IMG/VR virus record: IMGVR_UViG_3300045988_059494
Coordinates: 7,219 to 71,218 of that record
Source of the DNA: a virus
Direction: 5' to 3' (one strand)
DNA: 64,000 bases
In this document: in pieces, positions 1 to 64,000 of the stretch
How the letters are laid out: each line of letters opens with the position of its first letter
How positions within the stretch are numbered: the stretch's first letter is position 1
The notes under the pieces: model-generated
What the model was told of the DNA's origin: nothing
Database searches by the model: none
The model's input: the letters and a program-made list of their open reading frames with translations, nothing else
Made by a program: the position numbers and the translations under genes

Positions 1-302
1 ATAAACATCCCGCAAACTACTGCTTTAATAAACACTATACTCGGTAATAAAGCTAGTTTGATGGCAACTAAAGCCTGGGCTTCCGCGTTAGGAAACATCA
101 AAAGCAAAGACGTGCCTACGCAGTTGCCGATAAGTATGGTTGTTAGCATCTTTATGTCTTGTAATGAAGAGTGATAAAATCCTATCGCGCCAGTGTATAA
201 CTTAAAATCCATATTTAATATACTTAATAATCCAATGGAGAATAAGAAAGCGCCAGCGATGCCTCCTATTTGTAGGTAAATATAGCTTGCTATTGCTATC
301 AT
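1..302 (-). CDS. membrane protein, 3' end cut by window edge (ATG at 300-302)
   Basis: Open minus-strand frame from ATG preceded by GGAGGAATA SD; hydrophobic, TM-rich translation; not in ORF track because it has no stop inside the window. Confidence 0.4.
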   Translation of the reverse strand, partial: MIAIASYIYLQIGGIAGAFLFSIGLLSILNMDFKLYTGAIGFYHSSLQDIKMLTTILIGNCVGTSLLLMFPNAEAQALVAIKLALLPSIVFIKAVVCGMF

Positions 303-321
303 TATTCCTCCAAGAATTGAA

Positions 322-918
322 TTAGACAATATCTTCATTTTCTAACTCCAAATCTTCTATGTCATCCTCGTTATCTGTATCATCATAATACACTTGGCAA
401 CAACAATTAGGATGATACGGAGGGAGGATTACCTCATCTACTGGCCACTCACCTGCATATTCAGCGCAGCCGCCATCACAATCTCCGCCACTATTCTCAA
501 CAATAGCAAGTTGACTAAGTGTACCTACTTTATTAAACATAACAGCATTTTTAACAATCTGCGTTTCGTTTCTTAGTAGTTTATCATATTTATCAATTAA
601 ATATGCTTGCATCGCTGTTTTATTAGAATATTCTGATGCTTTATTCCAGTGTTCTGCGATTCTTTCATTCAAGGTTTTATTATCTTTATTATATGTTAAA
701 GATAAAATATCCTTGACTTCAAAATCCTTTGTTCTAGAATAAATTCGTTTTAACTCACCCGAAGTTGTGCTATAAGTTTGAGCAAGGGAGTCATAAAACA
801 ACTGTTGTGTTTTATCTAATAAAGTCTTTGATTGTTCCGGTTTATTACTATATGCAATAACTTGTTGAACAATTTGATTTAGGCTGGATTCTACTCCAGC
901 CTAAATCTTATCATTCAT
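322..918 (-). CDS. MuF/SPP1 gp7-like minor head protein domain; N-terminal extension contains in-frame TAG at codon 6
   Basis: C-terminal PPYHPNCCCQ motif typical of MuF/gp7 family; ORF track 322..801 starts at TTG but the frame stays open upstream to ATG at 916-918 (MNDKI-TAG-AGVESSLNQIV...). Confidence 0.5.
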
Positions 919-943
919 TGAGGCAACTTCTTTCTTGATCTAC

Positions 944-1438
944 TCACGCTTCTTCATGGCACACCTCATGCAAATCAATAATACGTTGATTGCGGCTGCC
1001 GCGCATAGGTAAGGTTAAATCGCGTTCAGCTTGAATATATGGGCCATCAATCAAGAAATCCGCGTTATTAAAGATTTCTCGCATATTTAAGTCTGAGAAG
1101 ATTGCGAGATTTTCATAGGTATTACCTGTCCAAATATAAATCTTAGTATCCGGTAATTCCTTCTTTACTGTTGTTACGATCAATCTAGTAAGGAAAGAGT
1201 TTTCTGGGCAAAGAGGTTCTCCGCCCATAATACAAAGATTTCTATGCACACCATTAGCGCGCAGTCCTTTAATAATGGAGTCGAGAGTTCCTTGAGTGAA
1301 CTCTCTACCTCCACTGAAATCCCATGTTTCTGGATTGTGACATCCTTCACAGCGGAAAGGACAACCTTGGACAAAGAAAGATAAGCACACGCCTGGCGCG
1401 GCTGAAAAGTCATCATAAATAATTCCTGCGTACTGCAT
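944..1438 (-). CDS. nrdG: anaerobic ribonucleotide reductase activating protein (radical SAM)
   Basis: CxxxCxxC-type cluster (FVQGCPFRCEGCHNPETW), 164 aa, directly downstream of NrdD, GGAGG SD. Confidence 0.85.
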   Translation of the reverse strand: MQYAGIIYDDFSAAPGVCLSFFVQGCPFRCEGCHNPETWDFSGGREFTQGTLDSIIKGLRANGVHRNLCIMGGEPLCPENSFLTRLIVTTVKKELPDTKIYIWTGNTYENLAIFSDLNMREIFNNADFLIDGPYIQAERDLTLPMRGSRNQRIIDLHEVCHEEA

Positions 1439-1441
1439 GAG

Positions 1442-3670
1442 TTATTCCTCCAATCGACCTGAATGTTTTACTCTATCATTGGCTTCGGCAACTTTACCCG
1501 CATTAAAGGCAGTTGTATAGTTACCGGTTAGATAGCCTGTAACACGTCGAAGCTGTTGAATATGGTGACTTCCGCAAACTGGGCAGTGATCATTAAACTC
1601 GTCCATATAACCACACTCAAGACAGGTGTCGTTAGGAACGTTAATGGCAAAATACGGAATATCATGTTCCATAGCATAAAGTACCAAAGTTTCTAGAGCG
1701 TCAATGTTATTCTTAACGCCACTATCAAGTTCAACGTAAGTAATGCAACCAGCAGAAGAATAACCTGTCAACTGGCTTTCAATATCAATCTTCTTAAAAG
1801 GTGACATCTTCTTCCATACCGGAACATGAATAGAGTTAGTGAAATAATCTCTATCACTTACGTTTGGAATTGCTCCATACTTATCCTTAAACTTCGTCAT
1901 AGCAGTGTAACAGAGGTTCTCCGCAGGCGTATAATAAACGCCAAAGTTTAACTGATACTGTTGTTTAAAAGTCGCACATCTATCTTGGAAGAGCTGCTCA
2001 ATCTTCTTAGCTAGTTCCATACCCTGCGAAGTAGTATGATCCTGACCAATAAGAATTTGTAGCGTTTCTGCAAGACCTAATTGACCAATAGCAAGAGTAC
2101 CATGCTTTAATGCACTACGGGTTGTCTTGCCATCATAGCCAGCCATTACGCCATTTTCATACATGAACTTCGCGGATTCCGCAGGCTGAGAGCAGATATA
2201 ATCAAATCGTTCTAGAAGCATATCCTTAGCTTCATGAATTTTCTGGTCAAGTAGAGACATAAAACAATCAATGGCGTTTGCGTCAGGGTATGCGGCATTT
2301 GCTGCTTCTTTTGCTTCCATAGCAAGAGTAGGCATGATGATAGTTACAGGGCAGATATTACCTCTACCATCTTTTGTTTGACCCATGCCATTAATATCCC
2401 AACCATTCGCGGTGCGGCAACCCATCGTGCTAAAATAGGTCTTGGGATCATTCGGGTCATATCCTGCGTTACCAGACCAATCAACGTTAGCATAGTTAGG
2501 ATAGAGTCTAGTTGCAGTAGATCTTAGAGCCAGTCTGAACAAATCATAGTTCGGATCACCTGGCTTTTGATTGACACCTTTCATACATTGGAAGATACCA
2601 CATGGGAAGATAGAAGTTTTATGTAGTTTACCGAGTCCCTCAATAGAGACATCAAGTAATGCTTTAATTACCATTCTACCTTCGGGCAAAGTGCAAGTGC
2701 CATAGTTAATAGATGTGAATGGCAGCTGATTACCAGAGCGAGACTGAAGAGTATTAAGATTATGATACATACCTTCTACAGCTTGATGCACTTCTTTAAT
2801 AGTCATATCCAGAGCATATTGATATGCTTTATCATAAATCATATATTCATTATCTTCAATTCCAGCAGTATCTGGGATATGGTCAAACAGCTCTTTATCG
2901 GAGACATTCTCAATATACTTTAAACCTTCAATATAGTGTTTTCTAAAACTCTTTCTCACATAAGGAACCATTGTCCAATCAAGGTGGGTAGCACTTACTC
3001 CACCAAATTGCTGGAGAGATTCAAGCTGGAAAATCACTGCTACCAACTGAAACGCAGTATTCACTGAGCCTGCGGGTCTTACATCAGTTTGTCTAGTGTT
3101 AAATCCATCAGCAAGCAAGTGATCAAAAGGAATAGATAGACAGTTGTGCATACCAACTGCATATGCGGATAAATCATGGATATAAATTTCGTTATTGCGG
3201 TGATTATTGCGAGCCATATCAGATACACAATAATCAAGCGCATATTTCTTCATCTGAAGGTCTGAACTTGCGCCAACACGACCTCCAAACGATAGCTCAT
3301 CAACATTAGCATTTTGTCGTTCAATAGAAGAGCCGCTAACTTTTTCAGAGAATGCTTGAATAAAGTCATCATTACTAGAGCGTACCATTTCTCTCTTATA
3401 TCTATATCTGATATAAGCCTTGGCAACATCTTTTCTTTCAGAGCGCATTAAGAAATTCTCAATCATATCTTGAATTTCTTCAACCGAGATAATATCATCC
3501 GCAGTCTTTACGCTATATTTAATTTCATCGGCAATATCTTTCGCCGTATCTTCTTCATACAGAATGCCATCAACCTCGATAAAAGCCTTGTTGATAGCAT
3601 TTACAATTCTTTGCTTATCAAATGGTACAAGGATACCATTTCTTTTCTTTACTTGTAGCAATAGAAACAC
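1442..3670 (-). CDS. nrdD: anaerobic ribonucleoside-triphosphate reductase
   Basis: N-terminal ATP-cone (KRNGILVPFDKQRI), C-terminal glycyl-radical and Zn-ribbon region (CLECGY...CPVCGS, RRVTGYL); 742 aa. Confidence 0.9.
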   Translation of the reverse strand: MFLLLQVKKRNGILVPFDKQRIVNAINKAFIEVDGILYEEDTAKDIADEIKYSVKTADDIISVEEIQDMIENFLMRSERKDVAKAYIRYRYKREMVRSSNDDFIQAFSEKVSGSSIERQNANVDELSFGGRVGASSDLQMKKYALDYCVSDMARNNHRNNEIYIHDLSAYAVGMHNCLSIPFDHLLADGFNTRQTDVRPAGSVNTAFQLVAVIFQLESLQQFGGVSATHLDWTMVPYVRKSFRKHYIEGLKYIENVSDKELFDHIPDTAGIEDNEYMIYDKAYQYALDMTIKEVHQAVEGMYHNLNTLQSRSGNQLPFTSINYGTCTLPEGRMVIKALLDVSIEGLGKLHKTSIFPCGIFQCMKGVNQKPGDPNYDLFRLALRSTATRLYPNYANVDWSGNAGYDPNDPKTYFSTMGCRTANGWDINGMGQTKDGRGNICPVTIIMPTLAMEAKEAANAAYPDANAIDCFMSLLDQKIHEAKDMLLERFDYICSQPAESAKFMYENGVMAGYDGKTTRSALKHGTLAIGQLGLAETLQILIGQDHTTSQGMELAKKIEQLFQDRCATFKQQYQLNFGVYYTPAENLCYTAMTKFKDKYGAIPNVSDRDYFTNSIHVPVWKKMSPFKKIDIESQLTGYSSAGCITYVELDSGVKNNIDALETLVLYAMEHDIPYFAINVPNDTCLECGYMDEFNDHCPVCGSHHIQQLRRVTGYLTGNYTTAFNAGKVAEANDRVKHSGRLEE

Positions 3671-3725
3671 CCCTTGTATTTATTTTTTAGACGGATACTA
3701 TATTTGGTATTTTTGATAGGCAAAT

Positions 3726-4280
3726 TTAACAAAACTGCCCAGCGATAAGATCAATAGCTTGAAAAAAGTTTCCTATATCTTGGTTTGCAAGTACCTGATA
3801 ATCAATATCCGTTAGATCGCTAAAATCTTGCTCGTCTGCGGAAAAGCGTCGAATAATTTCTTTAACATCTGGATCCTCTTCTCTTTTAAGCTGACGAAGC
3901 AAACGCTCTTTATCGCTAGCCTGTACATAATATACGGTTAAGTCAATAAGACCATCCTCCATAAGACAACGGATACCTTCTGGATTAAAGACACCAACAT
4001 TGATTTTGTCTTTTGATAAACTCGATAAAGCAGTGCCATAATGCCAGCCATTAAACTCTGTCGCTTCTAGCATATCACCATTTAATACCTTGGTAGTAAA
4101 TTCATCCACTGTCAAGAAATAATAGTTAACGCCATAGCGCTCTCCCTGTCGTGCAGGACGAGTAGTGCAACTAATGATCTCGTTAAATTTATCGGGGTAA
4201 CGTTTAACGAGAGCGTGAAGGATACTATCCTTCCCGCTTCCCGCCTTGCCGCAAATAGCAATTATTTTAGTTTTCTCCAT
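3726..4280 (-). CDS. guanylate kinase-like / deoxynucleoside monophosphate kinase
   Basis: P-loop GKAGSGKDS plus CTTRPARQGERYGVNYYF guanylate-kinase signature; probable start at MEKTK (track ORF 3726..4331 overlaps the upstream gene). Confidence 0.6.
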   Translation of the reverse strand: MEKTKIIAICGKAGSGKDSILHALVKRYPDKFNEIISCTTRPARQGERYGVNYYFLTVDEFTTKVLNGDMLEATEFNGWHYGTALSSLSKDKINVGVFNPEGIRCLMEDGLIDLTVYYVQASDKERLLRQLKREEDPDVKEIIRRFSADEQDFSDLTDIDYQVLANQDIGNFFQAIDLIAGQFC

Positions 4281-5673
4281 TATCTTCTTCCTCTCCTGTT
4301 GCTCGCTCGCTTCTAAGGATAAGCGAACCATCTGCTAATACCTCGTCAATATGATACAACTGATGTCTACCAGAACTTGCATACTTCTTGGTTACAAATT
4401 CATCACCACGACGAATACCCTGTACAACAATCATATTACCGCGATTGAACCAAGATTTCTCAATGACAGTCTTAGTACCATCACTATTTCGGCGGAATGT
4501 CTGTCTATCAAACAGCGAAAAATATTCCTGTCTAAACTTAACAGATACTACGCCAGTCGTTGTCAAGAGATATACAACACTCTTGGTTTTATTCTTTGCA
4601 ATACAAGTTCCGCAAATGCGGTTGAGCTTGTAAATTGGAATAAGAGATGCGCCTTTCTTGAAAGTCTTCTCAATAATCGGTTCCTCAGGAAGAGAAAAGA
4701 AGTTAACTAAACCATACTTAGCAGTATTTACATTACTTAATTCATGGTCGTGATAATAGAAGCAAAGAACTTCCATTTCCCAAGACGAGATGTTGCCACT
4801 AGCATACTTCTCCCAATCTTGCATAAAGATACGAGAGTTCAACTCATCAAGAATACTATCCTTATTCTCTTTAATCCAATCTCTAAAAATATCCATATAA
4901 CTCTGATAAACTTTATCCCAAGCCTTAATATTGATATACCAAGACTCGAGTTCACCATCAAGAAGTCCTTCACAATCAATCTCAGTCAAGAAATTAATCG
5001 CTCTTACATCAAGATGGTATCTCTCATGGTCAAATGGATCTTTACATTCAGCCTTTAAATATCTATTAAACTCAAATACTCGCTTTGGTAAAGCAAAAGT
5101 ATCATTCTTTGGAATTAAATCATAACGAATAAGACCCGGCATATTCTGCAAAGTTAATCGTTTCTTTTTGTCGCAAGTTAGCCACAAATATTCTACCATA
5201 GTCTTCTTGCGGTCTTTGAATTGATCGAACGCACCACCCTTAATAAGAGCAATCATAGCTTGCTTATTAGGAGCTATTCTATAATAGAAATCTATCATAG
5301 ATGCATATGGGCGATTTGCAATAATAGTCTTAATCAAATCGTTATTGACATTTGTTAAACCCTTTAAGCCAAACAAAATCTGATTATTCTCTGTATCGGG
5401 TTTAAAGCCAAGCTCAGAATGGTTAATATCAACAAGAGATACCTTAATACCCTTGTTACGAATTTCGCCAATCGCCTTTGCTAACTTTGTATAATCTGAC
5501 TGCTCGCTCTCATTTTCATCAATAGCACCACTATTAACGATAAGATATGCCGTATTCCAATACACAGGATTGAAATGTGTAGCAAGATAAAGAGTCTGCA
5601 TACCAACGAAGCTATAAGCAAGAGCATGAATAACGGAAAAACTATCGTGTTTACCCACTATTTCTAGTGGCAC
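4267..5673 (-). CDS. dnaE: DNA polymerase III alpha (DnaE) C-terminal portion (downstream half of split gene)
   Basis: Begins inside the conserved DnaE motif (GKHDSFSVIHALAYSFVGMQTLYLATHFNPVYW ~ NKSHsaAYa..YqTaylKahYP); the 6821..9334 ORF ends inside the same motif. Confidence 0.6.
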   Translation of the reverse strand: MPLEIVGKHDSFSVIHALAYSFVGMQTLYLATHFNPVYWNTAYLIVNSGAIDENESEQSDYTKLAKAIGEIRNKGIKVSLVDINHSELGFKPDTENNQILFGLKGLTNVNNDLIKTIIANRPYASMIDFYYRIAPNKQAMIALIKGGAFDQFKDRKKTMVEYLWLTCDKKKRLTLQNMPGLIRYDLIPKNDTFALPKRVFEFNRYLKAECKDPFDHERYHLDVRAINFLTEIDCEGLLDGELESWYINIKAWDKVYQSYMDIFRDWIKENKDSILDELNSRIFMQDWEKYASGNISSWEMEVLCFYYHDHELSNVNTAKYGLVNFFSLPEEPIIEKTFKKGASLIPIYKLNRICGTCIAKNKTKSVVYLLTTTGVVSVKFRQEYFSLFDRQTFRRNSDGTKTVIEKSWFNRGNMIVVQGIRRGDEFVTKKYASSGRHQLYHIDEVLADGSLILRSERATGEEEDNGEN

Positions 5674-6820
5674 AGACTATCTTTTACTATTAGCTTTTAA
5701 CTAATAGGATACCATTTCGGTTTTCAGTTGCTTCGTTTCCTAAAACAACGCTACGTACCAATAGTAGCCCTACTCCCAGTCTAACCCGGGATAGTCGTTA
5801 CAGGTTTCTTAAAGGATAAACAAGGTTATTATCTTTGAATGACTCTCCAATATTTATTCTTCTAACAGTTTCTTTAGAAGAACCATATAAATCAATTATT
5901 TCTTGGTAGGTCATATCAGTATGAAGCAGCGCATCTTTTATCTTGTCTGCCCTTATCGCTCTAACGTCTCTTTTTCGAATGGGATAAGTTGGATATAATC
6001 CTTTTTTTAATGTTCCAGCATTTATTTTCTTTACTGTGGAATATCCCATATCAAGTTGTTTAGCAATTTCTGCTAAAGATAAAGTAGAATTCGTTAGTAG
6101 TTCAATTAATTCGTCATAATCTGAATCATTCTTGTAATATTTATAGAGAGGATAATTTTGATTTTTGTCATAGAAATACAATCCATTATTGATGCTTGAA
6201 ATAAATGAAGCACTAATATTATACTTCTATTCTAACTCATAATAAGGAATACCTTCCTAGATTTCTTTTTTCAAAGAAGCTATTTGATCTTGTGATAAAA
6301 TAGAATTTCTAATTCTACTACCACCGCCAAGATCAGAATTATATCCCTCTCCATCTCCTCTAAAACTATTCTTTTCTTTTATCCAAAACTGTTCTCTTTC
6401 ATTCACAATATTTATATCATCTGTATAAATCTATTCTAAAACTTCAATTTCAAAATTGTCTATACCATATTGACGCATTTTACTGTGAATTAAATCGTTA
6501 TAAGAACTAGATTTAGAGTTTAAAGCACAAGAACGATGTTCTCTTATACGACGTTTTAAATTATTTGTTTGGCCAACATATTTGTGACCATTTATCTTGT
6601 TTGTGTAACAATATATGTAATACATTATATACCTCCATAGCATAATGTATTACCATGTTATCCTTTAAGACTTCCCACGGGATTATCATGGCAACACAGT
6701 TAGGATACTTTTTATATCCTCTATGTTACTTTAGAATTCCCCGTTAGCAATTAACAATTTTTGTCCAAAATTTTTAATTACCCTCGTGGTAAGCGAGTAA
6801 AATATCTAGGGGCAAGCATT
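5660..6820 (-). mobile_element. candidate group I intron (or free-standing HEG insertion) interrupting dnaE, carrying a GIY-YIG ORF
   Basis: ~1.16 kb between DnaE halves. Putative 5' exon ends GGT AAG TAT (GKY) followed by intron G; putative 3' end ...AUAGUG before GGT AAA CAC. A junction GKY|GKHDS would restore the conserved DnaE motif. Confidence 0.35.
5798..6643 (-). CDS. GIY-YIG homing endonuclease with 3 in-frame TAG codons
   Basis: N-terminal YIYCYTNKINGHKYVGQTNNLKRRIREH (GIY-YIG), middle EQFWIKEKNSFRGDGEGYNSDLGGGS, C-terminal HTH region; track ORFs 6431..6643 and 5798..6181 are in frame, separated only by TAGs. Confidence 0.7.
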
Positions 6821-9334
6821 TCACCCCATCTGCGGACCGAGACCAAATTTCCAGACATACTTACCTAGCTTCTCGGATTTCGCCGTATCCAAAACTTTCT
6901 GATGAAGCTCTGGAATTTTATTCATCTGTTTCTTACCAACAATCTTTCTTGCGGCATTCGCTTCAGCCAGACTAAAGTTACAAATATCTGGATCCCGCAA
7001 CATTTTCATTAGCTGCTCCTGAGAAGGAGGCACACCATAAGAAGATAAAAAGTAAGGTTCCAAAGTTTTCTGTTCTTGTTTAGTCAAGCCATTATTGTCC
7101 ATCTCTTTATACCAAAGAGAAATATCATGCTTATAACGAACATACTTTTCCATCGGAGTTTCTGCGCCCGGTTCAGAAGCCATAAGACGCATCAAACCAT
7201 TGGCATCCGCCATCTCTAACGGGTTATGCGGACGAATTTTCTTAGCTGCCTGTGCGCCTACTGCGCTATCAAACTGAAAACAACCAATTACATCATTGTT
7301 AGCCAGAGCGTTCCACATAGCTTCATCATCTTGCGGCAGGATAGATGGATGTAGATACTTATTATAGACCTCTCTAAGAGTTAAGTTTTGCTCAATAACT
7401 TTATCTGCTTGAAGCAGTTCAATGGTCTGAATGATAATATCCTGTACACTTGTTAGCAGGAAGTCATACTTTACGGAACCTGCGGCCTCTTGGTCATGCA
7501 GATCCCACTGTGTAATTAACGCGCCCTTAGGAGTTCGCATAACCGCGGCAGAGTCATAGATGTTTTCATCAAAAAGGATAACGCCAGAAGCGTGACTACT
7601 TCTTTTATTAACCATGCCTTGAATACGAATAATAATATCAAGCAAGCCTTCATACTGCGAAACCGCGGTTACAAATGCTTTAACAGGCTTTCTGCCTTTC
7701 TCTTGATTACCATTTACAACATCTTCAATCGGCCACAGGAAACCGCGCTCTTGAGGAATCAAAGAACTCAAGTATTGTGCTTCATCAACATCAATACCGT
7801 CGGGATATTCCTCAGAACGATAACCTCTACACGCAGTCAAGATTGCAGATTTTGTACCCTCTGTACCGAAAGTGCAAACCTGAATAAGACCAAGTTCTCC
7901 TCTTTCCTTGCGGATTTCGGCAAAAATCTTCTGAATTTTAGACGGCGCCAAGTCAAGATCAATATCGCCTAACTCAACACGTTCATCGTTAATGTAACGC
8001 CAGAAAGGTAAGTCCCACTCGAGGGGATCAAGCTGAGTAATACCAAGGAGATAATGGTTTAAAGCTGCACACGCAGAACCACGACCTGCGCCGACTGTAC
8101 TGCCGCAATTCCAGAACAAATCTACATAGTGCTTCAATGTATTAGGATATGCGAACATACAAGTCTGCAATTTCTCGCCAATGACTCTCTTTACTCTTGC
8201 TTCTTCTTCGAGTCTTTCCCAATACTCTTTCTTGTGGATAAGACCTTTCTCCTGCATTGCAATGATGCACTCCTGAATCCAATATTTCTCTTGCTCGTTA
8301 TCAGATTCAATCAAGGAAGTTAGTACCTTATAATCATCACGGAAAGTATCCATCATATCCGCGGGAACGCGAGACCAGTCGCTGCAATTATAATGAGTTA
8401 CTGCTACTTCTGGGACAGACTGATGCTTCTCAAGAGAATAAAACTCAATCTTATCCTTGATCTCATTAGAATTGTCATAGATAGAGTAAACTGTATCTAA
8501 GTCAAAGCTAGACAAAAGTAAATCAGTTGTCTCTTGTTCAGTCATAAGATATGTGAATTCATAGAATGAATCAACTTCTCGCTCACCACCCTTAGAATTA
8601 AGATAAGACTTGTGAACATATCTATCTTCTTTAGTTAGATAATGAGCATCCGTACCAACGCACATCTTTACATCAAATACTTGGGCAATTTTGAGCATTC
8701 TCTTGTTTGCAGTAACCTGATCACTGTTGCTTGCAGGAGCACACTCAACATAGAAGTTATCCTTGCCAAAAACGCTAATACAAAATTCCATAAAGTCAAT
8801 AATCTGTCTATGGTAACGATACGCATTATCAGTATCATTAGCTTTTTCGCAAGCATCGAGGTTAAGAATAGAATTACCTAATTCACCACCAATACACGCA
8901 GTCGTGCCGATAATGTCTCCCTTAAATCTCTGCATAACTTCCTGTAATTCTGATTTCAAAAGCGGGACTCGTTCCATACCACGATCATAGTAACTATTAG
9001 TCCACGCAATAGAAGACAGCTCTTTAAGACCTCTGTATCCATGCTCATTCTTTGCAAGCAAAATAAAATGATAATACTTTTGTCCCATATCTCGAGTATC
9101 GGTAAGATAAATCTCATTACCCAATGCTACAGTAAACTCAGGATGAGTTTCCTGAAGTTTCTTTGCATACTTATTTACTCGCATATGTGAACTTAAGGAT
9201 TCGTGATCTGTGATGGCAATACCAGTCAAACCAAGCTCAATAGCCTTATCAATTAGCTCTTCTGGATGATTGATACAATCGAGAAGGCGCAAATTACTAT
9301 ACTCAGTATGAGCATGGTTGTTAAAATAACTCAT
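6821..9334 (-). CDS. dnaE: DNA polymerase III alpha (DnaE) N-terminal portion: PHP domain plus polymerase core
   Basis: N-terminal PHP motif HAHTEYSNLRLLD...GIAITDHESL; 837 aa; ends within the conserved GKYGFNKSH-like motif. Confidence 0.8.
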   Translation of the reverse strand: MSYFNNHAHTEYSNLRLLDCINHPEELIDKAIELGLTGIAITDHESLSSHMRVNKYAKKLQETHPEFTVALGNEIYLTDTRDMGQKYYHFILLAKNEHGYRGLKELSSIAWTNSYYDRGMERVPLLKSELQEVMQRFKGDIIGTTACIGGELGNSILNLDACEKANDTDNAYRYHRQIIDFMEFCISVFGKDNFYVECAPASNSDQVTANKRMLKIAQVFDVKMCVGTDAHYLTKEDRYVHKSYLNSKGGEREVDSFYEFTYLMTEQETTDLLLSSFDLDTVYSIYDNSNEIKDKIEFYSLEKHQSVPEVAVTHYNCSDWSRVPADMMDTFRDDYKVLTSLIESDNEQEKYWIQECIIAMQEKGLIHKKEYWERLEEEARVKRVIGEKLQTCMFAYPNTLKHYVDLFWNCGSTVGAGRGSACAALNHYLLGITQLDPLEWDLPFWRYINDERVELGDIDLDLAPSKIQKIFAEIRKERGELGLIQVCTFGTEGTKSAILTACRGYRSEEYPDGIDVDEAQYLSSLIPQERGFLWPIEDVVNGNQEKGRKPVKAFVTAVSQYEGLLDIIIRIQGMVNKRSSHASGVILFDENIYDSAAVMRTPKGALITQWDLHDQEAAGSVKYDFLLTSVQDIIIQTIELLQADKVIEQNLTLREVYNKYLHPSILPQDDEAMWNALANNDVIGCFQFDSAVGAQAAKKIRPHNPLEMADANGLMRLMASEPGAETPMEKYVRYKHDISLWYKEMDNNGLTKQEQKTLEPYFLSSYGVPPSQEQLMKMLRDPDICNFSLAEANAARKIVGKKQMNKIPELHQKVLDTAKSEKLGKYVWKFGLGPQMG

Positions 9335-9351
9335 ACACTTCCTCCTTTAAT

Positions 9352-9392
9352 CTTTCTATAATAATTATATCATATTTTATAATAAAAAGCAA
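9352..9392 (-). promoter_or_regulatory. conserved AT-rich promoter block upstream of dnaE
   Basis: tctataataattatatcatattttataataaaaag on plus strand = TATAAT-containing motif on the coding strand; member of the repeated family. Confidence 0.4.
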
Positions 9393-9396
9393 TTCA

Positions 9397-10558
9397 TCAA
9401 TCTTTCAACACCAAAGTTAATTTCTGCGCCGCACGAGTACAAGCTGTGTAAAGCCACCGAGCATGATCTGCTTGTCTTAATACTTCCTCGACTACTAATA
9501 CCTTATCATACTCGCTACCTTGGGATTTATGAGTCGTGATACAATAGCCATAGTCAAATTGCTCCGGTCGCAACTGCTTAGGAAACAGTCGAAAGTTTTC
9601 TCGATTTACTGTTGTTTCTTTGGTGGTAATAAGTTTCCAATCCATCAAGAGGTCATGAAATGTCTGATCTCTCTTATCAGCATTATCAATCGTCTCAGGG
9701 GTAAAATCAATTAAACACATAGGATTAAGCCACTTATTTGGGACGGTAGCAATCTTATCAATAGTACCAATAGTGCCATTGACGAGAGCGTCTCCAGTCT
9801 CAGTAATCTTATCCCAGTTGTTTTTAAGACAAATAACTTTATCTCCAACAATAGGATTAGGAATGTCTTCACCATAGCGCATATTGCGGTAATAATTATT
9901 TAATGTATGACGAGTAATATTTTTCCCGCAAAGAATCTGATCTGCCCATGTAAACATACCGTCACACATCTCTCTATGACGCACAATATTGATTTCAGTG
10001 CCTTTATAAGGCTTGATAAGTTTACCTTCTCGAATATCTGCGGACAGACGAATAATCTCGCTTTCTGCAGCCTGGCGCATAATTTCATCGAGGAAGATGT
10101 GCGGACGTTCAAGAATGCCATTTTCTTCGCCAATAGGCGGTAACTGACCGGGATCGCCGCAAGCAATTACATAAATGCCATGCGACAGCAGCAAATTCCA
10201 CATAGGCTTAGGTAGCATAGATACCTCGTCAACTACGATAATATCATAATCAGAAATATTATCTTTAGGGATATGAATAAAGCTGCCATCTGCGCGCGGA
10301 ACAGATTTATACAAGAGTCTATGTGCAGTCATAGCAGTGGGACAACCCTTATTTCTTAGTACCTGTGCAGCTTTGCCGGTATAAGCGATATATCCAACTC
10401 TTTCGGGATCAATATCGAGAGCGGAGATAATAAACTTGATAAGAGTAGATTTACCTGTTCCTGCTTTCAGGCGTAGCCAGCGATCACGGTATAATTTTCG
10501 TTTGCGTGATATCTGGCTACAGCAATTTTCAAACCCTCTTCTTGTTTTTTAGTTAATT
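9397..10558 (-). CDS. RecD/Dda-like superfamily 1 helicase; needs -1 frameshift or ~8 nt hop at GCC TGA just before Walker A
   Basis: ATG at 10556-10558 gives MELTKKQEEGLKIAVARYHANENYTVIAGYA then TGA. The Walker A (AGTGKSTLIKF) and the rest of the helicase (track ORF 9397..10332) are in the -1 frame, with no start codon of their own. Confidence 0.55.
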
Positions 10559-11088
10559 CCATCGGGTTTTACTTCCTCCTTTTCTTTTAAATTTAATTCA
10601 TCTATTGTCCACATATTATCATGCAATTCTTTATGACAATTAGAACATAATAATATACATTTTTTACTTTCTTCAACTGCTTCTTGCAACTTAAAGTGGT
10701 CATTACTTATAGTAAAATCCTTTTGTGATGGGTCTAAATGATGAAATTCTAATGCTTTTAGGCATTTACTATAGCCGCATCTTACACATTGACCTCCGCG
10801 TTGCTATTTTATTTTAGACAGAAAGGCCCCTCTTGTTAGCTAAATTCCTTCTGACATACAGTCATAACAACAACTTCTCTAATTAGCCGCAGCACTTTTA
10901 GGGGTGAAAGTTTTTCCACATATAGGGCATTTTTTTTCTTTCAGACCCGAGGCTCCTGTAATTTTTCTCTCTTGATTACGTTGCTTTCTAGCTTGATACA
11001 TACAAGCATCACTACAATATTTTTTTGTGGATTTTATAGCTTCAAACTCTTTTCCACAAACTGTGCATATATTTGTCATAAAAATCAT
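10549..11088 (-). CDS. HNH homing endonuclease with 3 in-frame TAG codons
   Basis: C-terminal CGYSKCLKALEFHHLDPSQKDF...LLCSNCHKELH (HNH); track ORF 10879..11088 ends at TAG and the frame continues; paralog of 53357..53896 with a TAG at the aligned position. Confidence 0.65.
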
Positions 11089-11123
11089 TCCTTCTATATA
11101 TAGTAACTTATCAGATTCTATAA

Positions 11124-11261
11124 TATATAGAAATATATGTAGATAAATTTACTTGATTTGTCCAAGGGTTTTATCAAACTGCGTACCACTAATTACAGTA
11201 TATGCTTCTCCGTTATGGTATCTATCAACGGCAATCTTGAGTCCTTCCTCTTGTTTACGTG
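11124..11261 (-). pseudogene. diverged duplicate of the helicase N-terminus (46 codons), truncated exactly before the Walker A position
   Basis: MELTRKQEEGLKIAVDRYHNGEAYTVISG... ~75% identical in protein to the 10558 copy but divergent in DNA; flanks the HNH gene. Confidence 0.4.
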
Positions 11262-11464
11262 TTAGTTCCATTTTCCTTCTCCTTAATTGCTGCATCTACT
11301 TTAGCTTTTAAATTATATAAATGCTCCAATCCCACATCATAAAGTAATCTGGTATCCATCGGCAATGTAATCAAATCGCCATTTAGTTCATGTGAGAGTT
11401 GCTTATGTAGTTGTGCCATTTCTGAAATATTCATGCTAGTTAAATCTACATATAAAATATTCAT
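11255..11464 (-). CDS. hypothetical protein (69 aa)
   Basis: ORF track only; overlaps the helicase-fragment copy in another frame. Confidence 0.3.
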   Translation of the reverse strand: MNILYVDLTSMNISEMAQLHKQLSHELNGDLITLPMDTRLLYDVGLEHLYNLKAKVDAAIKEKENGTNT

Positions 11465-11558
11465 ACCGCTTTTCCTTTCAAAAAATAGTAAACCCTATTT
11501 TGGTTTCTGCGGACGACCGTCTAGGTGCCGGGCCAGTCCGCAGTTTCCATCAATCTAT

Positions 11559-13142
11559 TTAAAAGAAATACTCTTGACGATTTATGATTTCATAGTTCTG
11601 AATAATTAGCTGTGGTGTCACGCTATTGAAATACTTGTTTACCTCCGCCTTGCCAACGAGATTAATTGTAACACAACCATTCTCGCTAAACAAACTTTCT
11701 AGTTCTTCTTCGCTAGACTTAAACTTGATACAGGTTACTCCATTAGATAACTGTATCTTTAAAGTGGGATTTCGATCTCTAGACATTAAGGTAATCATAT
11801 CTTTAGTGATAGATAAATGTTCTACCGCGATAAGCGGCTCATCTACATTCTGTCCCCAAAGATTCTTCATATTACCCAGCTCTAAGATTTCTTTAGGTCT
11901 AATATCATTGGCTGAATGAATAAAGTCTACCTTGTAGCTAGGTGAGAACTCAATATCTTTAAGAGTTGTATCTGCGTACTCAACAAAAGCATCAAAATTT
12001 TCATCTAAGATACCAAAGCCAAACGCATTAGGATGTCCTTCCGCGAGATAGATTAAACCGCTGTCTCGGCAGAAACCTCTAAAATCATTGAGTTTAGATT
12101 TCTCATATCCTCGTGCAGAGCCACTCCAAGCCTTTTTACCATCTTCATCTACTTCAACAAGTAGAGCAACAGGACGTTGGTATTCTGCCATTAACTTGTT
12201 GGCAATTAGACCGGTAATACCTCTATCAAAAGATGGATGTTCTAACTTAACAAGTAAGATTTTATGATCTAAAAGATTATTTTCTTTGATAATACTTTTA
12301 ACCTGTTCAACTGCGGCATCTTGGTTCCTAGTCTGGCGGTTTTTAACATTAGTGCAAGTCCGCAAACTTTGGTCTAATCTTGTCTCTTGCTGGCCAGCGC
12401 ATCCTCGTTTAGTAGAGGGCACCAGATCAAAGGCTTTCCAATTCAACATAGATTCGAATAATAAAGTCTTTTCTTCTAACGTGCCTACTCGCGTAATCGA
12501 GTTAATTAAAGGAACAATGTAGAACGCTACGCCTATTGGAGTGGGATTGTCACCTAATTGATAATGGTTTTTTTCTGCCATACCCTTGATAAAAGGATTT
12601 TGAAGCTGACTTAAACCAGTTTGAACAAGATAATGGGTTTCAAAATCTCGCAAATCCATCATATCTCCAACAAGACCAACTGCAACCATATCTAAGAACT
12701 GATCTGCCTTTTGTTCACTGGTTGGAAGTAAAGAATCAATAAACTGGCATAACTTATACACAACACCAACACCAGATAATGACTTAGTTGGATAATCACA
12801 TAACTGATTATTTACAATACACGCATATTCAGAAATCTTTTCTGCTTGGTGGTGATCCAGTACAAGAACTTCAACTCCTTTATTATGCAACATCTTATGA
12901 ATATCATAATCATTTGAACTCGAGTCTGGAGCAATTACCAGTGTTGTTTCTGGTGGAATAAGAGCTGGATTAATTCCGTGCATTTTGCCATTATGGAAAC
13001 TATAAGAGATATGCTCAATAGCAGATGGAATAATTGCATGAATGTAATTCAATAGTAAGGCTGCTGAAGTATAGCCATCGCAATCACTATCTACTTGCAC
13101 ATGAATATGGAAACCATCTTTATGTAACTGGTTAAACAGCAT
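11559..13142 (-). CDS. RecJ-like DHH-family single-strand DNA exonuclease
   Basis: DHH motifs HVQVDSDCDGYTSAA, DHH-like HHQ, GGGH-like region; 527 aa. Confidence 0.65.
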   Translation of the reverse strand: MLFNQLHKDGFHIHVQVDSDCDGYTSAALLLNYIHAIIPSAIEHISYSFHNGKMHGINPALIPPETTLVIAPDSSSNDYDIHKMLHNKGVEVLVLDHHQAEKISEYACIVNNQLCDYPTKSLSGVGVVYKLCQFIDSLLPTSEQKADQFLDMVAVGLVGDMMDLRDFETHYLVQTGLSQLQNPFIKGMAEKNHYQLGDNPTPIGVAFYIVPLINSITRVGTLEEKTLLFESMLNWKAFDLVPSTKRGCAGQQETRLDQSLRTCTNVKNRQTRNQDAAVEQVKSIIKENNLLDHKILLVKLEHPSFDRGITGLIANKLMAEYQRPVALLVEVDEDGKKAWSGSARGYEKSKLNDFRGFCRDSGLIYLAEGHPNAFGFGILDENFDAFVEYADTTLKDIEFSPSYKVDFIHSANDIRPKEILELGNMKNLWGQNVDEPLIAVEHLSITKDMITLMSRDRNPTLKIQLSNGVTCIKFKSSEEELESLFSENGCVTINLVGKAEVNKYFNSVTPQLIIQNYEIINRQEYFF

Positions 13143-13318
13143 CTTAGCGGCTTGTTCTATATTATCTAATAGCAGTGGAGATAAGTTATCTTCCTCTGTT
13201 ACATTAAGATAATGAGCGATGTCTTCAAACTTAATACCTCGATTAGTAAGAACCTATTCAATCGCTGAATAGTTTTCTTGAATAGGTTTGATTAACTGAT
13301 AATCCATGATTAACCTCC

Positions 13319-14425
13319 TTAATTTTTAGGAATAATTCGCGAAGCTAATAGCTTCTCAAAGACTTCCGGACCTTCATCTATCGGACTCGCCTTATAAGGA
13401 GAAATCATAGCTTTATCGAATATAGCGGTTACTCTAATAGAGTTATTATACTTGTTATAGAAATGAATTAATTTAGCTTTTAATCGCTTAAACTCGTCAT
13501 CTCCAATTTCTTGGAATTGTCGATCAAGAGCAATTACAATATCTCTCGCTCCAACCTGCTTTAATAAATCAACTTGATAGCTTGATAAGCTACTTCCGCA
13601 AATTGCCACAGAAATATCATTCTCATGACCATAGTAAGACTGATACATAAGGCAAGATTTCTCAGACTCGAAGATAATCGCTGCGTGCATCTTAGCAATA
13701 TTATCTTTACTATTGTTGAGATTATATAGATTCATACTAAGAGGATGATTATACAGCTTCTTGCCAATCAATAGAGGTCTATACTTGCCATATCGTTCAG
13801 CTTCATCTTCTGCTAATGAACGACCTCTTATGCCAATTAAACGATTATTAATGTCGAAGTGCGGGATTGTGATCTGCTCACCGCCAGGATAGTAGCCAAT
13901 AAGATTCTTCTTGCTCACCTCATCGCTAATTCCTTCTTGTTCCCAACTTTCTATTCTTGGATAGGCGAAACGACTAAGAATAATTGGGTCATATTCTTTT
14001 AGTTGATTGGTAGATTTTTTTTCTGCCATCCGCAAATTATGTCGCTTAAACACTTCCCAATCTTTCAGTTCTGGCTGTTCGTCATCTCGTTGTTCTACAC
14101 CGTCAAAGCCAAAGTATGATGCAATATAATCCATTGCATCATACATCTCCCACTTCAAGTCCTTTTGATTTTTCATTACCTTAATACACAAATCAAAAAT
14201 ATCGAAGGTAGGATCTACACACCCAGTGTAGCATCTGAACAATCTTGTATTTGTGTAATAATAGAGCTTGCGAGAACCCTCTCCCGGCAGATTATGACAG
14301 ATAGTTTGGGAGATAAGCCCGCCATCTGTATATTCAGGCTCACCTCCCCAGGCTTCAATTAAATCATATATCTGTTCAAGTTCAAGTTTCTCCTTTAGCT
14401 CGTCTTTATCATAGTAACGCGACAT
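13319..14425 (-). CDS. DNA primase (DnaG-like, Zn-binding plus TOPRIM)
   Basis: Zn-ribbon CHNLPGEGSRKLYYYTNTRLFRCYTGC followed by TOPRIM-like region; sits between DnaB and the ssDNA exonuclease. Confidence 0.75.
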   Translation of the reverse strand: MSRYYDKDELKEKLELEQIYDLIEAWGGEPEYTDGGLISQTICHNLPGEGSRKLYYYTNTRLFRCYTGCVDPTFDIFDLCIKVMKNQKDLKWEMYDAMDYIASYFGFDGVEQRDDEQPELKDWEVFKRHNLRMAEKKSTNQLKEYDPIILSRFAYPRIESWEQEGISDEVSKKNLIGYYPGGEQITIPHFDINNRLIGIRGRSLAEDEAERYGKYRPLLIGKKLYNHPLSMNLYNLNNSKDNIAKMHAAIIFESEKSCLMYQSYYGHENDISVAICGSSLSSYQVDLLKQVGARDIVIALDRQFQEIGDDEFKRLKAKLIHFYNKYNNSIRVTAIFDKAMISPYKASPIDEGPEVFEKLLASRIIPKN

Positions 14426-14589
14426 CAGTCTACAATAGAAAGACGAGTTACAGTGCCACGCAGACCATAAGATGTGTTGATAATCTCCATGACATACTGA
14501 TACGGATTCTTCTTTGCGTCTGCGCCCTTACGAGTTGCAACGAGTGCGTCAAACTGCTTCTTATTCATCTGATAACCGATCTTCATAAT
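14424..14589 (-). CDS. small hypothetical protein (54 aa)
   Basis: MKIGYQMNKKQFDALVATRKG...; stop TGA overlaps primase ATG (TGATG). Confidence 0.3.
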
Positions 14590-14598
14590 TTTCTCTCC

Positions 14599-16143
14599 TT
14601 AATTTTTATTATCCCATGCACTGGGTTCATCGTCTATAATAACCCGCAGATCCTCGATGCCTACCATCTCGTGATGCCAAGTGGTACAGAACTGAGGATG
14701 AATACGACAAGTTCCTAAGTCTGCGGTACACCATAGGAATACTCCTTTATAGGCTCCTCGTCTATTTTTATATACTGACATTTTAATATTTGGTCTTTGA
14801 AGATTTGGATTTGCTTCCAAAATAGGCTCTAGCTTTACCAAGTCTTCCTCTGACACGCCTAACAAAATCATACCTACGTCAATTCTATCTGCGATACTTT
14901 TAGCACCACGCAACAAGTTCTGATCTGGGGTTTCACTATCTTTATAATCACCATTTAGCTGAGTAGCTGACATAATAAAGACACCATACTTATTCGCCAA
15001 ATCTTTTAGTCGAGCAGATAACATAAACAGGATATTATCTTCTCTTAATCGAACTCCGCCACTTCTTCGTGAAATTTCTTCTAGAATTTTTAGCGAGGTC
15101 TGAATATAATCAAACAAGACGTATTTCACATCATGCTCGCGAATATTCTTCTTAATTTTGTTTTCGACATCCTGCAACGAGAAATCCGGCAATTCTTCAA
15201 CCCAAATTGGACTTTCTTGAATAATCTTACCGGCTTCTACTACGCGTTCTCTTTCTCCTTCAAGATACTGACCATTTAAGATATGATCCTCATTAACAGA
15301 AGAAAGAAAAGCTAACATCATAGTTTGAACCTCTTCTTTATCTTGCTCTGTTGCAATAAATAAAGTAGGTTGTGATGCACCATTTTTTATCCAACCAAAT
15401 TGTTCGTGATAAATTCTATTACAAGCGAAGTTACAGGCATCCGCAATTAGACTTCGTGTCTTACCAATACCAGTAGCCGCAGATCGTAAGTAAAACTTCT
15501 TTAATCTTGCACCTCTTGTTACCGTGTTGATAAGTGGTCCATAAAGAGGAATACCGACTTCAGGATGCTCTTCCAAACGCTCGATCAAATCTATAATACC
15601 ATCGCCTGCCTGGTATCCCAAGCCTAAATCATCTTCGATATATTTGCTTTTGATTTCATCAATGCGTTTATCAATAGTAGTAGCTATATCAGTCAATGAA
15701 GTTGCATCAAGCCAATCCTCTTGTCGTTGGCGCTTCTTAGTATCGAGTAGATTATCTGGATCGTAAAGCTCGCTTACATTTACGCCATAACTATCATATG
15801 CTCGCAGCAATGAAAACTTCTTCATTCTGCTATAATAGTAATTGAAAGTATCCTGTCGAGCATTCTGTGATGCTTCTAGAAGATATTCAACGCCTTTATT
15901 CTGCTTAAAAATAGCGTCAAATTTCGGTCGATTCGCAAGATAATCAATAATTGCGTCAATATTCACCTGGCTTCCTGTCTGATGAATATTATACATACTA
16001 CCGAATACAATCTTGTGGAAGTTCTCTACAAAGTCATCTTCGTGGATTATATACTTATCTGTATCATCGAGAATCGCGGCATTATTAAAGACACATCCAA
16101 TGATTTGAGTGATAGCAGCAGTATCAACAAAGCTACTATTCAT
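14599..16143 (-). CDS. replicative DNA helicase (DnaB-like)
   Basis: 514 aa, N-terminal DnaB-type domain, C-terminal RecA-like ATPase (GIGKTRSLIADACNFA, Walker B ILFMLSARL region). Confidence 0.8.
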   Translation of the reverse strand: MNSSFVDTAAITQIIGCVFNNAAILDDTDKYIIHEDDFVENFHKIVFGSMYNIHQTGSQVNIDAIIDYLANRPKFDAIFKQNKGVEYLLEASQNARQDTFNYYYSRMKKFSLLRAYDSYGVNVSELYDPDNLLDTKKRQRQEDWLDATSLTDIATTIDKRIDEIKSKYIEDDLGLGYQAGDGIIDLIERLEEHPEVGIPLYGPLINTVTRGARLKKFYLRSAATGIGKTRSLIADACNFACNRIYHEQFGWIKNGASQPTLFIATEQDKEEVQTMMLAFLSSVNEDHILNGQYLEGERERVVEAGKIIQESPIWVEELPDFSLQDVENKIKKNIREHDVKYVLFDYIQTSLKILEEISRRSGGVRLREDNILFMLSARLKDLANKYGVFIMSATQLNGDYKDSETPDQNLLRGAKSIADRIDVGMILLGVSEEDLVKLEPILEANPNLQRPNIKMSVYKNRRGAYKGVFLWCTADLGTCRIHPQFCTTWHHEMVGIEDLRVIIDDEPSAWDNKN

Positions 16144-16670
16144 GTATCTTCCTCCTGTTCATCTAAGAATGTAAATAATTGCCGCGTATGCTTCATCGGT
16201 TCTCGCTTAGGAGGAACAATGTGAACTTCTCTTACTGGCAAATTATATTTCTGAATTTCTACTCCTTGATTGCGTTGCTTAGCTTCCCATAAAGCTCTCC
16301 AATAATTGAACGCTTCATCATAGACATATGGGATAATACCGATACCACCATTAGCTTTTTCGATCGAGTTTCCTCGTATCTCAAAGAAATACTTCAATGT
16401 CTTTCTCATGCCAGAATAGGTATAATTATTATCCTTTCTAAAGGTCTCCATCTGTTTTCTAATTTTAACAGAGATACTGTTAATTCCAAATAAGCTCTTG
16501 ATATATGTTTCTAATTCTTTCTTATCTTTCTCTTCTTGACTTTGATTTTCTTCTACGCTCTTCGCGCACGATTCATGAGCGTAACGTCTAGGATTTGGTT
16601 TCACAAATGGTTCCATATTAGCGTCAAACATTTTGCCACAATATAAACATTTGACCATATGCTTTGCCAT
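16140..16670 (-). CDS. hypothetical zinc-ribbon protein
   Basis: CLYCGKMF...CAKS motif; 176 aa. Confidence 0.35.
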   Translation of the reverse strand: MAKHMVKCLYCGKMFDANMEPFVKPNPRRYAHESCAKSVEENQSQEEKDKKELETYIKSLFGINSISVKIRKQMETFRKDNNYTYSGMRKTLKYFFEIRGNSIEKANGGIGIIPYVYDEAFNYWRALWEAKQRNQGVEIQKYNLPVREVHIVPPKREPMKHTRQLFTFLDEQEEDT

Positions 16671-16698
16671 AATATTACGCTCCTTTCTTTATTACTTT

Positions 16699-16730
16699 TC
16701 TATATATATTATATCAAATTTATGATAAAA
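16699..16730 (-). promoter_or_regulatory. conserved extended -10 promoter (coding strand TTGATATAATATATATAGAAAAG)
   Basis: TGnTATAAT about 35 nt upstream of the ATG at 16670; family member. Confidence 0.5.
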
Positions 16731-16734
16731 AATC

Positions 16735-16766
16735 AAAGGAGAGTATTATTTATAATACTCTCCTTT
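16735..16766. terminator. perfect-hairpin bidirectional intrinsic terminator
   Basis: AAAGGAGAGTATTAT/ATAATACTCTCCTTT inverted repeat with flanking A and T runs. Confidence 0.6.
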
Positions 16767-16769
16767 ATA

Positions 16770-17744
16770 TTAGCCAGCGATCAGAAGCTCCAAGTCGTGA
16801 ACAATAAGATCAATCTGTTCAGCTTGCTCAGGAGAACATTCTCCGACTTTCTTTCCTTTACCGAGATACTTGTCAACAATAGCTGTAATCTTTGCGGCAT
16901 TGGACTGATTTGCAGACATCAGCTCACCAACAAGCTCCTGAAAACGAGCTGTCAGTTGGTCAAAATCATAAGCAACATCTTCCGTAACAACCTGTGTTGC
17001 TTCGTTAGAGATGAACTTACCACCGGTTTCTTCTGCCTGCTTGTCAATAGCTCCCGCGATCGCACTTACTAAGTTATCGTAAGTAAATTCAATAGAATTG
17101 GGGATATACTTGAAACGAGAACCTGCTACGTAACGAGGAGTACCTCTCATAAAGAGGCGAGTTTGGACACCTTCATCAGTATTTACGGAAGTAGAATAAC
17201 CAATGATGTCACAAGTTCTTTCGCAAATCAAACGACCTCTCTTATCAAGAGTAGGAACAATCTGATTATACTCATTGCCTTCCTCGTCTTTAAATACCTT
17301 ATCGGTAGAGTGAGAAATAAGAATTAGACCATAATTCAACTGGAGAATCTTGCGGATCGCCTCGTCAAATTCGGTACCAACCATGGAATAACCCTTACCA
17401 TAAGCAAGGTCGGCGATGGTATCAACGCCTTCGCGGTTGCAAATATACTTCTCGCAATAGCTGTAAGCAATATCCGCGGTGTCGATAACAATGGTCTGGA
17501 ACTTCTCCTGTACTTCTGGAGTTTTTAACTCTGTAAATAGCTTCTTAAATTCGCCCCAGCTATTGATCGGCTGGGCGTATACACCTGGCAGTGCATTATA
17601 ACCTTTCTCAAAAGCGAGAAGCAGTGCTCCCGGAAACTTACTGGCAATCGTAGTCTTACCAGACTTAGGAGTGCCATAGAACAAAACGGAATATCCTCTT
17701 AGATCTCTTGATACTTCATGCGGTTTAAGGTCTAGCAAACTCAT
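16770..17744 (-). CDS. RecA-fold ATPase (Sak4-like recombination/annealing ATPase)
   Basis: Walker A GTPKSGKTT; 324 aa; adjacent to a putative SSB. Confidence 0.55.
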   Translation of the reverse strand: MSLLDLKPHEVSRDLRGYSVLFYGTPKSGKTTIASKFPGALLLAFEKGYNALPGVYAQPINSWGEFKKLFTELKTPEVQEKFQTIVIDTADIAYSYCEKYICNREGVDTIADLAYGKGYSMVGTEFDEAIRKILQLNYGLILISHSTDKVFKDEEGNEYNQIVPTLDKRGRLICERTCDIIGYSTSVNTDEGVQTRLFMRGTPRYVAGSRFKYIPNSIEFTYDNLVSAIAGAIDKQAEETGGKFISNEATQVVTEDVAYDFDQLTARFQELVGELMSANQSNAAKITAIVDKYLGKGKKVGECSPEQAEQIDLIVHDLELLIAG

Positions 17745-17821
17745 AAATGATTTTTCTCCTTTATATATTCTTTTATTTAATGAGGAATTAAAAGGGGGTA
17801 GATTAACTACCCCTTATTCAA

Positions 17822-18775
17822 TTAGAAGTTGTAGTCGCCCTTCGCAGGAGTTGCAGCCTTAGTTGCGCCACCGGTCAATGCGTTACCACGAGAAGCCTGA
17901 TACTCGTCCTGACGTCGCTTGATTTCAGCAAGGTGAACCTCACGGTTAGAAATCATTTCAGCAAACTCGGATGCGAGCAGGGTATCTTCGCTATCCCACT
18001 CATAAATTTCTGGCTGTGCCCAGTTGATTACCAGATCACGCTGAGAAGAACGGCTTTCCTTGACGATTGCCTCGCCAAAAGCGTTTTCCTCCTCAATCTT
18101 ACGAACAATAGTTCGAGATACCTGAATACCCTGAACACGAGTAAATACCGGATTGCTACTAGAAGCACCGAGATTTTCAAAGTAATCAAGCGCCTTTGCT
18201 GGAGCATGAGGCTCGTAAACACTGAACTCAACAGGGAGCAGTGCATTGCGGAAATCAAATACACAACCCTTAACAATTACCTTTTCCGGAGTATTGCGCT
18301 CTTCATCTGCCTCAATGCGACGAACATTGGTAATTACCATATCAGTGTTGAAAGTTGCGCGGCTCTTCGGCTCACACAGCTCCTGTACCTGATGAACAAA
18401 GCCACCCTCATTGCGGCGAATAGAGACGAGCTTGTCATCCTTATCATACCACTCATTCAGACCAATGGCAGTATCAATACGAACCTTACCCGCATTTTCC
18501 TTACCATGTTCCATAACAGAACCAATCTTACCACTGATGATAGACTGAAGAACATTGAAAGTGTTGTTGGGCTTACCCTTGGCAGTTACCGCAGTAACAT
18601 AAGTGAAATGAGTCTGCACGACATTGAGCAGTTCATCGTCTGTTGCAACACTCAAAATACCGCTAATAAACTCAGTACCCGGATTCTTAGAGTTTGGGCC
18701 ACTCTTCTTCATTTCCAGCTTGTGCTCGTAAACATAACCCTCTACGTGGGACTCATTCTTCATTTTCTTAGCCAT
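17822..18775 (-). CDS. putative phage single-strand DNA-binding protein (DUF2815-like)
   Basis: 317 aa, Gly/Ala-rich C-terminal tail, gene-order association with the Sak4-like ATPase; inference. Confidence 0.4.
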   Translation of the reverse strand: MAKKMKNESHVEGYVYEHKLEMKKSGPNSKNPGTEFISGILSVATDDELLNVVQTHFTYVTAVTAKGKPNNTFNVLQSIISGKIGSVMEHGKENAGKVRIDTAIGLNEWYDKDDKLVSIRRNEGGFVHQVQELCEPKSRATFNTDMVITNVRRIEADEERNTPEKVIVKGCVFDFRNALLPVEFSVYEPHAPAKALDYFENLGASSSNPVFTRVQGIQVSRTIVRKIEEENAFGEAIVKESRSSQRDLVINWAQPEIYEWDSEDTLLASEFAEMISNREVHLAEIKRRQDEYQASRGNALTGGATKAATPAKGDYNF

Positions 18776-18791
18776 TCTTATTATTCTCCTT

Positions 18792-19172
18792 TTAATTCTC
18801 GTTCAAATTGTTTTTATAGCTGTTAATATCAAAGTTCTTACCTTTTTCAGTCAAGCTATAAATGACAGGGTTCTTGCCATACTTATCTACAAATCCATCA
18901 GTTACGAGCTTTCGAATAGCTCCAGAGATCTTACGAGATGAAATAACCATTCCATCTGCAATATCTTTTGCTTTCCAACTTGTGACATCACAGGACTGTA
19001 AGTATTCCAAAATTGCCAGTCCGCTCTCTGTGAACATTGGCTTCTCCATATCTTGCTGCTCACGCAACAGATTATAGACGTCCTGAACCTCGTCAGGAAG
19101 ATTTACTGGCTCCTTACAATTCTGTACGAGCCAATCGAAATATTCAATAAAACTCTTATACTTATTATTCAT
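18792..19172 (-). CDS. winged-helix DNA-binding protein
   Basis: MarR/PadR-like wHTH region (ISSRKISGAIRKLVTDGFVDKYGKNPVIYSLTEKG). Confidence 0.4.
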   Translation of the reverse strand: MNNKYKSFIEYFDWLVQNCKEPVNLPDEVQDVYNLLREQQDMEKPMFTESGLAILEYLQSCDVTSWKAKDIADGMVISSRKISGAIRKLVTDGFVDKYGKNPVIYSLTEKGKNFDINSYKNNLNEN

Positions 19173-19244
19173 TTATTCATTTCCTTTATTTCTTATGTAT
19201 ATATAATACAATAAAAAAGAAGTTATGTCAATTAGCGCTATCCA

Positions 19245-19883
19245 TCATGCTTCACAAAGAATTAACTCTTGTGCGTACGGAAGAGTTTCAATCCACTTGC
19301 AGAACTCTCTCCATTCGGGGAGACGATGATCGTGACGCTGAACATAAATATTCTTTAGGCAACGATAATTCGTGGTCATGCGCGCAGTAAGCTCAAATCC
19401 CGCGGGATTCGTATAAAGAATTTCAAGATATAATCGTTTCATCTGTTCGGTCAATTCGACAACAAGAGCAACCCTATTGTCCTTTACAGCCCGCGCTCTT
19501 GCTTGATCAAGCGCGTTATAACGAGTGATCTTCTCTTCCATAATATCAATAACACGAGGATCAACATATTCATTATACTGCTCTCGCACATCAAACTTGG
19601 TAATGCGGTGCATCGTACTTTGAGAACTTACAAACTCCAAGAAGCGGTATCTCTCAGCCTCTACCCACATTTTATTAGAGCAGGTTAAATCAAAAGCTAC
19701 TCTAATACCAGTCATAAACTGATTATGTGCGCCATTGCCACTCGATGCTGCTTTTGATAGTCTAGTGCCACGCTTTATATCCTACTCTGTTGCTTCACGC
19801 ATTTCCGCGGTCGTGCGCATTGGATAGCCTGCCGCAACCAAACTCTCTTCAATGTCATAAATCTTTACATTATTTACTTGCAT
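19245..19883 (-). CDS. ThyX-like (flavin-dependent thymidylate synthase family) protein with altered catalytic motif; in-frame TAG at codon 34
   Basis: Aligns with ThyX (WVEAERYRFLEFVSSQSTMHRI vs WFRHRIASYNELSGRY). ATG at 19881-19883; track ORF 19245..19715 is the part after the TAG. Confidence 0.4.
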
Positions 19884-20188
19884 TATTATTCTCCCACTGT
19901 ATTAGAATAGCCTACGACGTTAAAATTGCTAGCTAACCAACAATCTAAATCATCTACAACGGCGACGCATCTCTTGCCTCTAAAGTTATCTATATAGTAT
20001 GAATAGCTAATAAATCCCAAGTTTGATGGAAGCGGCCCCACTTCTGTGATAAATCGTTTTACCTGAGAAGAAGGAGCATTACCAACAAATAAAATTTGCT
20101 TATCGGGATTTTCTTTAGCAAGCTAATTAGCATATCGCATTAAGGTAGCTGTTTTACCAGCTCCTCTATTTGTAATTACCTTAAACAT
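19865..20188 (-). CDS. P-loop NTPase, hypothetical; in-frame TAG at codon 22
   Basis: GGAGG SD, MFKVITNRGAGKTATLMRYAN-TAG-LAKENPDKQILFVGNAP...; no ORF in track because of the TAG. Confidence 0.45.
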
Positions 20189-21099
20189 TAGGAGCCTCCT
20201 CTGGTACTATTTAGACCATAATCTTTTGTTTTATAGAACTCAATCCAATAAGTCTCTCGCTCATTCAACTAAGCTCGAGGCACTTCTTCCAAAACTTCGA
20301 ACATGAAATTATGCTGTCCAGATTTTTGCATTGCCTAATATAACTTATTAGTCGCTGGACCGTAAGCTAAAGAAGTTTTAATGTGTTGCCTAAAACGCTC
20401 TTTAATATCAACAGATTGGCCAATATAGGCCTAACCAGTGATTAGATTAGTAATCTTATAGATACCACAGACTTTAGAGGCTTTTGGAAATAACTTACTC
20501 ATAAGTGCATCATAAGATGGCTTATAATAAGTTTCCCAAATTAGCTTATCAATAGCTTCTTTCTTGAAGAAACGAGTCTATAATTCTCGCAACAGACTTA
20601 TATCATTAACACTTAAATCATCAATAGTTAGTCGATAATAGTCCTAATTTGCGGCACTCTCTTCTTGACGCTATTGAGCTTGGATATACGCTAACTATTT
20701 AGCTTCTAACTGCTCCAGTTTGTCTTGTTCTACTAGAACCTACTAGGCAATTTCCGCGAGTTCTTTTTCCTTTTGCTGTTCAAACTCTTGATAGACTTTT
20801 TCTAATTTTTCAGTTTCTCGCGCATATATTGTCTTTGCGCTCTCTTTGGCTTGCTGCTCTGCGTTTTCCCGCATTTTAGTAGCTGTATCAATTAAAGAGT
20901 TGATAACTTCATTCTACTAATCTATATTAGCTTTTAGCTACATTAAATCTAGATTATGTCGTTCAATATCTGATTCAATGCGCTCATTTTCTGCCTATCG
21001 CTCTCTATTTATTGATACTACTTTAAGCCGATCATTGCGGAGGTGGACAGTATATCCTGCCAAAGCAGCAATAATTAAACCTAATAGTAAATATATCAT
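20188..21099 (-). CDS. TM helix + coiled-coil + C-terminal GIY-YIG domain protein; 13 in-frame TAG codons
   Basis: MIYLLLGLIIAALAGYTVHL (TM), Q/E-rich coiled coil, then GIYKITNLITG-TAG-AYIGQSVDIKERFRQH...ETYWIEFYKTKDYGLNSTRGG (GIY-YIG). Single frame from ATG 21097-21099 to TAA if TAG is sense. Confidence 0.6.
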
Positions 21100-21110
21100 A
21101 ATTAAAAGAA

Positions 21111-21140
21111 GTCGGTAAGAGATATTCTCTTACCGACTCT
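21111..21140. terminator. hairpin terminator
   Basis: AGTCGGTAAGAG/CTCTTACCGACT inverted repeat after the 21148 gene stop. Confidence 0.5.
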
Positions 21141-21147
21141 CAATTTA

Positions 21148-21408
21148 TTACTCCTGTGCGTCAGGATCGAAAGCCATGCCCTTGTCGGTCAAGCGGAGAT
21201 ACTTAACCTTCTGATGGGAGCCATCGGCAAGCTCAACCTCAGCCGGCTCACGAACGCCAAGATCCTTGCGCTGTAGAGCAGATGTAAAGATGCCATCAAC
21301 CTGGCGCTTCTCAAGACCAAGAACCTCAGCGATGTCAGCCGCGGTCAGATCCTTGCCAGCATTGTCCTTCAGATAATCAAAAACCTTACGAGTGTTTTCC
21401 TTCATCAT
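21148..21408 (-). CDS. hypothetical protein (86 aa)
   Basis: ORF track. Confidence 0.3.
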   Translation of the reverse strand: MMKENTRKVFDYLKDNAGKDLTAADIAEVLGLEKRQVDGIFTSALQRKDLGVREPAEVELADGSHQKVKYLRLTDKGMAFDPDAQE

Positions 21409-21433
21409 AATAATTTTTCCTCTCTTAATACAT

Positions 21434-21634
21434 TTATTTATTTTTCGATGCTATCATTGCATCAATTTCCAGTAAAGCATTTATCCCGTCCGGTAGAGCC
21501 ATAATTTGATTAGTAAGAGATATGATTCTAGCTTCAGCACGAGATTTTGCTTCTTTCGAAGCATTTTCATCTTGGTGAATAAGTTCGCATTTGTAGATTT
21601 CGTCCGCAAACTTCTTCATCTGTTTTCGGGTCAT
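21434..21634 (-). CDS. hypothetical protein (66 aa)
   Basis: ORF track. Confidence 0.3.
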   Translation of the reverse strand: MTRKQMKKFADEIYKCELIHQDENASKEAKSRAEARIISLTNQIMALPDGINALLEIDAMIASKNK

Positions 21635-21705
21635 ATAATCTGTCCTTTAACTTTTCTATTGCTTCCTGATTACATTATATATTATATCAGAAAATATTTT
21701 TTAAG

Positions 21706-22854
21706 TCAACAAAAAATTTCTGATATTACGCAATCTTTCGCATCCTTATCATCTCTCTTACACTTGAAAACAGGATGCCGCAGAGTGTGTTCTTTCTTGT
21801 CAACTTGCATACAATCAAGAGCTACAACCGTACCAAGCCATAATTCGGGATGTTCAGTCATCTCTCTTTTATTGTCATCAGTTAATCCAGAGCTAACTGT
21901 ACCTAAGTCAATAAGTTCACCTTTATCATTGTATGCGCCAATTCTAATTGCGGTTTTCCAGCCAAGAAAATAAGGTTTGGTTACTGGTCTATAAATATGA
22001 GGATTATGAACATAATCTTCATAATACTGACCTTCGCTTAATAGCCAAGTATATTCATCATCTTGGTTTTGCTCACCGCGCTCTTCCCAATAAGGCCAGG
22101 TTTCTAGCTCCTTACCAGTATATTCTTTAGTAGCATCGCAAAAACCCGTACAAATTAGGTCAATAGAATCCATCTGTTTAACTTTAATAGTAGACCAAGC
22201 GGGTCTTTTACCAGGACTATATGGATAGTCTTTCTTCTTTAAGACTACGCCCTCACCGCCAGATTTTAAGATACGAGAGATTTCAGCTTCCATATCTTCG
22301 TCAACACGAGTAGCAAGTCTCAAGAAACTATACTGGTTGAGATTATGTTTCTTCCAGATTGCTGCAAGAATTTTATAGCGCAAATCCGCAGGTGAGTTAA
22401 TAAGGTTGACACTATCATATGCAATAATGTCATGCACATAGTAATGAATTGGAGCGTCTTTCTGTCTCTTGATAGCAAGAGTTGGAAGACAACCCATAAT
22501 ACTTACAGTATCTTTCGATGTACCACCGGGAACATAAATTTCTCCAATGAGAATTGTTCCCGCGGGAAGGCAGTTCAATGCTTCTTTTAGGTGAGGTACA
22601 TTGTCACTTTTTTCTGTAAGAATACCAGATACTTTACTTACCGTGCGACCAAAAAGATAACAATGATTTTCGGTTTTTACAAACTGATAAAAGGCTCCGT
22701 CGATCTTCTCTTCAAGAAAATATTCTCCATTAGAGCATACTTCAGAAAGCATAGATTCCTTGCCTGCTGGGAGCTTCCAAATAAGCATCGGCTCAATCAT
22801 TAGCTCCTCTGCTTCGGGATACAACTCATGTATCTTTTCTTTATCAAAACTCAT
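21706..22854 (-). CDS. ATP-dependent DNA ligase
   Basis: KxDG adenylation motif (EEKIDGAFYQ), 382 aa. Confidence 0.8.
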   Translation of the reverse strand: MSFDKEKIHELYPEAEELMIEPMLIWKLPAGKESMLSEVCSNGEYFLEEKIDGAFYQFVKTENHCYLFGRTVSKVSGILTEKSDNVPHLKEALNCLPAGTILIGEIYVPGGTSKDTVSIMGCLPTLAIKRQKDAPIHYYVHDIIAYDSVNLINSPADLRYKILAAIWKKHNLNQYSFLRLATRVDEDMEAEISRILKSGGEGVVLKKKDYPYSPGKRPAWSTIKVKQMDSIDLICTGFCDATKEYTGKELETWPYWEERGEQNQDDEYTWLLSEGQYYEDYVHNPHIYRPVTKPYFLGWKTAIRIGAYNDKGELIDLGTVSSGLTDDNKREMTEHPELWLGTVVALDCMQVDKKEHTLRHPVFKCKRDDKDAKDCVISEIFC

Positions 22855-22947
22855 TTATTGTTATTACCCTTTCTTTTATATAAATATAATATAATAATTA
22901 AAAAGAAAAGTCAATAAAAGAAAGAATGGCGTAGCCATTCTTTCTTA

Positions 22948-25311
22948 TTATACTTGCGTAATAGAGATAGTCTGATCGTTATTCTTCAGCATGATATTAC
23001 CCATAGAAGCTCTTCCAAGAGTGGGAATATCCTTACCACTGATAACAATAGAAGATTTATTGCCATTGATGAGGAGATTATCAGTTTCCTTAATAATCTC
23101 CGCACCCGCAATTTCTTCCTTATAGCACATCAGACCCTTACCTCCACGATTCTGGAGTGTAAGTTCATCAATCTTAATTTTCTTGCCTAAGCCATTCTTA
23201 GAAACAATAGCAAGATAGTCTGCGGGATCTGTGATCGGTAAAGCCGCAATTACACTATCTCCATCATTTAGTTTCATGCCCTTTACACCTTGCGCTGTGC
23301 GAGAAGAAATGGGCATTTCCGCAGTTCCAAAGCGAATGGTCATACCATTTTTAGTTACAAGAATCATCTGCTCTTGATTAATAAATGTAACATCTACGAG
23401 TTCATCATCGCCCTTGAAGCTAATTGCAATAATGCCAGTACGCTTCATTTTATCGTACTCATTTAACGGAACCTTTTTAATAGTGCCGTTTTTGGTAGCA
23501 AAGAAAATAAATTTCTTATCTGTATCTCTTGTTAGAGTAGTAAATGCCATAGGTACTTCGCCATTCTCAAATTCAATTAAGCTAGAGATAGGCGCACCAT
23601 TAGACGCATTAGTACCCTCTGGAATATTGTCTACCAGTATACGATACATCTTACCCTTAGACGAGAATACCATTAAAGTATCCTGAGTATTAGTTCTCTG
23701 CGAAAAGACAATAATATCTCCAGTCTTAACGCCAACAGTATTGCGTTTCTGCGCTTTAAAACTCTTAGCATCAATTCTCTTGATAGTGTTCTTTTTAGAA
23801 ACTACTACAACGCAGTCCTTTGGTTCGACTACTACCATCTCTTTTTCCTGCTTAGGAATATCGACATTGAGAAGTTTAGTTCTACGAGCGTCACCATAAG
23901 TATCTCTTAACTTAGAGATTTTCTCGATAAGAACTTGGTTGCGGATTTCCTTATTAGTTAAAAGGTTGACGCACTCCTCGATAAAAGCTCTCTTTTCTTT
24001 CAACTCATTTACAAGTTCTTCCTTGTCAATGCGTGTTAATTTGCCGAGCTTCATATCAAGAATTGCATTTGCCTGCACTTCATCAACGGTAAGAAATTCC
24101 ATCAACTTAGTGCGGGCGTCTGCGCGACCAGCAGATTGCTTGATAAGCGCGATTACGTCGTCAATTTTATCAACTGCCGCAATTAGACCTTCCAAGATAT
24201 GTGCTCTTGCTTCTGCTTTTTCTTTATCAAAGGTTGTCGCATTGATTAACACATTTTCCTGATGGTCTACATAAGCTCGCAGCAGATCCACCATAGAACA
24301 TAACTTAGGTGTACCATTGACAATATAGTTCATATTATAAGATAGTGTAGACTGCAAATCAGTCAGCAGAAACAGCTTGTTCAAGGCTTTAGATACAGAA
24401 ACACCATCTTTAATATGAAACACCAGTCTATTCTGACCGATATTAGACTCATCATCAAAATCGTCAATCATCTCGCTCAGAACATCAATATTCTTTTCGA
24501 TCTGCTCTTTAATCTTGTTACGATAAGTTCGATAAGGGATGCTTGTAAAAATGATGTCTTGCCCATCAATCTCGTAATCACCTTGAATTTTAAGTGATAC
24601 ATTAGACTTGCCAGATGCAAAAGCAGTCCGCACATCCTTAATATTAAGAACCGTGCCGCCGAGAGGGAAATCTGGACCGGGAATATAAGACAATACTTCA
24701 TCAATAGAAAGATTGCCCTTTTCAATTAGCGCAATCGCAGCGTTACATACCTCAGTAAGATTGTGCGGCGCGGAATTATGTGCCATTGAAATACCAATAG
24801 CTTGACGGCCATTGCAGATAGCATTAGGGAACAATGACGGGAGAATAACTGGCTCCTGGAACTCACCATTATAAGTTTCTTTTGTTGGAACAACTTTCTT
24901 AGCAAAGTCATTCATCATTAGATCAGTAAACTTAGATGGCTTAGCTTCAGTATAACGAGAAGACGAAAACATATCATTGCTCTCTTGCGTACCCAACTGT
25001 CCCTGTCCTGTAACAAGAGGATAGCGCATAAGAAATTCCTGCGCCATCTTACGAAGAACGCCATAACAAGCAATATCGCCATGGAAATAAGAGGTTGCAA
25101 GCGTAGAGCCAATGATAGCATTACACTTCTTTGTTTTACTCTTGCTATCCATTTTTAAGTAATCTTCCATAGTCCACAGGATTTTTCGTTGAGCGCTAAG
25201 GAGTCCATCCTCTGCGGCAGGGATGGCTCGATCAGTCAAGACTTCTTCTGCATATGTCAAGAAATTATCTTTCGCTTCATCAAGAATATCAACTTCAGTA
25301 ATCAAACTCAT
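22948..25311 (-). CDS. type II DNA topoisomerase, GyrA/gp52-like breakage-reunion subunit
   Basis: 787 aa; QRKILWTM, active-site Tyr region; follows the GyrB-like subunit. Confidence 0.85.
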   Translation of the reverse strand: MSLITEVDILDEAKDNFLTYAEEVLTDRAIPAAEDGLLSAQRKILWTMEDYLKMDSKSKTKKCNAIIGSTLATSYFHGDIACYGVLRKMAQEFLMRYPLVTGQGQLGTQESNDMFSSSRYTEAKPSKFTDLMMNDFAKKVVPTKETYNGEFQEPVILPSLFPNAICNGRQAIGISMAHNSAPHNLTEVCNAAIALIEKGNLSIDEVLSYIPGPDFPLGGTVLNIKDVRTAFASGKSNVSLKIQGDYEIDGQDIIFTSIPYRTYRNKIKEQIEKNIDVLSEMIDDFDDESNIGQNRLVFHIKDGVSVSKALNKLFLLTDLQSTLSYNMNYIVNGTPKLCSMVDLLRAYVDHQENVLINATTFDKEKAEARAHILEGLIAAVDKIDDVIALIKQSAGRADARTKLMEFLTVDEVQANAILDMKLGKLTRIDKEELVNELKEKRAFIEECVNLLTNKEIRNQVLIEKISKLRDTYGDARRTKLLNVDIPKQEKEMVVVEPKDCVVVVSKKNTIKRIDAKSFKAQKRNTVGVKTGDIIVFSQRTNTQDTLMVFSSKGKMYRILVDNIPEGTNASNGAPISSLIEFENGEVPMAFTTLTRDTDKKFIFFATKNGTIKKVPLNEYDKMKRTGIIAISFKGDDELVDVTFINQEQMILVTKNGMTIRFGTAEMPISSRTAQGVKGMKLNDGDSVIAALPITDPADYLAIVSKNGLGKKIKIDELTLQNRGGKGLMCYKEEIAGAEIIKETDNLLINGNKSSIVISGKDIPTLGRASMGNIMLKNNDQTISITQV

Positions 25312-25325
25312 AAAATCACTCCTTA

Positions 25326-27224
25326 TTACTCAAAATTGAAACCTAATTCATTAGCATTATCATAGATATACTGCTTGCGAGGTTCCACTGCACTACCCAT
25401 GAGAATATTTAATAGTTCCGTGGTTTTCTCTGCATCAGAGATAGAAATACGTTTATATCTCTCATTCATAAAACATACTTTCTGCAAGTCCTCAGGATTT
25501 AACTCACCAAGACCCTTCGCGCGAAGTAGGTCGTATGAACCGGTATGAGTATTCTTCCATTCGGTCAGTTCATCTTCTGTGTAACAGTAATACTCATTTC
25601 CCTTATGACGAATAATATACAATGGAGTTACAGCTCTGTATAGCTTACCGGCTTCCACAAGAGGACGCATATAAGTATAGAAGAAAGTAATCAGCAGCAA
25701 CTCAATGTCTGCGCCATCACTATCTGCATCAGAAGTAATAACAACCTTGTCGAAATTCATCTTGTTAACATCAAAAGAAGAACCAAATCCAGCACCAATT
25801 ACGCGCACAATGTCAGACATCTCTTGGTTGGCAAGAATTTTTTCTACCGCAGTTTTAAGCGGAGATACGATTTTACCACGCAACATATAGATGCAATCTG
25901 TCTTCGGATTGCGGGCTTCTACTGCGGAGGCGCCTGCAGACAAACCCTCTACTACCAGAAGATTGCGGTTTTTGGGATTCTTATTCGTGCAATCAATAAA
26001 CTTATTACTGATTTGCATTTTTGCCTTTAAACCGGTTTCTTTCTTACCCTTTACACCACGAGCAGCATCACGCGCTTTACGTGCTGCTTCTCTAGCCTTA
26101 CGCGCATTAAGAGCCTTATCCGCGATCTTCTTGACATCTTTTTCATTCGCTGCGAGCCAATACTGAAGCTCTTCAGCGATTGCCGAGGTAAATGGCTTCA
26201 TGTCAAGTTTAACTACTCTACTCTTGGTCTGCGCATCATATGCTACACCCGGCGCAGTTACGTTGAATGCGATATATACGCCTTCTTGACAATCTTCACC
26301 CGTGAGATTTTCGTCCTTGTCTTTCAGCCAACCTTTCTCACGGAAGAACTTATTCATTTCTCTAGTGAGAATAGTCTTTACCTGCGTAATATGCGGACCT
26401 GAATCTGTAAGACCAGTATTTACATACGGAACAATGGTTGCGGAATAAGAATTTGTGTAGGTCAGAACTAAATCCAGCTTGTTCTTGTTATCAGAAAAGT
26501 TGAAGTTCAGACGGTTTTTCAAAATCTCCTTGCCCTGTACTGCCTCGTCCACAAGATCCATTAGACCATTCTTAGAAGAGAAAATTACCTGCGGCTTACC
26601 TTCTACATTTAGCTCGATAGTAAGACCAGGACACAAGCACGCAATTACCTTAAACAAATTGAGAATGGTATTCATATCTACTTCTGGATGAGTGAAGAAC
26701 TCTTCACTTGGCTGCCACTGAACAAGAGTACCAGAAGGATAATTCTTATTATCCCATGCACCACATTCACGCTTCTCAAAGACGCCTTCCTTGAACCAGA
26801 TATGTTCATACTTACCATCTCTATGACTGATTACTTCGAGCCAATGAGAAAGATAAGTGGTCAGCTTACTGCCGATACCGTTCAAGCCAAGAGCTGTACC
26901 TTCATAAACGCCATCATCAGAATACTTACCAGAAGTATTGAGTACGCTAAAAGATGCTTCAAGAACGGTCTTTCCATCGTCTCGCTTGGCATTAGGAATA
27001 AAACCCTGACCATTATCTTCCACGATAATAGTATTATCTTTCTTAATAGTCACGTTAATTTTATTACCATGCCCAGCTTTAAATTCGTCAACTGCGTTAG
27101 ATACAATCTCAATCAACAGCTGAGTAGAGTACTCAGTACTGCCGACGTAAACACCTGGCCGCAGTCTTGTAAATTCAAGAGGCGAGAGTGACTCAATTGA
27201 CTTCTCATCATATAGTTTTCCCAT
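25326..27224 (-). CDS. type II DNA topoisomerase, GyrB/gp39-like ATPase-TOPRIM subunit
   Basis: GHKL ATPase motifs (EIVSNAVDE, DNGQGF), TOPRIM (LLVVEGLSAG); 632 aa. Confidence 0.85.
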   Translation of the reverse strand: MGKLYDEKSIESLSPLEFTRLRPGVYVGSTEYSTQLLIEIVSNAVDEFKAGHGNKINVTIKKDNTIIVEDNGQGFIPNAKRDDGKTVLEASFSVLNTSGKYSDDGVYEGTALGLNGIGSKLTTYLSHWLEVISHRDGKYEHIWFKEGVFEKRECGAWDNKNYPSGTLVQWQPSEEFFTHPEVDMNTILNLFKVIACLCPGLTIELNVEGKPQVIFSSKNGLMDLVDEAVQGKEILKNRLNFNFSDNKNKLDLVLTYTNSYSATIVPYVNTGLTDSGPHITQVKTILTREMNKFFREKGWLKDKDENLTGEDCQEGVYIAFNVTAPGVAYDAQTKSRVVKLDMKPFTSAIAEELQYWLAANEKDVKKIADKALNARKAREAARKARDAARGVKGKKETGLKAKMQISNKFIDCTNKNPKNRNLLVVEGLSAGASAVEARNPKTDCIYMLRGKIVSPLKTAVEKILANQEMSDIVRVIGAGFGSSFDVNKMNFDKVVITSDADSDGADIELLLITFFYTYMRPLVEAGKLYRAVTPLYIIRHKGNEYYCYTEDELTEWKNTHTGSYDLLRAKGLGELNPEDLQKVCFMNERYKRISISDAEKTTELLNILMGSAVEPRKQYIYDNANELGFNFE

Positions 27225-27226
27225 CT

Positions 27227-27730
27227 TTAACCTCCATACATATCTAATACTTGCTGTTCAGTAATTTTGCCCGTGGCTAATTGATCAGCAAGCTCATTAA
27301 ATAGTGTTCCATTATGTCCTTTTACATATCGTAAATCTATTTTTAATCCTTCTTTTGATGTAAGTCTATCATATTCAAGAATTAAATCCTTGTTTTCTAA
27401 CGGCTTGTTGCCGGCGCGAACCCAGCCATTTGCCTCCCAGTTCTTAATCCAATTAGTGAAACTGTTCACGCAATACATAGAGTCGCTATAAACAACAGGA
27501 ACAAAGAAATCACCATCTTTAGCTCCATAGTTATTGATAGCCCACAAGATAGCGGACATTTCCATTCTATTGTTTGTAGTGCCTTCAGCTCGTTCTGAGT
27601 ATGCGGCAATTACCTTATAAGTTTCTGGATCCTGATACGGCTCGGCTTCACAAACTACAACACCGAAACCACCTTTAGCGTTTTTATCGCCGTTCTTCAA
27701 GGTCGAACCATCTGTATAAATCACAATCAT
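27227..27730 (-). CDS. ribonuclease H
   Basis: MIVIYTDGSTLKNGDKNAKGGFGVV RNase H start; likely start at the internal ATG (track ORF begins upstream inside the promoter block). Confidence 0.7.
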   Translation of the reverse strand: MIVIYTDGSTLKNGDKNAKGGFGVVVCEAEPYQDPETYKVIAAYSERAEGTTNNRMEMSAILWAINNYGAKDGDFFVPVVYSDSMYCVNSFTNWIKNWEANGWVRAGNKPLENKDLILEYDRLTSKEGLKIDLRYVKGHNGTLFNELADQLATGKITEQQVLDMYGG

Positions 27731-27830
27731 AGCGAATACCTCAAATACTTCATTTATTTTTAAGTTCTCCTTTTCCTTTTCTGTATATATAATATCATAT
27801 TTTTTATAAAAAATCAAATTAAAAACAAAT

Positions 27831-27864
27831 AAAAGCTCGATAGACGAAAGTCTATCGAGCTTTT
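27831..27864. terminator. hairpin terminator
   Basis: AAAAGCTCGATAGAC...GTCTATCGAGCTTTT. Confidence 0.55.
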
Positions 27865-27910
27865 ATTATTAGATCGTTGAATCTTCATCAGAAGGGTATG
27901 TCATCTACTA

Positions 27911-28120
27911 CTATGCATTATACATAGCTAGATCGTAGGTAATCCCACCCTTTTTATGATCTGACTTACTCATATTAAGATAGAATGAGCAAACTATCCC
28001 ATGAGCTGACCAAGGTAAACCAACCAACGCACTAATCCAAGGTAAAGACCCCAGATATCCTAAGTGCACGCAATAAAACGCTAACAAAATACCAGAAAGA
28101 GTTACGACCCATAATAGCAA
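27911..28120 (-). CDS. putative holin (two TM segments); ends with TAG TAG TAG
   Basis: Hydrophobic 69 aa ORF immediately downstream of the amidase gene; TTG start per track, start uncertain. If TAG is sense it gains a 15-residue charged tail ending at TAA (~27871). Confidence 0.4.
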   Translation of the reverse strand: MLLWVVTLSGILLAFYCVHLGYLGSLPWISALVGLPWSAHGIVCSFYLNMSKSDHKKGGITYDLAMYNA

Positions 28121-28193
28121 GCGAATATCGCAAATTAACTATTTAGAAAACTCTTTCTTAGATTTTTGTCTATGCTTTTTTTGCTAAGTTGAT

Positions 28194-28937
28194 TTAGTTT
28201 TGCTTTTCAGCATAGCGCTTCAATACAGTAACGAATTCGCCGCGAGTCAGGAAGCTTTTTGGCATCAATTGACCCTTTTCGTTACCTTTAATTAGACCTT
28301 GCTCCTGTGCCCATTTCATTGCCTCTTGTTCCCAAGTCATAGGCTTTAGATCTCTTTGCGCAAGGTAAGTATCCATCATTTTATTAAATTGATCCTGTGT
28401 CACAATTTCTTCCTCCTTTTTAATTGGTGCAGTTGCGGTCAGACGCTTTTTGAAATCAATCCACTTGCTTTCATCGCGTACCCAAGGTTCTGGACAACGC
28501 TTACCAGTTACGTCATAATGTCTAATGACATGGTCTGCCGCAATATTATACTTCTTCATTAACATCTTTACTAGTTCAACTGTACGATTTACTGTTGCTT
28601 CGGTAATGACATATTTACCATTTACAATATCGCTGCACATCTCGACGCCAATAGAATTTCGGTTTGTACAGATATTTCGATATGGGTGATGTGAAGACTC
28701 TAAAGAGCCGCCACAATGCCAAGCACCATCTGAATCCTTTACAGATTGAACTACGCTATTTTCATCTACAAAGTAGTGTGCGGAAGCCTGACGATTAGCT
28801 CCAGAGAAATAGTTGCCATTACCAGCTGCTGTATCTCCGTTATTCGCAGTATAGTGGACTACAATATATAGAATAGAGTTACCACTACGCCCACTATAAT
28901 AATTAGATGAATGAGCGGGAATAAATTTTATTTCCAT
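28194..28937 (-). CDS. N-acetylmuramoyl-L-alanine amidase (endolysin; amidase_2/PGRP fold plus C-terminal domain)
   Basis: YIVVHYTANNG...AHYFVD...VGVEMCSD signature; 247 aa. Confidence 0.8.
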   Translation of the reverse strand: MEIKFIPAHSSNYYSGRSGNSILYIVVHYTANNGDTAAGNGNYFSGANRQASAHYFVDENSVVQSVKDSDGAWHCGGSLESSHHPYRNICTNRNSIGVEMCSDIVNGKYVITEATVNRTVELVKMLMKKYNIAADHVIRHYDVTGKRCPEPWVRDESKWIDFKKRLTATAPIKKEEEIVTQDQFNKMMDTYLAQRDLKPMTWEQEAMKWAQEQGLIKGNEKGQLMPKSFLTRGEFVTVLKRYAEKQN

Positions 28938-29062
28938 TAATGGTTCACCTCCAATGTGAATTAAGTTATTTAGTTTTATCTTAGTAACAATTAATTAAAT
29001 CTTAGTTGTTGCTAAGGATATAATTAAAGCCAAGAGTTTTTTTCAAACTCTTGGCTTAACTA

Positions 29063-30433
29063 TTAAATTTTATCAGCAATCGCCGCAATCTTGCTTCGAT
29101 AGATATTCTTAAGAGTGACTTCACCATAACTGTCTTGTCCTCTAAAGATTTTAGAGACACGTTTCATACCGTTATTAGCTCCAGAAAAATGAATGTCATC
29201 TACCTGGGTTTTTTCGTCACCATCAATAATACAAATACAATCTTCGCCAACTCGCTGTAAAGCTAGTTTCATAAGTGTGCGATCTAGGTTTTGAGCTTCG
29301 GAAATATAGATACCTGCGCTCATTCCTGTTGTATCATATCCACGAATATCGGAAAATGGTAGAAGAATTAGCTTGCCGTCCGCGATCATTTTTTCAACAG
29401 CTTCTCTGCCTCCAAATTTACTACTTAGCAAATTACCGATCTGAGAATCTAGTAGTTTTTCATCTTTTGTTCCAGGATAATAACCCAATTTAGCAGAATT
29501 TGCTGTGGCAATAGTGTTACAAAATACGATAATTTTATCTAGCTCTCCGGCTTCTAATTTTGCCATTAAATAAGCAAGAGAAACATAAGTTTTTCCGCTA
29601 CCAGCAGGGCCTTTTACTAAAGTCAACTTATTATTTCGTAAACTATCAAATAACATTTTTTGATAGATGTCATCTTGATATGGGACAATCTTACCAAACC
29701 ATTTAGATTTAATGGGCTTTGAAACAAGATATTTGAATTCATCACCTGTCCAAACCCGCAGGTCTACAATCTTATTGTCTTTATCTTTAATAATGAGATA
29801 CTGTCCCGGCAGTAAACCAAAGTTATTATCTGCCTTTTGATAGAAGTCATTTAACTCATTATCATCTAAGACTACTTCTACATAACCTGTATAGTTATCA
29901 GCATCTTCATTCACGCTTTCTATCATTCCGTGACCAAGAAATTGATTTGCGATATGTTTAAGACTAAGATCGTTAGTCACGAATACAATATCTTCATTCT
30001 TATCTCTTGCGATTGCATCAGACAAGATTCTGGTGTCATCAGTAATATCAAATCCCTTTTTAAGAATGACCTTTTCGTAACAAATCTTATGCGGGACTAC
30101 TTCATATCTATCTGGATATTTCTCAAATAGATGTAACAAGAGACGAGCGGAATATTTTACATCAGCGTCTTTATTAGATGCTGTCTTAATTCTTTCAAGC
30201 TCTTTAAGTGTAATAGAGGATACTAAAAATGGCTTAGTATCTTGCTCAAACAACTCTTCTCCTCCCAACAATAGAGAGCAAGTATCATAAAAATAAGTGT
30301 CTGTTGGGAAGCGAAATTCATTATACATATTCATTGTCCTCTTCGGTTGTGGTAGTGAATCCGATTGTTCTAGTTTGAGTTTTCTACTCACTAAGTTCAC
30401 TAATGGTAACATTGTGTCGAACAATCCTTTCAT
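29063..30433 (-). CDS. PhoH-like ATPase with N-terminal PIN domain (YlaK-type)
   Basis: Walker A GPAGSGKTY, PhoH core; 456 aa. Confidence 0.7.
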   Translation of the reverse strand: MKGLFDTMLPLVNLVSRKLKLEQSDSLPQPKRTMNMYNEFRFPTDTYFYDTCSLLLGGEELFEQDTKPFLVSSITLKELERIKTASNKDADVKYSARLLLHLFEKYPDRYEVVPHKICYEKVILKKGFDITDDTRILSDAIARDKNEDIVFVTNDLSLKHIANQFLGHGMIESVNEDADNYTGYVEVVLDDNELNDFYQKADNNFGLLPGQYLIIKDKDNKIVDLRVWTGDEFKYLVSKPIKSKWFGKIVPYQDDIYQKMLFDSLRNNKLTLVKGPAGSGKTYVSLAYLMAKLEAGELDKIIVFCNTIATANSAKLGYYPGTKDEKLLDSQIGNLLSSKFGGREAVEKMIADGKLILLPFSDIRGYDTTGMSAGIYISEAQNLDRTLMKLALQRVGEDCICIIDGDEKTQVDDIHFSGANNGMKRVSKIFRGQDSYGEVTLKNIYRSKIAAIADKI

Positions 30434-30592
30434 TTATATTAGCTTTAACGAGTTCTGTTAGTGCGCTGATGATTTCAGTAACACTAGTTAATAAGGTGGT
30501 ACCCACAGTGATCAAAAGAACTCCCGTAAGATATATAATAATATTGTCAATAAAACCACCTCTTATTTATAATGATAAATAAAAAGGAATTT

Positions 30593-31102
30593 TTAATTAT
30601 CGTTGGCCTTACGTCTAAAACGCTTTACAGATTCAATCGCTTTATCTTGACCAATAATATATTTATTTAACATATCTTCCTCTTTATCAAGAGCTGATTT
30701 AATCGCGGAAAGGCGAGATTCAATACGCGCAATATTGTGGTGGAAGGCGTTAGAGGGGTCAACTTCCGCAGAAGTTTTAGCACCGAAACCTAATACCTCT
30801 TGATAGAATTGCTCGCGGGCATTGAGCTTATTTTCCTCTTTCTCATAAGAGTATTTAAGAGCTTGAATTCTTGCTTTTGATAGGGCGATGTTGTAGCCTA
30901 CTTTTTTAGAATAAAAACCTTCATCTTGCTTGCTTAAAATAGCTGTACCATAAAAATTTTTTCCATTATAATTGATTATTACAAAAGTTATGCCTTGTTC
31001 TTCGCAATATTCTTTTACAACTACAGGAGCTTTATATATAGATTTAATTAGTTTCATTATTTGATTCTCCTTATCTATCTCTTTATCTATATAATAGCAC
31101 AT
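30593..31102 (-). CDS. hypothetical protein; N-terminal domain paralogous to 55243..55575
   Basis: Shared pattern V..V....G.A.........F....G..IAL.KA between the two ORFs. Confidence 0.3.
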   Translation of the reverse strand: MCYYIDKEIDKENQIMKLIKSIYKAPVVVKEYCEEQGITFVIINYNGKNFYGTAILSKQDEGFYSKKVGYNIALSKARIQALKYSYEKEENKLNAREQFYQEVLGFGAKTSAEVDPSNAFHHNIARIESRLSAIKSALDKEEDMLNKYIIGQDKAIESVKRFRRKANDN

Positions 31103-31196
31103 TTTTATAGATAAATCAAATTTGGCCTAATTACTAAAAAAAATTGCTGGGCCTATGCGCACGGAAACTCGGAGCCTGACGACGCTGGCGATAAAA

Positions 31197-31226
31197 AAAG
31201 AACCTCGTCTATATAGACGAGGTTCT
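31197..31226. terminator. hairpin terminator
   Basis: AAGAACCTCGTCTATATAGACGAGGTTCTT palindrome. Confidence 0.55.
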
Positions 31227-31231
31227 TAAAA

Positions 31232-32719
31232 TTAGTTCTTATCAGCGATCTTTCCGCCAAGGAAGCCAGCCAGCATAGCCTTTACATCAATGCCGAGAGA
31301 CTCACTCAGTCCCTCAGAAATCTGAGCGACATTATTGATAATATCTCCAGAGAGCTTGCTTGTGTTATCACCAAACATCACAATCTTATCAACATTGGTA
31401 TACGCCTGACCAGTTGCTTCTGCGATAGCCGGGAGCTGCTGGAAGTACATCTTGAGGGCTTCCATCTGCATATCCATCTTAGCAGCTTCACCATACTGCT
31501 TCATGGCTTCTGCCTTCTTCATAAGACCTTCAGCTTCTGCCTCAGCCTTTGCCTGAATAGCAGCTGCCTCTGCTTCACCACGAGCCTTTGCAGCTGCGGC
31601 TTCAGCCTCACCCTGAATACGAATAGCTTCTGCGGTTGCACGCTGTGCTTCAGCTCGCTGCTCTGCTTCAAAACGTTCAGCTTCTGCGGTCTTCTGACGC
31701 TCATAGAGGTCAGCCTCAGACTGCTTCTGCGTTGCGTAGAGTCGCGCATCAGCTTCCTGCTGAGCGGCATACTTCTTAGCCTCAGCGGTCTTCTTTACCT
31801 CAGCTTCCAGAGCACGTTCCTTGATAGTAACTTCGCGTTCCTTAAGGTCGATTTCCTTCTCCTGACGAGCAATATCTGCGTCAGCCGCTGCAACGTCACG
31901 CAGCTTGCGCTGGTTCTCAGACTCGATTTCCATAGCAGCATTAGCCTGAGCCTGCTTAGTATCGGATTCCTGCTTCAGCTGAGCCTTCTGGATAGCAAGA
32001 CTATTATTGCGCTTAGCAATCTCTTCCTCAGCCTTTACACGAGCGTCATTAGAAGCCTTAGCATTTTCTGCTTCAGCGACTGCAATCTCACGCTGGGCAT
32101 TAGACTTAGCAATAGCAGCATCCTTGCGAATCTGCTCGACATTATCAATACCAAGGTTGGTGATAACATCATTGTCATCAGAGAAGTTCTGAACATTAAA
32201 GGAAACCAGTTCCAGACCGAAACGAGCCAGATCAGGCACCGCATTTTCCTGTACCTTTTCGGAGAATGCCTTGCGGTCGCCAACCATCTCGGTCAGCTTC
32301 ATCTGACCTACAATCTCACGGATATTACCTTCAAGGAGATCGTTAATCTTCTGAGCAATCTCCGCACGGGATACATTCAGAAAGTTCTGTGCAGCAAGAG
32401 CAATCATTTCATCGGTCTGTCCTACTCGTACAGAAACAGTGGAGTCAACGCGTACATTGATGTATTCCGCGGTGGGAACAGCAGATCCTGTCTTTACGTC
32501 GATCTGAATAGCGCCAAGTGCCAGCTTATCCATTCGCTCAAGGAAAGGAATTTTAATACCAGCCTTGCCAGCAAGCACTCGCGGTTTCTTGTGCATACCA
32601 GAAATGATATATGCCACATCCGGCGGAGCCTTTACATAGCTCGAAACAAGAAATACGATAATCGCAAGCACGATAATCGCTACGGGAACAAAGGGAAGGA
32701 TAGTAGTTAGAATTTCCAT
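31232..32719 (-). CDS. SPFH/band-7 (flotillin-like) membrane protein
   Basis: N-terminal TM, SPFH domain, long Ala/Glu-rich coiled coil (EAERFEAEQRAEAQRATAEA...); 495 aa. Confidence 0.7.
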   Translation of the reverse strand: MEILTTILPFVPVAIIVLAIIVFLVSSYVKAPPDVAYIISGMHKKPRVLAGKAGIKIPFLERMDKLALGAIQIDVKTGSAVPTAEYINVRVDSTVSVRVGQTDEMIALAAQNFLNVSRAEIAQKINDLLEGNIREIVGQMKLTEMVGDRKAFSEKVQENAVPDLARFGLELVSFNVQNFSDDNDVITNLGIDNVEQIRKDAAIAKSNAQREIAVAEAENAKASNDARVKAEEEIAKRNNSLAIQKAQLKQESDTKQAQANAAMEIESENQRKLRDVAAADADIARQEKEIDLKEREVTIKERALEAEVKKTAEAKKYAAQQEADARLYATQKQSEADLYERQKTAEAERFEAEQRAEAQRATAEAIRIQGEAEAAAAKARGEAEAAAIQAKAEAEAEGLMKKAEAMKQYGEAAKMDMQMEALKMYFQQLPAIAEATGQAYTNVDKIVMFGDNTSKLSGDIINNVAQISEGLSESLGIDVKAMLAGFLGGKIADKN

Positions 32720-32757
32720 GTGTTTACTCCTTAATATTAAATTATTTATAAATGCAA

Positions 32758-33327
32758 TTAAAGCATTTCAATACATTTCTTTGCCTGCTGTTCCATATCT
32801 TCGATTACAGTATCAAGATGAACGGGATAGCAGTTATGTGAATCAACGCCTACGTGGTAGATGAAAGGAATTTCATTATAGAAGTTGGTAGTCTGATGTG
32901 TGTGTCCAAAAAGATTGCAAGTCACCTGCTTGAGGGATTCTTGCTCAAGATTGCCGGTCAAAGTTGGATAATGCGATGCGTAAAAATGATACTTGCGATA
33001 AGTGAAAGCGTAAGCATCAAATACCGGAATATTTGCTTTAAGATATGCTTCGCGTCTAGCGCGAGTATCGTGATTACCGCCAACAATGAGTTTCTTACCA
33101 TTCATGCGGTTTAGCATTTCAATACCTTTTTCAAGGTTTTCGCTTCCACCAAGCATTAGGTCGCCGCAGATAATCAAAGTATCATCTGGAGAAACAAGCT
33201 CATTATTTCGTGTAATAATAGCTTCATTCATCTCTTCGACACTATCAAAACCGCGAGCCTTCCAGATAAATTCCTTATCATGGTTCAAGTGGTAGTCGCT
33301 AGAAACATAAATATTCAGTGTTATCAC
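32758..33327 (-). CDS. calcineurin-like metallophosphoesterase (candidate 2',3'-cyclic/3'-phosphatase for RNA repair)
   Basis: DxH...GDxxxxG...GNHD motifs; adjacent to the polynucleotide kinase. Confidence 0.6.
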   Translation of the reverse strand: MITLNIYVSSDYHLNHDKEFIWKARGFDSVEEMNEAIITRNNELVSPDDTLIICGDLMLGGSENLEKGIEMLNRMNGKKLIVGGNHDTRARREAYLKANIPVFDAYAFTYRKYHFYASHYPTLTGNLEQESLKQVTCNLFGHTHQTTNFYNEIPFIYHVGVDSHNCYPVHLDTVIEDMEQQAKKCIEML

Positions 33328-33406
33328 TCCTTTTGATTAGTTAATAAAGTAGTCTATTACTCTTGCTAAATCTTCTACTACTGCATAGCTAAACCCTCCT
33401 CTGCAT

Positions 33407-33922
33407 TCAATCTTTTCTCTCGTATCCATGCACATTGATTTTAATATCCGAAAAGCCCCACTTAGTCTTAGGAAGCTCCTTTGCGCTCGGGATCGAAAAT
33501 CCTTTCTTCATATTCTTGATTGCCGAATCCGGCACTCTAGCGAAACCACTACGCTGCGCATTGCGCTTAATTGCAACATCAAGAGGAACATCAATAACCT
33601 CAAAGGTTAGCTTAGTGTGCGGATCTGCTGCCAGTCGACCAAGCAACTTAGCTCGAGAAGCAGGACTGATATGCGTTGCATCAGCAAATACAACATCAAT
33701 ACCAAGTTCCATAGCTTCATTGATCTGTCGCACGAACTCATTGAATACTTCGGTTTCCTTATCGAAGTAGCCATCGTGATCGTTTAAGAGGGACTTCCGC
33801 ACGAAATCTCTGGAAACTACACAAGTGGTGCGGTGATCATCTTCCAGTCGAGCAATCTCTTGCTCGACCCAAGTGGATTTACCACTACCGGGTATACCTA
33901 CCATTACTTTAAGTTCAGTCGT
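33407..33922 (-). CDS. polynucleotide 5'-kinase (P-loop, T4 Pnk kinase-domain-like)
   Basis: VMVGIPGSGKST Walker A; probable start MTTELK with GGAGG SD (track ORF extends upstream). Confidence 0.65.
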   Translation of the reverse strand, partial: TTELKVMVGIPGSGKSTWVEQEIARLEDDHRTTCVVSRDFVRKSLLNDHDGYFDKETEVFNEFVRQINEAMELGIDVVFADATHISPASRAKLLGRLAADPHTKLTFEVIDVPLDVAIKRNAQRSGFARVPDSAIKNMKKGFSIPSAKELPKTKWGFSDIKINVHGYERKD

Positions 33923-34007
33923 CATTCTTCGTACCTCCATATCTAGTTCACAAAAGATACCTTGCCAATGAATACATCTTGTATTTGGTGCACTACAGCG
34001 TTTGCAA

Positions 34008-34232
34008 TCATTCTCCCGTTGCAATGTTATTTACCTTTCTTATAAGGCGCTTAGCCGCGTTCTGCGACATATTTGTTTTTATACCATGACAATATGCCGT
34101 ATAGCGATTACAGTATTTGCATTTCTTTATCCACGTGTCATCAAGCAAATTAGAAAAACGATCTTTATCTTCTAACTCATGGACGCCAAAGAAACATAGC
34201 CATCTCATAGCTTTTTCCCTCCCAAATCTCAA
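34008..34232 (-). CDS. hypothetical small protein (74 aa)
   Basis: ORF track. Confidence 0.3.
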   Translation of the reverse strand: MRFGREKAMRWLCFFGVHELEDKDRFSNLLDDTWIKKCKYCNRYTAYCHGIKTNMSQNAAKRLIRKVNNIATGE

Positions 34233-34249
34233 TAAAAGGATCCCACATC

Positions 34250-34435
34250 TTAAATAACCCCTCTCATTCTTCGATTAGCTTCTGCCATAACCCACGCAAT
34301 ATCTTCATCAGATACTTCGGTTTCAAACTCGATCGAACAATTCTCTCCTTTTGCTCTTGCTTCAAGAATGATGTTAACCGCATCCTCGAGATCTTGCTGA
34401 TGTTCAGCAAACGAAAGAAAAGGGAGAGTATACAT
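34250..34435 (-). CDS. hypothetical small protein (61 aa)
   Basis: ORF track. Confidence 0.3.
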   Translation of the reverse strand: MYTLPFLSFAEHQQDLEDAVNIILEARAKGENCSIEFETEVSDEDIAWVMAEANRRMRGVI

Positions 34436-34605
34436 ATTATTCCTCCTTAATAAACCGATAGATAATATTCATAGACTCTTCAACTGTACACATCTCACTA
34501 TTGGCAAGTGCGCCACTCCAATCGAGGTCGTCAATAATTGCGTCAAGGCGCTTCCATGCTTCAAGAGCCTTGTTCTTATCAATCATATTTATTTTCTCCT
34601 CTCTT

Positions 34606-34642
34606 TCACTTTCTATATATATTATAATATATATTTATAAAA
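34606..34642 (-). promoter_or_regulatory. conserved AT-rich promoter block
   Basis: ctttctatatatattataatatatatttataaaaaaa (plus); family member. Confidence 0.45.
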
Positions 34643-34644
34643 AA

Positions 34645-34674
34645 ATCAAAGGTTCTATTTCTAGAACCTTTGAT
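34645..34674. terminator. hairpin terminator
   Basis: ATCAAAGGTTCTA/TAGAACCTTTGAT. Confidence 0.55.
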
Positions 34675-34680
34675 TTTTAT

Positions 34681-35199
34681 TTAATTGGTTTGCTCAGTAA
34701 AATAGACTTGTGAAAGTCCACCAATGTCATCAATCTCGTAACTATCTACTTTTAATGACCAATCTTCCCATAAGTCCTGATGCGCTAACAAGAAAGCCAA
34801 TGGATCTTTTCGAAAAGTTTTATAGTCTTCGTCAGACAGCTCAAGATCTCCATTGTAATATCCGCCTCGTAGATGGCCAGTAACATAATCTACTTCTGCG
34901 GTTACATTAACTTTATGAGTTACCTCAGCCGGAGTATCAAGAGAGATATAATATTTTTTGCCATTGATTTTCTTCCAGAATGAATAATTACTCTTTGGAT
35001 AGCCGACTTTTCTTTCTAGAATATCTTCCTTGGTATTAGACTGCAATATAATGACCGGGTTTCTACGCGGGTCTTGACCAATTGGGTGGAAATCTACCCC
35101 ATCCGCGCCAGTGATTTCAAGCCATTCTTTCCATCCTGTTTCTCTTTGCCATTCAGCCATAATTATTCCTCTTCGCTCTGGATTAGGGATTCGATACAC
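34681..35199 (-). CDS. hypothetical protein (172 aa)
   Basis: ORF track. Confidence 0.3.
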   Translation of the reverse strand: MYRIPNPERRGIIMAEWQRETGWKEWLEITGADGVDFHPIGQDPRRNPVIILQSNTKEDILERKVGYPKSNYSFWKKINGKKYYISLDTPAEVTHKVNVTAEVDYVTGHLRGGYYNGDLELSDEDYKTFRKDPLAFLLAHQDLWEDWSLKVDSYEIDDIGGLSQVYFTEQTN

Positions 35200-36005
35200 T
35201 TGCGATTTTCGCCGACAAACACGGGAATGTGTTTCTCAATAATCCATTCAGAACGAGTATACTCAATTCCATCGGGAGTTACATCTTGGACCTGAGTCTT
35301 AATACAACAAGAGCCACGCTGATAGGAAATGGGATAACTATCCCACTCAATACCAATATCAGAGAGCATCTTCTTGATTTGGATGCAAGATTTACCTTGA
35401 AGCTCTTTATGAGAGAAATTAGCCTGGCCTACCATCTGGATAGAATTGCGGATTGCATCTGACTGGCGCCAATAAATGAGGTTGGTGACCTCTTCCTTGG
35501 GGATATTGAAGCAACGGGCATCGAACATAGCGCCTTTAGACTTGGCGGTAATTAAAGCTCTCATATACTCTTGATGCTTTTGCTGAATTTCAACGTCTTG
35601 CGGAATTAAGCCAGTTTTCCAACAGGTCTCTTCATCGAGAACGAGTGCATCAAAAGCCTTATTAAAAGCCATAGTCGCCATAGATGCGGCGACAGAGCAC
35701 ATCTTCTGAACCTCATAATCAAACCATGCGGAGCTATTCAGTCGTTTATAATCTACAAGGATAAGAGTAATTTCATCACTCTGGGTATATCCAAGTACAC
35801 AACCTTGAATATTTTGGCACAGGTATCTCATAGTTTCTTGCATAGCAGTTCCAAGAATATGATCGAAAGGCTTGTTAAAACCACGAGTGAAAGTGTGGAA
35901 AGCCTTGCCATCAATGCGGATTGCGACAGGAGTTCTGCGCATCAGTCTAGCCTTAGGAACCGCTTCATAAAACTCTTTCATGCGCATACCAAGTTTATCA
36001 GTCAT
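35163..36005 (-). CDS. Thg1-like protein (tRNA-His guanylyltransferase family, 3'-5' nucleotide addition)
   Basis: N-terminal VAIRIDGKAFHTFTRGF...GYTQSDEITLIL matches Thg1/TLP palm-domain motifs; 280 aa. Confidence 0.75.
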   Translation of the reverse strand: MTDKLGMRMKEFYEAVPKARLMRRTPVAIRIDGKAFHTFTRGFNKPFDHILGTAMQETMRYLCQNIQGCVLGYTQSDEITLILVDYKRLNSSAWFDYEVQKMCSVAASMATMAFNKAFDALVLDEETCWKTGLIPQDVEIQQKHQEYMRALITAKSKGAMFDARCFNIPKEEVTNLIYWRQSDAIRNSIQMVGQANFSHKELQGKSCIQIKKMLSDIGIEWDSYPISYQRGSCCIKTQVQDVTPDGIEYTRSEWIIEKHIPVFVGENRKCIESLIQSEEE

Positions 36006-36152
36006 TCTTTGCTTGCTCCTTCCATTTCTTTCGCTTTTTGTTTAAGTTCCTCAATACTTGTTCCAAGAAGAGCGAAGAAAGTTTCATCGTCCATTTTGGC
36101 GAGATCTCGTTCCATGTTTTCGAGAGTCTTAGATAGCTTACGTAGCTTCATT
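36003..36152 (-). CDS. small hypothetical protein (49 aa), translationally coupled (ATGA overlap) to the Thg1-like gene
   Basis: MKLRKLSKTLENMERDLAKMDDETFF... Confidence 0.3.
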
Positions 36153-36419
36153 AGTCTTTATCCTTTCCGAAAATAGAGGTATTATTATTAAAGAAGCTAC
36201 CGATCCAACCAAGAGTACCTGCACACAGCGGGATCATATCCTTAGTGAACCATGCTACATTGAACATAGTATTCAAACCAGTAGCGAGAATATTACCAAT
36301 CGTGATTGAAGCAATCCAACCACCAAGATAAGCGAACCAAAAATATACGAATGGCTCAATTACAATTAGGAAAACGATACTTACCAACGCACCAATCACA
36401 GACAGAAAATCATCAAACA
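36151..36419 (-). CDS. small membrane protein
   Basis: Hydrophobic; probable start MFDDFLSVIG inside track ORF 36151..36504. Confidence 0.3.
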
Positions 36420-36571
36420 TCCGATTACACTCCTTACGATAAAATAAATAAAATAGACAATAGAGATCATAAGCGCCCACGAACCTATAATAAGTCCTCC
36501 CCAAATGGCAAGTCGAGAGCCGATCCCAACGACTAAGAATATGCTAATAAATAGCATAGATAAAAGTAGTA

Positions 36572-37480
36572 TTAGAAATAACATTTCTGTTTTCGATGCC
36601 CCTTTTCGTAGCAGTAATCTTTGCAATGTTTCGCAGCGGTGTCAGGTCTATGTTCCTTAGGCTGATCGCAATCTAAAGAACCATGCTTATGACATCTACA
36701 AGCAGCATGGCCGCGGAACCATTCACGATAGAAATGTTTACAGTCGTAACATTCTTTGTTCTTCAGTTTTCTCTTTCTCGATCTTTTCGTAGCTACATCA
36801 ATAGTCTGTCTATGTACAGATTGGACTTTTGCCGTTAATCCTCTCTTCATTAACCTATTCAGATTAACTGGCGTGTAGTTAATTACATCAGAGCAAACAT
36901 TCAGATGTCGGTCATCATCTTTGTGACAACGATCATGGATATGACCATGAATGTTGAATACCCAAGGCATCATAGGAAGCGGCTCATGCGATAGAATAAG
37001 TTTCTCACCAATCATGAGAGGCCCTTCATAGATCTCGTCAAACAGATTGTTGTCCGCGCTCACTTCCCAATAAACGAAAGGAGCGTGAAAATCATATATC
37101 TCACTGATAGAATACTTACAACCGGGATATAGCTGCTTCATTTTATCAAGAGCTTCAGATTTACTCCAAAGCTCTGTATCATAAATTCTCTTGACAATCT
37201 TGCGCTCGTAGTTACTGCGGCCGGCATCATGGTTTCCCATAATAAGTACCTTATAACCACGAAGTTTAGCGCACACAGCTGGGTCGCCGCAATCTCCAAG
37301 AATAATGAGCGTATCCTTCTTACCAACTTTACTATTGATAAGTTTAACTTGTTCTTCCGCGGAGGGACGTTCTGGCATACCTGCTACAATCTCTTCATCA
37401 TTGAAGTGAGGATCAGAGTAGATATATACCGTGCCTTGAGCGTGCCAGTGGTCAAAGATCTTATAGAGTCCAGGGATCAT
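36572..37480 (-). CDS. metallophosphoesterase with C-terminal Cys/His-rich zinc-binding tail
   Basis: YIYSDPHFNDEE...LIILGDCGD...GNHD motifs; C-terminal CYDCKHF...CRCHKHGSLDC. Confidence 0.55.
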   Translation of the reverse strand: MIPGLYKIFDHWHAQGTVYIYSDPHFNDEEIVAGMPERPSAEEQVKLINSKVGKKDTLIILGDCGDPAVCAKLRGYKVLIMGNHDAGRSNYERKIVKRIYDTELWSKSEALDKMKQLYPGCKYSISEIYDFHAPFVYWEVSADNNLFDEIYEGPLMIGEKLILSHEPLPMMPWVFNIHGHIHDRCHKDDDRHLNVCSDVINYTPVNLNRLMKRGLTAKVQSVHRQTIDVATKRSRKRKLKNKECYDCKHFYREWFRGHAACRCHKHGSLDCDQPKEHRPDTAAKHCKDYCYEKGHRKQKCYF

Positions 37481-37565
37481 TACAAAACCTCCTTAGTTAA
37501 ATCAATCGCATTATCTGCAATAAATGGATAATCTAAATCAAATAAGATATAACAGCCATTACTTT

Positions 37566-37612
37566 TCATTCTTCTTTATTTTATGTATATATAATAACAT
37601 ATATTTTATAAA
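37566..37612 (-). promoter_or_regulatory. conserved extended -10 promoter block
   Basis: Coding strand TTTATAAAATATATGTTATTATATATACATAAAATAAAG. Confidence 0.45.
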
Positions 37613-37616
37613 AAAT

Positions 37617-37640
37617 AAAGGGAGCTTAAAGCTCCCTTAA
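37617..37640. terminator. hairpin terminator
   Basis: GGGAGCtttaaGCTCCC. Confidence 0.5.
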
Positions 37641-37649
37641 AATCTATAT

Positions 37650-38384
37650 TCACCACGGAAAAGTAGGCATCGGCTCTACCTTATGGAGATTACGCTGGTG
37701 ACGTCCCATAATGTTGGCGAAGGTGTTGTAGTCAGGTACATTGCCAAATACAAGAAAATCATCTAGCTCTTTGTAGGTAAAACCAAGATTATCTTCGTCA
37801 GTTTTTCCACTAAGACCATCTTCCGGTACTTTGTTAATAAACTCTTCCGGCAAGCCCAGTTCTCTACCAATAGCAAGAACTTCCTTTACTGTAAGGTTCG
37901 ACAGAAGAGAGAAATCACCTGCGGAGTCGCCAAACTTAGTAGAATAACCAATAAAATCCTCGCTCTTGTTGCAGGTATTTGCTACTCTACCATGTTCAAG
38001 CGCAGCAATAGCATAAAGCACTGTCATGCGGACGCGGGCAGGAGAGTTAGAAGTAACTTGGGGATTGTTTTTAACCGTACTATCAAAATCATACCCCTCA
38101 TCAATAGCATGATATAAGGATTCACAGACATCGCCAATATTGATTTCGTAACTCCGAATACCGAGATAATCAATTACTTTATTGGCAATGTCGATGTCAT
38201 GCTGATTGCCCTGCGGCATCTTTACACCAATTACCCTATCTTTTCCGAGCGCTTTAACGAGCAGGGCCGCAGTTACGGTGCTATCTTTACCGCCAGAAAT
38301 ACCTACGATTGCCTTGCAATCTGCGCCATTCTGCACAAAATAGTGCTTAGTCCAATCTAAAATCTTAGGAATTACTTTCTCCAT
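37650..38384 (-). CDS. nadE: NH3-dependent NAD+ synthetase
   Basis: PP-loop SGGKDST motif, 244 aa. Confidence 0.8.
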   Translation of the reverse strand: MEKVIPKILDWTKHYFVQNGADCKAIVGISGGKDSTVTAALLVKALGKDRVIGVKMPQGNQHDIDIANKVIDYLGIRSYEINIGDVCESLYHAIDEGYDFDSTVKNNPQVTSNSPARVRMTVLYAIAALEHGRVANTCNKSEDFIGYSTKFGDSAGDFSLLSNLTVKEVLAIGRELGLPEEFINKVPEDGLSGKTDEDNLGFTYKELDDFLVFGNVPDYNTFANIMGRHQRNLHKVEPMPTFPW

Positions 38385-38833
38385 GTTTTGAGTTCTCCTT
38401 CTGTTTCAAGTCTATTATATACTTCTCTCAATATTGCGAACGCATTACCAAGTCCAGCGCGATCATCGAGCAAAATATTGTAATAAATTTTTCGTGCTGG
38501 GATATGCTTTTCTGGTGGAAGAATATCTTCATTGATATAGTCAAATGGAATATTATTGTCGCGTAAATATTTTTCAATATACGGATAACGCTCTTCCGCA
38601 GAGGCGGTAAATACAACGAGCTTGGCATATGGTTCCCATGCCCGCAGCAAGTTAATTACGCCATCATAGCGCCACTGTTCATCTTTGAAATTATGGACAG
38701 TATAATCAAAGTCAAATGCTATGATTATACTGCCATACTTCTTATATTCGCTATATAGTCTTTCAGCGGCATTATGAGTGTAGATATATGGATCACATAA
38801 AACCTTCTCGGTAGAGTCTTGCTCTAATATCAT
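38372..38833 (-). CDS. HAD-superfamily phosphatase
   Basis: Motif I FDFDYTV; 153 aa. Confidence 0.5.
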   Translation of the reverse strand: MILEQDSTEKVLCDPYIYTHNAAERLYSEYKKYGSIIIAFDFDYTVHNFKDEQWRYDGVINLLRAWEPYAKLVVFTASAEERYPYIEKYLRDNNIPFDYINEDILPPEKHIPARKIYYNILLDDRAGLGNAFAILREVYNRLETEGELKTWRK

Positions 38834-40517
38834 GTAATGTATCCTCCTTAATCATAGTGCCATTACGGAAAATGGGCTGAAGCAGATTGTCTTCACCAAG
38901 GTGCTCATTCCAAGTCAGCTCATCTTCATAATTCTGACCATCAAGAGAAACTCGGCAGCAACCCTTTTGAGATCTCTTCCAGCTAAGCGCTTTAGGCTGC
39001 TTATAGATCATAATAGGCTTGCCATTTGCATCTTCTGCGTAAGTAGCTTTTACCGCGATGCCGAAAGTATCTCGCGTATAAGGGTTAAACTTACCATCTT
39101 CCTCAAGGCACATGAACGAGAACGAACCCACGCCAAGTGAAGTATTATTGATAGCAAATCCATTATTCACAAGGCGATGGTAAATGCGGGCGCAACGCTG
39201 AGGGGTAATACTGTCGCCGTAGATTGCTTTGATATGGGGATCAAGAACCTTATAACCCTTGCTATTGATGGTGCCACCGAAGATGTCCCATAGGCGCCAA
39301 ACAGTGCCCTTATCCTCAGAGGTCAGTTCATAGTTTTCAATCAGTTTGACGTTATAACCCTCAATGTACCAATATTTGCAATCAGTACAAGCGCCGCGCT
39401 CATTAGTCCATTCGACTGTAATGTCAGCAAGAGCATACTCTCCATTGTAAGAGAAAATCTGCTGAGTGTCCTTCTCTAAGTCTCGCTCAAAGAACTCAGC
39501 AATAAATTCATTGGGATCATCTTTCAGCTGTTCCCACTCTTGCTCGTCGAGATAGATAATTTCCTTACCCGCGATAATCTCTACAGGATCGCCGCTATCG
39601 CCACGAATAGAAAGGCAACCATCATGCGCCATAATTTCGTCTTTTAACTGCGGAAGGATCTTATCTACGAGTCTCCAATAGTCATAACTATCAGATACCA
39701 TAGAGAAATTGTGGTGAGGATAAATCTCTGTTAGAAGTCTGCGGATGTGGGTAATCTCATCACCATCAACCGCGTAATTAGAACACATAACACTGTGCTC
39801 TGTAGAGATTGCGCCATAAGCAACAGGCTCAGTAGCGCAATCGCAATTATAGTTCTTCTCAAGCCACATGATTGCGGGTACAGTAGCAGTATTCAAGAAA
39901 GAAAGACACCAACCCGCAGAACTCTTAATCGCGGATTCCGCAGACTGCTGACCGCGCATAGAAAAATCGCCAAGCAGTCGAGCAACAGAAACATCATCAT
40001 CGCAACTAATATCGTGATACTTCTGCACAATCTGCCGATACCGATAGCCGACTTCCGCGGATACCTGCGTGTGCCACATGGTTGCAGACAGCAGAGTTTC
40101 AATGGTATTTACAAGCCAAACAAAGTTTGGATGGGTATTAGTAATCTCAATCTGCGGAACTCCAATCGCAGTTCTAGTACCTTCCGGGACAGCGGAGATT
40201 TCAAGCGGCAAATAACCGAGCCGATGCAGTTCTCTAATCTTATCAGACTGGAAAGCACCTTTACCGAGCGTGGCATTGAGCACACGTTCATACTCGGTTA
40301 CTACCTCGTCTTCCGAACGATTAAAGAAGCTATCGTTGAAGCCTGCAATAAGATATTCTTTAATAAAGGCTTGCAGACCAAAGAGAGTAACTTTATCAAC
40401 TCCCTGCAGCCTACTCATACGAGGAGTATAGTAACTAACCATCTTAGTTAATCCCGCAGGATACTGTTCATGGTGAGTGCTCTTATAGAAATCAATCATT
40501 AAAAGAGGATTAAACAT
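38793..40517 (-). CDS. nicotinamide/nicotinate phosphoribosyltransferase (NAMPT/PncB family)
   Basis: MFNPLLMIDFYKSTHHEQYP N-terminus typical of the NAPRTase family; 574 aa. Confidence 0.75.
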   Translation of the reverse strand: MFNPLLMIDFYKSTHHEQYPAGLTKMVSYYTPRMSRLQGVDKVTLFGLQAFIKEYLIAGFNDSFFNRSEDEVVTEYERVLNATLGKGAFQSDKIRELHRLGYLPLEISAVPEGTRTAIGVPQIEITNTHPNFVWLVNTIETLLSATMWHTQVSAEVGYRYRQIVQKYHDISCDDDVSVARLLGDFSMRGQQSAESAIKSSAGWCLSFLNTATVPAIMWLEKNYNCDCATEPVAYGAISTEHSVMCSNYAVDGDEITHIRRLLTEIYPHHNFSMVSDSYDYWRLVDKILPQLKDEIMAHDGCLSIRGDSGDPVEIIAGKEIIYLDEQEWEQLKDDPNEFIAEFFERDLEKDTQQIFSYNGEYALADITVEWTNERGACTDCKYWYIEGYNVKLIENYELTSEDKGTVWRLWDIFGGTINSKGYKVLDPHIKAIYGDSITPQRCARIYHRLVNNGFAINNTSLGVGSFSFMCLEEDGKFNPYTRDTFGIAVKATYAEDANGKPIMIYKQPKALSWKRSQKGCCRVSLDGQNYEDELTWNEHLGEDNLLQPIFRNGTMIKEDTLHDIRARLYREGFM

Positions 40518-40535
40518 TTATGCAAAACTCCTTTA

Positions 40536-41345
40536 TTAAAGAATAATAGGATCGACAGTGATGAGATCAGTTGGGAAAGTACCAGCAAGAGAGTTGGTTG
40601 TAAAGATATGCTCAACCAGTCCACTCTTGATTAGGTCTCCTTCCATGATAGTGGTTTCGCAATGAGTAATAAAGAGATAAATGTTCTTCGCACCCTCAGC
40701 CTTAAGTGCCTTAGCGGAATGGAAGAAGGTGCCGCCGCGCGAACAAATATCATCAACAATGAGAATATTTTTACCTCTTACAGCTTCCTTGTTGATAATA
40801 TCAATGCCTTTAATGTTACCAGTCGCCCAATCGCGCTTCTTCATGCCGAAACTATAAGGACGATTAAACTGTTCAGAATATCTCTTCATTGCTCCCTCAT
40901 CAGGATAATACATCACAAGATCCGGATCGTTAATTGTGTTGATCGCACGCTCAACAAAAGGAGTGTTATCACGATTCTCGATACGATCAATAAGTGCCAG
41001 ACTTACATTGCTGTGTGCATCATAGACAACTACCTTAGAGAAATTGAGCGAGTTGATAATGCCTGCGAAGCTCTTGAGAGTAAAAACATCATTAGGACTC
41101 TTTACTCTGTCCATGCGGGCGTGCGGACAGTAGGGCATATAAAGCGAGATACTATCATTGCAATAGTGGTTCTTTAAGCAAATAAGCGAGAATAATTCTG
41201 CATCGTTTTCATAGTCCCATCGTATTGCGGAAACAAAAGTATGACTCAGCTTCGGGGGTTCTAAATGCAAAGTCCCATCTGGAAAATGACTCTGAATAAC
41301 TGGCAGCCAAGTTCCAGGGTAATGGAAAGTTTTAACAGAAAGCAT
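40536..41345 (-). CDS. prs: ribose-phosphate pyrophosphokinase (PRPP synthetase)
   Basis: PRPP-binding ILIVDDICSRGGTF motif; likely start MLSVKTF. Confidence 0.8.
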   Translation of the reverse strand: MLSVKTFHYPGTWLPVIQSHFPDGTLHLEPPKLSHTFVSAIRWDYENDAELFSLICLKNHYCNDSISLYMPYCPHARMDRVKSPNDVFTLKSFAGIINSLNFSKVVVYDAHSNVSLALIDRIENRDNTPFVERAINTINDPDLVMYYPDEGAMKRYSEQFNRPYSFGMKKRDWATGNIKGIDIINKEAVRGKNILIVDDICSRGGTFFHSAKALKAEGAKNIYLFITHCETTIMEGDLIKSGLVEHIFTTNSLAGTFPTDLITVDPIIL

Positions 41346-41361
41346 AAATATTCTCCTCTCC

Positions 41362-41874
41362 TTACACAATTTTAATCTGGCAAGACTTCATTACTGCCAG
41401 AGCTGCTTCATGCGCTTCCTTGGTAGTACCGGCACACCAATCCTTATGGCACACAATTTCTCTATTGGGATAGAGTGCTCGAAGGATCAGCGCATTCGAT
41501 ACAACACAAATGTCAGTGCAAACACCGCAAATCTCAATCTGCGCAGTATCCTTTACCGGCATATTCTTCCACATAAAGGTACCAAAAGTATCCTTATCAA
41601 CCACATAAAGGTTCTTAATTGCAGAAGCCGCGTCTGTCAGCTCTGGAACAATATCCCAACCCTCGGTATTCTTCACACAATGCTGAACCGGCAGGTACTT
41701 GCCTTCAAGAGTATTGAGGTAATCATCATCGTGGGTGTCACGAGTAAAGACAACCATATCGTAGTCCTTAATATGATCGGCAATGTTCTTTGTCGCAGTC
41801 TGAGCAGCTTCAGAACCAAGTGCGCCGGTCACAAAATCGTTCTGCATATCAATTACAATAAGAATTTTCTTCAT
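41362..41874 (-). CDS. isochorismatase-family nicotinamidase (PncA-like)
   Basis: MKKILIVIDMQNDF start with catalytic Asp; Cys in ICGVCTDICV. Confidence 0.65.
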   Translation of the reverse strand: MKKILIVIDMQNDFVTGALGSEAAQTATKNIADHIKDYDMVVFTRDTHDDDYLNTLEGKYLPVQHCVKNTEGWDIVPELTDAASAIKNLYVVDKDTFGTFMWKNMPVKDTAQIEICGVCTDICVVSNALILRALYPNREIVCHKDWCAGTTKEAHEAALAVMKSCQIKIV

Positions 41875-41898
41875 AGGGAAAACTCCTTTCCTTATTCT

Positions 41899-41935
41899 TT
41901 ATGTATATATTATATCATAATTATTTATAAAAATA
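41899..41935 (-). promoter_or_regulatory. conserved extended -10 promoter (coding strand TTATGATATAATATATACATAAAGAA)
   Basis: TGaTATAAT 37 nt upstream of ATG 41874, with SD AAGGAAAGGAG between. Confidence 0.55.
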
Positions 41936-41937
41936 AA

Positions 41938-41961
41938 AGAGAGCCTTTGAACAAGGCTCTC
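41938..41961. terminator. hairpin terminator
   Basis: AGAGCCTTtgaacAAGGCTCT. Confidence 0.5.
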
Positions 41962-41967
41962 ATATCT

Positions 41968-42357
41968 TTAATCCAGACCAATAGGTTTAATATCAAGCAC
42001 CCTATCCGGATACATACTCCAGTTTTTCCAATTCCTCTTGCTTGCCTGCATTTCTGCGAGCCGCTTATTAGCTTCTACCATATCAGCCATATAGAGTAGA
42101 TTGTCACTATTGATGTTATTTTTTTCAGTTAGTGCAGCAATAGTCTGTCTCTGGATTTCAAACGATGCTTCAAAGTTTTTATATTCCATGCTATAAGAAA
42201 TAGCAACAAGCAGAATAACTAAGGTCGTCGCGCCACAAAAAACTGCACCGAGCGCCGCAATCCAATCGTATTCATGGCCAAATACCTTGATAGAAACGAT
42301 AAGTAGCATTACAAACAGCATCGCTGCGATAAGTGCAACAATCATCCAATTAACCAT
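41968..42357 (-). CDS. membrane protein, hypothetical
   Basis: N-terminal TM helices; 129 aa. Confidence 0.3.
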   Translation of the reverse strand: MVNWMIVALIAAMLFVMLLIVSIKVFGHEYDWIAALGAVFCGATTLVILLVAISYSMEYKNFEASFEIQRQTIAALTEKNNINSDNLLYMADMVEANKRLAEMQASKRNWKNWSMYPDRVLDIKPIGLD

Positions 42358-42518
42358 TTATATTCTCCTTTATGCAAATAATGTAATATACGCAAATGCA
42401 ACCGCTAAATTGCCAAACAGAAACCCTGCTTGATATGCGGTTGCCGGATCTGCTTGGTCAGCACCAATGGCCCGACCAAGAATAATTACAGCAATCCATA
42501 GGATGAAAGAAATAATCT

Positions 42519-43784
42519 TCATACTTCCTGTGCTTCCTCCATATCCGGTGCATTTTCAGTCTCCTTAATGATGCCTTCAAGTACCTTAAACTCGTAGGTC
42601 TTAGACTTGAAAGCAGTGAAGGAACGACGATTTACAATACGAATTACAACGCCTTCCTTGACATGAGTTTTGCCAATTGGGTCTGCAAGATCCTCGAAGT
42701 AATCATTGATGCGCTTCAACAGATCATCTACGGTAGTAAACTCAAAGTTGTCAATCACTGGTACTCGATTAAAGCCATGCTCATCACACCATGCAGTAAT
42801 CTCGTCAGGAGTCCACTCACGCTCGCCGTTCTCAGAAGTGATGCGGTAAATCCACATATGAGACTCACCCGGCTCGCATCCATAAGAGAAAATAGAACGC
42901 TTGCCGAACTGTTTCTGGAAAGCCTTGTCTTTCAGCTTCGAGTTATCGCCAATCGGCATGATAGTATCTCCATCGCCGAGACCATAGTAACCTACAACCT
43001 CGTAAAAGACTTCCATACCCGGCTCAAGGAACGGCTTCAGCGCCTCGTGATGCGGCAGTCGGAACTTATTATCACCGTAGTAGCCACCATCATCCTCAGA
43101 GACTACACAACGACGAGTACCAAGTACATAAGCCTGCTTAGTACGCTTCTTCATATGAAACAGGCGACGGAAGAAACCATTCGGCAGCTCCGCAACAGTA
43201 TTCATAGAACGCTGAGAAGTACCATGCATTTTAAGAGTCATGTTTAGCTGATCGCCCGGACGGAACGCATCAAGATTGTAAGCAAGCTGTGCAGTATCAA
43301 TGTGCATTGCAAAATCCGGATATACAACGCCCTCTGCCTTACGACCCTTATAAGAGGTCTTAGCCACAGTCTGCGGATACTTGCGCTTCGGGATATACTT
43401 GCGGCAGAACTCTTTATCATTGACGGTATTTACCTTATCACCATCCTCCCAGTGCTGATCGCCAAATACTTCATAGACATGGTCAAGAGAAATGACAATA
43501 CCAGAACTCTGGTTGCCACGGAGCTTAATTGCCCGGATGTGAGAGCTATTTTCCAAATATCCGCCTTGAGGAGTGCCATCGAGATTTTTTCGATATAAGG
43601 TGAAAGCATCGCCGAACCATCTCTCAATCTCTCCGTCTGTAGGAAGATAAAGCACTAACTCATTTTCTTTCATGTTGGACCCAACAATAACTCCTTCATT
43701 AAAACAATCTGCAAGCCACAGATTATCAGAATTGGGATCTTTATGCAGATTATTCAATTTTGTCACTAAAGCATAGTAAGCCAT
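42519..43784 (-). CDS. ATP-dependent RNA ligase (Rnl2-like nucleotidyltransferase with N-terminal extension)
   Basis: Motif I KMHGTS (KxHGxN), motif IV EGVVIR, motif V FKSK; 421 aa. Confidence 0.7.
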   Translation of the reverse strand: MAYYALVTKLNNLHKDPNSDNLWLADCFNEGVIVGSNMKENELVLYLPTDGEIERWFGDAFTLYRKNLDGTPQGGYLENSSHIRAIKLRGNQSSGIVISLDHVYEVFGDQHWEDGDKVNTVNDKEFCRKYIPKRKYPQTVAKTSYKGRKAEGVVYPDFAMHIDTAQLAYNLDAFRPGDQLNMTLKMHGTSQRSMNTVAELPNGFFRRLFHMKKRTKQAYVLGTRRCVVSEDDGGYYGDNKFRLPHHEALKPFLEPGMEVFYEVVGYYGLGDGDTIMPIGDNSKLKDKAFQKQFGKRSIFSYGCEPGESHMWIYRITSENGEREWTPDEITAWCDEHGFNRVPVIDNFEFTTVDDLLKRINDYFEDLADPIGKTHVKEGVVIRIVNRRSFTAFKSKTYEFKVLEGIIKETENAPDMEEAQEV

Positions 43785-44499
43785 TTAACTCATGTTCCTC
43801 CTCTTTACTAATTCGTTTATATATAAAACCTTTATATGTGTTTCTCTGCCCATTTAATACTCGATAAATTGCTTTATCAGTTTTTGCATCTGGACAAAAT
43901 TCTCTATATGCTGAAATTGCAGTAGGAAAAATAGCTAATAATTGACCATCTTTATCATACTTCGCAATCGGCTATCTTCTTGCTTCCAACGCCTTTTTCT
44001 TTGCATCTTCTCGATGACCATCTTGATAGGCTTGTTTTAATTTTTCACTTCGCTCTTTTTTTAAGGAAGGATTGTCGATAAACTTCTATTTTAGAGAGTT
44101 GCTAATCTTTTCGTTTCTTTTGTTACTATAAGTTCGATTTTTAGCAGCTAGAGTCATATGCTGTCGATACTCTGGATCTTCCCATAGCGACTTAACAGAC
44201 TCGCCTATCTGTTTTCTAACTTCTTCCGTTTGATAGTTTCCGCCTGGAGAGACATTGTAACCAAAACTTGTATCTAAAAGATTTAATTCTTTGATTGTGT
44301 CTATTTCTTTTTGTCGAATTAAATCTTCATTATCGGATTCTAATATCACTTCTTTAGTTACATTTTCCCAGCCATATTTTTCAATAGCGTAGCCGACACG
44401 CTATCCTTTATATCTCCCCGATGCTCGCTGTTCAATGGAATTTCTAGTAATTCCGCAGTATTTCTTCCCATTTGGGAAAGTGTATAAATAACAAATCAT
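43750..44499 (-). CDS. GIY-YIG homing endonuclease (I-TevI-like architecture) with 3 in-frame TAG codons
   Basis: AGGAGG SD; MICYLYTFPNGKKYCGITRNSIEQRASGRYKG-TAG-RVGYAIEKYGWENV (GIY-YIG), NUMOD-like repeats, C-terminal DNA-binding tail; track ORF 44086..44349 is the middle fragment. Confidence 0.65.
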
Positions 44500-44595
44500 C
44501 TAGATAACCTCCTAAATCTTTCTACTTATATTAAAAATTACTAGGAGGTTATTTAGAAGTTTTGTCCAAACTTTCTTCCTTATAATAAGCTCTTA

Positions 44596-44772
44596 TCTTA
44601 TTCATCTACATCCTTATAGGAAACAACTTCCACATTCTCAAGTTTGGTTGCAATAGATACCTTGCCGGTATAGATTACCACAACCTTGGTCTTACGATTT
44701 ATGCCAATGATCTTGCCGGTGTAACCACCAGCCACATTAACAATAGTACCCTTGCATACATAAGGCATCATA
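44596..44772 (-). CDS. small hypothetical protein (58 aa)
   Basis: Strong SD AGGAGGTTATAATATG; MMPYVCKGTIVNVAGGYTGKIIGINRKTKVVVIYTGKV. Confidence 0.35.
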
Positions 44773-44792
44773 TTATAACCTCCTCTTGTTAA

Positions 44793-45186
44793 TTAAAGCG
44801 TAATGTCAATTCCTTTATCGTGCAAGATGCGGATACACTCTTGCAGATAGTTGTCATCATGTTCAGGATAAATCATATTACCCTGCTTTGCGGCTTCATA
44901 AATCTCCTTATATCGGAAATCAGAAATCCATGTATCTTCACCCAGTGTAGCACCTCGCCAGTTAGGATCCTTCCAAATCTTATCTGGGTGATAACCACGC
45001 GCTTCCATCTCGTCCATAATGAGATAGTGATAAGCTACTAAAAGCGCGGGATCGTGAGTAAACGCATAATCTACAGTAGCGTGTTTCTTACCCCAACCCT
45101 TTCCCCGAAGCGCTGCACATTCTCGATGCTGACCAAGAAGGCGCTGTCGATCGAGATGTGGAATTAACTTTTGATGCCAGATACGC
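44793..45186 (-). CDS. pyrimidine-dimer DNA glycosylase (T4 DenV / endonuclease V family)
   Basis: MRIWHQKLIPHLDRQRLLGQHRECAALRG resembles the DenV N-terminus; likely start at the internal M of track ORF 44793..45311. Confidence 0.55.
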
Positions 45187-45192
45187 ATTATA

Positions 45193-45588
45193 TCACTCCT
45201 TAATAACTTCTTGCCAATGGTGATAGAGATAGGCACTTCCGCACAAAGGTTCAATTCCCTCTCGTTCAACAATACGATCGCCATCTCCAGTCTTAAGAAT
45301 GAAACAACCACTTTTAATCATAGAAAGTAGATCGCCCTGATAGAAATGGCAACCAATATATCGCATATCTCTCGCAGGAACAACCTTTACTTTATAGCCA
45401 CCTTCAAGCGTGTAAAGATCACCATAAGAATAGTCATCTTCCAACTTACACTCTACCCAATCATCAGAATAGCTAGAGAAAAATAATCCCGCGGGTTTGT
45501 CCAAATGCCCAAAGAATCTAAAGTTCTCAATACCTCCGCAATCGTTGACTAAATCTTTCAGCTTGAAATAATCCTGCAAATTTTTCAT
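45193..45588 (-). CDS. hypothetical protein (131 aa)
   Basis: ORF track. Confidence 0.3.
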   Translation of the reverse strand: MKNLQDYFKLKDLVNDCGGIENFRFFGHLDKPAGLFFSSYSDDWVECKLEDDYSYGDLYTLEGGYKVKVVPARDMRYIGCHFYQGDLLSMIKSGCFILKTGDGDRIVEREGIEPLCGSAYLYHHWQEVIKE

Positions 45589-45756
45589 TACTTTTCCTCC
45601 TCTTTACAAGAACATTTCCGACAAGAGAAAAATAATATCTTTCTATCTTTCTTGTGGCAGTAATACTCATAATCAGGATGGTCGAACATATCATTACGCC
45701 CGTCTCCTAAATCTCTAACCTCAAGATATTTACAGCCTTGCATTTATCTTTCCCTC

Positions 45757-45795
45757 ACTTTCTATATATATTATATAATAAATATATAATATTTT
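45757..45795. promoter_or_regulatory. conserved AT-rich promoter block (possibly serving the plus-strand islet)
   Basis: ttctatatatattatataataaatatataatatttt. Confidence 0.35.
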
Positions 45796-45889
45796 CAAAT
45801 TACTCTTATTGTTTGGTCAAAAGCTGATATACTTCTATTATCATTTTTTAGATAACAATAGAGAAAATAATGAAAGGGGCAGATTGTCT

Positions 45890-46153
45890 ATGTATTCTCA
45901 GATGATGAGTGGAGAAAAAGTAACTCCCTATTTAGTGCGTTTAGTAGCTGATACTGAAGACGAGATTGCCACCCTTCCTACCCACTATGCCCCTGGCAGT
46001 ACCTGCGAGGTTATTGCAACCTCTAGTGTTTATAGATTGAATAACCAGGGTCAATGGATTAAACAAAAGTCAAGTAGTGGCGGAGGCGGTGGGACAGTTG
46101 TCGTTGATGGCAGCTTAGCCGATATTTCTGACATTGATAATTTATTTGGTTAA
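45890..46153 (+). CDS. hypothetical protein with Gly5 linker (plus-strand islet gene 1)
   Basis: SD AAAGGGG; MYSQMMSGEKVTPYLVRL... Confidence 0.4.
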   Translation: MYSQMMSGEKVTPYLVRLVADTEDEIATLPTHYAPGSTCEVIATSSVYRLNNQGQWIKQKSSSGGGGGTVVVDGSLADISDIDNLFG

Positions 46154-46164
46154 GGAGTGAAAAA

Positions 46165-46422
46165 ATGAGCGTTGCATTAGAAAAGCTAATTGACCTTAAC
46201 CTGTTATCACACTATGACACCAAACTGAAAAGCTGGGTTAAGGAATAGATTGATAACGCTACAAGCGCAGAAATCACTACAAGAGCAGAACTTCCCGAGG
46301 TCGGTGAAGAAGGAAAGATCTATTTTGTAGAAGATGCTATTTTGATTTACACTTCCGAAGGTCGCTATCAAGAGATCGGTGGAACTGGAAGTCCGCAAAC
46401 AATTACTTGGAAAGATTTTTAA
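46165..46422 (+). CDS. tail-fibre N-terminal-motif minigene with in-frame TAG at codon 27 (plus-strand islet gene 2)
   Basis: SD GGAGTGA; MSVALEKLIDLNLLSHYDTKLKSWVKE-TAG-IDNATSAEITTRAELPEVGEEGKIYFVEDAILIY; shares a motif with 55749, 56266 and 57509 proteins. Confidence 0.45.
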
Positions 46423-46426
46423 TTAA

Positions 46427-46462
46427 AAGGGTCGAAGTTAAATACTTCGACCCTTATTTTTT
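46427..46462 (+). terminator. hairpin terminator with T-run
   Basis: AAGGGTCGAAGTtaaatACTTCGACCCTT TATTTTTTT. Confidence 0.6.
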
Positions 46463-46671
46463 TATTCAACAAATTGGAAAAACTCGGTATGACTGCCTAC
46501 ATCATATCTTGTGCCGTCCGCAGTCTCCCACCCACGCATATAATAAATCTTATAATTGGGGTTCATATCCTTGACAGCTTTAGTAATACATTTATACACC
46601 TCTTGTTTAGAAATATTCTCAGCAATAGTAATGCGCTCGCCATTGCTTCTATCGAAATATAATGTACCCAT
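46462..46671 (-). CDS. hypothetical protein (69 aa)
   Basis: ORF track. Confidence 0.3.
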   Translation of the reverse strand: MGTLYFDRSNGERITIAENISKQEVYKCITKAVKDMNPNYKIYYMRGWETADGTRYDVGSHTEFFQFVE

Positions 46672-46673
46672 AC

Positions 46674-47465
46674 TTAAAGCTCCTTCTGGATTGCGGCTTT
46701 CACGATATTATACTGCACATCATCAAGCAGTTCATCGACCTCAGGATCGCAAGACTTACCTACTTTCTCACAAAATGCGTCCGCAGTTACAAGAACATCT
46801 TCCATCGCACTGTTGGCAGAAATGCGCGCTTGCTCAAGATTAAAATATCCCTGCTTAACTGCGACAAGAAATTCTGGATTGCGGGGATGCAGACAATCTT
46901 CGTAAGACTCGCCCTCAGTGTAACGATGGATATACTCCTGTACTCTCAGTAGATGGTGCAGCTGTTTTGGATCGTAGCCATATTTAGCGAGAACTGCGAC
47001 TTTACTAGGGTACTCATGTTCCATCGCATGGTACTTCTCCATAGCAATACCCTTCATGGTTTTTACCGCACTATAAGGGGAATAATGCGCGATTTTCTCG
47101 CGCTCCGCAGTCAGTCTATTCCACTCATCTGCGAAAAGCGGATTTACCCACAGATAAGGAGTGAACAGGATCTCGATGAAATTGAGATTTTGCTTGCGGA
47201 AAGTAGAGAACATCAGGCGAATATCTTTAAGGTCAGTATGCTCATCGTTGGCACGAACATGAGTGGTACTAATAGGTTTCTTATTGAAAACAATCTCCTT
47301 AAAGGTAGGAGTGAGGATCAGTTTGGTATCCACATCGCTGGTCGGGATCTGCAAGCCATAATTTTGAGAACCTTGGAGGAAGATACCTACGATACGAGAG
47401 TTATCAAATCTCTCTTTTGCTTCCTCCAGATGGTCATGAACACGCTGCATAATTTTATTTTCCAT
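46674..47465 (-). CDS. Pol-beta-superfamily nucleotidyltransferase (GS-x9-SDVD motif)
   Basis: GIFLQGSQNYGLQIPTSDVDTKL matches the minimal NTase / OAS / CD-NTase-type active site; probable start MENKIMQ with GGAGG SD. Confidence 0.5.
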   Translation of the reverse strand: MENKIMQRVHDHLEEAKERFDNSRIVGIFLQGSQNYGLQIPTSDVDTKLILTPTFKEIVFNKKPISTTHVRANDEHTDLKDIRLMFSTFRKQNLNFIEILFTPYLWVNPLFADEWNRLTAEREKIAHYSPYSAVKTMKGIAMEKYHAMEHEYPSKVAVLAKYGYDPKQLHHLLRVQEYIHRYTEGESYEDCLHPRNPEFLVAVKQGYFNLEQARISANSAMEDVLVTADAFCEKVGKSCDPEVDELLDDVQYNIVKAAIQKEL

Positions 47466-47793
47466 TATCAATAGCCTCCATTTCTTTAACATATCTCTCG
47501 GGAATAGGATGCGCGGTAATGAGCGTATCCTTACCTCTCCAGATGTAGATGTTGCCTCGATATATTCTGATAGAGCAAGTGTTTGTTTGATTTCTTTTGT
47601 TCTGCAAGTAAGAGAAAAATCGCGGAAACTTCTGGAATTGATTAATCGTTGCACCGGAGCGTTTAGCTTGCTTAGCTAGCTTTTTAGCTTCTGCAAAACT
47701 AGTGCAACCGTCGGTTCGCTGAACAATACGCTCTTTGCTATGTCTTGTAATTCGTCCCATTACTTTACACCTCTTCCTCTCTTTTTGTAGCAT
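47455..47793 (-). CDS. hypothetical protein (112 aa)
   Basis: ORF track. Confidence 0.3.
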   Translation of the reverse strand: MLQKERKRCKVMGRITRHSKERIVQRTDGCTSFAEAKKLAKQAKRSGATINQFQKFPRFFSYLQNKRNQTNTCSIRIYRGNIYIWRGKDTLITAHPIPERYVKEMEAIDNGK

Positions 47794-48010
47794 CTAAATA
47801 AATTCGAATGGTATCCGCCTTACTCTCAAGAGTATTTGCTTCCTCAATGAGATGCTGTGCTTGCCAGTATAGCGCAGTAGCGAATTTATCTAGCTCCTCT
47901 CTTGACTTATCGAAAAGACCCGGATACTCTGCTTCGAGGTCTTCCAAATCCTCCTCTTGATACCATTTTAGACCAAGTTCTGAAAACTTACCCATTAAAT
48001 CTTCCTCCAA
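47765..48010 (-). CDS. hypothetical acidic protein (81 aa)
   Basis: ORF track. Confidence 0.3.
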   Translation of the reverse strand: MEEDLMGKFSELGLKWYQEEDLEDLEAEYPGLFDKSREELDKFATALYWQAQHLIEEANTLESKADTIRIYLDATKREEEV

Positions 48011-48177
48011 GTAAAATGATTGTAATAAACTATTTCATTACAAGTAGGACAAACTGTCAAAAGTCGGCCAGTGCCAACCCCACGGGTAACTTCATTAAAC
48101 CTACAATGAAAAACGCACTTGCACTTTTCGCATTTAACCCGATAACCAATATATCTATGCTTCCTAATAATAACCAT
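47995..48177 (-). CDS. zinc-ribbon protein (60 aa)
   Basis: CEKCKC...CPTCNE. Confidence 0.3.
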   Translation of the reverse strand: MVIIRKHRYIGYRVKCEKCKCVFHCRFNEVTRGVGTGRLLTVCPTCNEIVYYNHFTWRKI

Positions 48178-48503
48178 TATCTAATCTCCCTCCATCCATT
48201 TTTCTCAATGACCACTCTCATATTCTGAACGCCGACAGGATTCATACTATGTATATGAAAGCTATATCCAGTATCTACAATACCTTTAGCTTCTAGCCAA
48301 TCGAGTAACTTGATATAGTCCCCGCCTTTAGATACATAGTCACCAGCATCATGATCAAGGTCAATCAAGATATTGTCATCTGTCATGTTATGTTCATAGT
48401 GCCAAATTGCAGTTTTAGCTGCTTCTACGCTTTTAGCCCAGATATATCCAACTGGAGCTGGTCTTGTATCATCAATCCATAACTTCATGCAATAAGTCTC
48501 CAT
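48177..48503 (-). CDS. hypothetical protein (108 aa)
   Basis: ORF track. Confidence 0.3.
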   Translation of the reverse strand: METYCMKLWIDDTRPAPVGYIWAKSVEAAKTAIWHYEHNMTDDNILIDLDHDAGDYVSKGGDYIKLLDWLEAKGIVDTGYSFHIHSMNPVGVQNMRVVIEKNGWREIR

Positions 48504-49288
48504 CTACAGCTAAAATAGGATTTGCCATTTAAGCAAGCTCGCTTAATTTTCTTAGCGATATTATTCCCATTGATGGTATCCTGCTGCTTTACATCAACCT
48601 TTGTAGTAATAAGCCATTCGGCAGCTGCCTGCAAGTTATCAAAATGGTTGATTACTGCTTTCTTCTTGTTTATAATACAAACAGTTCCGACAGGAAATTC
48701 TACTTCGTTCAACTTAACAGAAGGAGCTACTTCCTCTTTCTTTTTAACACCCATTTTCTCTCGCAGCTTCTCAATAGAGATAGAATCAGTAATCTTAACG
48801 ACCTTAGCCAGCATCATCGCATCATCAAGAGAGTTATGAGTCTGAATTGCTGCATCGTCAATCAAGAGCTTATAGGCTCTAATCAAAGCGCAATCCTTAA
48901 TTTTAGTTCTCTTACTGAACCATTTAGCCGCATTTCTCATATCGCCGCATACGTAGCCCATCATAGTGCGTGCTTTCATAGAAATCGCATTATGGAATGT
49001 ATGGCGCAGATATTCAATATCAGCATTACCCCAAGCATAGAACTCTGGCATATCATCAACACCATCAAAAGTCCAGTCATAGAATTCTTCAAAAGCCTTG
49101 TCTGCGGATGGTGCGCTTTTCAGCATATCTACCGTGAGACCTGTCAGCTTAGTGATAAATTCAGTGACTTTATTAAAATTACTGGGAGCCACAAGCGAGT
49201 AAAAAGTCTTGCCATCTTCCCGCACGCAGCCAATCGAAATAATCTCTCCCGCGAACTGAGTAGCTTCAAAGTCAACAAAATACTTCAT
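48485..49288 (-). CDS. DnaQ-like DEDDh 3'-5' exonuclease (probable proofreading subunit)
   Basis: Exo I motif FVDFEATQFAGEIISIG; HNSLDDA-like Exo III; 267 aa. Confidence 0.7.
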   Translation of the reverse strand: MKYFVDFEATQFAGEIISIGCVREDGKTFYSLVAPSNFNKVTEFITKLTGLTVDMLKSAPSADKAFEEFYDWTFDGVDDMPEFYAWGNADIEYLRHTFHNAISMKARTMMGYVCGDMRNAAKWFSKRTKIKDCALIRAYKLLIDDAAIQTHNSLDDAMMLAKVVKITDSISIEKLREKMGVKKKEEVAPSVKLNEVEFPVGTVCIINKKKAVINHFDNLQAAAEWLITTKVDVKQQDTINGNNIAKKIKRACLNGKSYFSCRWRLIA

Positions 49289-49326
49289 AAATTCATTTAC
49301 CCTCTTTCTTTACTTTCTATATATAT

Positions 49327-49350
49327 TATATGATATTTTTATAATAAAAT
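49327..49350 (-). promoter_or_regulatory. conserved promoter block
   Basis: Coding strand TATCATATAATATATATAGAAAG. Confidence 0.4.
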
Positions 49351-49351
49351 A

Positions 49352-49380
49352 AAGGAGAGCTATTAATCTAGCTCTCCTTT
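49352..49380. terminator. hairpin terminator
   Basis: AAAGGAGAGCTAttaatcTAGCTCTCCTTT. Confidence 0.6.
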
Positions 49381-49384
49381 ACCA

Positions 49385-49486
49385 TTATTCTTGCTTACAT
49401 GGCTCTCTGAAGTAGCCACAGCCGCACTACTTTACCCACGGAGCATTTGCGTGTCCGCACTTTGGACAGATCCAACCTGTCTACAT
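49385..49486 (-). CDS. zinc-ribbon minigene with TAG at codons 2 and 20
   Basis: SD GAGGTGA; M-TAG-TGWICPKCGHANAPWVK-TAG-CGCGYFREPCKQE-TAA. Paralog of 49756..49911, where the aligned codons are CAA and CAG. Confidence 0.5.
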
Positions 49487-49488
49487 GA

Positions 49489-49752
49489 TTACTCACCTCG
49501 CATTTTATCATAATATGCGCCCCAGTCTACGGGACCATTATCAGAGGTGTCGCGGAAAATGTTGCTCCAAAACTCTTCATAAGTGGCATCAGAGATATTC
49601 GGATTGACAGCTTCAATAAGAGCAACACCATACTCACCTACAATGAGGTCAATAAAATTCTCTCCGCAATCAAGAATATTGCTGAGTTCAACTGCTTTCT
49701 TGTTATAAAGCGCGAGATTATGTGCGTGCTTAATAAAGTTTTCTTTATTCAT
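49489..49752 (-). CDS. hypothetical protein (87 aa)
   Basis: ORF track. Confidence 0.3.
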   Translation of the reverse strand: MNKENFIKHAHNLALYNKKAVELSNILDCGENFIDLIVGEYGVALIEAVNPNISDATYEEFWSNIFRDTSDNGPVDWGAYYDKMRGE

Positions 49753-49755
49753 GTG

Positions 49756-49911
49756 TCACTTCTCCTTATCTTGTATTGGTGAAGTATTGATAGCCATATC
49801 ATAGATATTACTACAAGTGACTTGATTGTCCTAAAAGTCAAAACAAGAGCACTGCGGCACCCAAGGTGCGTTTACTCTCTTACACCGAGGACAAAGCCAA
49901 CCTTCTTGCAT
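49756..49911 (-). CDS. zinc-ribbon minigene (standard-code paralog); ends at TAG (codon 27) or, if TAG is read through, at TGA ~49756
   Basis: SD GGAGG; MQEGWLCPRCKRVNAPWVPQCSCFDF-TAG-... Confidence 0.45.
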
Positions 49912-49926
49912 TATGATTTTACCTCC

Positions 49927-50934
49927 TTAAAAATCCCAAGCGTTGCCATTAATGATGGCTTTAGCATATTTGTTATTAGACATTCCGGGAGCATTAGACA
50001 GCTCATTCCGCAGAATAGTAAGAGTATCTTCGTCAATACCCTTAAGCAGAGAGATAGCCATAACTTCAGACAGATTACTAATTACCTGCTCCAGTTTTGC
50101 AATTCTATCAAGAGTACGATAAGAGAACAGACACTCAATGCCGGTTTTATCAGTAATGTTACGAAAACAATGGCAGAAAGAAACGAGTTTCTTGTTATCA
50201 TGCGCCATTGCCATCTCAATCTTCTCAGAATAGTCGATATTCACCATTGCAAAACGATCAAGACTTGCTCTATCCAAGCAATAGCGACCAGTGTAGTTAT
50301 TATCGGCACCTGTACCAACCGTGTTACCGGCAGCGATAACTCTAAAGTTAGGGTGCGCATTAACTTTACCGGTGGGGAAATCGAAGTATCTATTCGCGAT
50401 GGCCGCGTTCAAAATGATCAGAGTCTCGGGGATAGACGCATCCATCTCGTCCAAGAAGAACAGGCCGCCCTTCGTAAAAGCCTTATAAAACTGGGTTTCC
50501 TGATAATTGCCATTGGCATCAATGAAGCCAGTGAGTTTGTACTCCTGCGTAACGGCATTGGTGAAGTAAAAATCCAGACCCAGAGCTTCCGCAACCTGCT
50601 GACAAATGACATTCTTGCCGGTGCCTGCTTTACCAGTCAGATATACTGGAATATCCAGATTAACAATATTGGCTACTTCATCGAACTTCTCATGCGTAGT
50701 GCCGACAATCTTATGAATACCTTCGGGAGAGCGAATTTCATGAATTTCGGGGAGAAAACCATAAGTCTGATGGATCTTTTCCTCGATCTTAGGATACAGC
50801 TGATCGAGAACTTCGTCCGCATTAACATCAACTACGGCATTAGTCACCGCCTGCATCATTGCTTTAAGCATCTTCTCGTTATCCATATTAGCATACCTCC
50901 ATGTATTTAAGAATTTCTTCAATGTTGTTACCAT
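49927..50934 (-). CDS. MoxR/CobS-like AAA+ ATPase
   Basis: Walker A GKAGTGKNV, Walker B FFLDEMD; 335 aa. Confidence 0.65.
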   Translation of the reverse strand: MVTTLKKFLNTWRYANMDNEKMLKAMMQAVTNAVVDVNADEVLDQLYPKIEEKIHQTYGFLPEIHEIRSPEGIHKIVGTTHEKFDEVANIVNLDIPVYLTGKAGTGKNVICQQVAEALGLDFYFTNAVTQEYKLTGFIDANGNYQETQFYKAFTKGGLFFLDEMDASIPETLIILNAAIANRYFDFPTGKVNAHPNFRVIAAGNTVGTGADNNYTGRYCLDRASLDRFAMVNIDYSEKIEMAMAHDNKKLVSFCHCFRNITDKTGIECLFSYRTLDRIAKLEQVISNLSEVMAISLLKGIDEDTLTILRNELSNAPGMSNNKYAKAIINGNAWDF

Positions 50935-51706
50935 GATCTGTAATCCATTCTCTGTTGATAATATAAGTATCTTTTTCCTTTAAGCAAGTTTTAATCTGTT
51001 CTAATGAGACTGGTCTACCATATCCACAAGAGAAATCTTCTTCCATACTAGGGCAAGTCTCTAGATACTTAAAACCAATACGCCTAAACATACTGGGGTG
51101 AACCATAGGGAAACAAATCTTTTGCAGACTAAAGCGTTCATTGAAATTTTTGATATTTACAGTAGGAAAAATTATCTGTCTACCTTTGACAGAAGGAATA
51201 AATCCTATCGAGAGCTTGGTCTGAATTCCAGCAAGTTCAATAAGGTTAATAGCAGATACAAGAGCTGCGCCCGCACTTTCTAGCTCTTCCGCTTCTACCA
51301 TAGCCGCGCCACCAGTGGCATAGATAATAGAAATAGTTTTCTTCTTTCTATTGATTTTCTCTACTGAAATCATAGACTTCGGCAAGCCCATTAGCGCATT
51401 TGGTACATTAGGCACGAAACCTACAACCTGATTAGTTGCAATCGGCTTAGGAATAAGATTATACATCTTACTAACTAACTTTTTGTTCTTTATCAGATTA
51501 CTCTTGATATTCTTAACTGGATCATTATATCCATAAATCAAGAGAGATTCAGCTTCCTCATAAGTATTTGTACCGCTCCAATTCGAGTTACCAGTCGTTT
51601 GAGAACTATGTTCATCTCTCATAAACTTATTGTTTGGTCGTTCTTTAAGCGTGTTCATAAGCTCAAAAATGCTGCTAAATTCTTCTTTATACATATTATA
51701 AGACAC
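50888..51706 (-). CDS. hypothetical protein (272 aa) between the AAA+ and vWA genes
   Basis: ORF track. Confidence 0.3.
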   Translation of the reverse strand: MSYNMYKEEFSSIFELMNTLKERPNNKFMRDEHSSQTTGNSNWSGTNTYEEAESLLIYGYNDPVKNIKSNLIKNKKLVSKMYNLIPKPIATNQVVGFVPNVPNALMGLPKSMISVEKINRKKKTISIIYATGGAAMVEAEELESAGAALVSAINLIELAGIQTKLSIGFIPSVKGRQIIFPTVNIKNFNERFSLQKICFPMVHPSMFRRIGFKYLETCPSMEEDFSCGYGRPVSLEQIKTCLKEKDTYIINREWITDHGNNIEEILKYMEVC

Positions 51707-51738
51707 TCTTATAAACTTCCTTTCCTATTTCCTTATGT

Positions 51739-51775
51739 ATATATTATATAATAATTATTTATTATTTTCAAATAG
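51739..51775 (-). promoter_or_regulatory. conserved promoter block
   Basis: Coding strand AATAATTATTATATAATATATACATAAGGAA. Confidence 0.45.
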
Positions 51776-51780
51776 AAAAG

Positions 51781-51816
51781 AAAAAACGAGGAAATATTTC
51801 TATTTCCTCGTTTATA
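51781..51816. terminator. hairpin terminator
   Basis: ACGAGGAAATAtttcTATTTCCTCGT. Confidence 0.55.
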
Positions 51817-53391
51817 TTAGTGAATCTGCGCGTAGCGCTCACTGTCCAGCTTCTCAAGAACAAGAGCAAGTCCGTCCTTGCCGCTCAGAATCTGCTGGAT
51901 CATAACAGGGCTGAAACCACTTACGTAGCTAAAGCCGTCCCCAATCGCGGGAATGTTGTTATTACGCGCGTTCAGGTTCCAAAAGACACAACTCGGCATC
52001 TTGTAGCCACACCGCGCCCACTTAGCCTTCATGTCTTCAAACAGAGTGTTGATCCGCTGCATTTCCATGCCACGACCCCAGCCGCCAGTAACATGGTTAC
52101 TCGTTACACAGCGATCAAATTCCATATCAGAAAAGATATATACACGCTCAGGCATATCTTCTGCACGAACAGACTGCTTCATAGCGGTCGCAAGCAGCAT
52201 ATCGAAAACAGCTTCGATATTAGTATTCGCACCCCAATCCGCACTCACGCAGCGGCACAGCTTATCCGTAATGTCTGCACCCTCGAACTTTACCAGCTTC
52301 GGAGAGCCAGAAAAAGTAATGAAGTGGTTAGCAAACGGACCGTGCGCCTTATCTGCAATGTATGCGCCCATAGAAACAGCCGCTTCCATAGGAACACCAG
52401 ACATAGAGCCAGAAACATCGACAACTGCGATGCCGTTCTCTACATTGTCGCCATAGAAATTGGGCAGATTATCCCAATACTTCTGGAGCATTAGACGCTC
52501 AGAGTCTTCCAGACTCTTACGGCGAGAGCTGAAGGCACGATGAGCAATGTCATGCGGATACAGCGCACCAGCGTTAACGGTAGTTTCAGTATCCTTAGCA
52601 AAAGCCTCATACTTTGCCTTAATCATATCGCGACGCGCAAATGCGTTACGATAGATAATACCTGCACGAGAAGGAATTTTATCAAACTCAATCTCGTCCC
52701 AACGGTTTTCAGACATAAGGCGTTCGACAATGCGGATGCGCTCGCGCAGTACAGACAAGGTCTTGCGGTACTCCTTCGGAGTCATATGGAAATGATTACG
52801 AGAGATCGTCGCCAGACGACGCGACTCCTTAGAAGAAGTGTTCTCAGACTTCAGCCACTTAGCAAGAAGCGACGGAGTTTTACAAGAAACATCGAGCGCA
52901 AGCTGATGTCTCATAATCTTGAAAGCCTCATCTTCCAGAGGAGTGTCGACAAAGACGTAGAAATCATCCCAACGACCATACTCGGGCACGAACTTCAGGT
53001 TACGGCGCATTGCTGCGGTTTCATTGAAGGCAAGCCAACGAGAAACCACGCGGAAGAAACGACGTTCTCCCTGTCCACCACGCACATCGCGCAGATAAAA
53101 CAGACACTTCAGTGCATGAGCCTCGTCCTCATCAAAAGCAGCCTTGAACAGAGTGATGCAATCTGCATCGGTGCGCTGACGATAAGCGCCTCCAAGCGCA
53201 AAAAGATCCATAAGTCCATTTAGCGTAGACTTATGAGTAATAGCGCCATTCTCAGTCAGAGTGAAGTTAGTGTCCTGCTTCATAGCGTTCATAAAAGTAT
53301 TCATTGTATCAATCTCCTTTTGATTTTTAGTCGCTCCCTTGGACAAGGGAGATAGTTTATTGATAATGTTCTTCTGCGTGACAATTTGCAC
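51817..53391 (-). CDS. CobT-like protein with C-terminal vWA domain (MIDAS DVSGSMSG)
   Basis: vWA motif AVVDVSGSMSG; 524 aa; partner of the MoxR-like ATPase. Confidence 0.5.
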   Translation of the reverse strand: MQIVTQKNIINKLSPLSKGATKNQKEIDTMNTFMNAMKQDTNFTLTENGAITHKSTLNGLMDLFALGGAYRQRTDADCITLFKAAFDEDEAHALKCLFYLRDVRGGQGERRFFRVVSRWLAFNETAAMRRNLKFVPEYGRWDDFYVFVDTPLEDEAFKIMRHQLALDVSCKTPSLLAKWLKSENTSSKESRRLATISRNHFHMTPKEYRKTLSVLRERIRIVERLMSENRWDEIEFDKIPSRAGIIYRNAFARRDMIKAKYEAFAKDTETTVNAGALYPHDIAHRAFSSRRKSLEDSERLMLQKYWDNLPNFYGDNVENGIAVVDVSGSMSGVPMEAAVSMGAYIADKAHGPFANHFITFSGSPKLVKFEGADITDKLCRCVSADWGANTNIEAVFDMLLATAMKQSVRAEDMPERVYIFSDMEFDRCVTSNHVTGGWGRGMEMQRINTLFEDMKAKWARCGYKMPSCVFWNLNARNNNIPAIGDGFSYVSGFSPVMIQQILSGKDGLALVLEKLDSERYAQIH

Positions 53392-53896
53392 ATAGTAATA
53401 AACATTTATCTACTTCTTCATAAAGTTTATCTATATTGTCGAGTGTTACTCCAATTTCGGCTATACCGAAATCTTTTTGGGTTGGGTCAAGATGGTGAAA
53501 TTGTAAAGCTCCTTCGCATTTATCATAACCACAACGCTCACATTTTCCGCCTTTATAAAGAATTAGCTAGTGTTTGATGGCTTTTTGACGAGCCTTACCG
53601 CTATCTTGGCTTGGAGAGCAATCATAACAATAAATGCGATTATTGACTTTTGTTTTATATTTCTTCCCACAAATCGGGCATATCTTCTCAATCTCTTCTT
53701 GAGCAATATTGGGATTAGTACATTTACCACACGACTAAGTGGGCCTGCTACTTGTTAAACTTGAACCTCTAATTTCCTTTTCAGTTCCACAGTCACATCT
53801 GCATTTCCAATAGGTCTTACCATTGCGGTTTGGCGCTCTTTCAATAACGACTAACTTACCAAAACGCATACCAGTTAAATCTCTTAAATTTGGCAT
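53357..53896 (-). CDS. HNH homing endonuclease with 2 in-frame TAG codons (paralog of 10549..11088)
   Basis: SD GGGAGG; CERCGYDKCEGALQFHHLDPTQKDF...LLCANCHAEEH; the TAG in KAIKH-TAG-LILYKGGKCERCGY aligns with the TAG in SKIK-TAG-QRGGQCVRCGY of the paralog. Confidence 0.65.
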
Positions 53897-53979
53897 TTTA
53901 ATTCCTCCCTTACTATATATAAGAGAAGACCTTAATAGACAAACGGATTTTGTCCAATGTTAGTTTATCTTTTTGTCTA

Positions 53980-54055
53980 TGGAGCAAACGGCTGGATTCG
54001 AACCAGCGATCACGGGGTTGCAGCCCGCTGTCTTAATCCACTTGACTACGTTCGC
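53980..54055 (-). tRNA. tRNA-Cys(GCA)
   Basis: Hand-folded cloverleaf: acceptor GCGAACG/CGTTTGC, anticodon loop CUGCAAC, T-loop GGTTCGAATCC, U73, encoded CCA. Confidence 0.7.
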
Positions 54056-54075
54056 ATAAGAGCGGCAAAAGCCGC

Positions 54076-54327
54076 TTAATCGGTCATTAAGACTACATTG
54101 GAAATATGTGTAAGATATGTTACATCATCAATCTTGATTTGAATAGTGTCACCATCGTCAAAGTCTTTCCAAGACTGAACTGTGCCATCAACTACTGTGC
54201 CATCTGGCATCGAGATAATTGCTCTATTAAAATAGAAATTAGTATCTAAAATCTGACGGTTTCCGCATCCAGTTAAGCAGAATGCTAAACCCGCAGCTGC
54301 AACCAGCGCCACAATCTTCTTTTTCAT
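54076..54327 (-). CDS. small lipoprotein
   Basis: MKKKIVALVAAAGLAFCLTGCGN signal peptide with lipobox; the track ORF extension overlapping tRNA-Leu is spurious. Confidence 0.5.
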   Translation of the reverse strand: MKKKIVALVAAAGLAFCLTGCGNRQILDTNFYFNRAIISMPDGTVVDGTVQSWKDFDDGDTIQIKIDDVTYLTHISNVVLMTD

Positions 54328-54354
54328 TGTTTTATAACCCTTTCTGTAAGTTAA

Positions 54355-54436
54355 TGGTAGGCGAGGAGGGACTCGAACCCTCACGCATAAGCAGCAGATT
54401 TTGAGTCTGCCGTGTCTACCATTCCACCACTCGCCC
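54355..54436 (-). tRNA. tRNA-Leu(CAA), type II
   Basis: Acceptor GGGCGAG/CTCGCCT (G1-U72), anticodon loop CUCAAAA, long variable arm, A73, CCA. Confidence 0.65.
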
Positions 54437-54560
54437 ATAGGAGAAGAGAATTATCGCAAGAAGAAGCGAACATTATTCTTCTTTTGATAATCCATCTCAG
54501 CCTGATAAACGCCCTTGAAGAAGTGTCTTACCTTATTCAGCATTATTAAATCCCTCACTT

Positions 54561-54596
54561 TCTATAAATATTATATCATAATATTTATTTTATTGC
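54561..54596 (-). promoter_or_regulatory. palindromic promoter variant TATAAATATTATATCATAATATTTAT upstream of the tRNA-Leu/Cys unit
   Basis: Near-perfect 26-bp palindrome containing TGATATAAT on the coding strand; near-identical copies at 61326 and 62419. Confidence 0.5.
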
Positions 54597-54640
54597 AAAT
54601 TTTTCATTTATTGCTTTCATTGTAAATAATCCAGGACTGC

Positions 54641-55093
54641 TTAGCAGCTATCCTTTTCGTCCATCTTCGCCCCGCAGTACCTGCAATAGTAGCTATCACT
54701 ACTCTCTGCGTTTCCGCATTCGCTACAAGTGAGTACGCCATCATCATGGTGAATCCATCTCCCATGCACCACTGGGACGACATCGGCGGTAGGAAGCGCC
54801 TTAATCCTCTCTGCGTACCAACTCGGATAATGCGCTTCCGGCGCTTCGCTGAAGATTGTATTCAGCGCGGCTTCTTTCGTGATGTATTTAGCCATCAACT
54901 GACTTCCGTCCAAATATTCCCGCAGTAGCGGACAGTGCGCCGCCGGGACCGCCGTGCAGAATCCGCCGACCGCAGTACAGTTCCCGTTATCCTTATGCCT
55001 AAAGCGGCAACGCAGGCAATTAACATTTTCCATCACATTTCCTCCTCCATCGGCATCCGTTACAGGCCACATGAACCAGCGTGTAGTTTCCAT
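54641..55093 (-). CDS. Cys-rich hypothetical protein in a locally GC-rich segment
   Basis: 150 aa with CLRCRF, CTAVGGFC, CSECGN, CRYCG clusters; composition differs from the surroundings. Confidence 0.35.
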   Translation of the reverse strand: METTRWFMWPVTDADGGGNVMENVNCLRCRFRHKDNGNCTAVGGFCTAVPAAHCPLLREYLDGSQLMAKYITKEAALNTIFSEAPEAHYPSWYAERIKALPTADVVPVVHGRWIHHDDGVLTCSECGNAESSDSYYCRYCGAKMDEKDSC

Positions 55094-55111
55094 ATTTCTC
55101 GTCTAATTTGT

Positions 55112-55205
55112 TGGCGGAGGGCGAGAGACTCGAACTCTCACGCCGTTGTTCACGGTTACTAGCGGTTTTCAGGACCGCTCCCTTGCCAATTAGGGTTAGC
55201 CCTCC
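55112..55205 (-). tRNA. tRNA-Ser(UGA), type II
   Basis: Acceptor GGAGGGC/GCCCTCC, anticodon loop CCUGAAA, long variable arm, G73, CCA. Confidence 0.65.
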
Positions 55206-55242
55206 GTATAGAGCAGTTTTATATCCTGCTCAGGATAGCAGC

Positions 55243-55575
55243 TTATGTAGTTTCAAGGAACTCTTGTTCAGCTTCCATAACTTCACGCAGTTCATGCGCA
55301 GCCTTATTCTCATAATCAGCCATATCAGAATAATGAGCAACCGCATCATCATAAATGCGTCTAGCCTCAAGTTTCTTCGCCGTTGCGCGCTTCATACGCT
55401 TGCGGGCAATCTTTTCCGCACACCGCAGAGCAGCAATCTGCTTACCCTTCTCCAGTGAAAACTCGTCATCTGCATGGCATACTGCAACGCCTCGCACTAC
55501 TCTGCCTGCGTAGGTGGAAACCGCAATTACACGAGAACCATTGGTATAAAACTTGTACTTCTCAATCGGATACAT
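55243..55575 (-). CDS. hypothetical protein; paralog of the N-terminal domain of 30593..31102
   Basis: ORF track; shared motif. Confidence 0.3.
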   Translation of the reverse strand: MYPIEKYKFYTNGSRVIAVSTYAGRVVRGVAVCHADDEFSLEKGKQIAALRCAEKIARKRMKRATAKKLEARRIYDDAVAHYSDMADYENKAAHELREVMEAEQEFLETT

Positions 55576-55726
55576 AACTTGTAACTCCTTTTCTCATTTA
55601 CTATATATATTATATAATAAAATTTCATATATGTCAAAGATCATCTAAGCTAGCTTAGTATCGACCCTTATCATATTTCCTTTTGTTTATATACATATAA
55701 TACAATAATTTTTGAGAAAAATAAAA

Positions 55727-55758
55727 AATAGGATAAAGCCTAATGGCTTTATCCTATT
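55727..55758. terminator. hairpin terminator
   Basis: AATAGGATAAAGCCtaatGGCTTTATCCTATT. Confidence 0.55.
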
Positions 55759-56213
55759 AAATCAGAGAAATTGCCCCAAGCAACAGATGCAGTAGGAGAA
55801 CCCCACGATCCATCACCTTTAAGGTACTTATCAGTATCTCCTGCTTGAGGTGCTGGTACTAAACCTCTCGTGCCCGCGGCCGTAGAGGAAGCCCCAGTCA
55901 TAGTATCTACATTGTTTTGAACTACTGTCCAGTCACTTGCTTTATAGCTAGAGCTATAATCACTGATACATATAATCATATCACCTATTTCAAGTTTGCC
56001 CAAAGAAGCAATCTCGAAAGAAGCATTAGCTTTATATGTCCAACCAATTTTGTAGTTCTTTAGACCAGTAAGATCGGCAGCACTAGAGACGACACCTTTA
56101 AAGACTAGAGAAGAAGAAACCGCGGTTTGCAATGCATTGACCGCGGCTCTTGCTTCTTCATCTTTAAGGGAGTAAATGGTACTGCCGAGTTTAATTTTGG
56201 AAATATCCGCCAT
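55749..56213 (-). CDS. tail-fibre-like protein (short)
   Basis: N-terminal ADISKIKLGSTIYSLKDEEARAAVNALQ motif shared with the 56266 gene. Confidence 0.4.
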   Translation of the reverse strand: MADISKIKLGSTIYSLKDEEARAAVNALQTAVSSSLVFKGVVSSAADLTGLKNYKIGWTYKANASFEIASLGKLEIGDMIICISDYSSSYKASDWTVVQNNVDTMTGASSTAAGTRGLVPAPQAGDTDKYLKGDGSWGSPTASVAWGNFSDLIG

Positions 56214-56265
56214 TTACTCACCATCCTTTATTTTCATAAACGAGTTTTAGCTCGCTAGTGCTAAA

Positions 56266-57486
56266 TTACTTAACAGTAACTTCCTTAGAGGTAACTACTA
56301 CGTCGTCAACATCAAGTTCAACAGCACCGCCGGTAAACTTGGTCTTGTCAGTATCTACGCCAGCCTTATCGTAAGATACGCCGGTAACAACCTGAGTCTT
56401 AGTGCCTGCGAAAGTAGCATTAACATCGACTTCATTACCAGCAAAGGTAGCTGCAAATTTATCGCCAGTAAATACTGGAGCTGTAGCAGTAGCGCTAGTA
56501 ATACCAGTTACAACATCGGTTGCAGTTTCAGCGAGTTCTGGAAGAGCACCTGCATCAAATGCACCTTCTGTGTAAGAAGCCTTTGCACCCTGAACGAAAG
56601 TAGGAAGTGCGTTCGCAGTAAAGCTAAAACTTAAAGTCTCAGTGGTATCATCAACGTTAGCGCTCCAAGTAGCCTGAGAACCTTGAGTAAAAGTATCATC
56701 GCCGTTGGTAACAAAAGTATCCTTAGCCTTAGACGGCAGAGAACCAACAGAAGTTACCTTTTTAATGCTATCCTTAGCTGGGGTTACGGTTACGTTTGGT
56801 GCAGACACAGAACCGGAAATTTGAACACCGTTTTCAGCATCCTTAGCAATACTAACAGTACCAGCAGCAGTTGTAGTACCGGTTACAGTACCTGCTGGAG
56901 TATAATCACTCTTGGTTAGAGTAGCATCAGTTGCGGTCTGAGTAAGACCAACCTCAATAGAACCTGCGGCATTACCCTTAGCCTTCAGACCGATAATAAT
57001 CTGGCCAGCTACGGTACCAGTAGCGGAATCCTTCTTAGATAGAGCACCAAGACCCATATCCGCAGCAAGGGTATCAAGGTTAATATTAGCAGACAGATTC
57101 TGAGTACCAATGGTAACAGTCTTTAAAGCATAAATGCTCTCATCGCCAAGCTCATGCCATGTAGCCGGCTCACCGCCATATACATACTCCTTAACACCAA
57201 TGATGATTACATCACCAGCAACCGGATTGGTAATGTCAGCAAAAGCACTAACAACACCACGGAAGTGCATAGAACCTGCAATACCGGCAATAGCGGCCTG
57301 AACCTGAGCGCCAGTTACAAGACCTTGCTCCTTAGCACTAACGCCAGCCGCAACGTCCTTCTTAGCAGCATTACCAAGAGTAGCAAGAAGCTCACGAGCC
57401 TCAGCATCCTTTAGATAATAAGTCTGATCTCCAATAGTTAGTTTGGAAACAACAGGAACATTCTTAGGATCAAAAATAGCAGCCAT
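56266..57486 (-). CDS. tail fibre / structural protein (Gly-Ala-Thr-Val rich)
   Basis: 406 aa, low-complexity beta-rich composition; N-terminal KLTIGDQTYYLKDAEARELLATL motif; SD AGGAGG. Confidence 0.5.
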   Translation of the reverse strand: MAAIFDPKNVPVVSKLTIGDQTYYLKDAEARELLATLGNAAKKDVAAGVSAKEQGLVTGAQVQAAIAGIAGSMHFRGVVSAFADITNPVAGDVIIIGVKEYVYGGEPATWHELGDESIYALKTVTIGTQNLSANINLDTLAADMGLGALSKKDSATGTVAGQIIIGLKAKGNAAGSIEVGLTQTATDATLTKSDYTPAGTVTGTTTAAGTVSIAKDAENGVQISGSVSAPNVTVTPAKDSIKKVTSVGSLPSKAKDTFVTNGDDTFTQGSQATWSANVDDTTETLSFSFTANALPTFVQGAKASYTEGAFDAGALPELAETATDVVTGITSATATAPVFTGDKFAATFAGNEVDVNATFAGTKTQVVTGVSYDKAGVDTDKTKFTGGAVELDVDDVVVTSKEVTVK

Positions 57487-57508
57487 AAATTAATTTCCTC
57501 CTATAAGA

Positions 57509-58021
57509 TTATTTGAAGATAGCTGTTTCATCTTCTAAATTAACTGTAGCGCCAACTTTGGCGTTCAGTACATCTGTAATCGCTTTTTGCGTCATGGTAC
57601 CATCGGTATTTTCTCCACTGCCAGAGTAAAGTTTCATAACACCTGCGGTTTCCGCGGACGCTACGGGAAGCGAACCCGGTCCAATACCAACAAACTCAAC
57701 ACCATTATAATAATATAAAGCATTTGAATTATTGGCATCAATATAAATTTTATTTTCATTAGGAGTGATTTCTTGAGTGCCATCAACATCTTTGAAAATC
57801 TTTTCACCAATGAAATAAGCGCGTTGGAAGATAGTATTCTCATACTCAAGACTTCCATAAGTTGACACGCCATCGCCAACAATCACGCAAAGGCCTTGCT
57901 TAGCAGTATCTACTAAACAAATTTCGCCCTTTTCGGGAATAAAACTATCCTTTACCTTCTCGTAATTGTAATCATTATCACGGCGCATCTTTAAGACAAT
58001 CTAAATTGTTTTAACAGCCAT
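57509..58021 (-). CDS. fibre-like structural protein with in-frame TAG at codon 7
   Basis: SD AGGAGGTTAAGGCATATG; MAVKTI-TAG-IVLKMRRDNDYNYEKVKD...; track ORF 57509..57988 is the post-TAG part. Confidence 0.45.
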
Positions 58022-58026
58022 ATGCC

Positions 58027-58242
58027 TTAACCTCCTATTGTTATAGGAGCGCCGCCGGCGTCCAAAATGATTGTATCAGTATCCTCAATCGCGGGAGAAG
58101 TGATCTATACTCGAGTACTGTTATCAGTATCCAAGAAAATCAGACGATTACCCTCATCTGTCGTGAAAATCAACTAGCCCTCTTTAATCGGGATGCTATC
58201 GAGATTGGCAAAAGAACCTTTAAGAACTACTAAATCAGCCAT
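58027..58242 (-). CDS. fibre-motif minigene with 2 in-frame TAG codons
   Basis: SD GAGGAGGGATTTATAAGAATG; MADLVVLKGSFANLDSIPIKEG-TAG-LIFTTDEGNRLIFLDTDNSTRV-TAG-ITSPAIEDTDTIILDAGGAPITIGG. Confidence 0.4.
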
Positions 58243-58374
58243 TCTTATAAATCCCTCCTCTCACATAGATATAAAAATTGTAGCAAGTCATTTTCCCATA
58301 TTTGGCCCGAAAAATTCTAAAGCCACTTTGCATTTGCACCGAGCGCGGTCCGATGCCCACATATATGCAACAAA

Positions 58375-58403
58375 AAACCCTGTCATTATATAATAATGAC
58401 AGG
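58375..58403. terminator. hairpin terminator
   Basis: ACCCTGTCATTATataATAATGACAGGGT. Confidence 0.55.
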
Positions 58404-58415
58404 GTTTATATTTAC

Positions 58416-59528
58416 TTACACACCAAACTTGTTAATCATCAAGTCGTTTACCTTAGTAAGTGTGAGAGAAAGAACGGAGGTGGAATTGAGCCACTGTTTC
58501 TTAGCAATCTCTGCATCGTCGTCTGGCAGCTCATCAAAAGCATCCCACGGCAACGATAATGCGACCTTATCAGGATCAACACAAAGCACGCCATTCTCAG
58601 CAACGACATCCTTCACATCGAATTTAACGTGGTAGCAGAACTCTTTATTGTAAAATTCACAATATACCCATCCCGCAGAATACAGGTTAACTCTGTAACT
58701 ATATTTGGTATTAGTCCAACCATTAGAAAGTCTAACGGTAATATCATAAGCGACATCACGCTCATAATTGATATTCAGATCCATGAGAGTTTCCTCGAGA
58801 GGGTATCCCTGCTTAAGATCAAAAGCAATAGCCCGCAAACAGTCGAAAGTGATATTCGACATCTGAGACAGCTTAATAATCTTATCAATCTCGTCGTCCC
58901 AGCCAGTGCCGAGCTTATCAGTCATGTAAGCACGAATTTCCTCAGGTGCAGGACAAGTAATCTCGAAATGATAATGGAAACGACCAGGTCTATTAACAAG
59001 AAACTCATTGAGGTCACGCGGATCGTTGCAGGTGATAACGAACAATTTCTTGCCATTATCAATACCGTCAAATAGACTAAGCATTTCTATCTGCGGATCA
59101 CCGTCATCTGTCTTGCGGAAAGTCTTTTCGAACTCGTCGAAAATGATTGTTACCTCTTGCTGAATAGAGCTAAGAAAATTGCTGATACCGGGCACAGCCG
59201 CATCAACAATAATAACAGGCATATCATTTTCAATAGATTTGCTAGCAATCATTCGAGCGAGCAAAGACTTACCAATACCCTTCTTACCAGAAAGAATAAC
59301 ACCAAAGTTTCTTTCGCTAATCTGAAACGATTTAAGGATTTTATCTGCCTTGCGGGCATGGTCGCCATAAATCGTGCCCTCATTGATTACAAGGTCATCA
59401 TGCTTGGTAAGCCAAAAACCCATCTGCGGATGGAAACCGACTGTGTAGGTTGCAGCAGGTAATTCTTTGTATGTCTGAACATCTTCGCCATATACCTGAT
59501 AGCGAGAACCTGCATTTACAATATTCAT
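58416..59528 (-). CDS. AAA-family ATPase
   Basis: Walker A GKKGIGKS, Walker B IIFDEFE; 370 aa. Confidence 0.55.
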   Translation of the reverse strand: MNIVNAGSRYQVYGEDVQTYKELPAATYTVGFHPQMGFWLTKHDDLVINEGTIYGDHARKADKILKSFQISERNFGVILSGKKGIGKSLLARMIASKSIENDMPVIIVDAAVPGISNFLSSIQQEVTIIFDEFEKTFRKTDDGDPQIEMLSLFDGIDNGKKLFVITCNDPRDLNEFLVNRPGRFHYHFEITCPAPEEIRAYMTDKLGTGWDDEIDKIIKLSQMSNITFDCLRAIAFDLKQGYPLEETLMDLNINYERDVAYDITVRLSNGWTNTKYSYRVNLYSAGWVYCEFYNKEFCYHVKFDVKDVVAENGVLCVDPDKVALSLPWDAFDELPDDDAEIAKKQWLNSTSVLSLTLTKVNDLMINKFGV

Positions 59529-59552
59529 ACTCTACTTCCTTTCAAATGTATA

Positions 59553-59626
59553 TGGTGCGGGGCCGCGGATTCGAACCGCTTTTTCAGCCTTTTAACGCTG
59601 ATGGTCTACTTATAGCCTAGCCCCGC
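59553..59626 (-). tRNA. atypical tRNA-like gene with an apparent 8-nt anticodon loop (GUUAAAAG); anticodon unresolved (UAA, AAA or quadruplet)
   Basis: Acceptor GCGGGGC/GCCCCGC, T-loop GGTTCGAATCC, A73, CCA; anticodon stem UCAGC/GCUGA encloses 8 nt; weak D-stem. Confidence 0.4.
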
Positions 59627-59629
59627 GTA

Positions 59630-59706
59630 TGGTGGTTCTTCAGAGGCTCGAACTCTGGATCGTCCCGTTATGAGCGGGATGCTGTGACCAACTCAGCTAA
59701 AGAACC
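59630..59706 (-). tRNA. tRNA-Met(CAU) (or Ile-lysidine type)
   Basis: Acceptor GGTTCTT/AAGAACC, D-stem GCTG/CAGC, anticodon loop CUCAUAA, CCA. Confidence 0.65.
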
Positions 59707-59752
59707 ATATGACGGCATTAAAGCCGCCAGGAGTCCGTAAAGAAGGAGAAAA

Positions 59753-59826
59753 TGGCACCGGTTGGTAGAATTGAACTACCGTCAGAGGAGTCAGAATCCT
59801 CTGTACTACCATTATACTAAACCGGT
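59753..59826 (-). tRNA. tRNA-Gln(CUG)
   Basis: Acceptor ACCGGTT/AACCGGT, anticodon stem GAGGA/TCCTC with loop UUCUGAC, T-arm GGTAG/CTACC, G73, CCA. Confidence 0.6.
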
Positions 59827-59830
59827 AAAT

Positions 59831-59916
59831 TGGTGCCGCCAGCGGGACTCGAACCCGCACGGTTCTACACCGGGGGATTTTAAGTCCCCTGTGTCTACCA
59901 GTTCCACCATGGCGGC
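59831..59916 (-). tRNA. tRNA-Leu(UAA), type II
   Basis: Acceptor GCCGCCA/TGGCGGC, anticodon loop CUUAAAA, long variable arm, A73, CCA. Confidence 0.65.
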
Positions 59917-59924
59917 ATACTTTC

Positions 59925-60278
59925 TTATTCATAACCTACTGCATCATACATTGGAGCATAACTTTTCACATGACGATGAGTAATAACTCCAATACAAGTT
60001 TCTTTGTCATCTACTTCTTTAATGTAAATAGAAGCCTGATCACTTGTGATTGCGGCACGACCTCGTGGATTTGTTACACGCTTCGCGCACTCTTCGACGT
60101 GCTTCATATCAATAGTATTGATCTCAATACGCTTGTTTCTACCAATGATTACAAAAATAGGTTTATTATTTACTAACAAAGGCTTTGTATCAATGATCCG
60201 TCCGCACCATCTAATTGAATATTCTTCGTGAACATCTGTAACAATCAGATGGGTCTTAATCATAACATCTTCTGTCAT
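59925..60278 (-). CDS. hypothetical protein (117 aa)
   Basis: ORF track. Confidence 0.3.
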   Translation of the reverse strand: MTEDVMIKTHLIVTDVHEEYSIRWCGRIIDTKPLLVNNKPIFVIIGRNKRIEINTIDMKHVEECAKRVTNPRGRAAITSDQASIYIKEVDDKETCIGVITHRHVKSYAPMYDAVGYE

Positions 60279-60538
60279 GCTTTTAACCTCGCAAAGAAAG
60301 CTAATACATCATCATCTGCTTGAACTTCTACAATATCCTCTGAACGAGGTGCTGGAGTTGATTGATGGAATGGGTGTTGCTCCTTCCAACAATCTAAGAA
60401 ATGTTTCTTGATGTAGCTCTCCGAACTGAAAGCCTTATGACAAGTTGGACAAATATACATATCTCTCTTCCTCTTAACAAATATCATCCATTGTTGGGTC
60501 ACTAATTTCAATACCTGCGAAGATTTCGCAATCATCAT
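60275..60538 (-). CDS. small C2H2/C2HC-like zinc-finger protein
   Basis: YICPTCHKAFSSESYIKKHFLDCWKEQH. Confidence 0.35.
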   Translation of the reverse strand: MMIAKSSQVLKLVTQQWMIFVKRKRDMYICPTCHKAFSSESYIKKHFLDCWKEQHPFHQSTPAPRSEDIVEVQADDDVLAFFARLKA

Positions 60539-60918
60539 AGGTCATATTCCGCATAAACTCAATCTCGATTGCTTCTCGCTCGAGAGTTTCAATATCCTCT
60601 TGATATTCATAAATCATGTTCATGATATTGTGAATAGCGCCAAACACTTCATCGAAATTATCCACGGTAATGTTAATTCCTTTTGCAATCTCGATTTGTT
60701 GCTGTAGACGAGCAATCTCTTTATGAGCAGAAGTCTTGCTTTCCCGCAATTTGCTTGCTATTGATTCAAGCTGTTCTTGACTAAATCTCCTAATCTTTTC
60801 ATAAGGAGCTTCTGCAATATCATAAACATGAGTATTACGAGAGTAATTTGCGAGAGGAATAAAATCCTCATTGTGACGAACAAAGAAGTTAAGATATTGT
60901 GACATATACATTCTCCTC
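60474..60918 (-). CDS. hypothetical protein
   Basis: Probable start MYMSQYLNFF with SD AGAGGAG; the upstream part of track ORF 60474..61115 overlaps tRNA genes and is spurious. Confidence 0.35.
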
Positions 60919-60927
60919 TCTTTCGTG

Positions 60928-61042
60928 TGGTTGGAAGCACAGGATTCGAACCTGTATCTCGCGTCCCATACGATAAAATTGCTGTTACAGCCTATTACTA
61001 GGCTAAATCTTACGCGCGTGCTGTCTCTTACACTAACTTCCA
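60928..61042 (-). tRNA. tRNA-like gene with ~40-nt insertion in the anticodon-loop region (possible intron-containing tRNA or pseudo-tRNA)
   Basis: Canonical T-arm ACAGGTTCGAATCCTGT, acceptor TGGAAGT/GCTTCCA, A73, CCA, D-arm GTG..CAC. The putative anticodon stem CGCGT/ACGCG encloses 47 nt that include a hairpin AGCCTAgtaaTAGGCT. Confidence 0.3.
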
Positions 61043-61044
61043 AA

Positions 61045-61120
61045 TGGCTGGGATGGTGAGACTCGAACTCACGAATTCCGGGGTCAAAGCCCGTTGCCTT
61101 ACCGCTTGGCGACACCCCAA
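61045..61120 (-). tRNA. tRNA-Gln(UUG)
   Basis: Acceptor TGGGGTG/CATCCCA (one G-U), D-stem GCC/GGC, anticodon loop CUUUGAC, G73, CCA. Confidence 0.55.
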
Positions 61121-61322
61121 TATTTACAAGACGCTAACGGGCATAACCAATTCCTTTTCGTCCTTTTGTCGGTTCCCCATATGCTCACTGTCCAAAAGAA
61201 CTAGGTTTCTTAAGACCGTGGTCTTAAAACCATAAATATCTCTTATATTTATTCAAATTAGTAGCACAAAAGTTTGCTGATATAGCGTCTTAATCCACGA
61301 TTTGTGGTTGACCTTGCCGGCC

Positions 61323-61360
61323 TATATAAATATTATATCATAATATTTATTATTTTTCAA
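61323..61360 (-). promoter_or_regulatory. palindromic promoter variant upstream of the tRNA unit
   Basis: cctatataaatattatatcataatatttattattttt; near-identical to the 54561 and 62419 copies. Confidence 0.5.
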
Positions 61361-61599
61361 ATCAAGACCCACGGAAACTCAAGCTAATTACTCCATATCT
61401 CCCACTTGTTTCCGTCTTAAAGAGATATATCATAGTCTGGAGGTAATACACTTACCAATAAACATTCTTGTATTCAAGTAAATAGAAGAATTTGCTGTAT
61501 GGGTCTTTTCCATAACATAGGAAAGGAGTGATACATAACCCCATTTAATGGGGAAGTGGCCGTAACTATAAGGGATAACCTTATCTAAGCTCTGGCAAG

Positions 61600-62223
61600 T
61601 TACGAGGTTTCACCGTATTTCCATTTGTATCCATAAGCAGTTTTTCGTTTGCCATTGCATACAGCAGCTATATGCCCTGAATGTTGTTTGCCCAAACGAT
61701 CATAAGCAGCTTTAATTGAAGGGAAAATATTCAAAATTTGATTGGTATTTTTATCTATCTGTATAACAGGCTTAATAATACCTAAACGACTTTTAATACT
61801 TCGCTCTTCTTTGGAAATACCATATTGATTTAACACCTTTGAACAAGTGTCCGTAGAATAATTCAAAATTTTTGCAACTTCTTTAATATTTAATCCTTCT
61901 TTATATAAAGAATATATTAAATCATAGTCACAATATCTCTTTCCATCGCCGCCAAGGGTTGCATTATATCCATTCTTGAAAGAACGTTTTTGTTCAATCC
62001 AATAAACTTCTCGTTCTTCTGGATTATCCGTTTCTTCAATTAGCTCAATATGGAAATGTTCAACCCCATATTTCCGCATAGCAGAATATAATGGACGCTT
62101 TTCGTTACGCTCTTTGAAAGCATCTCGACAATGTTCCTTAAAGCGTTTCTCGATAGAGAATTCAGTTTTACCGACATAAATTTTACCATTTATGTCATTA
62201 GTGATCTAATAGATGTATGCCAT
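61600..62223 (-). CDS. GIY-YIG homing endonuclease with in-frame TAG at codon 6
   Basis: SD AAAGGAG; MAYIY-TAG-ITNDINGKIYVGKTEFSIEKRFKEHCRDA...RKYGVEHFHIELIEE...YWIEQKRSFKNGYNATLGG; track ORF 61600..62079 is the post-TAG part from an internal Met. Confidence 0.65.
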
Positions 62224-62306
62224 AACTAAATGACTCCTTTCTTTTTATTTTGATATAATTAGCATTACCCGTCTTTTACCGCGTGGAGGTTTATATCACA
62301 AAAGAC

Positions 62307-62378
62307 TCGGAGTGACAGGATTCGAACCTGCGACCTCGATACCCCAAATATCGCCGTCTACCGCTGACTTACACCCCG
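62307..62378 (-). tRNA. tRNA-Pro(UGG), CCA not encoded
   Basis: Acceptor CGGGGTG/CACTCCG (one G-U), anticodon stem CGATA/TATCG with loop UUUGGGG, T-loop GGTTCGAATCC. Confidence 0.55.
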
Positions 62379-62418
62379 TTATAAAGACACATATTGTAAT
62401 ATGTGTCTTTCCTTATCT

Positions 62419-62450
62419 TGTATAAATATTATATCATAATATTTATACAA
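62419..62450 (-). promoter_or_regulatory. palindromic promoter variant upstream of tRNA-Pro
   Basis: tataaatattatatcataatatttatacaaaat. Confidence 0.5.
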
Positions 62451-62452
62451 AA

Positions 62453-63313
62453 TCAAATTGTTGTAACAAAAGCATTATATCCCTTGTTAGCTAGATCATG
62501 AACTACTCTTGCTGCGTTAGTCTTCACAGAAAACGCACCAACTTGTACCTTCCAATAGCTACCAACCTTGCGGACATAAGCGTTTTTATATCCTGCATTG
62601 ATTGTGTCTGGAAGAGCTTTAATCTTAGCCAAAAATGCGTTTGCATTAGCTTTCTTGCTAAATGCGCCAAGCTATACTCTATAAATAACTTTTGGCTTTA
62701 AATAAACAGCCATTACATTATCAACAGGACGATTAGTAAATGCTTTTGTGATACACTTACCATCGTGTAATACCTTGGTACTTCCACCTCCATCAAGGTT
62801 AATAGCATAATCAACCTTGAGAGTCTGCAAGAAAGATTGCATTTGCGAGAAGTTCATACCTGGAGATTCAATAGCTACAATAAAGATATTCTCTTTATTA
62901 TAAGCTAAAATAGTTCTTCTAGCTTTGTAGTTAATCTCAGAAGCAATAGTAATAGGAACTGCGGCGCCGGCCTTAATCAAAACTGGATAGCCACTTACGA
63001 AGTCTTCAAACTTCTCTTGACCAATTACACCGTATCTTAGCTCTCCATTTATAGTTCCAAATCCTTCTCTGTAAGAAGAATTAGAGCTAATGATTTTTCC
63101 TTCATCAGAATAATTCAAGATAGTTGAACCATTGCTCATGTTAAAGAAACCACCATTTGAAATAATAGAAGGCTTAACAGCGCAGCTATCATAATAGGCT
63201 TTCAAAGTCTAACGAGGCTATTGACATAATGCCATATCAAACTTTGAAATCTCTGTCTTAGGGATTTCTACAACAGTGATATAAGAATAGTTAGTTGGAT
63301 TATAAATCTTCAT
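62453..63313 (-). CDS. cell-wall-associated protein: phosphodiester-glycosidase-like (NAGPA, NLDGGGST) domain plus C-terminal SPOR domain; 3 in-frame TAG codons
   Basis: SD AAGGTGA; MKIYNPTNYSY...ALCQ-TAG-PR-TAG-TLKAYYDSC... (track ORF 62672..63205), then ...VIYRV-TAG-LGAFSKKANANAFLAKIKALPDTINAGYKNAYVRKVGSYWKVQVGAFSVKTNAARVVHDLANKGYNAFVTTI-TGA (SPOR). Confidence 0.5.
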
Positions 63314-63375
63314 TTTATCACCTTCCTTAATATTTATAAAAGAGAAGATAATTAAATTAAAGAAATATCCCCAAA

Positions 63376-63451
63376 TGGTAGTCCAGATAAGACTTGAACT
63401 TATGCCCTTTCGATTATCAATCGAACGCTCTACCGACTGAGCTACTGGACT
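63376..63451 (-). tRNA. tRNA-Ile(GAU)
   Basis: Acceptor AGTCCAG/CTGGACT, D-arm GCTCAGTCGGTAGAGC, anticodon loop UUGAUAA, A73, CCA. Confidence 0.7.
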
Positions 63452-63454
63452 ATA

Positions 63455-63542
63455 TGGCGCGGAGGGAGAGATTCGAACTCTCGGACCCTCGCGGGTCACT
63501 AGTTTTCTAGACTAGCGCCTTAAACCGCTCGGCCACCTCCAC
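63455..63542 (-). tRNA. type II Ser-like tRNA (G73, long variable arm) with unusual anticodon loop CUAGAAA (formal anticodon AGA)
   Basis: Acceptor GTGGAGG/CCTCCGC (one U-G), anticodon stem CTAGT/ACTAG; same architecture as tRNA-Ser(GGA) but with A at position 34. Confidence 0.45.
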
Positions 63543-63619
63543 TTATTATCAAGACTCTATTATAGTCTAATTAACGGTTAGATGCTCAATAAGCTAAAGA
63601 ATTGCTGTTAGAGTCTTAA

Positions 63620-63696
63620 TGGTATGCTATATTGGACTCGAACCAATGACCCTCGGTTTAGAAGACCGATGCTCTGTCCAACTGAGCTAATAGCAC
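63620..63696 (-). tRNA. tRNA-Arg(UCU)
   Basis: Acceptor GTGCTAT/ATAGCAT, D-arm GCTCAGTTGGACAGAGC, anticodon loop CUUCUAA, CCA. Confidence 0.65.
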
Positions 63697-63960
63697 TTAT
63701 TTCATTCGATATTTAAGCCAATCTCTGTAGGCTTCTTCTCTCGTAGGTGTTGGTTCATCTTTCCAGAACCAATAGCTTTTACGTTCTTTCCATCTATTAA
63801 CAGAGATATGATAGAACTGTTCAAAAGAACTTGGAACAAGAGAGCAATAATCACAAATATCCCACTGACAAGTATATTTCTTGTAAGCAGAATTCGATAA
63901 GTCGAGGTTAATGTTTCTATTAAGCGCCCGCCGCACTTTACGATTAGCAATCTTCTTCAT
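63697..63960 (-). CDS. hypothetical protein (87 aa)
   Basis: ORF track. Confidence 0.3.
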   Translation of the reverse strand: MKKIANRKVRRALNRNINLDLSNSAYKKYTCQWDICDYCSLVPSSFEQFYHISVNRWKERKSYWFWKDEPTPTREEAYRDWLKYRMK

Positions 63961-64000
63961 GCCACGGTTATGATCCTTCCAAACCGGTTGTTTCCGATAT

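What the first reader, a model, noticed from the sequence alone, without database searches (positions are those of the whole stretch)
9352..62450. A family of at least 16 near-identical AT-rich promoter blocks with an embedded extended -10 (TGnTATAAT), including a 26-bp palindromic variant at tRNA operons
Intergenic regions repeatedly contain the block (coding strand) TTTATAAA-N-ATTATGATATAATATATACATAAAGAA, placed 30-40 nt upstream of start codons and immediately after a perfect hairpin terminator belonging to the upstream gene. Copies occur at ~9355, 16700, 19194, 21671, 22877, 27784, 34608, 37566, 41899, 45757, 49327, 51739, 55606, 55686 and elsewhere. The -10 is canonical sigma-A type with an upstream TG but no recognisable TTGACA. 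Three copies (54561, 61323, 62419; TATAAATATTATATCATAATATTTAT) are almost perfect palindromes and sit upstream of tRNA clusters, suggesting either bidirectional promoters or an overlapping operator for a phage regulator.
Basis: seen in the sequence. Interest (0 to 1): 0.5.

Follow-up and report, generated by a model that had tools for sequence, protein, structure and literature searches.

The report
Phage sigma-A promoter family with terminators
The repeated AT-rich blocks are 18 ordinary but very strong housekeeping-type bacterial promoters, many fused to the terminator of the gene before them, that drive the DNA-replication, nucleotide-metabolism and tRNA genes of an uncultured gut phage which reads the TAG stop codon as an amino acid.

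Summary
A position weight matrix finds 18 copies, all on the minus (coding) strand and all intergenic, with no intermediate-scoring sites; simulated sequence gives about 0.01. They are similar, not near-identical: 68% mean pairwise identity over 41 nt.

Aligned on the -10, 14 of 18 copies have TTGnnn at exactly 17 bp. Every conserved part maps to a known Firmicutes sigma-A promoter element: TRTGn, TATAAT, an AT-rich discriminator, a pyrimidine-purine start 7 bp after the -10, and a purine-rich leader. In nine copies the -35 overlaps or abuts the upstream terminator hairpin.

The promoters keep their positions in relatives down to 54% PolIII identity. The hexamers are conserved while the flanks are not. 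No copies occur in at least 19 kb of adjacent TAG-recoded DNA.

The 26-bp palindrome is real (arms of 11, 3 bp between). It occurs only in this phage family and only in front of tRNA units. In relatives it lies 88-115 nt upstream of the amber-suppressor tRNA. Bidirectional transcription is not supported. An operator role is neither shown nor excluded.

Verdict: new members of a known kind, of low to moderate interest.

The parts
62416..62456 (-). Promoter, tRNA class, with the palindromic 26-mer. TTGATT-17-TATAAT with TATGA. tRNA-Pro starts 55 nt after the -10.
61320..61360 (-). Promoter, tRNA class, with the palindromic 26-mer. TTGAAA-17-TATAAT. tRNA-Gln lies 218 nt downstream.
55685..55725 (-). 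Promoter TTTATT-17-TATTAT, upstream member of a tandem pair. It directly follows hairpin 55758-55727.
55597..55637 (-). Promoter TTGACA-17-TATAAT (12/12 consensus) in front of the 110-aa gene 55243-55575.
54558..54598 (-). Promoter, tRNA class, with the palindromic 26-mer. TTGCAA-17-TATAAT. A short ORF follows, then tRNA-Leu(CAA) and tRNA-Cys.
51731..51771 (-). Promoter TTGAAA-17-TATAAT in front of the DUF7192 gene 50888-51706.
49313..49353 (-). Promoter TTTATT-17-TATAAT in front of the RNase_T-like exonuclease 48485-49288. The -35 lies in the T-tract of hairpin 49383-49348.
45758..45798 (-). Promoter TTGAAA-17-TATAAT in front of the 51-aa ORF 45588-45743. It lies in a divergent intergenic region.
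41897..41937 (-). Promoter TTTATT-17-TATAAT with TATGA, in front of the isochorismatase-family gene 41362-41874.
37579..37619 (-). Promoter TTTATT-17-TATTAT with TATGT. The next long gene is 36572-37480 (metallophosphatase).
34609..34649 (-). Promoter TTGATT-17-TATAAT. The -35 lies inside the 3' arm of hairpin 34678-34641.
31079..31119 (-). Promoter TTGATT-17-TATTAT with TGTGC. In front of gene 30593-31057.
27777..27817 (-). Promoter TTGATT-17-TATTAT with TATGA, in front of the RNase H gene.
22874..22914 (-). Promoter TTGACT-17-TATTAT in front of the ATP-dependent DNA ligase 21706-22854.
21669..21709 (-). Promoter TTGACT-17-TATAAT with TG (11/12 consensus) in front of the 66-aa ORF 21434-21634. 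It is the weakest match to the family matrix (19 bits leave-one-out).
19191..19231 (-). Promoter TTGACA-17-TATTAT in front of the 126-aa winged-helix protein 18792-19172.
16696..16736 (-). Promoter TTGATT-17-TATAAT with TG in front of gene 16140-16670. The -35 overlaps the end of hairpin 16767-16734.
9352..9392 (-). Promoter TTGCTT-17-TATAAT with TATGA in front of DNA polymerase III alpha (6821-9334). Its position is conserved in relatives down to 54% protein identity.
27828..27867 (-). Intrinsic-terminator hairpin (18 pairs) ending 10 nt before the -35 of promoter 27794.
16734..16767 (-). Terminator hairpin (15 pairs) overlapping the -35 of promoter 16713.
22918..22946 (-). Terminator hairpin (13 pairs) ending 3 nt before the -35 of promoter 22891.
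34641..34678 (-). Terminator hairpin (17 pairs) whose 3' arm contains the -35 of promoter 34626.
37618..37638 (-). Terminator hairpin (9 pairs) overlapping the -35 of promoter 37596.
41939..41961 (-). Terminator hairpin (9 pairs) ending 1 nt before the -35 of promoter 41914.
49348..49383 (-). Terminator hairpin (15 pairs) overlapping the -35 of promoter 49330.
51784..51813 (-). Terminator hairpin (13 pairs) ending 12 nt before the -35 of promoter 51748.
55727..55758 (-). Terminator hairpin (14 pairs) ending 1 nt before the -35 of promoter 55702.

Best explanation
The blocks are a family of 18 strong promoters of the housekeeping (sigma-A / sigma-70) type, read by the host RNA polymerase holoenzyme.

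Each copy consists of a -35 hexamer TTGAnn, a 17-bp spacer that is 92% A+T, the Gram-positive -16 element (TRTGn or TGn), and a -10 TATAAT or TATTAT. After the -10 come an all-A/T discriminator, a pyrimidine-purine start site 7 bp downstream (predicted +1 = A), and a purine-rich, unstructured leader of about 16-50 nt. The leader runs into a strong Shine-Dalgarno sequence or into a tRNA.

In half of the copies the T-tract or 3' arm of the preceding gene's intrinsic terminator doubles as the -35 region. Each intergenic spacer therefore ends one transcript and starts the next. This cuts the replication, nucleotide, NAD and tRNA region into about 18 short, independently driven units.

The family is confined to this standard-code, presumably early/middle part of the genome. 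It is absent from the adjacent TAG-recoded part.

A sub-class drives the tRNA units. It has discriminator ATTTATA, usually inside an exact 26-bp palindrome. In relatives this sub-class also drives the amber-suppressor tRNA.

What is shown: motif anatomy, strand, position, statistics and evolutionary footprint. What is inferred: recognition by host sigma-A, the start site, the strength and the timing.
For: Statistics. There are 18 discrete sites, all on the coding strand and all intergenic. No intermediate scores occur, and simulated sequence gives 0.01 sites.

Anatomy.
- TTG at -35 in 14/18; the spacer is 17 bp in all.
- The -10 matches 6/6 in 12 copies and 5/6 in 6.
- TGn in 10 copies, TRTGn in 8.
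- Y-1/R+1 at 7 bp in 17/18.
- Leader purine content is 82% against a 53% background.
- The independent generic sigma-70 scan ranks these same sites at the top with 17-bp spacers.

Anchoring. The conserved downstream block is fixed relative to the -10, not to the start codon. The distance from the -10 to the start codon varies from 28 to 64 nt.

Evolutionary footprint.
- The PolIII promoter is at the same place in relatives with 99, 94, 80, 73, 58 and 54% PolIII identity. TTG, the 17-bp spacer, TRTGn-TATAAT and the AT-rich discriminator are kept while flanks are unalignable.
- In 15 orthologous pairs the -35 hexamer is 6/6 identical in 11, and the core is about 80% identical. The upstream flank is about 40% identical.

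Distribution. No copy occurs on either strand in at least 19 kb beyond the last promoter in six relatives. That region carries genes with in-frame TAG.

Match to published Firmicutes promoter architecture. The following elements are described in PMC12641261:
- TRTG.
- An AT-rich discriminator in Terrabacteria.
- YRR/YRY start elements 7-8 bp after the -10.
- An AG-rich initial transcribed region.
The B. subtilis rrn P1 design (17-bp spacer, extended -10, A/T-rich discriminator) is described in PMC3113569.

Host context. There are strong GGAGG-type ribosome binding sites. An endolysin-like amidase carries an SLH domain. Whole-phage contigs are binned with Oscillospiraceae and Eubacterium MAGs. 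The nearest cultured PolIII homologues are from Enterococcus and Bacillus phages.

No sigma-factor domain was found in the 30 window proteins scanned.
Against: - There is no transcript-level evidence of any kind. The start site, the strength and the timing are inferred.
- Four copies have only TTTATT at -35, and one of them (49330) also lacks TG.
- The host is unknown, so its sigma-A specificity is assumed from the phylum.
- Only about 85 kb of a genome of about 145 kb was inspected. A phage sigma factor, or more copies, could lie in the remainder.
- Conservation of spacer and leader beyond what sigma-A needs could reflect an additional factor or gene conversion.
Confidence: 0.85

Rival explanations
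1. The 26-bp palindrome of the tRNA-class promoters is also an operator. A dimeric phage or host DNA-binding protein would bind across the -16/-10/discriminator region. This would gate transcription of the tRNA units, including the amber-suppressor tRNA in relatives, and so would time the switch to TAG read-through. A candidate binder is the MarR-like winged-helix protein 18792-19172. This reading adds to the promoter explanation; it does not replace it.
For: - The dyad is perfect (11-3-11), whereas generic family members do not fold.
- Complementarity of 11/11 is found only in the tRNA-promoter class. That is 7 unique cores across relatives; 6 have a tRNA within 300 nt and the seventh is an ortholog of the 54575 site. 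The mean is 8.67 for tRNA-proximal promoters against 6.11 for the others.
- In IMG/VR the exact 26-mer exists only in this phage family, in 18 stretches on 11 contigs. In 9 contigs it lies 88-115 nt upstream of tRNA(CUA).
- A search by the tRNA body, blind to the promoter, gives 10 family contigs. Nine carry the exact 26-mer and one carries 25/26.
- The identical block ends where the dyad ends, while the -35 hexamers (TTGATT, TTGAAA, TTGCAA) and the leaders differ.
- The 126-aa protein has weak winged-helix/MarR matches, E = 2e-4.
Against: - Orthologs of promoters 62433 and 61337 in the relatives at about 80% nucleotide identity keep -35, TG, -10 and discriminator. They have only 9/11 and 7/11 arm complementarity.
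- Perfect conservation is seen in 2 of 4 tRNA-class orthologous pairs against 1 of 12 ordinary pairs. That difference is not significant.
- The copies are paralogs and orthologs of one sequence, so they are not independent observations. Short-patch gene conversion would give the same picture.
- Part of the symmetry is automatic: TAT of TRTG mirrors ATA of TATAAT.
- Shuffling left arms among promoters gives the same mean complementarity, 6.51 observed against 6.47.
Confidence: 0.15
2. The terminator-promoter blocks also act as recombination junctions, like the PeSL cassettes of T4-type phages. Homologous exchange between the similar copies would move or replace the genes between them, each arriving with ready-made transcription signals.
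For: - Against the relatives at about 80% identity, homology ends 0-22 nt downstream of the predicted start site at 6 promoters: 34626, 37596, 45775, 51748, 61337 and 62433. That is 7 of 39 distinct downstream-facing breakpoints. About 0.25 would be expected for random placement, and about 3 if all breakpoints were intergenic. Only one or two breakpoints lie at the upstream edge of a promoter.
- Promoters 62433 and 61337 share 26 identical bp. They flank a segment that is replaced in relatives.
- The design is the same as that described in PMC2839356 and PMC4122927.
Against: - The enrichment over an intergenic-only null is only about 2.4-fold.
- BLAST alignments naturally stop at the end of a conserved promoter when the next gene is divergent.
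- The replaced segment between 62433 and 61337 contains a GIY-YIG homing endonuclease gene, which explains its mobility on its own.
- Many copies precede conserved core genes (PolIII, ligase, RNase H) rather than orphan genes.
- No chimeric promoter or mini-circle was demonstrated.
Confidence: 0.25
3. The blocks are promoters for a phage-encoded sigma factor or a phage-modified polymerase (middle-class promoters) that merely resemble the host consensus.
For: - Conservation extends beyond the sigma-A contact positions into the spacer, discriminator and leader.
- Large Firmicutes phages such as SPO1 are known to encode their own sigma factors (established knowledge).
- Only part of the genome was seen.
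Against: - Every conserved position coincides with a described sigma-A promoter element of Firmicutes.
- TTGACA-17-TATAAT is met at 12/12 in copy 55614.
- No sigma domain was found in the 30 window proteins scanned.
- Known phage sigma factors recognise sequences unlike TTGACA/TATAAT (established knowledge for SPO1 gp28 and gp33/34 and for T4 gp55).
Confidence: 0.05
4. The palindromic copies are bidirectional promoters that also fire on the plus strand.
For: The mirror strand reads TATATCATAAT, a 5/6 match to the -10.
Against: - The mirror strand has no TG and no TTG hexamer at 16-18 bp. The core matrix gives at most 21 bits at one site and nothing at the other two.
- The only credible plus-strand genes in 64 kb are 45891-46422. 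They are not near any palindromic copy, and they have their own TTGGTC-17-TATTAT promoter.
Confidence: 0.03

Closest known systems
Housekeeping sigma-A promoters of Firmicutes with the -16 (TRTGn, extended -10) element, as in B. subtilis Pveg and rrn P1
   Same: - -35 TTGAnn, a 17-bp spacer, TRTGn and TATAAT.
- An A/T-rich discriminator, a Y-1/R+1 start 7-8 bp after the -10, and a purine-rich initial transcribed region.
- All are described for Firmicutes in PMC12641261 and PMC3113569, which cites Voskuil & Chambliss 1998 and Helmann 1995.
   Different: - The copies are encoded by a phage and are more alike than unrelated host promoters: 68% pairwise identity over 41 nt.
- The -35 is often only TTGATT or TTTATT and is merged with a terminator T-tract.
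- Function has not been tested.
PeSL (promoter-early stem-loop) cassettes of T4-type phages (Arbiol et al. 2010, PMC2839356; Comeau et al. 2014, PMC4122927)
   Same: - A repeated intergenic composite of a terminator stem-loop and a strong host-type early promoter, with a Shine-Dalgarno sequence and start codon at the 3' end.
- Copies sit at borders between conserved and variable DNA.
   Different: - The phage lineage is unrelated and the host is Gram-positive.
- The hairpin lies upstream of and overlapping the -35, and only half of the copies have one.
- Many copies precede core replication genes rather than orphan genes in hyperplastic regions.
- Recombination between copies is only suggested here, not demonstrated.
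Families of near-consensus early promoters in large lytic phages (T5 early promoters; SPO1 host-takeover module; T7 A1-A3). Cited from established knowledge, not re-examined here.
   Same: Many strong host-polymerase promoters share sequence beyond the two hexamers. They are often paired with terminators and drive short early operons.
   Different: - There is no sequence relationship to those phages.
- Here the family also drives the replication genes and the tRNA operons of a phage that uses genetic code 15.
Palindromic operators overlapping the -10 of phage or bacterial promoters, such as MarR-type or repressor operators
   Same: A perfect 11-3-11 dyad is centred on the 5' edge of the -10. 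It is restricted to one functional class of promoters (the tRNA units).
   Different: - No binding protein has been identified.
- The symmetry is lost in two orthologous promoters.
- Part of the symmetry follows automatically from TRTG plus TATAAT.

Membership tests
Sigma-A / sigma-70 housekeeping promoter (Firmicutes type) | -35 hexamer resembling TTGACA | tested here: met
   TTG in 14/18 copies and at least 4/6 matches in 13/18. The other four are TTTATT, and three of those have TGn. The hexamer is 6/6 conserved in 11/15 orthologous pairs.
Sigma-A / sigma-70 housekeeping promoter (Firmicutes type) | Spacer of 17 +/- 1 bp between the hexamers | tested here: met
   The spacer is 17 bp in all 18 copies when aligned on the -10. 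The generic scan reports the same spacing.
Sigma-A / sigma-70 housekeeping promoter (Firmicutes type) | -10 hexamer TATAAT with invariant A2 and T6 | tested here: met
   TATAAT in 12 copies and TATTAT in 6. Positions 1, 2, 3, 5 and 6 are invariant.
Sigma-A / sigma-70 housekeeping promoter (Firmicutes type) | Extended -10 / -16 element (TGn, TRTGn) | tested here: met
   TGn in 10/18 and TRTGn in 8/18. T at -5 and at -3 relative to the hexamer is invariant. The element is optional in this family of promoters.
Sigma-A / sigma-70 housekeeping promoter (Firmicutes type) | AT-rich discriminator, Y-1/R+1 start element 7-8 bp after the -10, and AG-rich initial transcribed region (PMC12641261) | tested here: met
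   The discriminator is at least 5/6 A/T in all copies. Y-R at 7 bp occurs in 17/18. Leader purine content is 82%.
Sigma-A / sigma-70 housekeeping promoter (Firmicutes type) | Location upstream of, and co-oriented with, a gene or RNA | tested here: met
   18/18 copies are on the coding strand and in intergenic DNA. The -10 lies 28-64 nt before a start codon preceded by a Shine-Dalgarno sequence, or 55-218 nt before a tRNA. One copy (37596) lies about 116 nt before the next long gene.
Sigma-A / sigma-70 housekeeping promoter (Firmicutes type) | Transcription initiation by sigma-A holoenzyme at the predicted +1 | not testable with these tools
   This needs 5'-end mapping or in vitro transcription.
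PeSL-type composite terminator-promoter cassette | Repeated intergenic motif containing a host-consensus early promoter | tested here: met
PeSL-type composite terminator-promoter cassette | Stable stem-loop (terminator or attenuator) as part of the motif | tested here: inconclusive
   9 of 18 copies have a hairpin of 9-18 pairs that ends between 8 nt inside and 12 nt before the -35. The other 9 have none.
PeSL-type composite terminator-promoter cassette | Preferential association with orphan genes in hyperplastic regions | tested here: not met
   Many copies precede conserved replication and repair genes: PolIII, ligase, RNase H, exonuclease. Positions are conserved across distant relatives.
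PeSL-type composite terminator-promoter cassette | Recombination between copies that creates insertions, deletions or replacements | tested here: inconclusive
   Homology breakpoints lie 0-22 nt past the predicted start at 6 promoters. Trivial explanations and a homing endonuclease are not excluded.
Operator (binding site of a dimeric regulator) | Dyad symmetry | tested here: met
   11-3-11 perfect inverted repeat in three window copies.
Operator (binding site of a dimeric regulator) | Both arms conserved in orthologs beyond what the promoter needs | tested here: inconclusive
   Identity is 26/26 at the 54575 site and at the suppressor-tRNA site, but 23/26 and 21/26 at the other two, with symmetry lost. 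One of 12 ordinary promoters is also 26/26.
Operator (binding site of a dimeric regulator) | A cognate DNA-binding protein | not tested
   The only candidate is the 126-aa protein 18792-19172, with a weak winged-helix/MarR match.
Bidirectional promoter | Adequate -35/-10 on the opposite strand and a divergent gene | tested here: not met

The most novel reading that the evidence does not exclude
The exact 26-bp palindrome that forms the core of the tRNA-operon promoters is a regulated switch, not only a promoter. In relatives it is the promoter core of the amber-suppressor tRNA(CUA). The switch would be either an operator for a phage or host repressor, or a supercoiling-sensitive cruciform. The cruciform idea has no test behind it; it rests only on the phage carrying its own gyrase genes (22948-27224). 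Such a switch would set when the suppressor tRNA accumulates. That in turn would set when TAG-containing late genes become translatable in this code-15 phage. It would supply the missing transcriptional trigger of the genetic-code switch. The two recoding papers read here do not analyse native promoters.
Probability: 0.15. Interest if true: 0.7.

Novelty: new member of a known kind. Interest (0 to 1): 0.3.

Why it matters
As promoters, the blocks are textbook. They show that this uncultured gut phage of about 145 kb relies on its host's housekeeping polymerase for replication, NAD-salvage, tRNA-repair and tRNA genes. They also give a ready-made consensus for annotating transcription units in its many relatives.

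The useful by-product concerns the genetic code. The phage reads TAG as an amino acid. The promoter family marks the standard-code part of the genome, and its palindromic sub-class drives the tRNA operons. In relatives that includes the suppressor tRNA.

This makes one open question testable: what controls the timing of suppressor-tRNA expression in recoded phages. The test needs only one defined 26-bp element and a short list of candidate binding proteins.

Tried and rejected
- Nucleotide similarity to cultured phages: megablast found nothing, and sensitive blastn found only trivial 46-68-nt matches. The phage has no close sequenced isolate.
- Rfam at gathering threshold: only tRNAs in the window. 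The blocks are not a known RNA element.
- Chance AT-rich low complexity: rejected by the bimodal score distribution, strict strand bias, simulations and AT-rich controls.
- A translation or leader-RNA role for the conserved ATATATAGAAAG: rejected because it is fixed relative to the -10, not to the start codon.
- A T4-late-type TATAAATA promoter: that octamer appears only on the antisense strand of the palindromic copies, and the host context is Firmicutes. Set aside without a direct test.
- A phage sigma factor in the window: no Sigma70 domain in the 30 proteins scanned. This search was not exhaustive.
- Bidirectional promoters: rejected.
- Covariation between the palindrome arms across all family promoters: none. 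Shuffled left arms give the same mean complementarity.
- A look-up of the 87-aa ORF at the window's right end found no record, so DNA beyond that end of the window itself was not retrieved by that route. Loci of relatives (L155, L164, L215) do cover the corresponding region.
- Two attempts to use a TAG-containing ORF as a query failed on its in-frame stops. Those failures are how the recoding was confirmed.

Full report
**What the window is.** Nearly all genes run on the minus strand.
- Encoded functions include DNA polymerase III alpha, DnaB, RecJ, GyrA/GyrB, anaerobic ribonucleotide reductase, PhoH and NAMPT.
- Further functions are ATP-dependent DNA ligase, RNase H, an RNase_T-like exonuclease and a nicotinamidase-like protein.
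- NAD synthase, Thg1, an RNA ligase, a kinase and an amidase with an SLH domain are also present.
- There are 12 tRNA genes.
- No cultured phage is similar at the nucleotide level. The nearest PolIII homologues, at 40% identity, are in Enterococcus and Bacillus phages.
- IMG/VR holds many relatives on contigs of up to 148 kb. Their PolIII identity is 99, 94, 80, 73, 58-60 and 54%.
- Two whole-phage contigs are binned with Oscillospiraceae and Eubacterium MAGs. Together with the GGAGG ribosome sites, this points to a Clostridia host.

**Checking the observation.** Shorter cores recur, and every listed coordinate holds a copy on the minus strand.
- An iterated weight matrix converges on 18 minus-strand sites. 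These are the 17 listed plus one at 31096.
- With a 42-column matrix all 18 score above 25 bits. Nothing else on that strand exceeds 15. The plus strand has one site above 20, the mirror image of a palindromic copy.
- Leave-one-out scores are 19-48 bits. First-order Markov simulations give 0.01 sites above 20 per window.
- Mean pairwise identity over 41 nt is 68%, against 29-35% for flanks and AT-rich controls.

The family is real and discrete, but "near-identical" overstates it.

**Anatomy.** The copies were aligned on the -10.
- T, T, G and A are nearly invariant at 23 to 20 nt upstream of the hexamer. This is a -35 hexamer at exactly 17 bp. It reads TTGACA, TTGACT, TTGAAA, TTGATT, TTGCAA or TTGCTT in 14 copies and TTTATT in 4.
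- The generic sigma-70 scan independently lists the same sites among its best, with 17-bp spacers. One copy (55614) matches 12/12. The statement that no -35 is recognisable is therefore wrong.
- The spacer is 92% A+T. T-A-T precedes the G of TGn, which is the TRTGn -16 element typical of Gram-positive promoters. TGn is present in 10 copies and TRTGn in 8.
- The -10 is TATAAT in 12 copies and TATTAT in 6.
- Downstream, ATATAT-A-(G/C/T)-AAAG is fixed relative to the -10. Its distance to the start codon varies (28-64 nt), so it belongs to initiation rather than translation.
- That block reads as an A/T discriminator, a pyrimidine-purine start element 7 bp after the -10 (17/18 copies), and an 82%-purine initial transcribed region.

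Each of these elements is described for Firmicutes promoters in PMC12641261. The B. subtilis rrn P1 design (17-bp spacer, extended -10, A/T-rich discriminator) is in PMC3113569.

**Link to terminators.** Nine copies directly follow a hairpin of 9-18 pairs. The -35 lies between 8 nt inside the 3' arm and 12 nt after the stem. The terminator T-tract therefore doubles as the -35 or the upstream spacer. The other nine copies have no such hairpin.

**Evolutionary footprint.**
- The promoter in front of PolIII is at the same place in all relatives examined, including those at 54-60% protein identity. TTG, the spacing, TRTGn-TATAAT and the AT-rich discriminator persist while the flanks cannot be aligned.
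- In 15 orthologous comparisons with the lineage at about 80% nucleotide identity, the -35 hexamer is unchanged in 11. The 26-nt core is about 80% identical, and the 40 nt upstream about 40%.
- All copies in relatives are again on the coding strand.

**Distribution.** Beyond the low-coordinate end of the window there is one more copy. After it there are none on either strand for at least 19 kb in six relatives.
- That region has genes on both strands with in-frame TAG at conserved glutamine positions. Examples are a resolvase-like gene and a Big_3 protein.
- In the window, TAG ends only 1 of 57 long ORFs.
- Relatives carry a tRNA with anticodon CUA.

The phage therefore uses code 15, and the promoter family marks its standard-code replication and tRNA region. 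The recoding preprint 10.1101/2021.08.26.457843 reports alternative code in the late structural and lysis genes of such phages and variable use in the replication genes, in line with an early or middle class for this family. Neither that preprint nor the theta-ribozyme paper PMC10879173 analyses native promoters.

**The palindromic variant.** ATAAATATTAT-GAT-ATAATATTTAT(A) is exact at three sites. It folds as a perfect DNA hairpin, unlike generic members. The three copies share only this block and TTTG of the -35 region. All precede tRNA-containing units.
- Across the family, 11/11 arm complementarity is confined to tRNA-class promoters. The mean is 8.67 for tRNA-proximal promoters against 6.11 for the others.
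- In IMG/VR the exact 26-mer occurs only in this phage family, in 18 stretches on 11 contigs.
- In nine contigs it lies 88-115 nt upstream of tRNA(CUA). Elsewhere it lies before tRNA-Leu(CAA)/Cys, tRNA-Pro or an ORF-tRNA unit.
- A search seeded on the suppressor tRNA body found 12 contigs. Nine have the exact 26-mer, one has 25/26, and two distant phages have none.

Arguments against a required symmetry:
- Orthologs of 62433 and 61337 in the 80% lineage keep all promoter elements, but arm complementarity drops to 9/11 and 7/11.
- One ordinary promoter is also 26/26 conserved.
- Shuffling left arms does not lower the mean complementarity.
- All tRNA-class promoters share the discriminator ATTTATA rather than ATATATA. 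If transcription starts at the G 8 bp after the -10, that difference falls at -5. A T at -5 is the position reported to confer sensitivity to the initiating-NTP concentration on B. subtilis rrnB P1. This is a speculation, not a result.

Bidirectional firing is not supported. The mirror strand lacks TG and a -35. The only credible plus-strand genes, 45891-46422, are elsewhere and have their own promoter and terminator.

**Recombination junctions.** Against the 80% lineage, homology ends 0-22 nt after the predicted start at six promoters. That is 7 of 39 downstream-facing breakpoints. Only one or two breakpoints lie at a promoter's upstream edge. This resembles PeSL cassettes. The enrichment over an intergenic null is modest, however, and one of the variable segments carries a homing endonuclease.

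**Conclusion.** The blocks are host-type sigma-A promoters, many of them fused to terminators, in an uncultured TAG-recoding Clostridia phage. They are new members of a well-known kind. The one lead worth an experiment is whether the invariant palindromic core of the tRNA and suppressor-tRNA promoters is also a regulatory site.

Noticed in passing
window 4267-9334 (insert 5641-6824): DNA polymerase III alpha is split. The N-terminal part is 6821-9334 (837 aa) and the C-terminal HHH_6 part is 4267-5673. A 1.18-kb insert separates them and is absent from the closest relative. The insert carries a GIY-YIG-type ORF (5798-6643) that is readable only if TAG is sense. In three other relatives PolIII is one 1296-aa ORF.
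   Followed up: partly
window-wide; for example 20188-21099, 61600-62223, 43750-44499, 10549-11088, and 46165-46422 on the plus strand: TAG appears to be read as a sense codon (genetic code 15). TAG terminates 1 of 57 long ORFs. ORF 20188-21099 has 13 in-frame TAGs. The GIY-YIG gene starting near 62223 reads MAYIY*ITNDINGKIYVGKT. A resolvase-like gene in relatives has TAG at the conserved glutamine of RVSSRDQNLDRQ.
   Followed up: partly
window 62236-62306 (-): There is a full-length but sub-threshold match to the HDV-like ribozyme of F. prausnitzii (25.3 bits, E = 0.26). It starts exactly one base after the 3' end of tRNA-Pro. This is the arrangement described for theta ribozymes that process tRNA 3' trailers in recoded gut phages.
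   Followed up: partly
L164 2614-2672; L159 2290-2633; L164 4047-4391: Relatives carry a twister-P1-like match (40 bits, E = 3.5e-6) just upstream of tRNA-Ser. They also carry a phage-encoded tmRNA (99.8 bits) inside the tRNA array.
   Followed up: no
L215 7798-8010; L164 1341-1555, and equivalents in other relatives: The amber-suppressor tRNA(CUA) has a long variable arm. It is preceded by a leader of about 90-115 nt whose ends pair (AAAGACAC...GTGTCTT). The same hairpin motif lies between promoter 62433 and tRNA-Pro in the window, at 62383-62410.
   Followed up: no
window 45813-46465 (+): This is the only credible plus-strand unit in the window. It has two small genes, 45891-46153 and 46165-46422; the second has an in-frame TAG. 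It has its own TTGGTC-17-TATTAT promoter (45813-45841) and terminator (46427-46455). It is divergent from promoter 45775 and is better conserved in relatives (83%) than its neighbours.
   Followed up: partly
window 59553-59626 (-) and about 60930-61040 (-): A tRNA-like gene is called with a four-base anticodon (taaa) and only 31 bits in Rfam; it is conserved in relatives. Downstream of tRNA-Gln there is a stretch ending in GGTTCGAATCCTGTGCTTCCAACCA. It looks like the 3' half of a tRNA, but no tRNA was called there.
   Followed up: no
L184 6330-7600 (= L177 15200-16460), outside the window: The opposite-strand module holds Peptidase_M78-like and resolvase-like genes. Its intergenic regions carry direct and inverted repeats of TTTGGCAAA, for example AAATTTGGCAAAGTTGTTAAATCAGCTTTGCCAAATTT. 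These look like operators and are unrelated to the promoter family.
   Followed up: no
L161-L163 (contigs of 155-214 kb): Three larger viral contigs encode a 78-79% identical homologue of the 406-aa protein 56266-57486. They have no copy of the promoter motif in 21 kb. The gene is therefore shared with phages that use different promoters.
   Followed up: no
window 33407-43784: There is a dense set of auxiliary genes.
- NAD salvage: NAMPT, NAD synthase, a PRPP-synthetase-like protein and a nicotinamidase-like protein.
- tRNA repair or modification: Thg1, RNA ligase, an AAA_33 kinase and metallophosphatases.
This fits a phage that counters tRNA- and NAD-targeting defences.
   Followed up: no
L155 12194 (ortholog of window promoter 54575): In the closest relative the discriminator of this tRNA-class promoter has a 5-nt deletion (TATAATATGAAAGTG instead of TATAATATTTATAGAAAGTG). 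This destroys the right arm of the palindrome and shifts the predicted start.
   Followed up: no

Follow-up and report, generated by a model that had tools for sequence, protein, structure and literature searches.

Several described phage systems are close to the locus analysed here. In the TGA-recoded Agate phages, a group I intron endonuclease lying in an early gene is preferentially recoded, and its in-frame stops are inferred to withhold the endonuclease until late (Borges et al. 2021, bioRxiv 10.1101/2021.08.26.457843; Nat Microbiol 2022). The 'Caudoviricetes code 15 clade', with phAss-1, comprises human-gut phages of ~133-138 kb (Int J Mol Sci 2023, PMC10607447); in the portion of that account drawn on here, TAG occurs mainly in virion genes and endonuclease genes are not mentioned. 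Phage T4 holds endonuclease expression to middle or late times (Edgell, Gibb and Belfort 2010, PMC2988022), and its mobA/gene 60 mobile cassette carries a 50-nt translational bypass (bioRxiv 10.1101/2022.08.31.505936).

The window, a stretch of 64,000 nucleotides from the IMG/VR record IMGVR_UViG_3300045988_059494, is the replication and nucleotide-metabolism arm of a ~145-kb human-gut phage (ENA ERZ27261405, contig k119_87904, 144.6 kb). In this phage, which follows genetic code 15, its own CUA suppressor tRNA reads TAG as glutamine; taking TAG as sense raised the share of the window covered by ORFs from 74% to 86%. It is distantly related to phAss-1 (no megablast match; 44% identity for the homolog of the GIY2 gene described below) and shares with that clade a DnaE-type polymerase, NrdD, the GIY2 homolog, TAG as glutamine, and large tRNA sets with CUA suppressors, one of them with a long variable arm.

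Six endonuclease genes were present in the window, four with a GIY-YIG domain (GIY1 to GIY4) and two of the HNH type (HNH1 and HNH2), all on the minus strand, as are the insertion, exons, helicase features and tRNA array located below. The earlier note had listed them as TAG-containing genes; they are real ORFs of that kind, with the correction that they are clean only on the minus strand, the plus-strand translations of the same coordinates being full of stops. Each runs from ATG to TAA, and the note's claim that all six contain TAG was borne out: the 25 internal stops comprised 25 TAG, no TAA and no TGA (GIY1, 3; HNH1, 3; GIY2, 13; GIY3, 3; HNH2, 2; GIY4, 1), while TAG makes up ~18% of stop triplets in the three minus-strand frames (chance of 25/25 ~2e-19). 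All four GIY genes matched the Pfam GIY-YIG family, GIY3 just under the cut-off (21.1 vs 22.6 bits); GIY2 and GIY3 were labelled homing endonucleases by PHROGs, and HNH1 and HNH2 belonged to the HNH family phrog_2255 (1e-25 and 1e-27), with matches running across the TAGs. No seventh endonuclease-like gene was detected in the window with PHROGs (40 TAG-free ORFs), Pfam (69 TAG-free ORFs, best 25 families) or GIY-YIG and HNH profiles of our own, run on the six-frame translation. Purifying selection acts on the six genes, all of them intact, and in them TAG is a third glutamine codon.

GIY1 (5798-6643; 281 aa; TAG at codons 71, 129 and 139), a GIY-YIG endonuclease with a helix-turn-helix tail, lies within a 1177-nt insertion (5646-6822) in the gene encoding DnaE (PolIII alpha). 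Exon 1 (6823-9334; PHROG 405 DNA polymerase, 4e-168) possesses no TAG, and exon 2 spans 4267-5645. The insertion has group I intron-like splice-site features, with T as the last base of the 5' exon (6823) and G as its own last base (5646). A TGA in the exon frame directly follows the 5' junction. Joining ..ATGGGGT to ATAGTTTTTCC.. gives MGYSFSVIHA, identical to what the uninterrupted gene of strain L086 encodes, and five synonymous codon changes surround the insertion site. GIY1 was absent in L086, L087 and L088, where DnaE is intact (1296 aa). An Rfam search of the insertion returned no intron match. ORF 4267-5715 has two TAGs near its apparent N-terminus; both are inside the insertion and were rejected as coding.

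GIY2 (20188-21099; 303 aa) encodes an N-terminal membrane helix, a glutamine-rich coiled coil and a C-terminal GIY-YIG domain. Listed earlier as a domain fusion among the homing endonucleases, it is not an evidently mobile one. It belongs to a conserved family of 303-305 residues whose gene order was unchanged in every relative examined, and nearly all of the best 120 of 852 homologs measured 299-317 aa. Glutamine was dominant in nine of its 13 TAG columns, two of which were Gln in 27/27 homologs, and orthologs of 58% and 70% identity kept the gene order, with TAG alternating with CAA/CAG. GIY2 is a domesticated, vertically inherited GIY-YIG protein, a conserved resident gene.

The remaining four genes are free-standing. 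GIY3 (43750-44499; 249 aa), which overlaps the start of an RNA ligase gene, and GIY4 (61600-62223; 207 aa), an I-TevI-like GIY-YIG endonuclease with a NUMOD1 domain and with tRNA-Gln and tRNA-Pro on either side, look like seg-type genes. The single TAG of GIY4 is codon 6 (YIY-TAG-ITN), a position at which I-TevI has Gln (GIYQIKN). HNH1 (10549-11088; 179 aa; TAG at codons 70, 83 and 95) encodes an HNH endonuclease with a zinc ribbon, and HNH2 (53357-53896; 179 aa; TAG at codons 54 and 110) is flanked by tRNA-Cys and a DUF2828 gene. A tRNA array of 12 genes without a CUA anticodon (53980-63696) continues past the window to the suppressor tRNA. As with I-TevI, SegB and MobE of T4, the GIY-YIG and HNH genes of the window sit inside or next to genes for nucleotide metabolism and replication and, as with SegB, within a tRNA cluster.

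TAG was strongly enriched in the endonuclease genes, being present in 6/6 of them vs no more than 15 of the 77 remaining minus-strand ORFs (Fisher p = 1.4e-4) and representing 1.8% vs 0.14% of codons (13-fold, p = 6e-16) and 34% vs 4% of the TAG, CAA and CAG codons. Their mean GC was 33.5% vs 40.5%, and their CAA:CAG counts were 39:10 vs 224:349. With 'early' and 'late' classes assigned from gene function alone, the core early genes (DnaE, primase, DnaB, topoisomerase II, NrdD, ligase and others) were nearly TAG-free, and the nuclease genes resembled the other accessory and late genes of the phage in being AT-rich, favouring CAA and making free use of TAG. TAG-rich accessory genes were also found on the same contig outside the window. 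We consider it probable that, taken as a whole, the pattern reflects intact nuclease genes in a code-15 phage reading TAG as glutamine, with TAG excluded from early genes. Early genes would lack TAG because they are translated before enough suppressor tRNA accumulates, while TAG, arising from CAG by C-to-T change, would be tolerated where a gene is not needed early. As a consequence of the TAGs, full-length endonuclease would not be made early, and ribosomes on GIY1 would stop at codon 71 and so keep off the 3' part of the insertion. The GIY1 TAG block may thus do by code what T4 does by hiding the ribosome-binding site of I-TevI. Expression would be kept from early times as for the T4 endonucleases, by a codon awaiting its suppressor tRNA rather than by late promoters and RNA hairpins over the ribosome-binding site. 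Such a barrier would not be absolute, as some replication-arm genes possessed a single TAG (a RecJ-like gene at codon 18, and those at 19245-19883 and 19886-20188).

Recoded nuclease genes are a pattern already known from other recoded phages, of which the six described here are a further case. As in the Agate phages, the reassigned stop is enriched in an endonuclease gene located within an early gene, and replication genes stay with the standard code; preferential recoding of the intron endonuclease was reported and interpreted earlier by Borges et al. The present case differs in the codon (TAG as Gln rather than TGA as Trp), in spanning two nuclease families and six genes, of which one is intron-borne, one domesticated and the other four free-standing, and in the documented presence/absence and TAG/CAG flips among strains. 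The suggestion of the earlier note that recoding restrains endonucleases, published before for a TGA-recoded phage, is plausible; it is not universal, TAG being entirely absent from L157, a relative of HNH1.

This TAG-free relative, together with the fast turnover of TAG positions, also speaks against a TAG gate being strongly selected. It is possible, if somewhat doubtful, that only neutral drift was at work, with AT-rich, weakly expressed and weakly constrained genes gathering CAG-to-TAG changes that a code-15 phage has no means of purging and that are devoid of any regulatory role. Between-strain TAG/CAG flips going in both directions, poorly conserved TAG positions and other low-GC accessory genes of the contig that are equally TAG-rich agree with this, as does L157. 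Drift leaves the TAG-purged neighbouring core genes unexplained unless early translation matters, in which case a delay is already implied for any TAG-containing gene, and the enrichment reported by Borges et al. for the intron endonuclease family was statistically significant. Drift overlaps with the preferred reading of TAG exclusion from early genes, the sole difference being whether the delay is selected for.

GIY1, HNH1 and HNH2 were each missing from some closely related strains (~95-99% identity in the compared regions), with empty sites in L086, L087, L088 and L091; in L091, 140 bp replaced the 624-bp segment bearing HNH2. At least these three genes are therefore truly mobile. The idea that the endonucleases have long resided in recoded phages was supported at the family level, the GIY2 family being TAG-rich from 58% to 99% identity and TAG-as-sense raising ORF coverage at the loci of the closest HNH2 relatives (marginally in 3/11), and was not supported at the genome level for the three strain-variable genes, whose copies recently arrived or were lost. 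A rather unlikely alternative is that the TAG content was imported with endonucleases recently acquired from recoded phages using TAG more heavily. Besides the polymorphism of GIY1, HNH1 and HNH2, the composition and codon usage of the endonuclease genes, unlike those of resident genes, the foreign, ~30% diverged copy of the helicase 5' end in the HNH1 cassette, and the location of the nearest HNH2 relatives, mostly on contigs gaining ORF coverage with TAG as sense, speak for it. However, the vertically inherited GIY2 is the most TAG-rich of the six, and TAG/CAG flips are ongoing within the lineage. Import would also account for the origin of the TAGs and not for their tolerance here, and is compatible with exclusion of TAG from early genes.

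The alignments show that TAG in these genes is read as glutamine. All five TAG differences between close orthologs were TAG/CAG. TAG110 of HNH2 lay opposite CAG in a 96.7%-identical ortholog (15/18 codon differences synonymous), and TAG83 and TAG95 of HNH1 lay opposite CAG in the L087 ortholog (10/14 synonymous). GIY3 and its L001 ortholog (93.5% nucleotide identity; 33/48 synonymous) had three TAGs in common and two CAG/TAG sites. Codon usage in homologs, a check proposed earlier, gave the same picture, TAG swapping with CAA/CAG among GIY2 orthologs at invariant or nearly invariant glutamine columns. The CUA-anticodon tRNA is encoded on the same contig 2.5 kb past the window (~66440-66530 in window-equivalent coordinates), measures 91 nt with an unusual 20-nt variable arm, G73, G2:C71 and a U1-C72 mismatch, and is homologous to the 88-nt suppressor tRNA of phAss-1; CUA tRNAs were also found in related phages. 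Its charging with glutamine is suggested by the alignments rather than by tRNA identity rules. Decoding as Ser, Leu or Tyr appears very improbable: the length of the tRNA, its long, class II-like variable arm, G73 and G2:C71 favour it, features that partly resemble those of tRNA-Ser, but the close-ortholog swaps, the mostly CAA/CAG deeper swaps and the Gln-dominated conserved TAG columns oppose it. In addition, the U1-C72 mismatch with G73 is Gln-like, L009 has a short suppressor with the same 1:72 mismatch, G2:C71 and G73, and Gln was assigned by the phAss-1 authors (PMC10607447).

That TAG is a true stop, which would make the six genes pseudogenes in decay or sets of separate remnants, is scarcely credible and was refuted by the ortholog comparisons: the standard code does break each gene into pieces, but the 25 internal stops include neither TAA nor TGA (p ~2e-19), full-length homologs align unbroken across the TAGs, where the earlier note had named lack of such continuity as contrary evidence, codon differences downstream of TAGs are mainly synonymous, orthologs have CAG at the same sites, and the contig encodes a suppressor tRNA.

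The two HNH paralogs had been said to keep a TAG at the aligned position, and this conservation was offered as the argument for translation. The argument was wrong although translation itself is right, its support coming from orthologs, as the two TAGs are three columns apart. A BLASTP alignment (111 residues, 46% identity, no gap across the TAG stretch) put TAG95 of HNH1 opposite Leu113 of HNH2 and TAG110 of HNH2 opposite Lys92 of HNH1. In a 42-sequence MAFFT alignment the TAGs fell in columns 143 and 140, and every sequence was gap-free from the TAG helix to CxxCGY. The alignment first proposed requires a 3-residue gap without support and was rejected. The HNH2 TAG110 column was Gln in 30/42 sequences and TAG in a 63%-identical HNH2 ortholog.

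A side finding linked to HNH1, which may be new and is more unusual than the TAG-coded nucleases, is a stop-containing gap in a helicase gene. HNH1 was absent in L086 and L088, and the empty site of L086 defined a 719-nt cassette (10462-11180), which holds the junction, HNH1, an 8-nt gap and, at 10470-10562, a second, diverged copy of the 31 codons that open the helicase gene. Of the resident helicase 5' end, ~30 codons remain (11181-11272), truncated at the Walker A site and with a 1-nt deletion, and the Dda/RecD-like helicase body from GTGKS on (9397-10461) is an open frame with one codon differing from the intact L086 allele. Allele comparison placed the gap, TGAAAGCA (10462-10469), in the Walker A motif of the coding sequence, between ..GGC TAC GCC (G-Y-A) and GGA ACA GGT AAA TCT (G-T-G-K-S). 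Ten allele types of 5-8 nt were found in related phages, with a stop codon first in all ten, and ribosomes may have to jump this gap (putative bypassing). It differs from T4 gene 60 in its length (50 nt in T4), in its host gene, a helicase broken in the Walker A motif, in having cognate take-off and landing codons in only 4/10 allele types, and in that no take-off stem-loop was detected. The gap and HNH1 nevertheless resemble the T4 mobA/gene 60 cassette: an HNH gene is directly upstream of a host gene with a short untranslatable insert, the insert starts with a stop right after the putative take-off codon, and endonuclease and insert move together.

All six endonuclease genes of the window, four of the GIY-YIG type (GIY1, 5798..6643; GIY2, 20188..21099; GIY3, 43750..44499; GIY4, 61600..62223) and two HNH paralogs (HNH1, 10549..11088; HNH2, 53357..53896), contained in-frame TAG codons, as the earlier note had claimed. 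The coordinates held as genes on the minus strand, where they gave clean proteins; a plus-strand reading gave only stops. This placement agrees with the negative GC skew over the whole window and with the location of nearly all its genes on the minus strand. Each of the six ORFs started with ATG and ended with TAA, and the internal stops were TAG in 25 cases out of 25, with no TAA or TGA. As TAG accounted for only about 18% of stop triplets in the three minus-strand frames, the chance probability of such a set is approximately 2e-19.

The Pfam GIY-YIG family (PF01541) matched GIY1 (44 bits), GIY2 (32 bits) and GIY4 (47 bits), with GIY3 just below the cut-off (21.1 bits; cut-off 22.6), and PHROGs homing-endonuclease families matched GIY2 and GIY3 at 1e-20. 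The HNH genes matched PHROG 2255 (HNH endonuclease) at 1e-25 and 1e-27, the matches crossing TAG codons; Pfam HNH_2 gave only 19.1 bits for HNH1 (cut-off 21) and no match for HNH2. The HNH motif FHHLDP...C.NCH was invariant or almost so among 42 sequences. No further endonuclease gene was found in the window with PHROGs (40 TAG-free ORFs), Pfam (69 TAG-free ORFs) or custom profiles searched against the six-frame translation. The Pfam search, for which the 25 most frequent families were listed, is not exclusive alone and is complemented by the other two; within the sensitivity of the three, six is the correct number.

The window overlaps two segments of ENA contig ERZ27261405:k119_87904 (144,639 bp), with 100% identity over positions 1-11438. 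It carries genes for replication (a DnaE-type polymerase, a Dda-like helicase, a RecJ-like nuclease, a primase, DnaB, a Sak4-like protein, a ligase and a topoisomerase II) and nucleotide metabolism (NrdD, NrdG), as well as PhoH, an RNA-repair set, an NAD salvage set and 12 tRNA genes. The RNA-repair set (a polynucleotide kinase-like protein, a Thg1-like tRNA-His guanylyltransferase, phosphoesterases and an RNA ligase) and the NAD salvage set (NAD synthase, nicotinamide phosphoribosyltransferase, PRPP synthetase and an isochorismatase-type enzyme) adjoin each other within 33407-43784 (minus strand), and all their genes are TAG-free. These two sets may counter tRNA-cleaving and NAD-depleting host defences. 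A megablast of 12 kb of the window against a phage collection returned no match. The nearest named relative was phAss-1, a distant one, whose GIY2 homolog had 44% identity; phAss-1 is classified in the 'Caudoviricetes code 15 clade' and has been described as decoding TAG as Gln (PMC10607447).

TAG codons were concentrated in the endonuclease genes. All six carried TAG, against at most 15 of the 77 other minus-strand ORFs (Fisher p = 1.4e-4), and several of these 15 were spurious, with the TAG in intronic sequence, N-terminal extensions or doubtful small ORFs. Per codon, TAG reached 1.8% in the endonuclease genes compared to 0.14% in the other minus-strand ORFs (13-fold; p = 6e-16), and it represented 34% and 4% of TAG+CAA+CAG, respectively. 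The two groups also differed in GC content (33.5% compared to 40.5% ± 3.8) and in CAA:CAG counts (39:10 compared to 224:349). Most large core genes lacked any TAG. Other TAG-rich genes were a 114-residue membrane protein (27869-28213, minus strand; 5 TAG) that immediately precedes a TAG-free Amidase_2 endolysin, a SPOR-domain lysis-type enzyme (3 TAG), and several accessory genes elsewhere on the contig, beyond the window, so that the pattern opposes core early genes to everything else, with the endonuclease genes in the second class. The membrane protein gene, a holin-like candidate, overlaps the start of the endolysin gene (28194-28937, minus strand), and the combination of a TAG-rich holin-like candidate with a TAG-free endolysin agrees with the published proposal that the timing of lysis is set by recoding. 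The early region is not strictly TAG-free, since three replication-arm genes on the minus strand had one TAG each, within the first 35 codons: the RecJ-like gene (11559-13307; codon 18), a PHROG 6721 protein (19245-19883; codon 34) and a 100-residue protein (19886-20188; codon 22). In the endonuclease genes, TAG positions turned over fast between relatives, and one relative of HNH1 (locus L157) had no TAG.

The earlier note had argued that TAG is translated because the two HNH paralogs keep one at an aligned position; the conclusion was right, but the argument was not. BLASTP (46% identity, gapless in this region) placed HNH1 TAG95 opposite HNH2 Leu113 and HNH2 TAG110 opposite HNH1 Lys92, and in the 42-sequence alignment the two TAGs fell in columns 143 and 140, the stretch from the helix to CxxCGY being gapless in every sequence. 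Within the HNH1 subfamily, the TAG95 column held E, Q or TAG. Translation was instead shown by close orthologs. Between HNH2 and its ortholog in the related phage L001 (96.7% nucleotide identity), 15 of 18 codon differences were synonymous, TAG110 faced CAG and TAG54 was common to both. For GIY3 and its L001 ortholog (93.5% nucleotide identity), 33 of 48 codon differences were synonymous, with three TAG in common and two sites CAG/TAG. HNH1 and its ortholog in the related strain L087 differed at 14 codons (10 synonymous), TAG83 and TAG95 facing CAG and TAG70 being common. All TAG swaps among these close orthologs (5/5) were TAG/CAG.

More distant homologs gave the same picture. An HNH2 ortholog with 63% identity, adjoining the same DUF2828 gene, had a TAG in the exact column of HNH2 TAG110, which was Gln in 30 of the 42 sequences of the family alignment. 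In GIY2, Gln was dominant in 9 of the 13 TAG columns and present in 27 of 27 sequences at two, and in orthologs at the same genomic position (58% and 70% identity) TAG swapped freely with CAA/CAG, including at the Q of the YIGQS motif. TAG exchanged with CAA/CAG and aligned with glutamine in homologs, one of the checks that the earlier note had proposed, and alignments to single-ORF homologs were continuous, so that the refuting evidence named in the note was absent. A reading of the six genes as pseudogenes is excluded by the close-ortholog comparisons and the homolog alignments. At the level of sequence comparison, the close orthologs settle that TAG is read as Gln in these genes. Long-ORF coverage of the window rose from 74% to 86% when TAG was taken as sense. 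Insertion of Gln at TAG during infection is shown in PMC9523058 for crAss-like phages only.

No tRNA with a CUA anticodon was present among the 12 tRNA genes of the window. A CUA suppressor tRNA was encoded on the same contig, 2.5 kb past the right end of the window (positions 2999-3089 of L089, a segment of that contig, equivalent to about 66440-66530; minus strand). The 91-nt molecule has a variable arm of 20 nt, a U1-C72 mismatch, G2:C71 and G73, and it is a homolog of the phAss-1 suppressor tRNA, which has 88 nt. The 20-nt variable arm is unexpected for a Gln-charged tRNA. Separately, a tRNA-like gene at 59553-59626 (minus strand), also found in L001 (945-1018), had an 8-nt anticodon loop (GUUAAAAG), to which ARAGORN assigned the four-base anticodon UAAA; the Rfam tRNA model gave it only 31 bits. 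It was conserved in L001, a related phage whose common regions are roughly 70-90% identical in DNA. A role as an amber or ochre suppressor was rejected because the loop GUUAAAAG contains neither CUA nor UUA preceded by U33; quadruplet decoding is conceivable. A second irregular tRNA-like gene lay on the same contig outside the window (L089, 4747-4821), with a two-base ARAGORN anticodon ('tt') and a weak predicted fold.

Empty sites among closely related strains (about 95-99% identity over the compared regions) indicated presence/absence at a defined site for three of the six genes: GIY1 (empty in L086-L088), HNH1 (empty in L086 and L088) and HNH2 (empty in L091). The strains compared offered no empty site for GIY3 or GIY4. 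Strains L086 and L088, without GIY1 and HNH1, encoded an uninterrupted 1296-residue DnaE and a 385-residue helicase; L087 possessed HNH1 and lacked GIY1; and L091 lacked HNH2, a 624-bp segment being replaced by 140 bp. Removal of the GIY1-bearing insertion in the DnaE gene (5646-6822, 1177 nt, minus strand) from the sequence at T|...G| junctions restored MGYSFSVIHA exactly as in the uninterrupted DnaE. A U is the last base of the 5' exon and a G that of the element, and immediately inside the insertion the exon frame runs into a TGA; these junction features, as read from the DNA, are hallmarks of a group I intron. The Rfam models gave no match to a ribozyme core (P3-P9) over 5400-7100 with E up to 1, and the 846-nt internal ORF may defeat the model. 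The exon codons at the insertion (5646-6830, minus strand) showed five synonymous changes in seven codons relative to the uninterrupted allele (GGC to GGG, TCA to AGT, TTC to TTT, TCT to TCC and GTC to GTT), the pattern expected from co-conversion or target-site immunity.

Compared to the empty site, the window had, in order, a truncated 5' remnant of the resident helicase gene (11181-11272), HNH1, a repeat of helicase codons 1-31 that was about 30% diverged, the 8 nt TGAAAGCA and the rest of the helicase gene; the cassette itself is 10462..11180, and the repeat, the 8 nt and the rest of the gene together occupy 9397-10562. The 8-nt gap (10462-10469, minus strand) splits the Walker A motif of a Dda/RecD-like helicase between G-Y-A and G-T-G-K-S; the intact site, without the gap, reads TACGCTGGCACAGG, and related helicases with an intact site were also found in IMG/VR. 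The same HNH1/helicase arrangement was present in L087. Two IMG/VR scans yielded ten types of gap allele of 5-8 nt (TAACT, TGACT, TGACC, TAAGTT, TAAGCT, TAGGTA, TAAAGCT, TAAAACT, TGAAAGCA and TGAAGGCA), the related loci being L087, L109, L114, L119, L133 and L149-L157. All ten alleles opened with TAA, TGA or TAG straight after the Ala codon. The putative landing triplet, before GGN, was GCT/GCA in four alleles, ACT/ACC in four and GTT/GTA in two; the window allele has GCC as putative take-off codon and GCA as putative landing codon, both Ala. The 30 helicase codons upstream of the gap were conserved in protein with 27-37% divergence in DNA, and the downstream ORF (350-366 residues) was open wherever the sequence reached its end, the three truncated loci having no stop. 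An HNH1-type gene lay directly upstream of the gap at seven loci (the window, L087, L119, L133, L152, L153 and L157) and never beside an intact site. Six other loci that carry the gap and extend far enough upstream (L109, L114, L150, L151, L154 and L156) had no HNH gene next to it. Folds of 75 nt around the gap showed no conserved strong take-off hairpin. No published report of such helicase gaps was found in the literature searched.

The most economical reading is that of a short hop by peptidyl-tRNA-Ala combined with a gap acting as target destruction. Ribosomes carrying peptidyl-tRNA-Ala would hop over the gap and its stop codon and produce a normal helicase, and the gap would destroy the putative HNH target site, so that the carrier genome would be protected. 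The T4 mobA/gene 60 cassette follows this logic (10.1101/2022.08.31.505936). Null helicase alleles are unlikely, as both flanks of the gap are under purifying selection, also in allele groups without a nearby HNH gene: synonymous changes made up 58/64, 22/24, 24/27 and 28/33 of the differences between gap-bearing pairs, such groups included. Read-through from the HNH1 stop into the helicase frame was rejected: that frame is open in the window, but it was closed 11-12 codons upstream in 5 of the 6 distinct gap-bearing sequences checked. A -1 frameshift fits the 5- and 8-nt alleles and not those of 6 or 7 nt, and tRNA-Ala could not re-pair on CGC; more generally, a single frameshift cannot explain gaps whose lengths span all three frame classes. 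An intron of group I around HNH1 was also rejected, as Walker A was not restored by any combination of an exon ending in U and an intron ending in G, and Rfam at a permissive threshold detected no intron around this insertion either. Re-initiation past the gap was dismissed, as no start codon precedes the Walker A motif.

The tentative proposal, to which we give somewhat less than an even chance, is that a programmed translational bypass of a new, very short kind forms part of the HNH1 cassette. If true, a counterpart to the T4 mobA/gene 60 cassette would have evolved a second time, independently, and would include ten or more natural alleles, whose gap lengths cover all three frame classes. 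If ribosomes do skip these gaps, they would constitute a second natural programmed-bypass system linked to a homing endonuclease; the gaps would also provide a ready allelic series (5, 6, 7 and 8 nt) for work on the take-off and landing mechanism, and would bear on the possible evolution of the gene 60 cassette. This gap in the helicase gene, linked as it is to HNH1, merits separate follow-up.

Concerning the timing of endonuclease production, Borges et al. (10.1101/2021.08.26.457843) described phages with replication genes in the standard code and recoded lysis and structural genes, and the window has exactly this layout of core and recoded genes. They also reported preferential recoding of an endonuclease whose group I intron lies in an early gene, in TGA-recoded Agate phages, and argued that the in-frame stops postpone its production; T4 postpones its endonucleases by other means (PMC2988022). 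As a logical consequence, a code switch would lead to later production of the TAG-bearing endonucleases. The idea at stake, that a phage code switch also postpones its selfish endonucleases, has already been published for a different code in a different group of phages, and the present finding is confirmatory when taken alone. Where the published case concerned a single intron endonuclease recoded with TGA, the finding adds a phage recoded with TAG in which every endonuclease-like gene of a 64-kb early region carries the reassigned codon. With its empty sites and its flips between TAG and CAG, the strain set makes it possible to test cleanly whether the delay is selected or merely tolerated.

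GIY2 encodes a membrane anchor, a glutamine-rich coiled coil and a GIY-YIG domain, and has a fixed place between the ligase and thymidylate synthase genes. The family includes the related loci L094, L095, L097 and L098. There were 852 homologs, 120 of which were listed, almost all of them 299-317 residues long; in all relatives examined, from 99% down to 58% identity, its length was constant and its position and gene order were fixed. TAG made up 42-52% of its Gln codons in the four sequences compared at the DNA level (the window and the related loci L095 and L097/L098). GIY2 is a resident gene rather than an evidently mobile element. GIY3 adjoins the RNA ligase gene, and GIY4 is free-standing in a tRNA cluster, like SegB of T4 (PMC2988022).

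What the first reader, a model, noticed from the sequence alone, without database searches (positions are those of the whole stretch)
10430..11265. RecD-like helicase needs recoding exactly at the Walker A motif and is flanked by a diverged duplicate of its own N-terminus around an HNH gene
ATG 10556-10558 gives MELTKKQEEGLKIAVARYHANENYTVIAGYA followed by TGA. The Walker A motif (LKAGTGKSTLIKF) and the remaining ~330 codons lie in the -1 frame, which has no start codon before an internal Met far downstream. Either a -1 frameshift (GYA-LKAGTGKST) or an 8-nt hop from GCC onto the GCA codon that follows the TGA AAG would produce the canonical VIAGYAGTGKST; the take-off codon is directly followed by a stop, as in T4 gene 60 bypassing. 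About 700 nt upstream, beyond the HNH endonuclease, a second copy (MELTRKQEEGLKIAVDRYHNGEAYTVISG..., 46 codons) ends at the same position. This layout is the footprint of endonuclease-driven gene conversion or insertion at the Walker A coding site, leaving a non-canonical junction.
Basis: seen in the sequence. Interest (0 to 1): 0.7.

Follow-up and report, generated by a model that had tools for sequence, protein, structure and literature searches.

The report
Homing-endonuclease cassette with a ribosome-hop gap
A selfish HNH endonuclease gene has inserted into a phage helicase gene, bringing a replacement start of the gene and an 8-base untranslated gap in the ATP-binding motif; comparison with about 60 related phages suggests ribosomes hop over this gap, which would be a second natural system like phage T4 gene 60.

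Summary
A 31-codon ORF (10562-10470, ...VIAGYA) ends in TGA. The Dda/RecD-like helicase body (GTGKST..., 354 codons) continues 8 nt later in another frame. An HNH gene and a second N-terminal copy lie upstream. It is not a sequencing error or a recent scar.

- **Insertion.** A 99%-related phage (L101) has the uninterrupted gene. This defines a 718-nt insertion. The upstream copy is the native, decaying 5' end; the downstream copy belongs to the cassette.
- **Recurrence.** I found 62 distinct gapped helicase genes with 30 different gap sequences of 5, 6, 7 or 8 nt, covering all three frame relations.
- **Shared signals.** In all of them an Ala codon GCY is followed at once by TAA or TGA. The last gap triplet is always GCN, ACY, GTW or TCC. 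A strong hairpin ends exactly before the take-off codon (41/41 gapped against 2/52 gapless).
- **Link to HNH.** In an unbiased sample, HNH lies beside 4/9 gapped alleles and 0/64 gapless ones.
- **Integrity.** 48 of 50 complete bodies are intact.

Only a hop of peptidyl-tRNA-Ala over the gap restores the invariant GYAG(T/S/V)GKST in every case. The closest analogue is the T4 MobA/gene 60 bypass cassette, but this has a different gene, a distant HNH and a much shorter gap. The mechanism is inferred, not shown.

The parts
11179..11271 (-). Copy 1: the displaced native 5' end of the helicase gene (ATG 11271 to ...ACGCAG 11179). It is now a remnant and probably serves as the left homology arm for homing. 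Its reading frame runs on into the cassette to TAA at 11151-11149.
   Evidence: Its protein is identical to the N-terminus of the intact 97%-related helicase P0001. It aligns at about 96% with the empty-site allele L101 and lacks one T (GGTTAC -> GGTAC). It is absent in L003, L017, L137, L151 and L156.
10461..11178 (-). The inserted mobile cassette, 718 nt. It contains a 5' leader, the HNH gene, a replacement 5' end of the helicase and the coding gap. The boundary is ambiguous by up to 4 nt because GCAG occurs at both ends.
   Evidence: Comparison with the uninterrupted alleles L101 and L102 (...GGT TAC GCA|GGA ACA GGT...). The same cassette lies at the same site in L001, L014 and L020.
10549..11088 (-). 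HNH homing-endonuclease gene of 179 codons. It has three in-frame TAG codons (first bases at 10881, 10842 and 10806) and no TAA or TGA until the terminal TAA at 10551-10549. Its end overlaps the start of the 31-codon ORF.
   Evidence: phrog_2255 HNH endonuclease, E=8.5e-26. Pfam HNH_2 is just below its threshold. The TAG positions are conserved in L001 and L014 and align with K, Q and E in the L017 homologue.
10575..10580 (-). Shine-Dalgarno sequence AGGAGG for the 31-codon ORF, lying inside the end of the HNH coding sequence.
   Evidence: Read directly from the sequence. AAAGGAGGAAGTA is conserved upstream of the N-terminal ORF in other gapped loci, including those that have lost HNH.
10470..10562 (-). 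Copy 2, called N31 here: the cassette-borne replacement 5' end of the helicase. It has 31 codons (MELTKKQEEGLKIAVARYHANENYTVIAGYA) and ends with the proposed take-off codon GCC (10472-10470).
   Evidence: It is always exactly 31 codons with a start codon and no internal stop in the 62 related instances, although two filters (no internal stop, L[TS]..Q motif) were applied when collecting them. Nonsynonymous differences are fewer than synonymous ones between lineages.
10473..10520 (-). mRNA hairpin whose 3' arm ends exactly at the Tyr codon before the take-off codon. The outer stem is GUAGCCAG (10520-10513) paired with CUGGCUAC (10480-10473). The inner stem is AUCACG (10510-10505) paired with CGUGAU (10488-10483).
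   Evidence: Inverted repeat I4. Folded energy -19.4 kcal/mol for the 60-nt segment; z-score -2.7 for the 96-nt context. Present in 41/41 distinct gapped genes against 2/52 gapless ones, with compensatory and register-shifted variants.
10462..10469 (-). The 8-nt coding gap TGAAAGCA. It consists of the stop codon TGA (10469-10467) directly after the take-off codon, then AA, then the proposed landing triplet GCA (10464-10462).
   Evidence: The uninterrupted alleles have GCN directly followed by GGN. There are 30 distinct gap variants with the same grammar.
9397..10461 (-). Helicase body: GGA ACA GGT AAA TCT ACT (GTGKST) followed by the rest, 354 codons plus TGA (9399-9397). It is an SF1B Dda/RecD2-like helicase.
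   Evidence: Pfam AAA_30, AAA_19, UvrD_C_2 and PIF1. Matches to solved structures RecD2 3e1s, Dda 3upu and 9kwf, the last containing GYAGTGKTT. It is 96.5% identical in DNA to the empty-site allele L101.

Best explanation
A free-standing HNH homing-endonuclease cassette has inserted into the Walker A coding sequence of the phage's Dda/RecD2-like helicase gene.

**What the cassette carries**
1. The HNH gene.
2. Its own ribosome-binding site and a replacement copy of the first 31 helicase codons.
3. At its 3' edge, 8 untranslated nucleotides (TGAAAGCA) placed between the Ala codon of GYA and the Gly codon of GTGKST.

The resident 5' end (copy 1) is left upstream as a decaying remnant.

**Proposed role of the gap in DNA**
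The gap interrupts the endonuclease's target, so genomes that carry it are not cut.

**Proposed decoding of the mRNA**
Ribosomes translate the 31 codons and pause with peptidyl-tRNA-Ala on GCC and the stop codon UGA in the A site. The tRNA unpairs and the mRNA slides forward 8 nt. [quoted passage not shown] The product is the canonical ...YTVIAGYAGTGKST... helicase.

**Shown:** the insertion, its mobility among lineages, the gap grammar, the hairpin, the HNH association and the integrity of both coding parts.

**Inferred:** the hop itself, its efficiency, and protection from cleavage.
For: **1. Insertion polymorphism.** L101 and L102 (99% helicase identity) have the uninterrupted ...GGT TAC GCA GGA ACA GGT.... 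The window has 718 nt inserted there, and the flanks are about 96% identical.

**2. Not an error.** The identical junction occurs in independent assemblies from a clade whose helicase is only about 85% identical (L001, L003, L014).

**3. Divergent cassettes keep the grammar but not the sequence or frame.** HNH identity ranges from 52 to 69%. There are 62 distinct instances and 30 distinct gaps, with lengths 5 (24), 6 (9), 7 (12) and 8 (17). The codon after the take-off codon is always TAA or TGA. The last gap triplet is always GCA, GCT, GCG, ACT, ACC, GTA, GTT or TCC, so its middle base is never a purine.

**4. Gapless homologues are invariant.** They all read G[YFL]A-G[TSV]GK[ST], and solved relatives have the same motif. 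Only removal of the gap reproduces this in all frame classes.

**5. Hairpin.** All 16 distinct gapped sequences in the first set fold with a mean MFE of -18.7 against -8.8 kcal/mol for 52 gapless ones (Mann-Whitney p=7e-8). The hairpin closes exactly at the take-off boundary in 16/16 against 2/52 (Fisher p=1e-13), and in 41/41 of the larger set.
- L151 has the compensatory pair GUAUCCAG/CUGGAUAC.
- In L023, L025, L190 and L233 the 5' arm is made from different codons, two positions upstream.

**6. HNH association.** In a helicase-homology sample not biased by the gap pattern, HNH lies beside 4/9 gapped and 0/64 gapless alleles (Fisher p=1.2e-4).

**7. Function retained.**
- 48 of 50 complete bodies have at least 325 codons.
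- Gapped genes persist without HNH in 29 of 51 loci that have enough upstream sequence.
- L156 and L157 (both gapped, no HNH) differ at 25 nt in the body but at only 2 amino acids.
- The N-terminal ORF shows fewer nonsynonymous than synonymous differences.

**8. Take-off and landing match in 5-nt gaps.** The third base of the take-off codon and the landing triplet agree in 20/24 instances.

**9. Precedent.** The MobA HNH element plus the 50-nt gene 60 bypass is a mobile cassette in which the gap protects against nicking. A stop or hungry codon follows the take-off codon. Pairing of exiting mRNA is proposed to drive forward movement (bioRxiv 10.1101/2022.08.31.505936; 10.1101/2024.12.09.627546).
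Against: - No protein, ribosome-profiling or reporter data exist. The hop is inferred.
- Half of the distinct gaps have a landing triplet that is only near-cognate for tRNA-Ala (ACY, GTW, TCC). L001, which carries the window-type cassette, has GTA.
- The cassette spreads horizontally. Much of the helicase-body divergence may therefore predate insertion, which weakens the dN/dS argument.
- The N-terminal ORF could be refreshed by recombination with resident genes.
- One gapless gene (L007) has the same hairpin, and parts of the inner stem also occur in gapless genes. The hairpin could be partly inherited rather than selected for recoding.
- The scans required GGCTACGCY followed by TRA, so the stop-codon rule is unbiased only in the smaller samples.
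- The third-base match in 5-nt gaps may reflect tight linkage rather than selection.
- No gene 60-type take-off stem-loop or mini-SD is conserved.
- Two bodies (L204, L220) are truncated.
Confidence: 0.65

Rival explanations
1. The helicase is simply inactivated. The endonuclease cassette broke a dispensable gene. The gap is only an immunity scar and is not translated across, and the open reading frames look intact because the invasions are recent.
For: The cassette is clearly mobile. The N-terminal ORF is identical in L017 and L018 while their helicase bodies differ at 31% of synonymous sites. T4 dda is non-essential (own knowledge). Two gapped bodies are truncated (L204, L220).
Against: - Cassette lineages with HNH only 52-69% identical all keep a 31-codon ORF with a start codon, an SD sequence, an immediate stop and a constrained last triplet.
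- More than half of the gapped genes have lost HNH and still keep intact bodies.
- L156 and L157 show 25 nt differences but only 2 amino-acid differences.
- A cassette that kills the gene would have no reason to carry a replacement 5' end or to conserve a hairpin.
Confidence: 0.12
2. Decoding continues by conventional recoding that differs with the frame class: -1 or +2 frameshifting for 5- and 8-nt gaps, +1 frameshifting for 7-nt gaps, and stop-codon readthrough for 6-nt gaps. The resulting helicases would carry 2-3 extra residues in front of GTGKST (GYA-LKA-GTGKST in the window).
For: The residue encoded by the last gap triplet in the body frame is always small (A, T, V or S). In some variants the product would still fit [AG]xxxxGK[ST].
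Against: - Three unrelated mechanisms would be needed for one conserved architecture.
- There is no slippery sequence. tRNA-Ala cannot re-pair at -1 (CGC) or +1 (CCU or CUU).
- Gapless homologues never carry an insertion or a T/V/S at this position in about 70 sequences.
- The gap varies by indels between close relatives, which would change the protein.
Confidence: 0.1
3. The helicase is made in two pieces. The 31-residue peptide is released at the stop codon and the ribosome reinitiates nearby to make the body (an NTGA-type overlap: CTGA in the window, TTGA in L003 and L100). The two pieces then assemble.
For: In the window CTG overlaps TGA. In L003 and L100 a TTG start overlaps TGA, and gene callers used it (P0023, P0070). 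HNH-split genes that work as two subunits are known, such as nrdA in phage Aeh1 and T4 genes 39/60.
Against: Most gap variants have no ATG, GTG or TTG in the body frame (TAA-type gaps give CTA, TTA or CTT). The split would cut the P-loop between strand beta-1 and GTGKST. It does not explain the constrained last triplet or the hairpin.
Confidence: 0.05
4. The whole 718-nt insert is a self-splicing group I intron, and copy 1 is the true exon 1.
For: The same phage has a group-I-like intron carrying a GIY-YIG gene in its DnaE gene, with a U before the 5' splice site and a G ending the intron. In the window, copy 1, HNH and the body happen to share one frame.
Against: - No Rfam intron match, even at E<=10.
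- No position within the ambiguous GCAG boundary has a U as the last exon base.
- Copy 1 has a 1-nt deletion that would put the spliced product out of frame.
- Copy 1 is absent from L003, L017, L137, L151 and L156.
- The 3' end of the insert is a ribosome-binding site plus an ORF, not a ribozyme core.
Confidence: 0.02
5. The frame break is a sequencing or assembly indel.
For: None beyond the prior chance of such an error.
Against: The junction is identical in independent assemblies from different samples. There are 62 distinct related instances.
Confidence: 0.01

Closest known systems
Phage T4 gene 60 programmed translational bypass with the MobA HNH homing endonuclease (Bonocora et al. 2011, own knowledge; Manning & Atkins, bioRxiv 10.1101/2022.08.31.505936)
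   Same: - An HNH endonuclease gene and an untranslated insert in a highly conserved coding site travel together as one mobile cassette.
- The cassette supplies a new 5' coding segment that includes a replacement for displaced target sequence (homR in MobA, the 31-codon ORF here).
- A stop codon directly follows the take-off codon.
- The landing triplet is cognate or near-cognate for the same tRNA.
- An upstream mRNA stem-loop is present.
- The endonuclease is often lost while the gap stays.
- Presence or absence is polymorphic between near-identical genomes.
   Different: - The target is a Dda/RecD-like helicase Walker A site, not topoisomerase Topo2L.
- The gap is 5-8 nt rather than 50 nt.
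- There is no conserved take-off stem-loop, no mini-SD and no AU-rich spacer.
- The take-off codon is Ala GCY, not Gly or Asp.
- The 5' hairpin is strictly conserved here, whereas it is poorly conserved in gene 60 relatives.
- The HNH resembles FelixO1-type enzymes at about 33%, and homology to MobA is not shown.
- The target gene is not split into two working subunits. A duplicate 5' end is supplied, and the old one decays.
- The hosts are uncultured gut and rumen phages that do not use TAG as a stop codon.
- Bypass is experimentally proven for gene 60 only.
Short-range tRNA hopping over a stop or hungry codon in E. coli (Weiss et al. 1987 and O'Connor et al. 1989, own knowledge; summarised)
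   Same: Peptidyl-tRNA leaves a codon that is followed by a slowly decoded A-site codon and re-pairs a few nucleotides downstream on a matching codon, regardless of frame.
   Different: Those cases are synthetic or adventitious and inefficient. Here the site is conserved in a replication gene across many phage lineages and has a dedicated hairpin.
Intronless homing by free-standing phage endonucleases (SegF, SegG, MobE; the nrdA gene of phage Aeh1 split by mobE)
   Same: A free-standing endonuclease gene sits next to or inside a conserved DNA-metabolism gene. It is present or absent among relatives, and flanking sequence is co-converted.
   Different: Those elements avoid self-cleavage through sequence polymorphism or by splitting the gene. 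None is known to use a short untranslated gap together with a duplicated 5' end.
Shifty-stop +1 frameshifting in prfB (release factor 2)
   Same: A stop codon in the A site slows decoding and lets the P-site tRNA move.
   Different: prfB has a fixed +1 shift on CUU U with an upstream SD sequence. Here the frame relation varies and no slippery overlap exists.

Membership tests
Gene 60-type programmed translational bypass | Two ORF segments separated by a non-coding gap must be joined to give the conserved protein | tested here: met
   N31 plus the body gives GYAG(T/S/V)GKST, the same as about 70 gapless homologues and solved relatives.
Gene 60-type programmed translational bypass | The take-off codon is immediately followed by a stop or hungry codon | tested here: met
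   TAA or TGA follows GCY in every gapped gene, including the samples not selected by that pattern. The totals are TAA 45 and TGA 17.
Gene 60-type programmed translational bypass | [quoted passage not shown] | tested here: inconclusive
   The landing triplet is GCN in 15 of 30 distinct gaps (GCA in the window). The rest are ACY, GTW or TCC, each one mismatch from an Ala codon. The middle base is never a purine. The third base matches in 20/24 of the 5-nt gaps.
Gene 60-type programmed translational bypass | A take-off stem-loop with the take-off codon in its 5' arm | tested here: not met
   The window can form a 4-bp CCUG/CAGG mini-hairpin across the gap. Inspection of the other gap sequences shows no equivalent pairing in most of them.
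Gene 60-type programmed translational bypass | An mRNA stem-loop 5' of the take-off site | tested here: met
   A hairpin ends at the codon before take-off in 41/41 distinct gapped genes against 2/52 gapless genes.
Gene 60-type programmed translational bypass | Nascent-peptide signal and an SD-like element within the gap | not testable with these tools
   The gap is too short to hold a separate SD-like element. A role for the peptide needs experiments.
Gene 60-type programmed translational bypass | A joined protein product is demonstrated | not testable with these tools
   This needs mass spectrometry or reporter assays.
MobA element (HNH + NTE/homR + bypass in Topo2L) | Inserted in the topoisomerase II large-subunit gene | tested here: not met
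   The target is an SF1B Dda/RecD-like helicase.
MobA element (HNH + NTE/homR + bypass in Topo2L) | The endonuclease is homologous to MobA | not tested
   The best cultured relatives are FelixO1-type HNH genes at about 33% identity. No direct comparison with MobA was made.
Free-standing homing-endonuclease cassette | Encodes a nuclease of a known homing-endonuclease family | tested here: met
   phrog_2255 HNH endonuclease, E=8.5e-26, with the motif CxxC...FHHLDP...N...CxNCH.
Free-standing homing-endonuclease cassette | Presence or absence at one precise site among near-identical genomes | tested here: met
   Window against L101 and L102. The same site is occupied in a second clade (L001 and L014 against L010 and L105).
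Free-standing homing-endonuclease cassette | The enzyme cuts the empty allele, and the occupied allele is immune | not testable with these tools
   Indirect support only: HNH lies beside 4/9 gapped and 0/64 gapless alleles.
Group I intron | Conserved ribozyme core | tested here: not met
   No Rfam match at the gathering threshold or at E<=10. The caveat is that the probable DnaE intron in the same window is also missed.
Group I intron | Splice boundaries (U before the 5' splice site, G at the intron end) that restore the reading frame, with the 5' exon retained | tested here: not met
   The boundary offers no U. Copy 1 is frameshifted in the window and absent in many loci.
Programmed -1 or +1 ribosomal frameshift | A fixed frame relation and a slippery site | tested here: not met
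   Gap lengths of 5, 6, 7 and 8 nt give all three frame relations, and there is no slippery motif.
SF1B Dda/RecD2-like helicase | Walker A motif, helicase motifs and a C-terminal UvrD_C_2 domain | tested here: met
   Pfam AAA_30 (5.7e-22) and UvrD_C_2 (5.2e-16). PDB matches to RecD2 and Dda.

The most novel reading that the evidence does not exclude
This is a second, evolutionarily independent natural system of programmed translational bypassing. It is a family of 5-8-nt hop sites in the Walker A codons of a phage helicase. Each site is specified by an Ala take-off codon followed by a stop codon, a near-cognate landing triplet and a conserved 5' hairpin. The sites are carried by, and outlive, an HNH homing endonuclease, for which the gap provides immunity from self-cleavage. 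The system is widespread in uncultured gut and rumen phages.
Probability: 0.6. Interest if true: 0.85.

Novelty: new variant of a known kind. Interest (0 to 1): 0.8.

Why it matters
Efficient programmed bypassing in bacteria and phages is known only from T4 gene 60 and its homologues, all in one topoisomerase gene. A 2022 survey still called that cassette unique.

An independent system would matter for four reasons.

1. **Generality.** It would show that pairing a homing endonuclease with an untranslated immunity gap is a general evolutionary solution for invading sites that tolerate neither amino-acid insertions nor recognition-site mutations.
2. **A simple natural model.** It would offer a minimal case: a short hop, a single hairpin and 30 natural gap variants. 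This could test how mRNA refolding behind the ribosome drives forward sliding, and how much landing mismatch is tolerated.
3. **Annotation.** These helicases are currently called as truncated genes or as 31-residue orphan ORFs.
4. **Homing-endonuclease biology.** It shows another way to keep a target gene working: carry a duplicate of the displaced 5' end.

Tried and rejected
- **Group I intron.** I first favoured a splice GGU|...CUG|AAA giving ISG-KAGTGKST, because copy 1, HNH and the body share one frame in the window. I rejected it for four reasons. P0001 and L101 show the native sequence is ISGYAGTGKST. The shared frame results from a 1-nt deletion in copy 1. L001 and L014 would splice into a stop codon. 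Many loci have no copy 1 at all. Rfam gave nothing.
- **HNH as a resident gene upstream of intact helicases.** The ORF upstream of the helicase in L007 looks like a methyltransferase, not an HNH.
- **Termination-reinitiation.** It works only for TGA-type gaps in one frame class.
- **The odd tRNA as a decoder of the gap.** The tRNA at 59553-59626 has an 8-nt anticodon loop. Its possible anticodons (UAA or UAAA) do not match any gap sequence.
- **RNAalifold on the hairpin.** It recovered only the invariant outer stem, because the inner stems use two registers. Per-sequence folding was more informative.
- **dN/dS of the body.** It is only weak evidence because the cassette moves horizontally.
- **Promoter and terminator scan.** It gave nothing above background.
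- **Genome-collection scan.** Most of the 70 matches were chance; 6 were real.
- **Cultured phages.** blastn and tblastn against them found no close cassette.
Full report
**1. What is in the window**

All genes in this region are on the minus strand. Reading 5' to 3' on that strand, the order is as follows.

- A RecJ-like DHH gene (13142-11559).
- A 69-codon ORF (11464-11255).
- Copy 1: ATG at 11271, MELTRKQEEGLKIAVDRYHNGEAYTVISG, then unrelated residues to TAA at 11149.
- An AT-rich leader.
- An HNH ORF (11088-10549).
- Copy 2, here called N31: a 31-codon ORF (10562-10470, MELTKKQEEGLKIAVARYHANENYTVIAGYA) followed by TGA (10469-10467).
- The helicase body, 8 nt after the GCC codon and in another frame: GGA ACA GGT AAA TCT ACT... 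(GTGKST...), 354 codons to TGA at 9399-9397.

The body frame has no ATG, GTG or TTG before 10332. The two N-terminal copies are 709 nt apart and 71% identical in DNA, with many synonymous differences.

The HNH matches phrog_2255 (E=8.5e-26). The helicase is a Dda/RecD2-like SF1B enzyme.

**2. It is an insertion, and the upstream copy is the native one**

The homologue search returned intact 385-residue helicases that are 95-97% identical. P0001 begins with exactly the copy 1 sequence and continues ...ISGYAGTGKST.

The viral contigs L101 and L102 (99% identity over the body) carry the uninterrupted site AGT GGT TAC GCA|GGA ACA GGT AAA. Aligning the window to L101 gives these results.

- The left flank, including copy 1, is about 96% identical.
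- The right flank is 96.5% identical.
- There is a 718-nt insertion (11178-10461). Its boundary is ambiguous by the GCAG repeated at both ends.
- Copy 1 has lost one T (GGTTAC -> GGTAC).

So copy 1 is the resident gene's displaced 5' end and is decaying. Copy 2 arrived with the HNH gene.

**3. The junction recurs and evolves**

Gene calls that start at MTAHRLL, MKAGTGKST or MTGTGKST (P0032, P0041, P0043, P0023, P0070) led to contigs with the same architecture.

- L001 and L014 belong to a clade whose helicase is only about 85% identical. They carry the same cassette at the same site, with their own native copy 1 (...ISGYA|V**) upstream.
- L003 has lost copy 1 and most of the HNH gene but keeps N31 and the gap.

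Searching with the HNH protein found cassettes whose HNH is only 52-69% identical (L017/018, L020, L023, L024, L025, L100). Each again has a 31-codon ORF ending ...GYA, an immediate stop, a few nucleotides, and then G(T/S/V)GKST. The gaps differ, however: TAACT, TGACT, TAATGCA, TAAATGCT and TAAGTT.

Three further searches extended the set:

- a helicase-based scan of IMG/VR;
- a pattern scan of IMG/VR;
- a pattern scan of genome bins.

The catalogue now holds 62 distinct instances with 30 distinct gap sequences.

| Feature | Result |
|---|---|
| Gap length | 5 nt (24), 6 nt (9), 7 nt (12), 8 nt (17) |
| Stop codon after take-off | TAA 45, TGA 17 |
| Take-off codon | GCC 35, GCT 27 |
| Last triplet of the gap | GCA, GCT, GCG, ACT, ACC, GTA, GTT or TCC only |
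| Middle base of that triplet (30 distinct gaps) | C in 24, T in 6 |

All three frame relations occur, including in-frame gaps (GYA * A/T/V G.GKST).

**4. Evidence that the gene still works**

- Every body that the contigs allow me to read is an open frame of 325-386 codons, apart from two (48 of 50).
- N31 is always 31 codons with a start codon and a strong SD sequence. Between lineages it shows fewer nonsynonymous than synonymous differences.
- More than half of the gapped genes with enough upstream sequence have no adjacent HNH (29 of 51). They still carry the tail of the cassette (AAAGGAGGAAGTA...). The endonuclease is therefore lost while the gapped gene persists.
- L156 and L157, both gapped and without HNH, differ at 25 nt in the body but at only 2 residues. 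Their gaps differ by one transition, GCT against ACT.
- The window holds no second copy of the helicase.

One caveat applies. N31 is identical in L017 and L018 while their bodies differ at 31% of synonymous sites. The cassette therefore moves horizontally, and body divergence partly predates invasion.

**5. How the gap could be decoded**

About 70 gapless homologues are invariant for G[YFL]A-G[TSV]GK[ST]. Solved relatives have the same motif, for example GYAGTGKTT in 9kwf.

The alternatives to a hop each fail on the data.

- **A single frameshift direction** cannot serve gaps of 5, 6, 7 and 8 nt. There is no slippery site, and tRNA-Ala cannot re-pair at -1 or +1.
- **Reinitiation** lacks a start codon in most variants.
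- **Splicing** is excluded (see section 7).

The one reading that gives the canonical protein in all 62 cases is this. Peptidyl-tRNA-Ala leaves GCY while a stop codon occupies the A site. It re-pairs on the last triplet of the gap, and decoding resumes at GGN. In the window that is GCC (10472-10470) to GCA (10464-10462), a move of +8.

The last triplet is always an Ala codon or one mismatch from one. Codons of the forms GCN, ACN, GTN and TCN make up 25% of all triplets, yet they account for 30 of 30 distinct gaps. The pattern scan did not constrain these bases.

In the 5-nt gaps the third base of the take-off codon and of the landing triplet agree in 20 of 24 instances. Both states (GCT...CT and GCC...CC) occur within a single N31 clade. 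This is suggestive but not corrected for linkage.

**6. A conserved hairpin at the take-off site**

The window has a 16-nt inverted repeat (10520-10505 and 10488-10473). Its 3' arm ends at the Tyr codon, immediately before GCC. The 96-nt context folds at -26.2 kcal/mol with z = -2.7.

- All 16 distinct gapped sequences first collected fold this way. Their mean MFE is -18.7 kcal/mol against -8.8 for 52 gapless genes (p = 7e-8).
- Closure at the boundary occurs in 16/16 gapped against 2/52 gapless genes (p = 1e-13).
- In the larger set it occurs in 41/41.

The outer stem GUAGCC.G/C.GGCUAC depends on an Ala codon (AVARY) at a position where gapless genes have E, K, N or Q. Three kinds of variation argue that the structure itself is maintained.

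- L151 has the double change GUAUCCAG/CUGGAUAC.
- L023, L025, L190 and L233 build the 5' arm from different codons, two positions upstream, and these encode different amino acids.
- The inner stems use two registers.

Such a hairpin would have its 3' arm inside the ribosome at take-off. Its re-formation would pull the mRNA forward. This is the role proposed for pairing of exiting mRNA in gene 60.

Two caveats apply. The gapless L007, whose N-terminus is of the cassette type, has the same hairpin and may be a revertant. Parts of the inner stem are also found in gapless genes.

**7. Why it is not an intron**

- Rfam finds nothing.
- The boundary offers no exon-terminal U.
- Copy 1 is out of frame in the window and missing from many loci.

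By contrast, the DnaE gene of the same window is interrupted by a GIY-YIG-containing element with textbook group I boundaries. The junction ...AUG GGG U | GAAAUG......ACACG | AU AGU UUU restores the GYSFS seen in the intact L007 gene.

**8. Link with the endonuclease**

In the helicase-homology sample, which was not selected by the gap pattern, an HNH motif lies within 1 kb upstream of 4/9 gapped alleles and 0/64 gapless alleles (p = 1.2e-4). The insertion site coincides with the gap.

The simplest reading follows from the MobA precedent, where the 50-nt insert, and not point differences, blocks nicking. On that reading the gap interrupts the enzyme's recognition site in a sequence that tolerates neither substitutions nor extra residues. 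This step is inferred.

**9. Comparison with what is known**

The closest system is the T4 MobA/gene 60 cassette. It was described as exclusive to Topo2L of myoviruses, with a bypass cassette that 'remains unique'.

Shared features:
- an HNH gene and a gap travelling as one mobile unit;
- a cassette-borne replacement coding segment;
- a stop codon after the take-off codon;
- cognate or near-cognate landing;
- loss of the endonuclease with retention of the gap.

Differences:
- the target gene;
- gap length (5-8 nt against 50 nt);
- no take-off stem-loop or mini-SD;
- a strictly conserved 5' hairpin;
- a different HNH lineage (FelixO1-like at about 33%);
- duplication of the 5' end rather than a two-subunit split.

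Literature searches found no report of this system.

**10. Verdict**

The architecture (a mobile HNH cassette with a replacement 5' end and an immunity gap) is well supported. Decoding by a short translational hop is the best explanation, at about 0.65, but it is untested. I class it as a new variant of a known kind, of high interest to the recoding and mobile-element fields.

Noticed in passing
window-wide; e.g. 10881, 10842, 10806 (HNH); 62674 (endolysin-like ORF 62453-63559): TAG does not seem to be used as a stop codon. About 60 minus-strand genes end in TAA or TGA. In-frame TAGs cluster in the homing-endonuclease genes and in an amidase/SPOR lysis-like gene. No CUA-anticodon tRNA is among the 12 tRNAs in the window. 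In the HNH, the TAG positions align with K, Q and E in a homologue.
   Followed up: partly
window 6821-9334 and 4267-5676, with intervening 6820-5677 (minus strand): The DNA polymerase III alpha (DnaE) gene is interrupted by about 1.1 kb carrying a GIY-YIG ORF (6649-5798, three in-frame TAGs). The boundaries fit a group I intron (...GGG U | GAAAUG......ACACG | AU AGU UUU) and restore the GYSFS of intact relatives. Rfam does not detect it.
   Followed up: partly
window 59553-59626 (minus strand): A tRNA-like gene with an 8-nt anticodon loop (GUUAAAAG). ARAGORN calls a 4-base anticodon 'taaa', and Rfam tRNA scores it at only 31 bits. It could be a frameshift-suppressor-type tRNA. It matches none of the helicase gap sequences.
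   Followed up: no
window 20188-21129 (minus strand): A 314-codon open frame with 13 in-frame TAG codons and no TAA or TGA. It has a coiled-coil-like N-terminal part and a GIY-YIG-like C-terminal part.
   Followed up: no
window 43750-44592 (minus strand): Another GIY-YIG endonuclease-like ORF with five in-frame TAG codons.
   Followed up: no
window 53357-53959 (minus strand): A paralogue of the HNH (46% identity, two in-frame TAGs). It stands free between a tRNA-Cys gene and a TROVE-like gene, with no gap arrangement downstream. A crAss-like phage (cr112_1) has a similar HNH next to a TROVE gene.
   Followed up: partly
L007 4001-5158: A gapless, HNH-less helicase whose N-terminus and hairpin are of the cassette (copy 2) type; it closely resembles the N31 of L002. 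It may be a revertant that lost the gap and the endonuclease, or the ancestral donor form.
   Followed up: partly
L204 and L220 (gapped helicase loci): The helicase bodies stop after about 105 codons. They may be decaying genes, or they may have a second interruption by another mobile element.
   Followed up: no
L002 1416-5354: In this relative, DnaE is split at a different position by two endonuclease genes in tandem (GIY-YIG and HNH_3/NUMOD4).
   Followed up: no
window 10471-10460 (minus strand): The take-off and landing regions can pair as a 4-bp mini-hairpin (CCUG AAAG CAGG). It could extend to 5 bp in L139 but is absent from most other gap variants.
   Followed up: partly
KT895374.1 (Bacillus phage vB_BpuM-BpSp) 49560-51075: The helicase homologue of this cultured phage matches in two pieces spread over about 1.5 kb, suggesting an interruption of a different kind. 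In AR9 and PBS1 the match starts only at residue 27.
   Followed up: no
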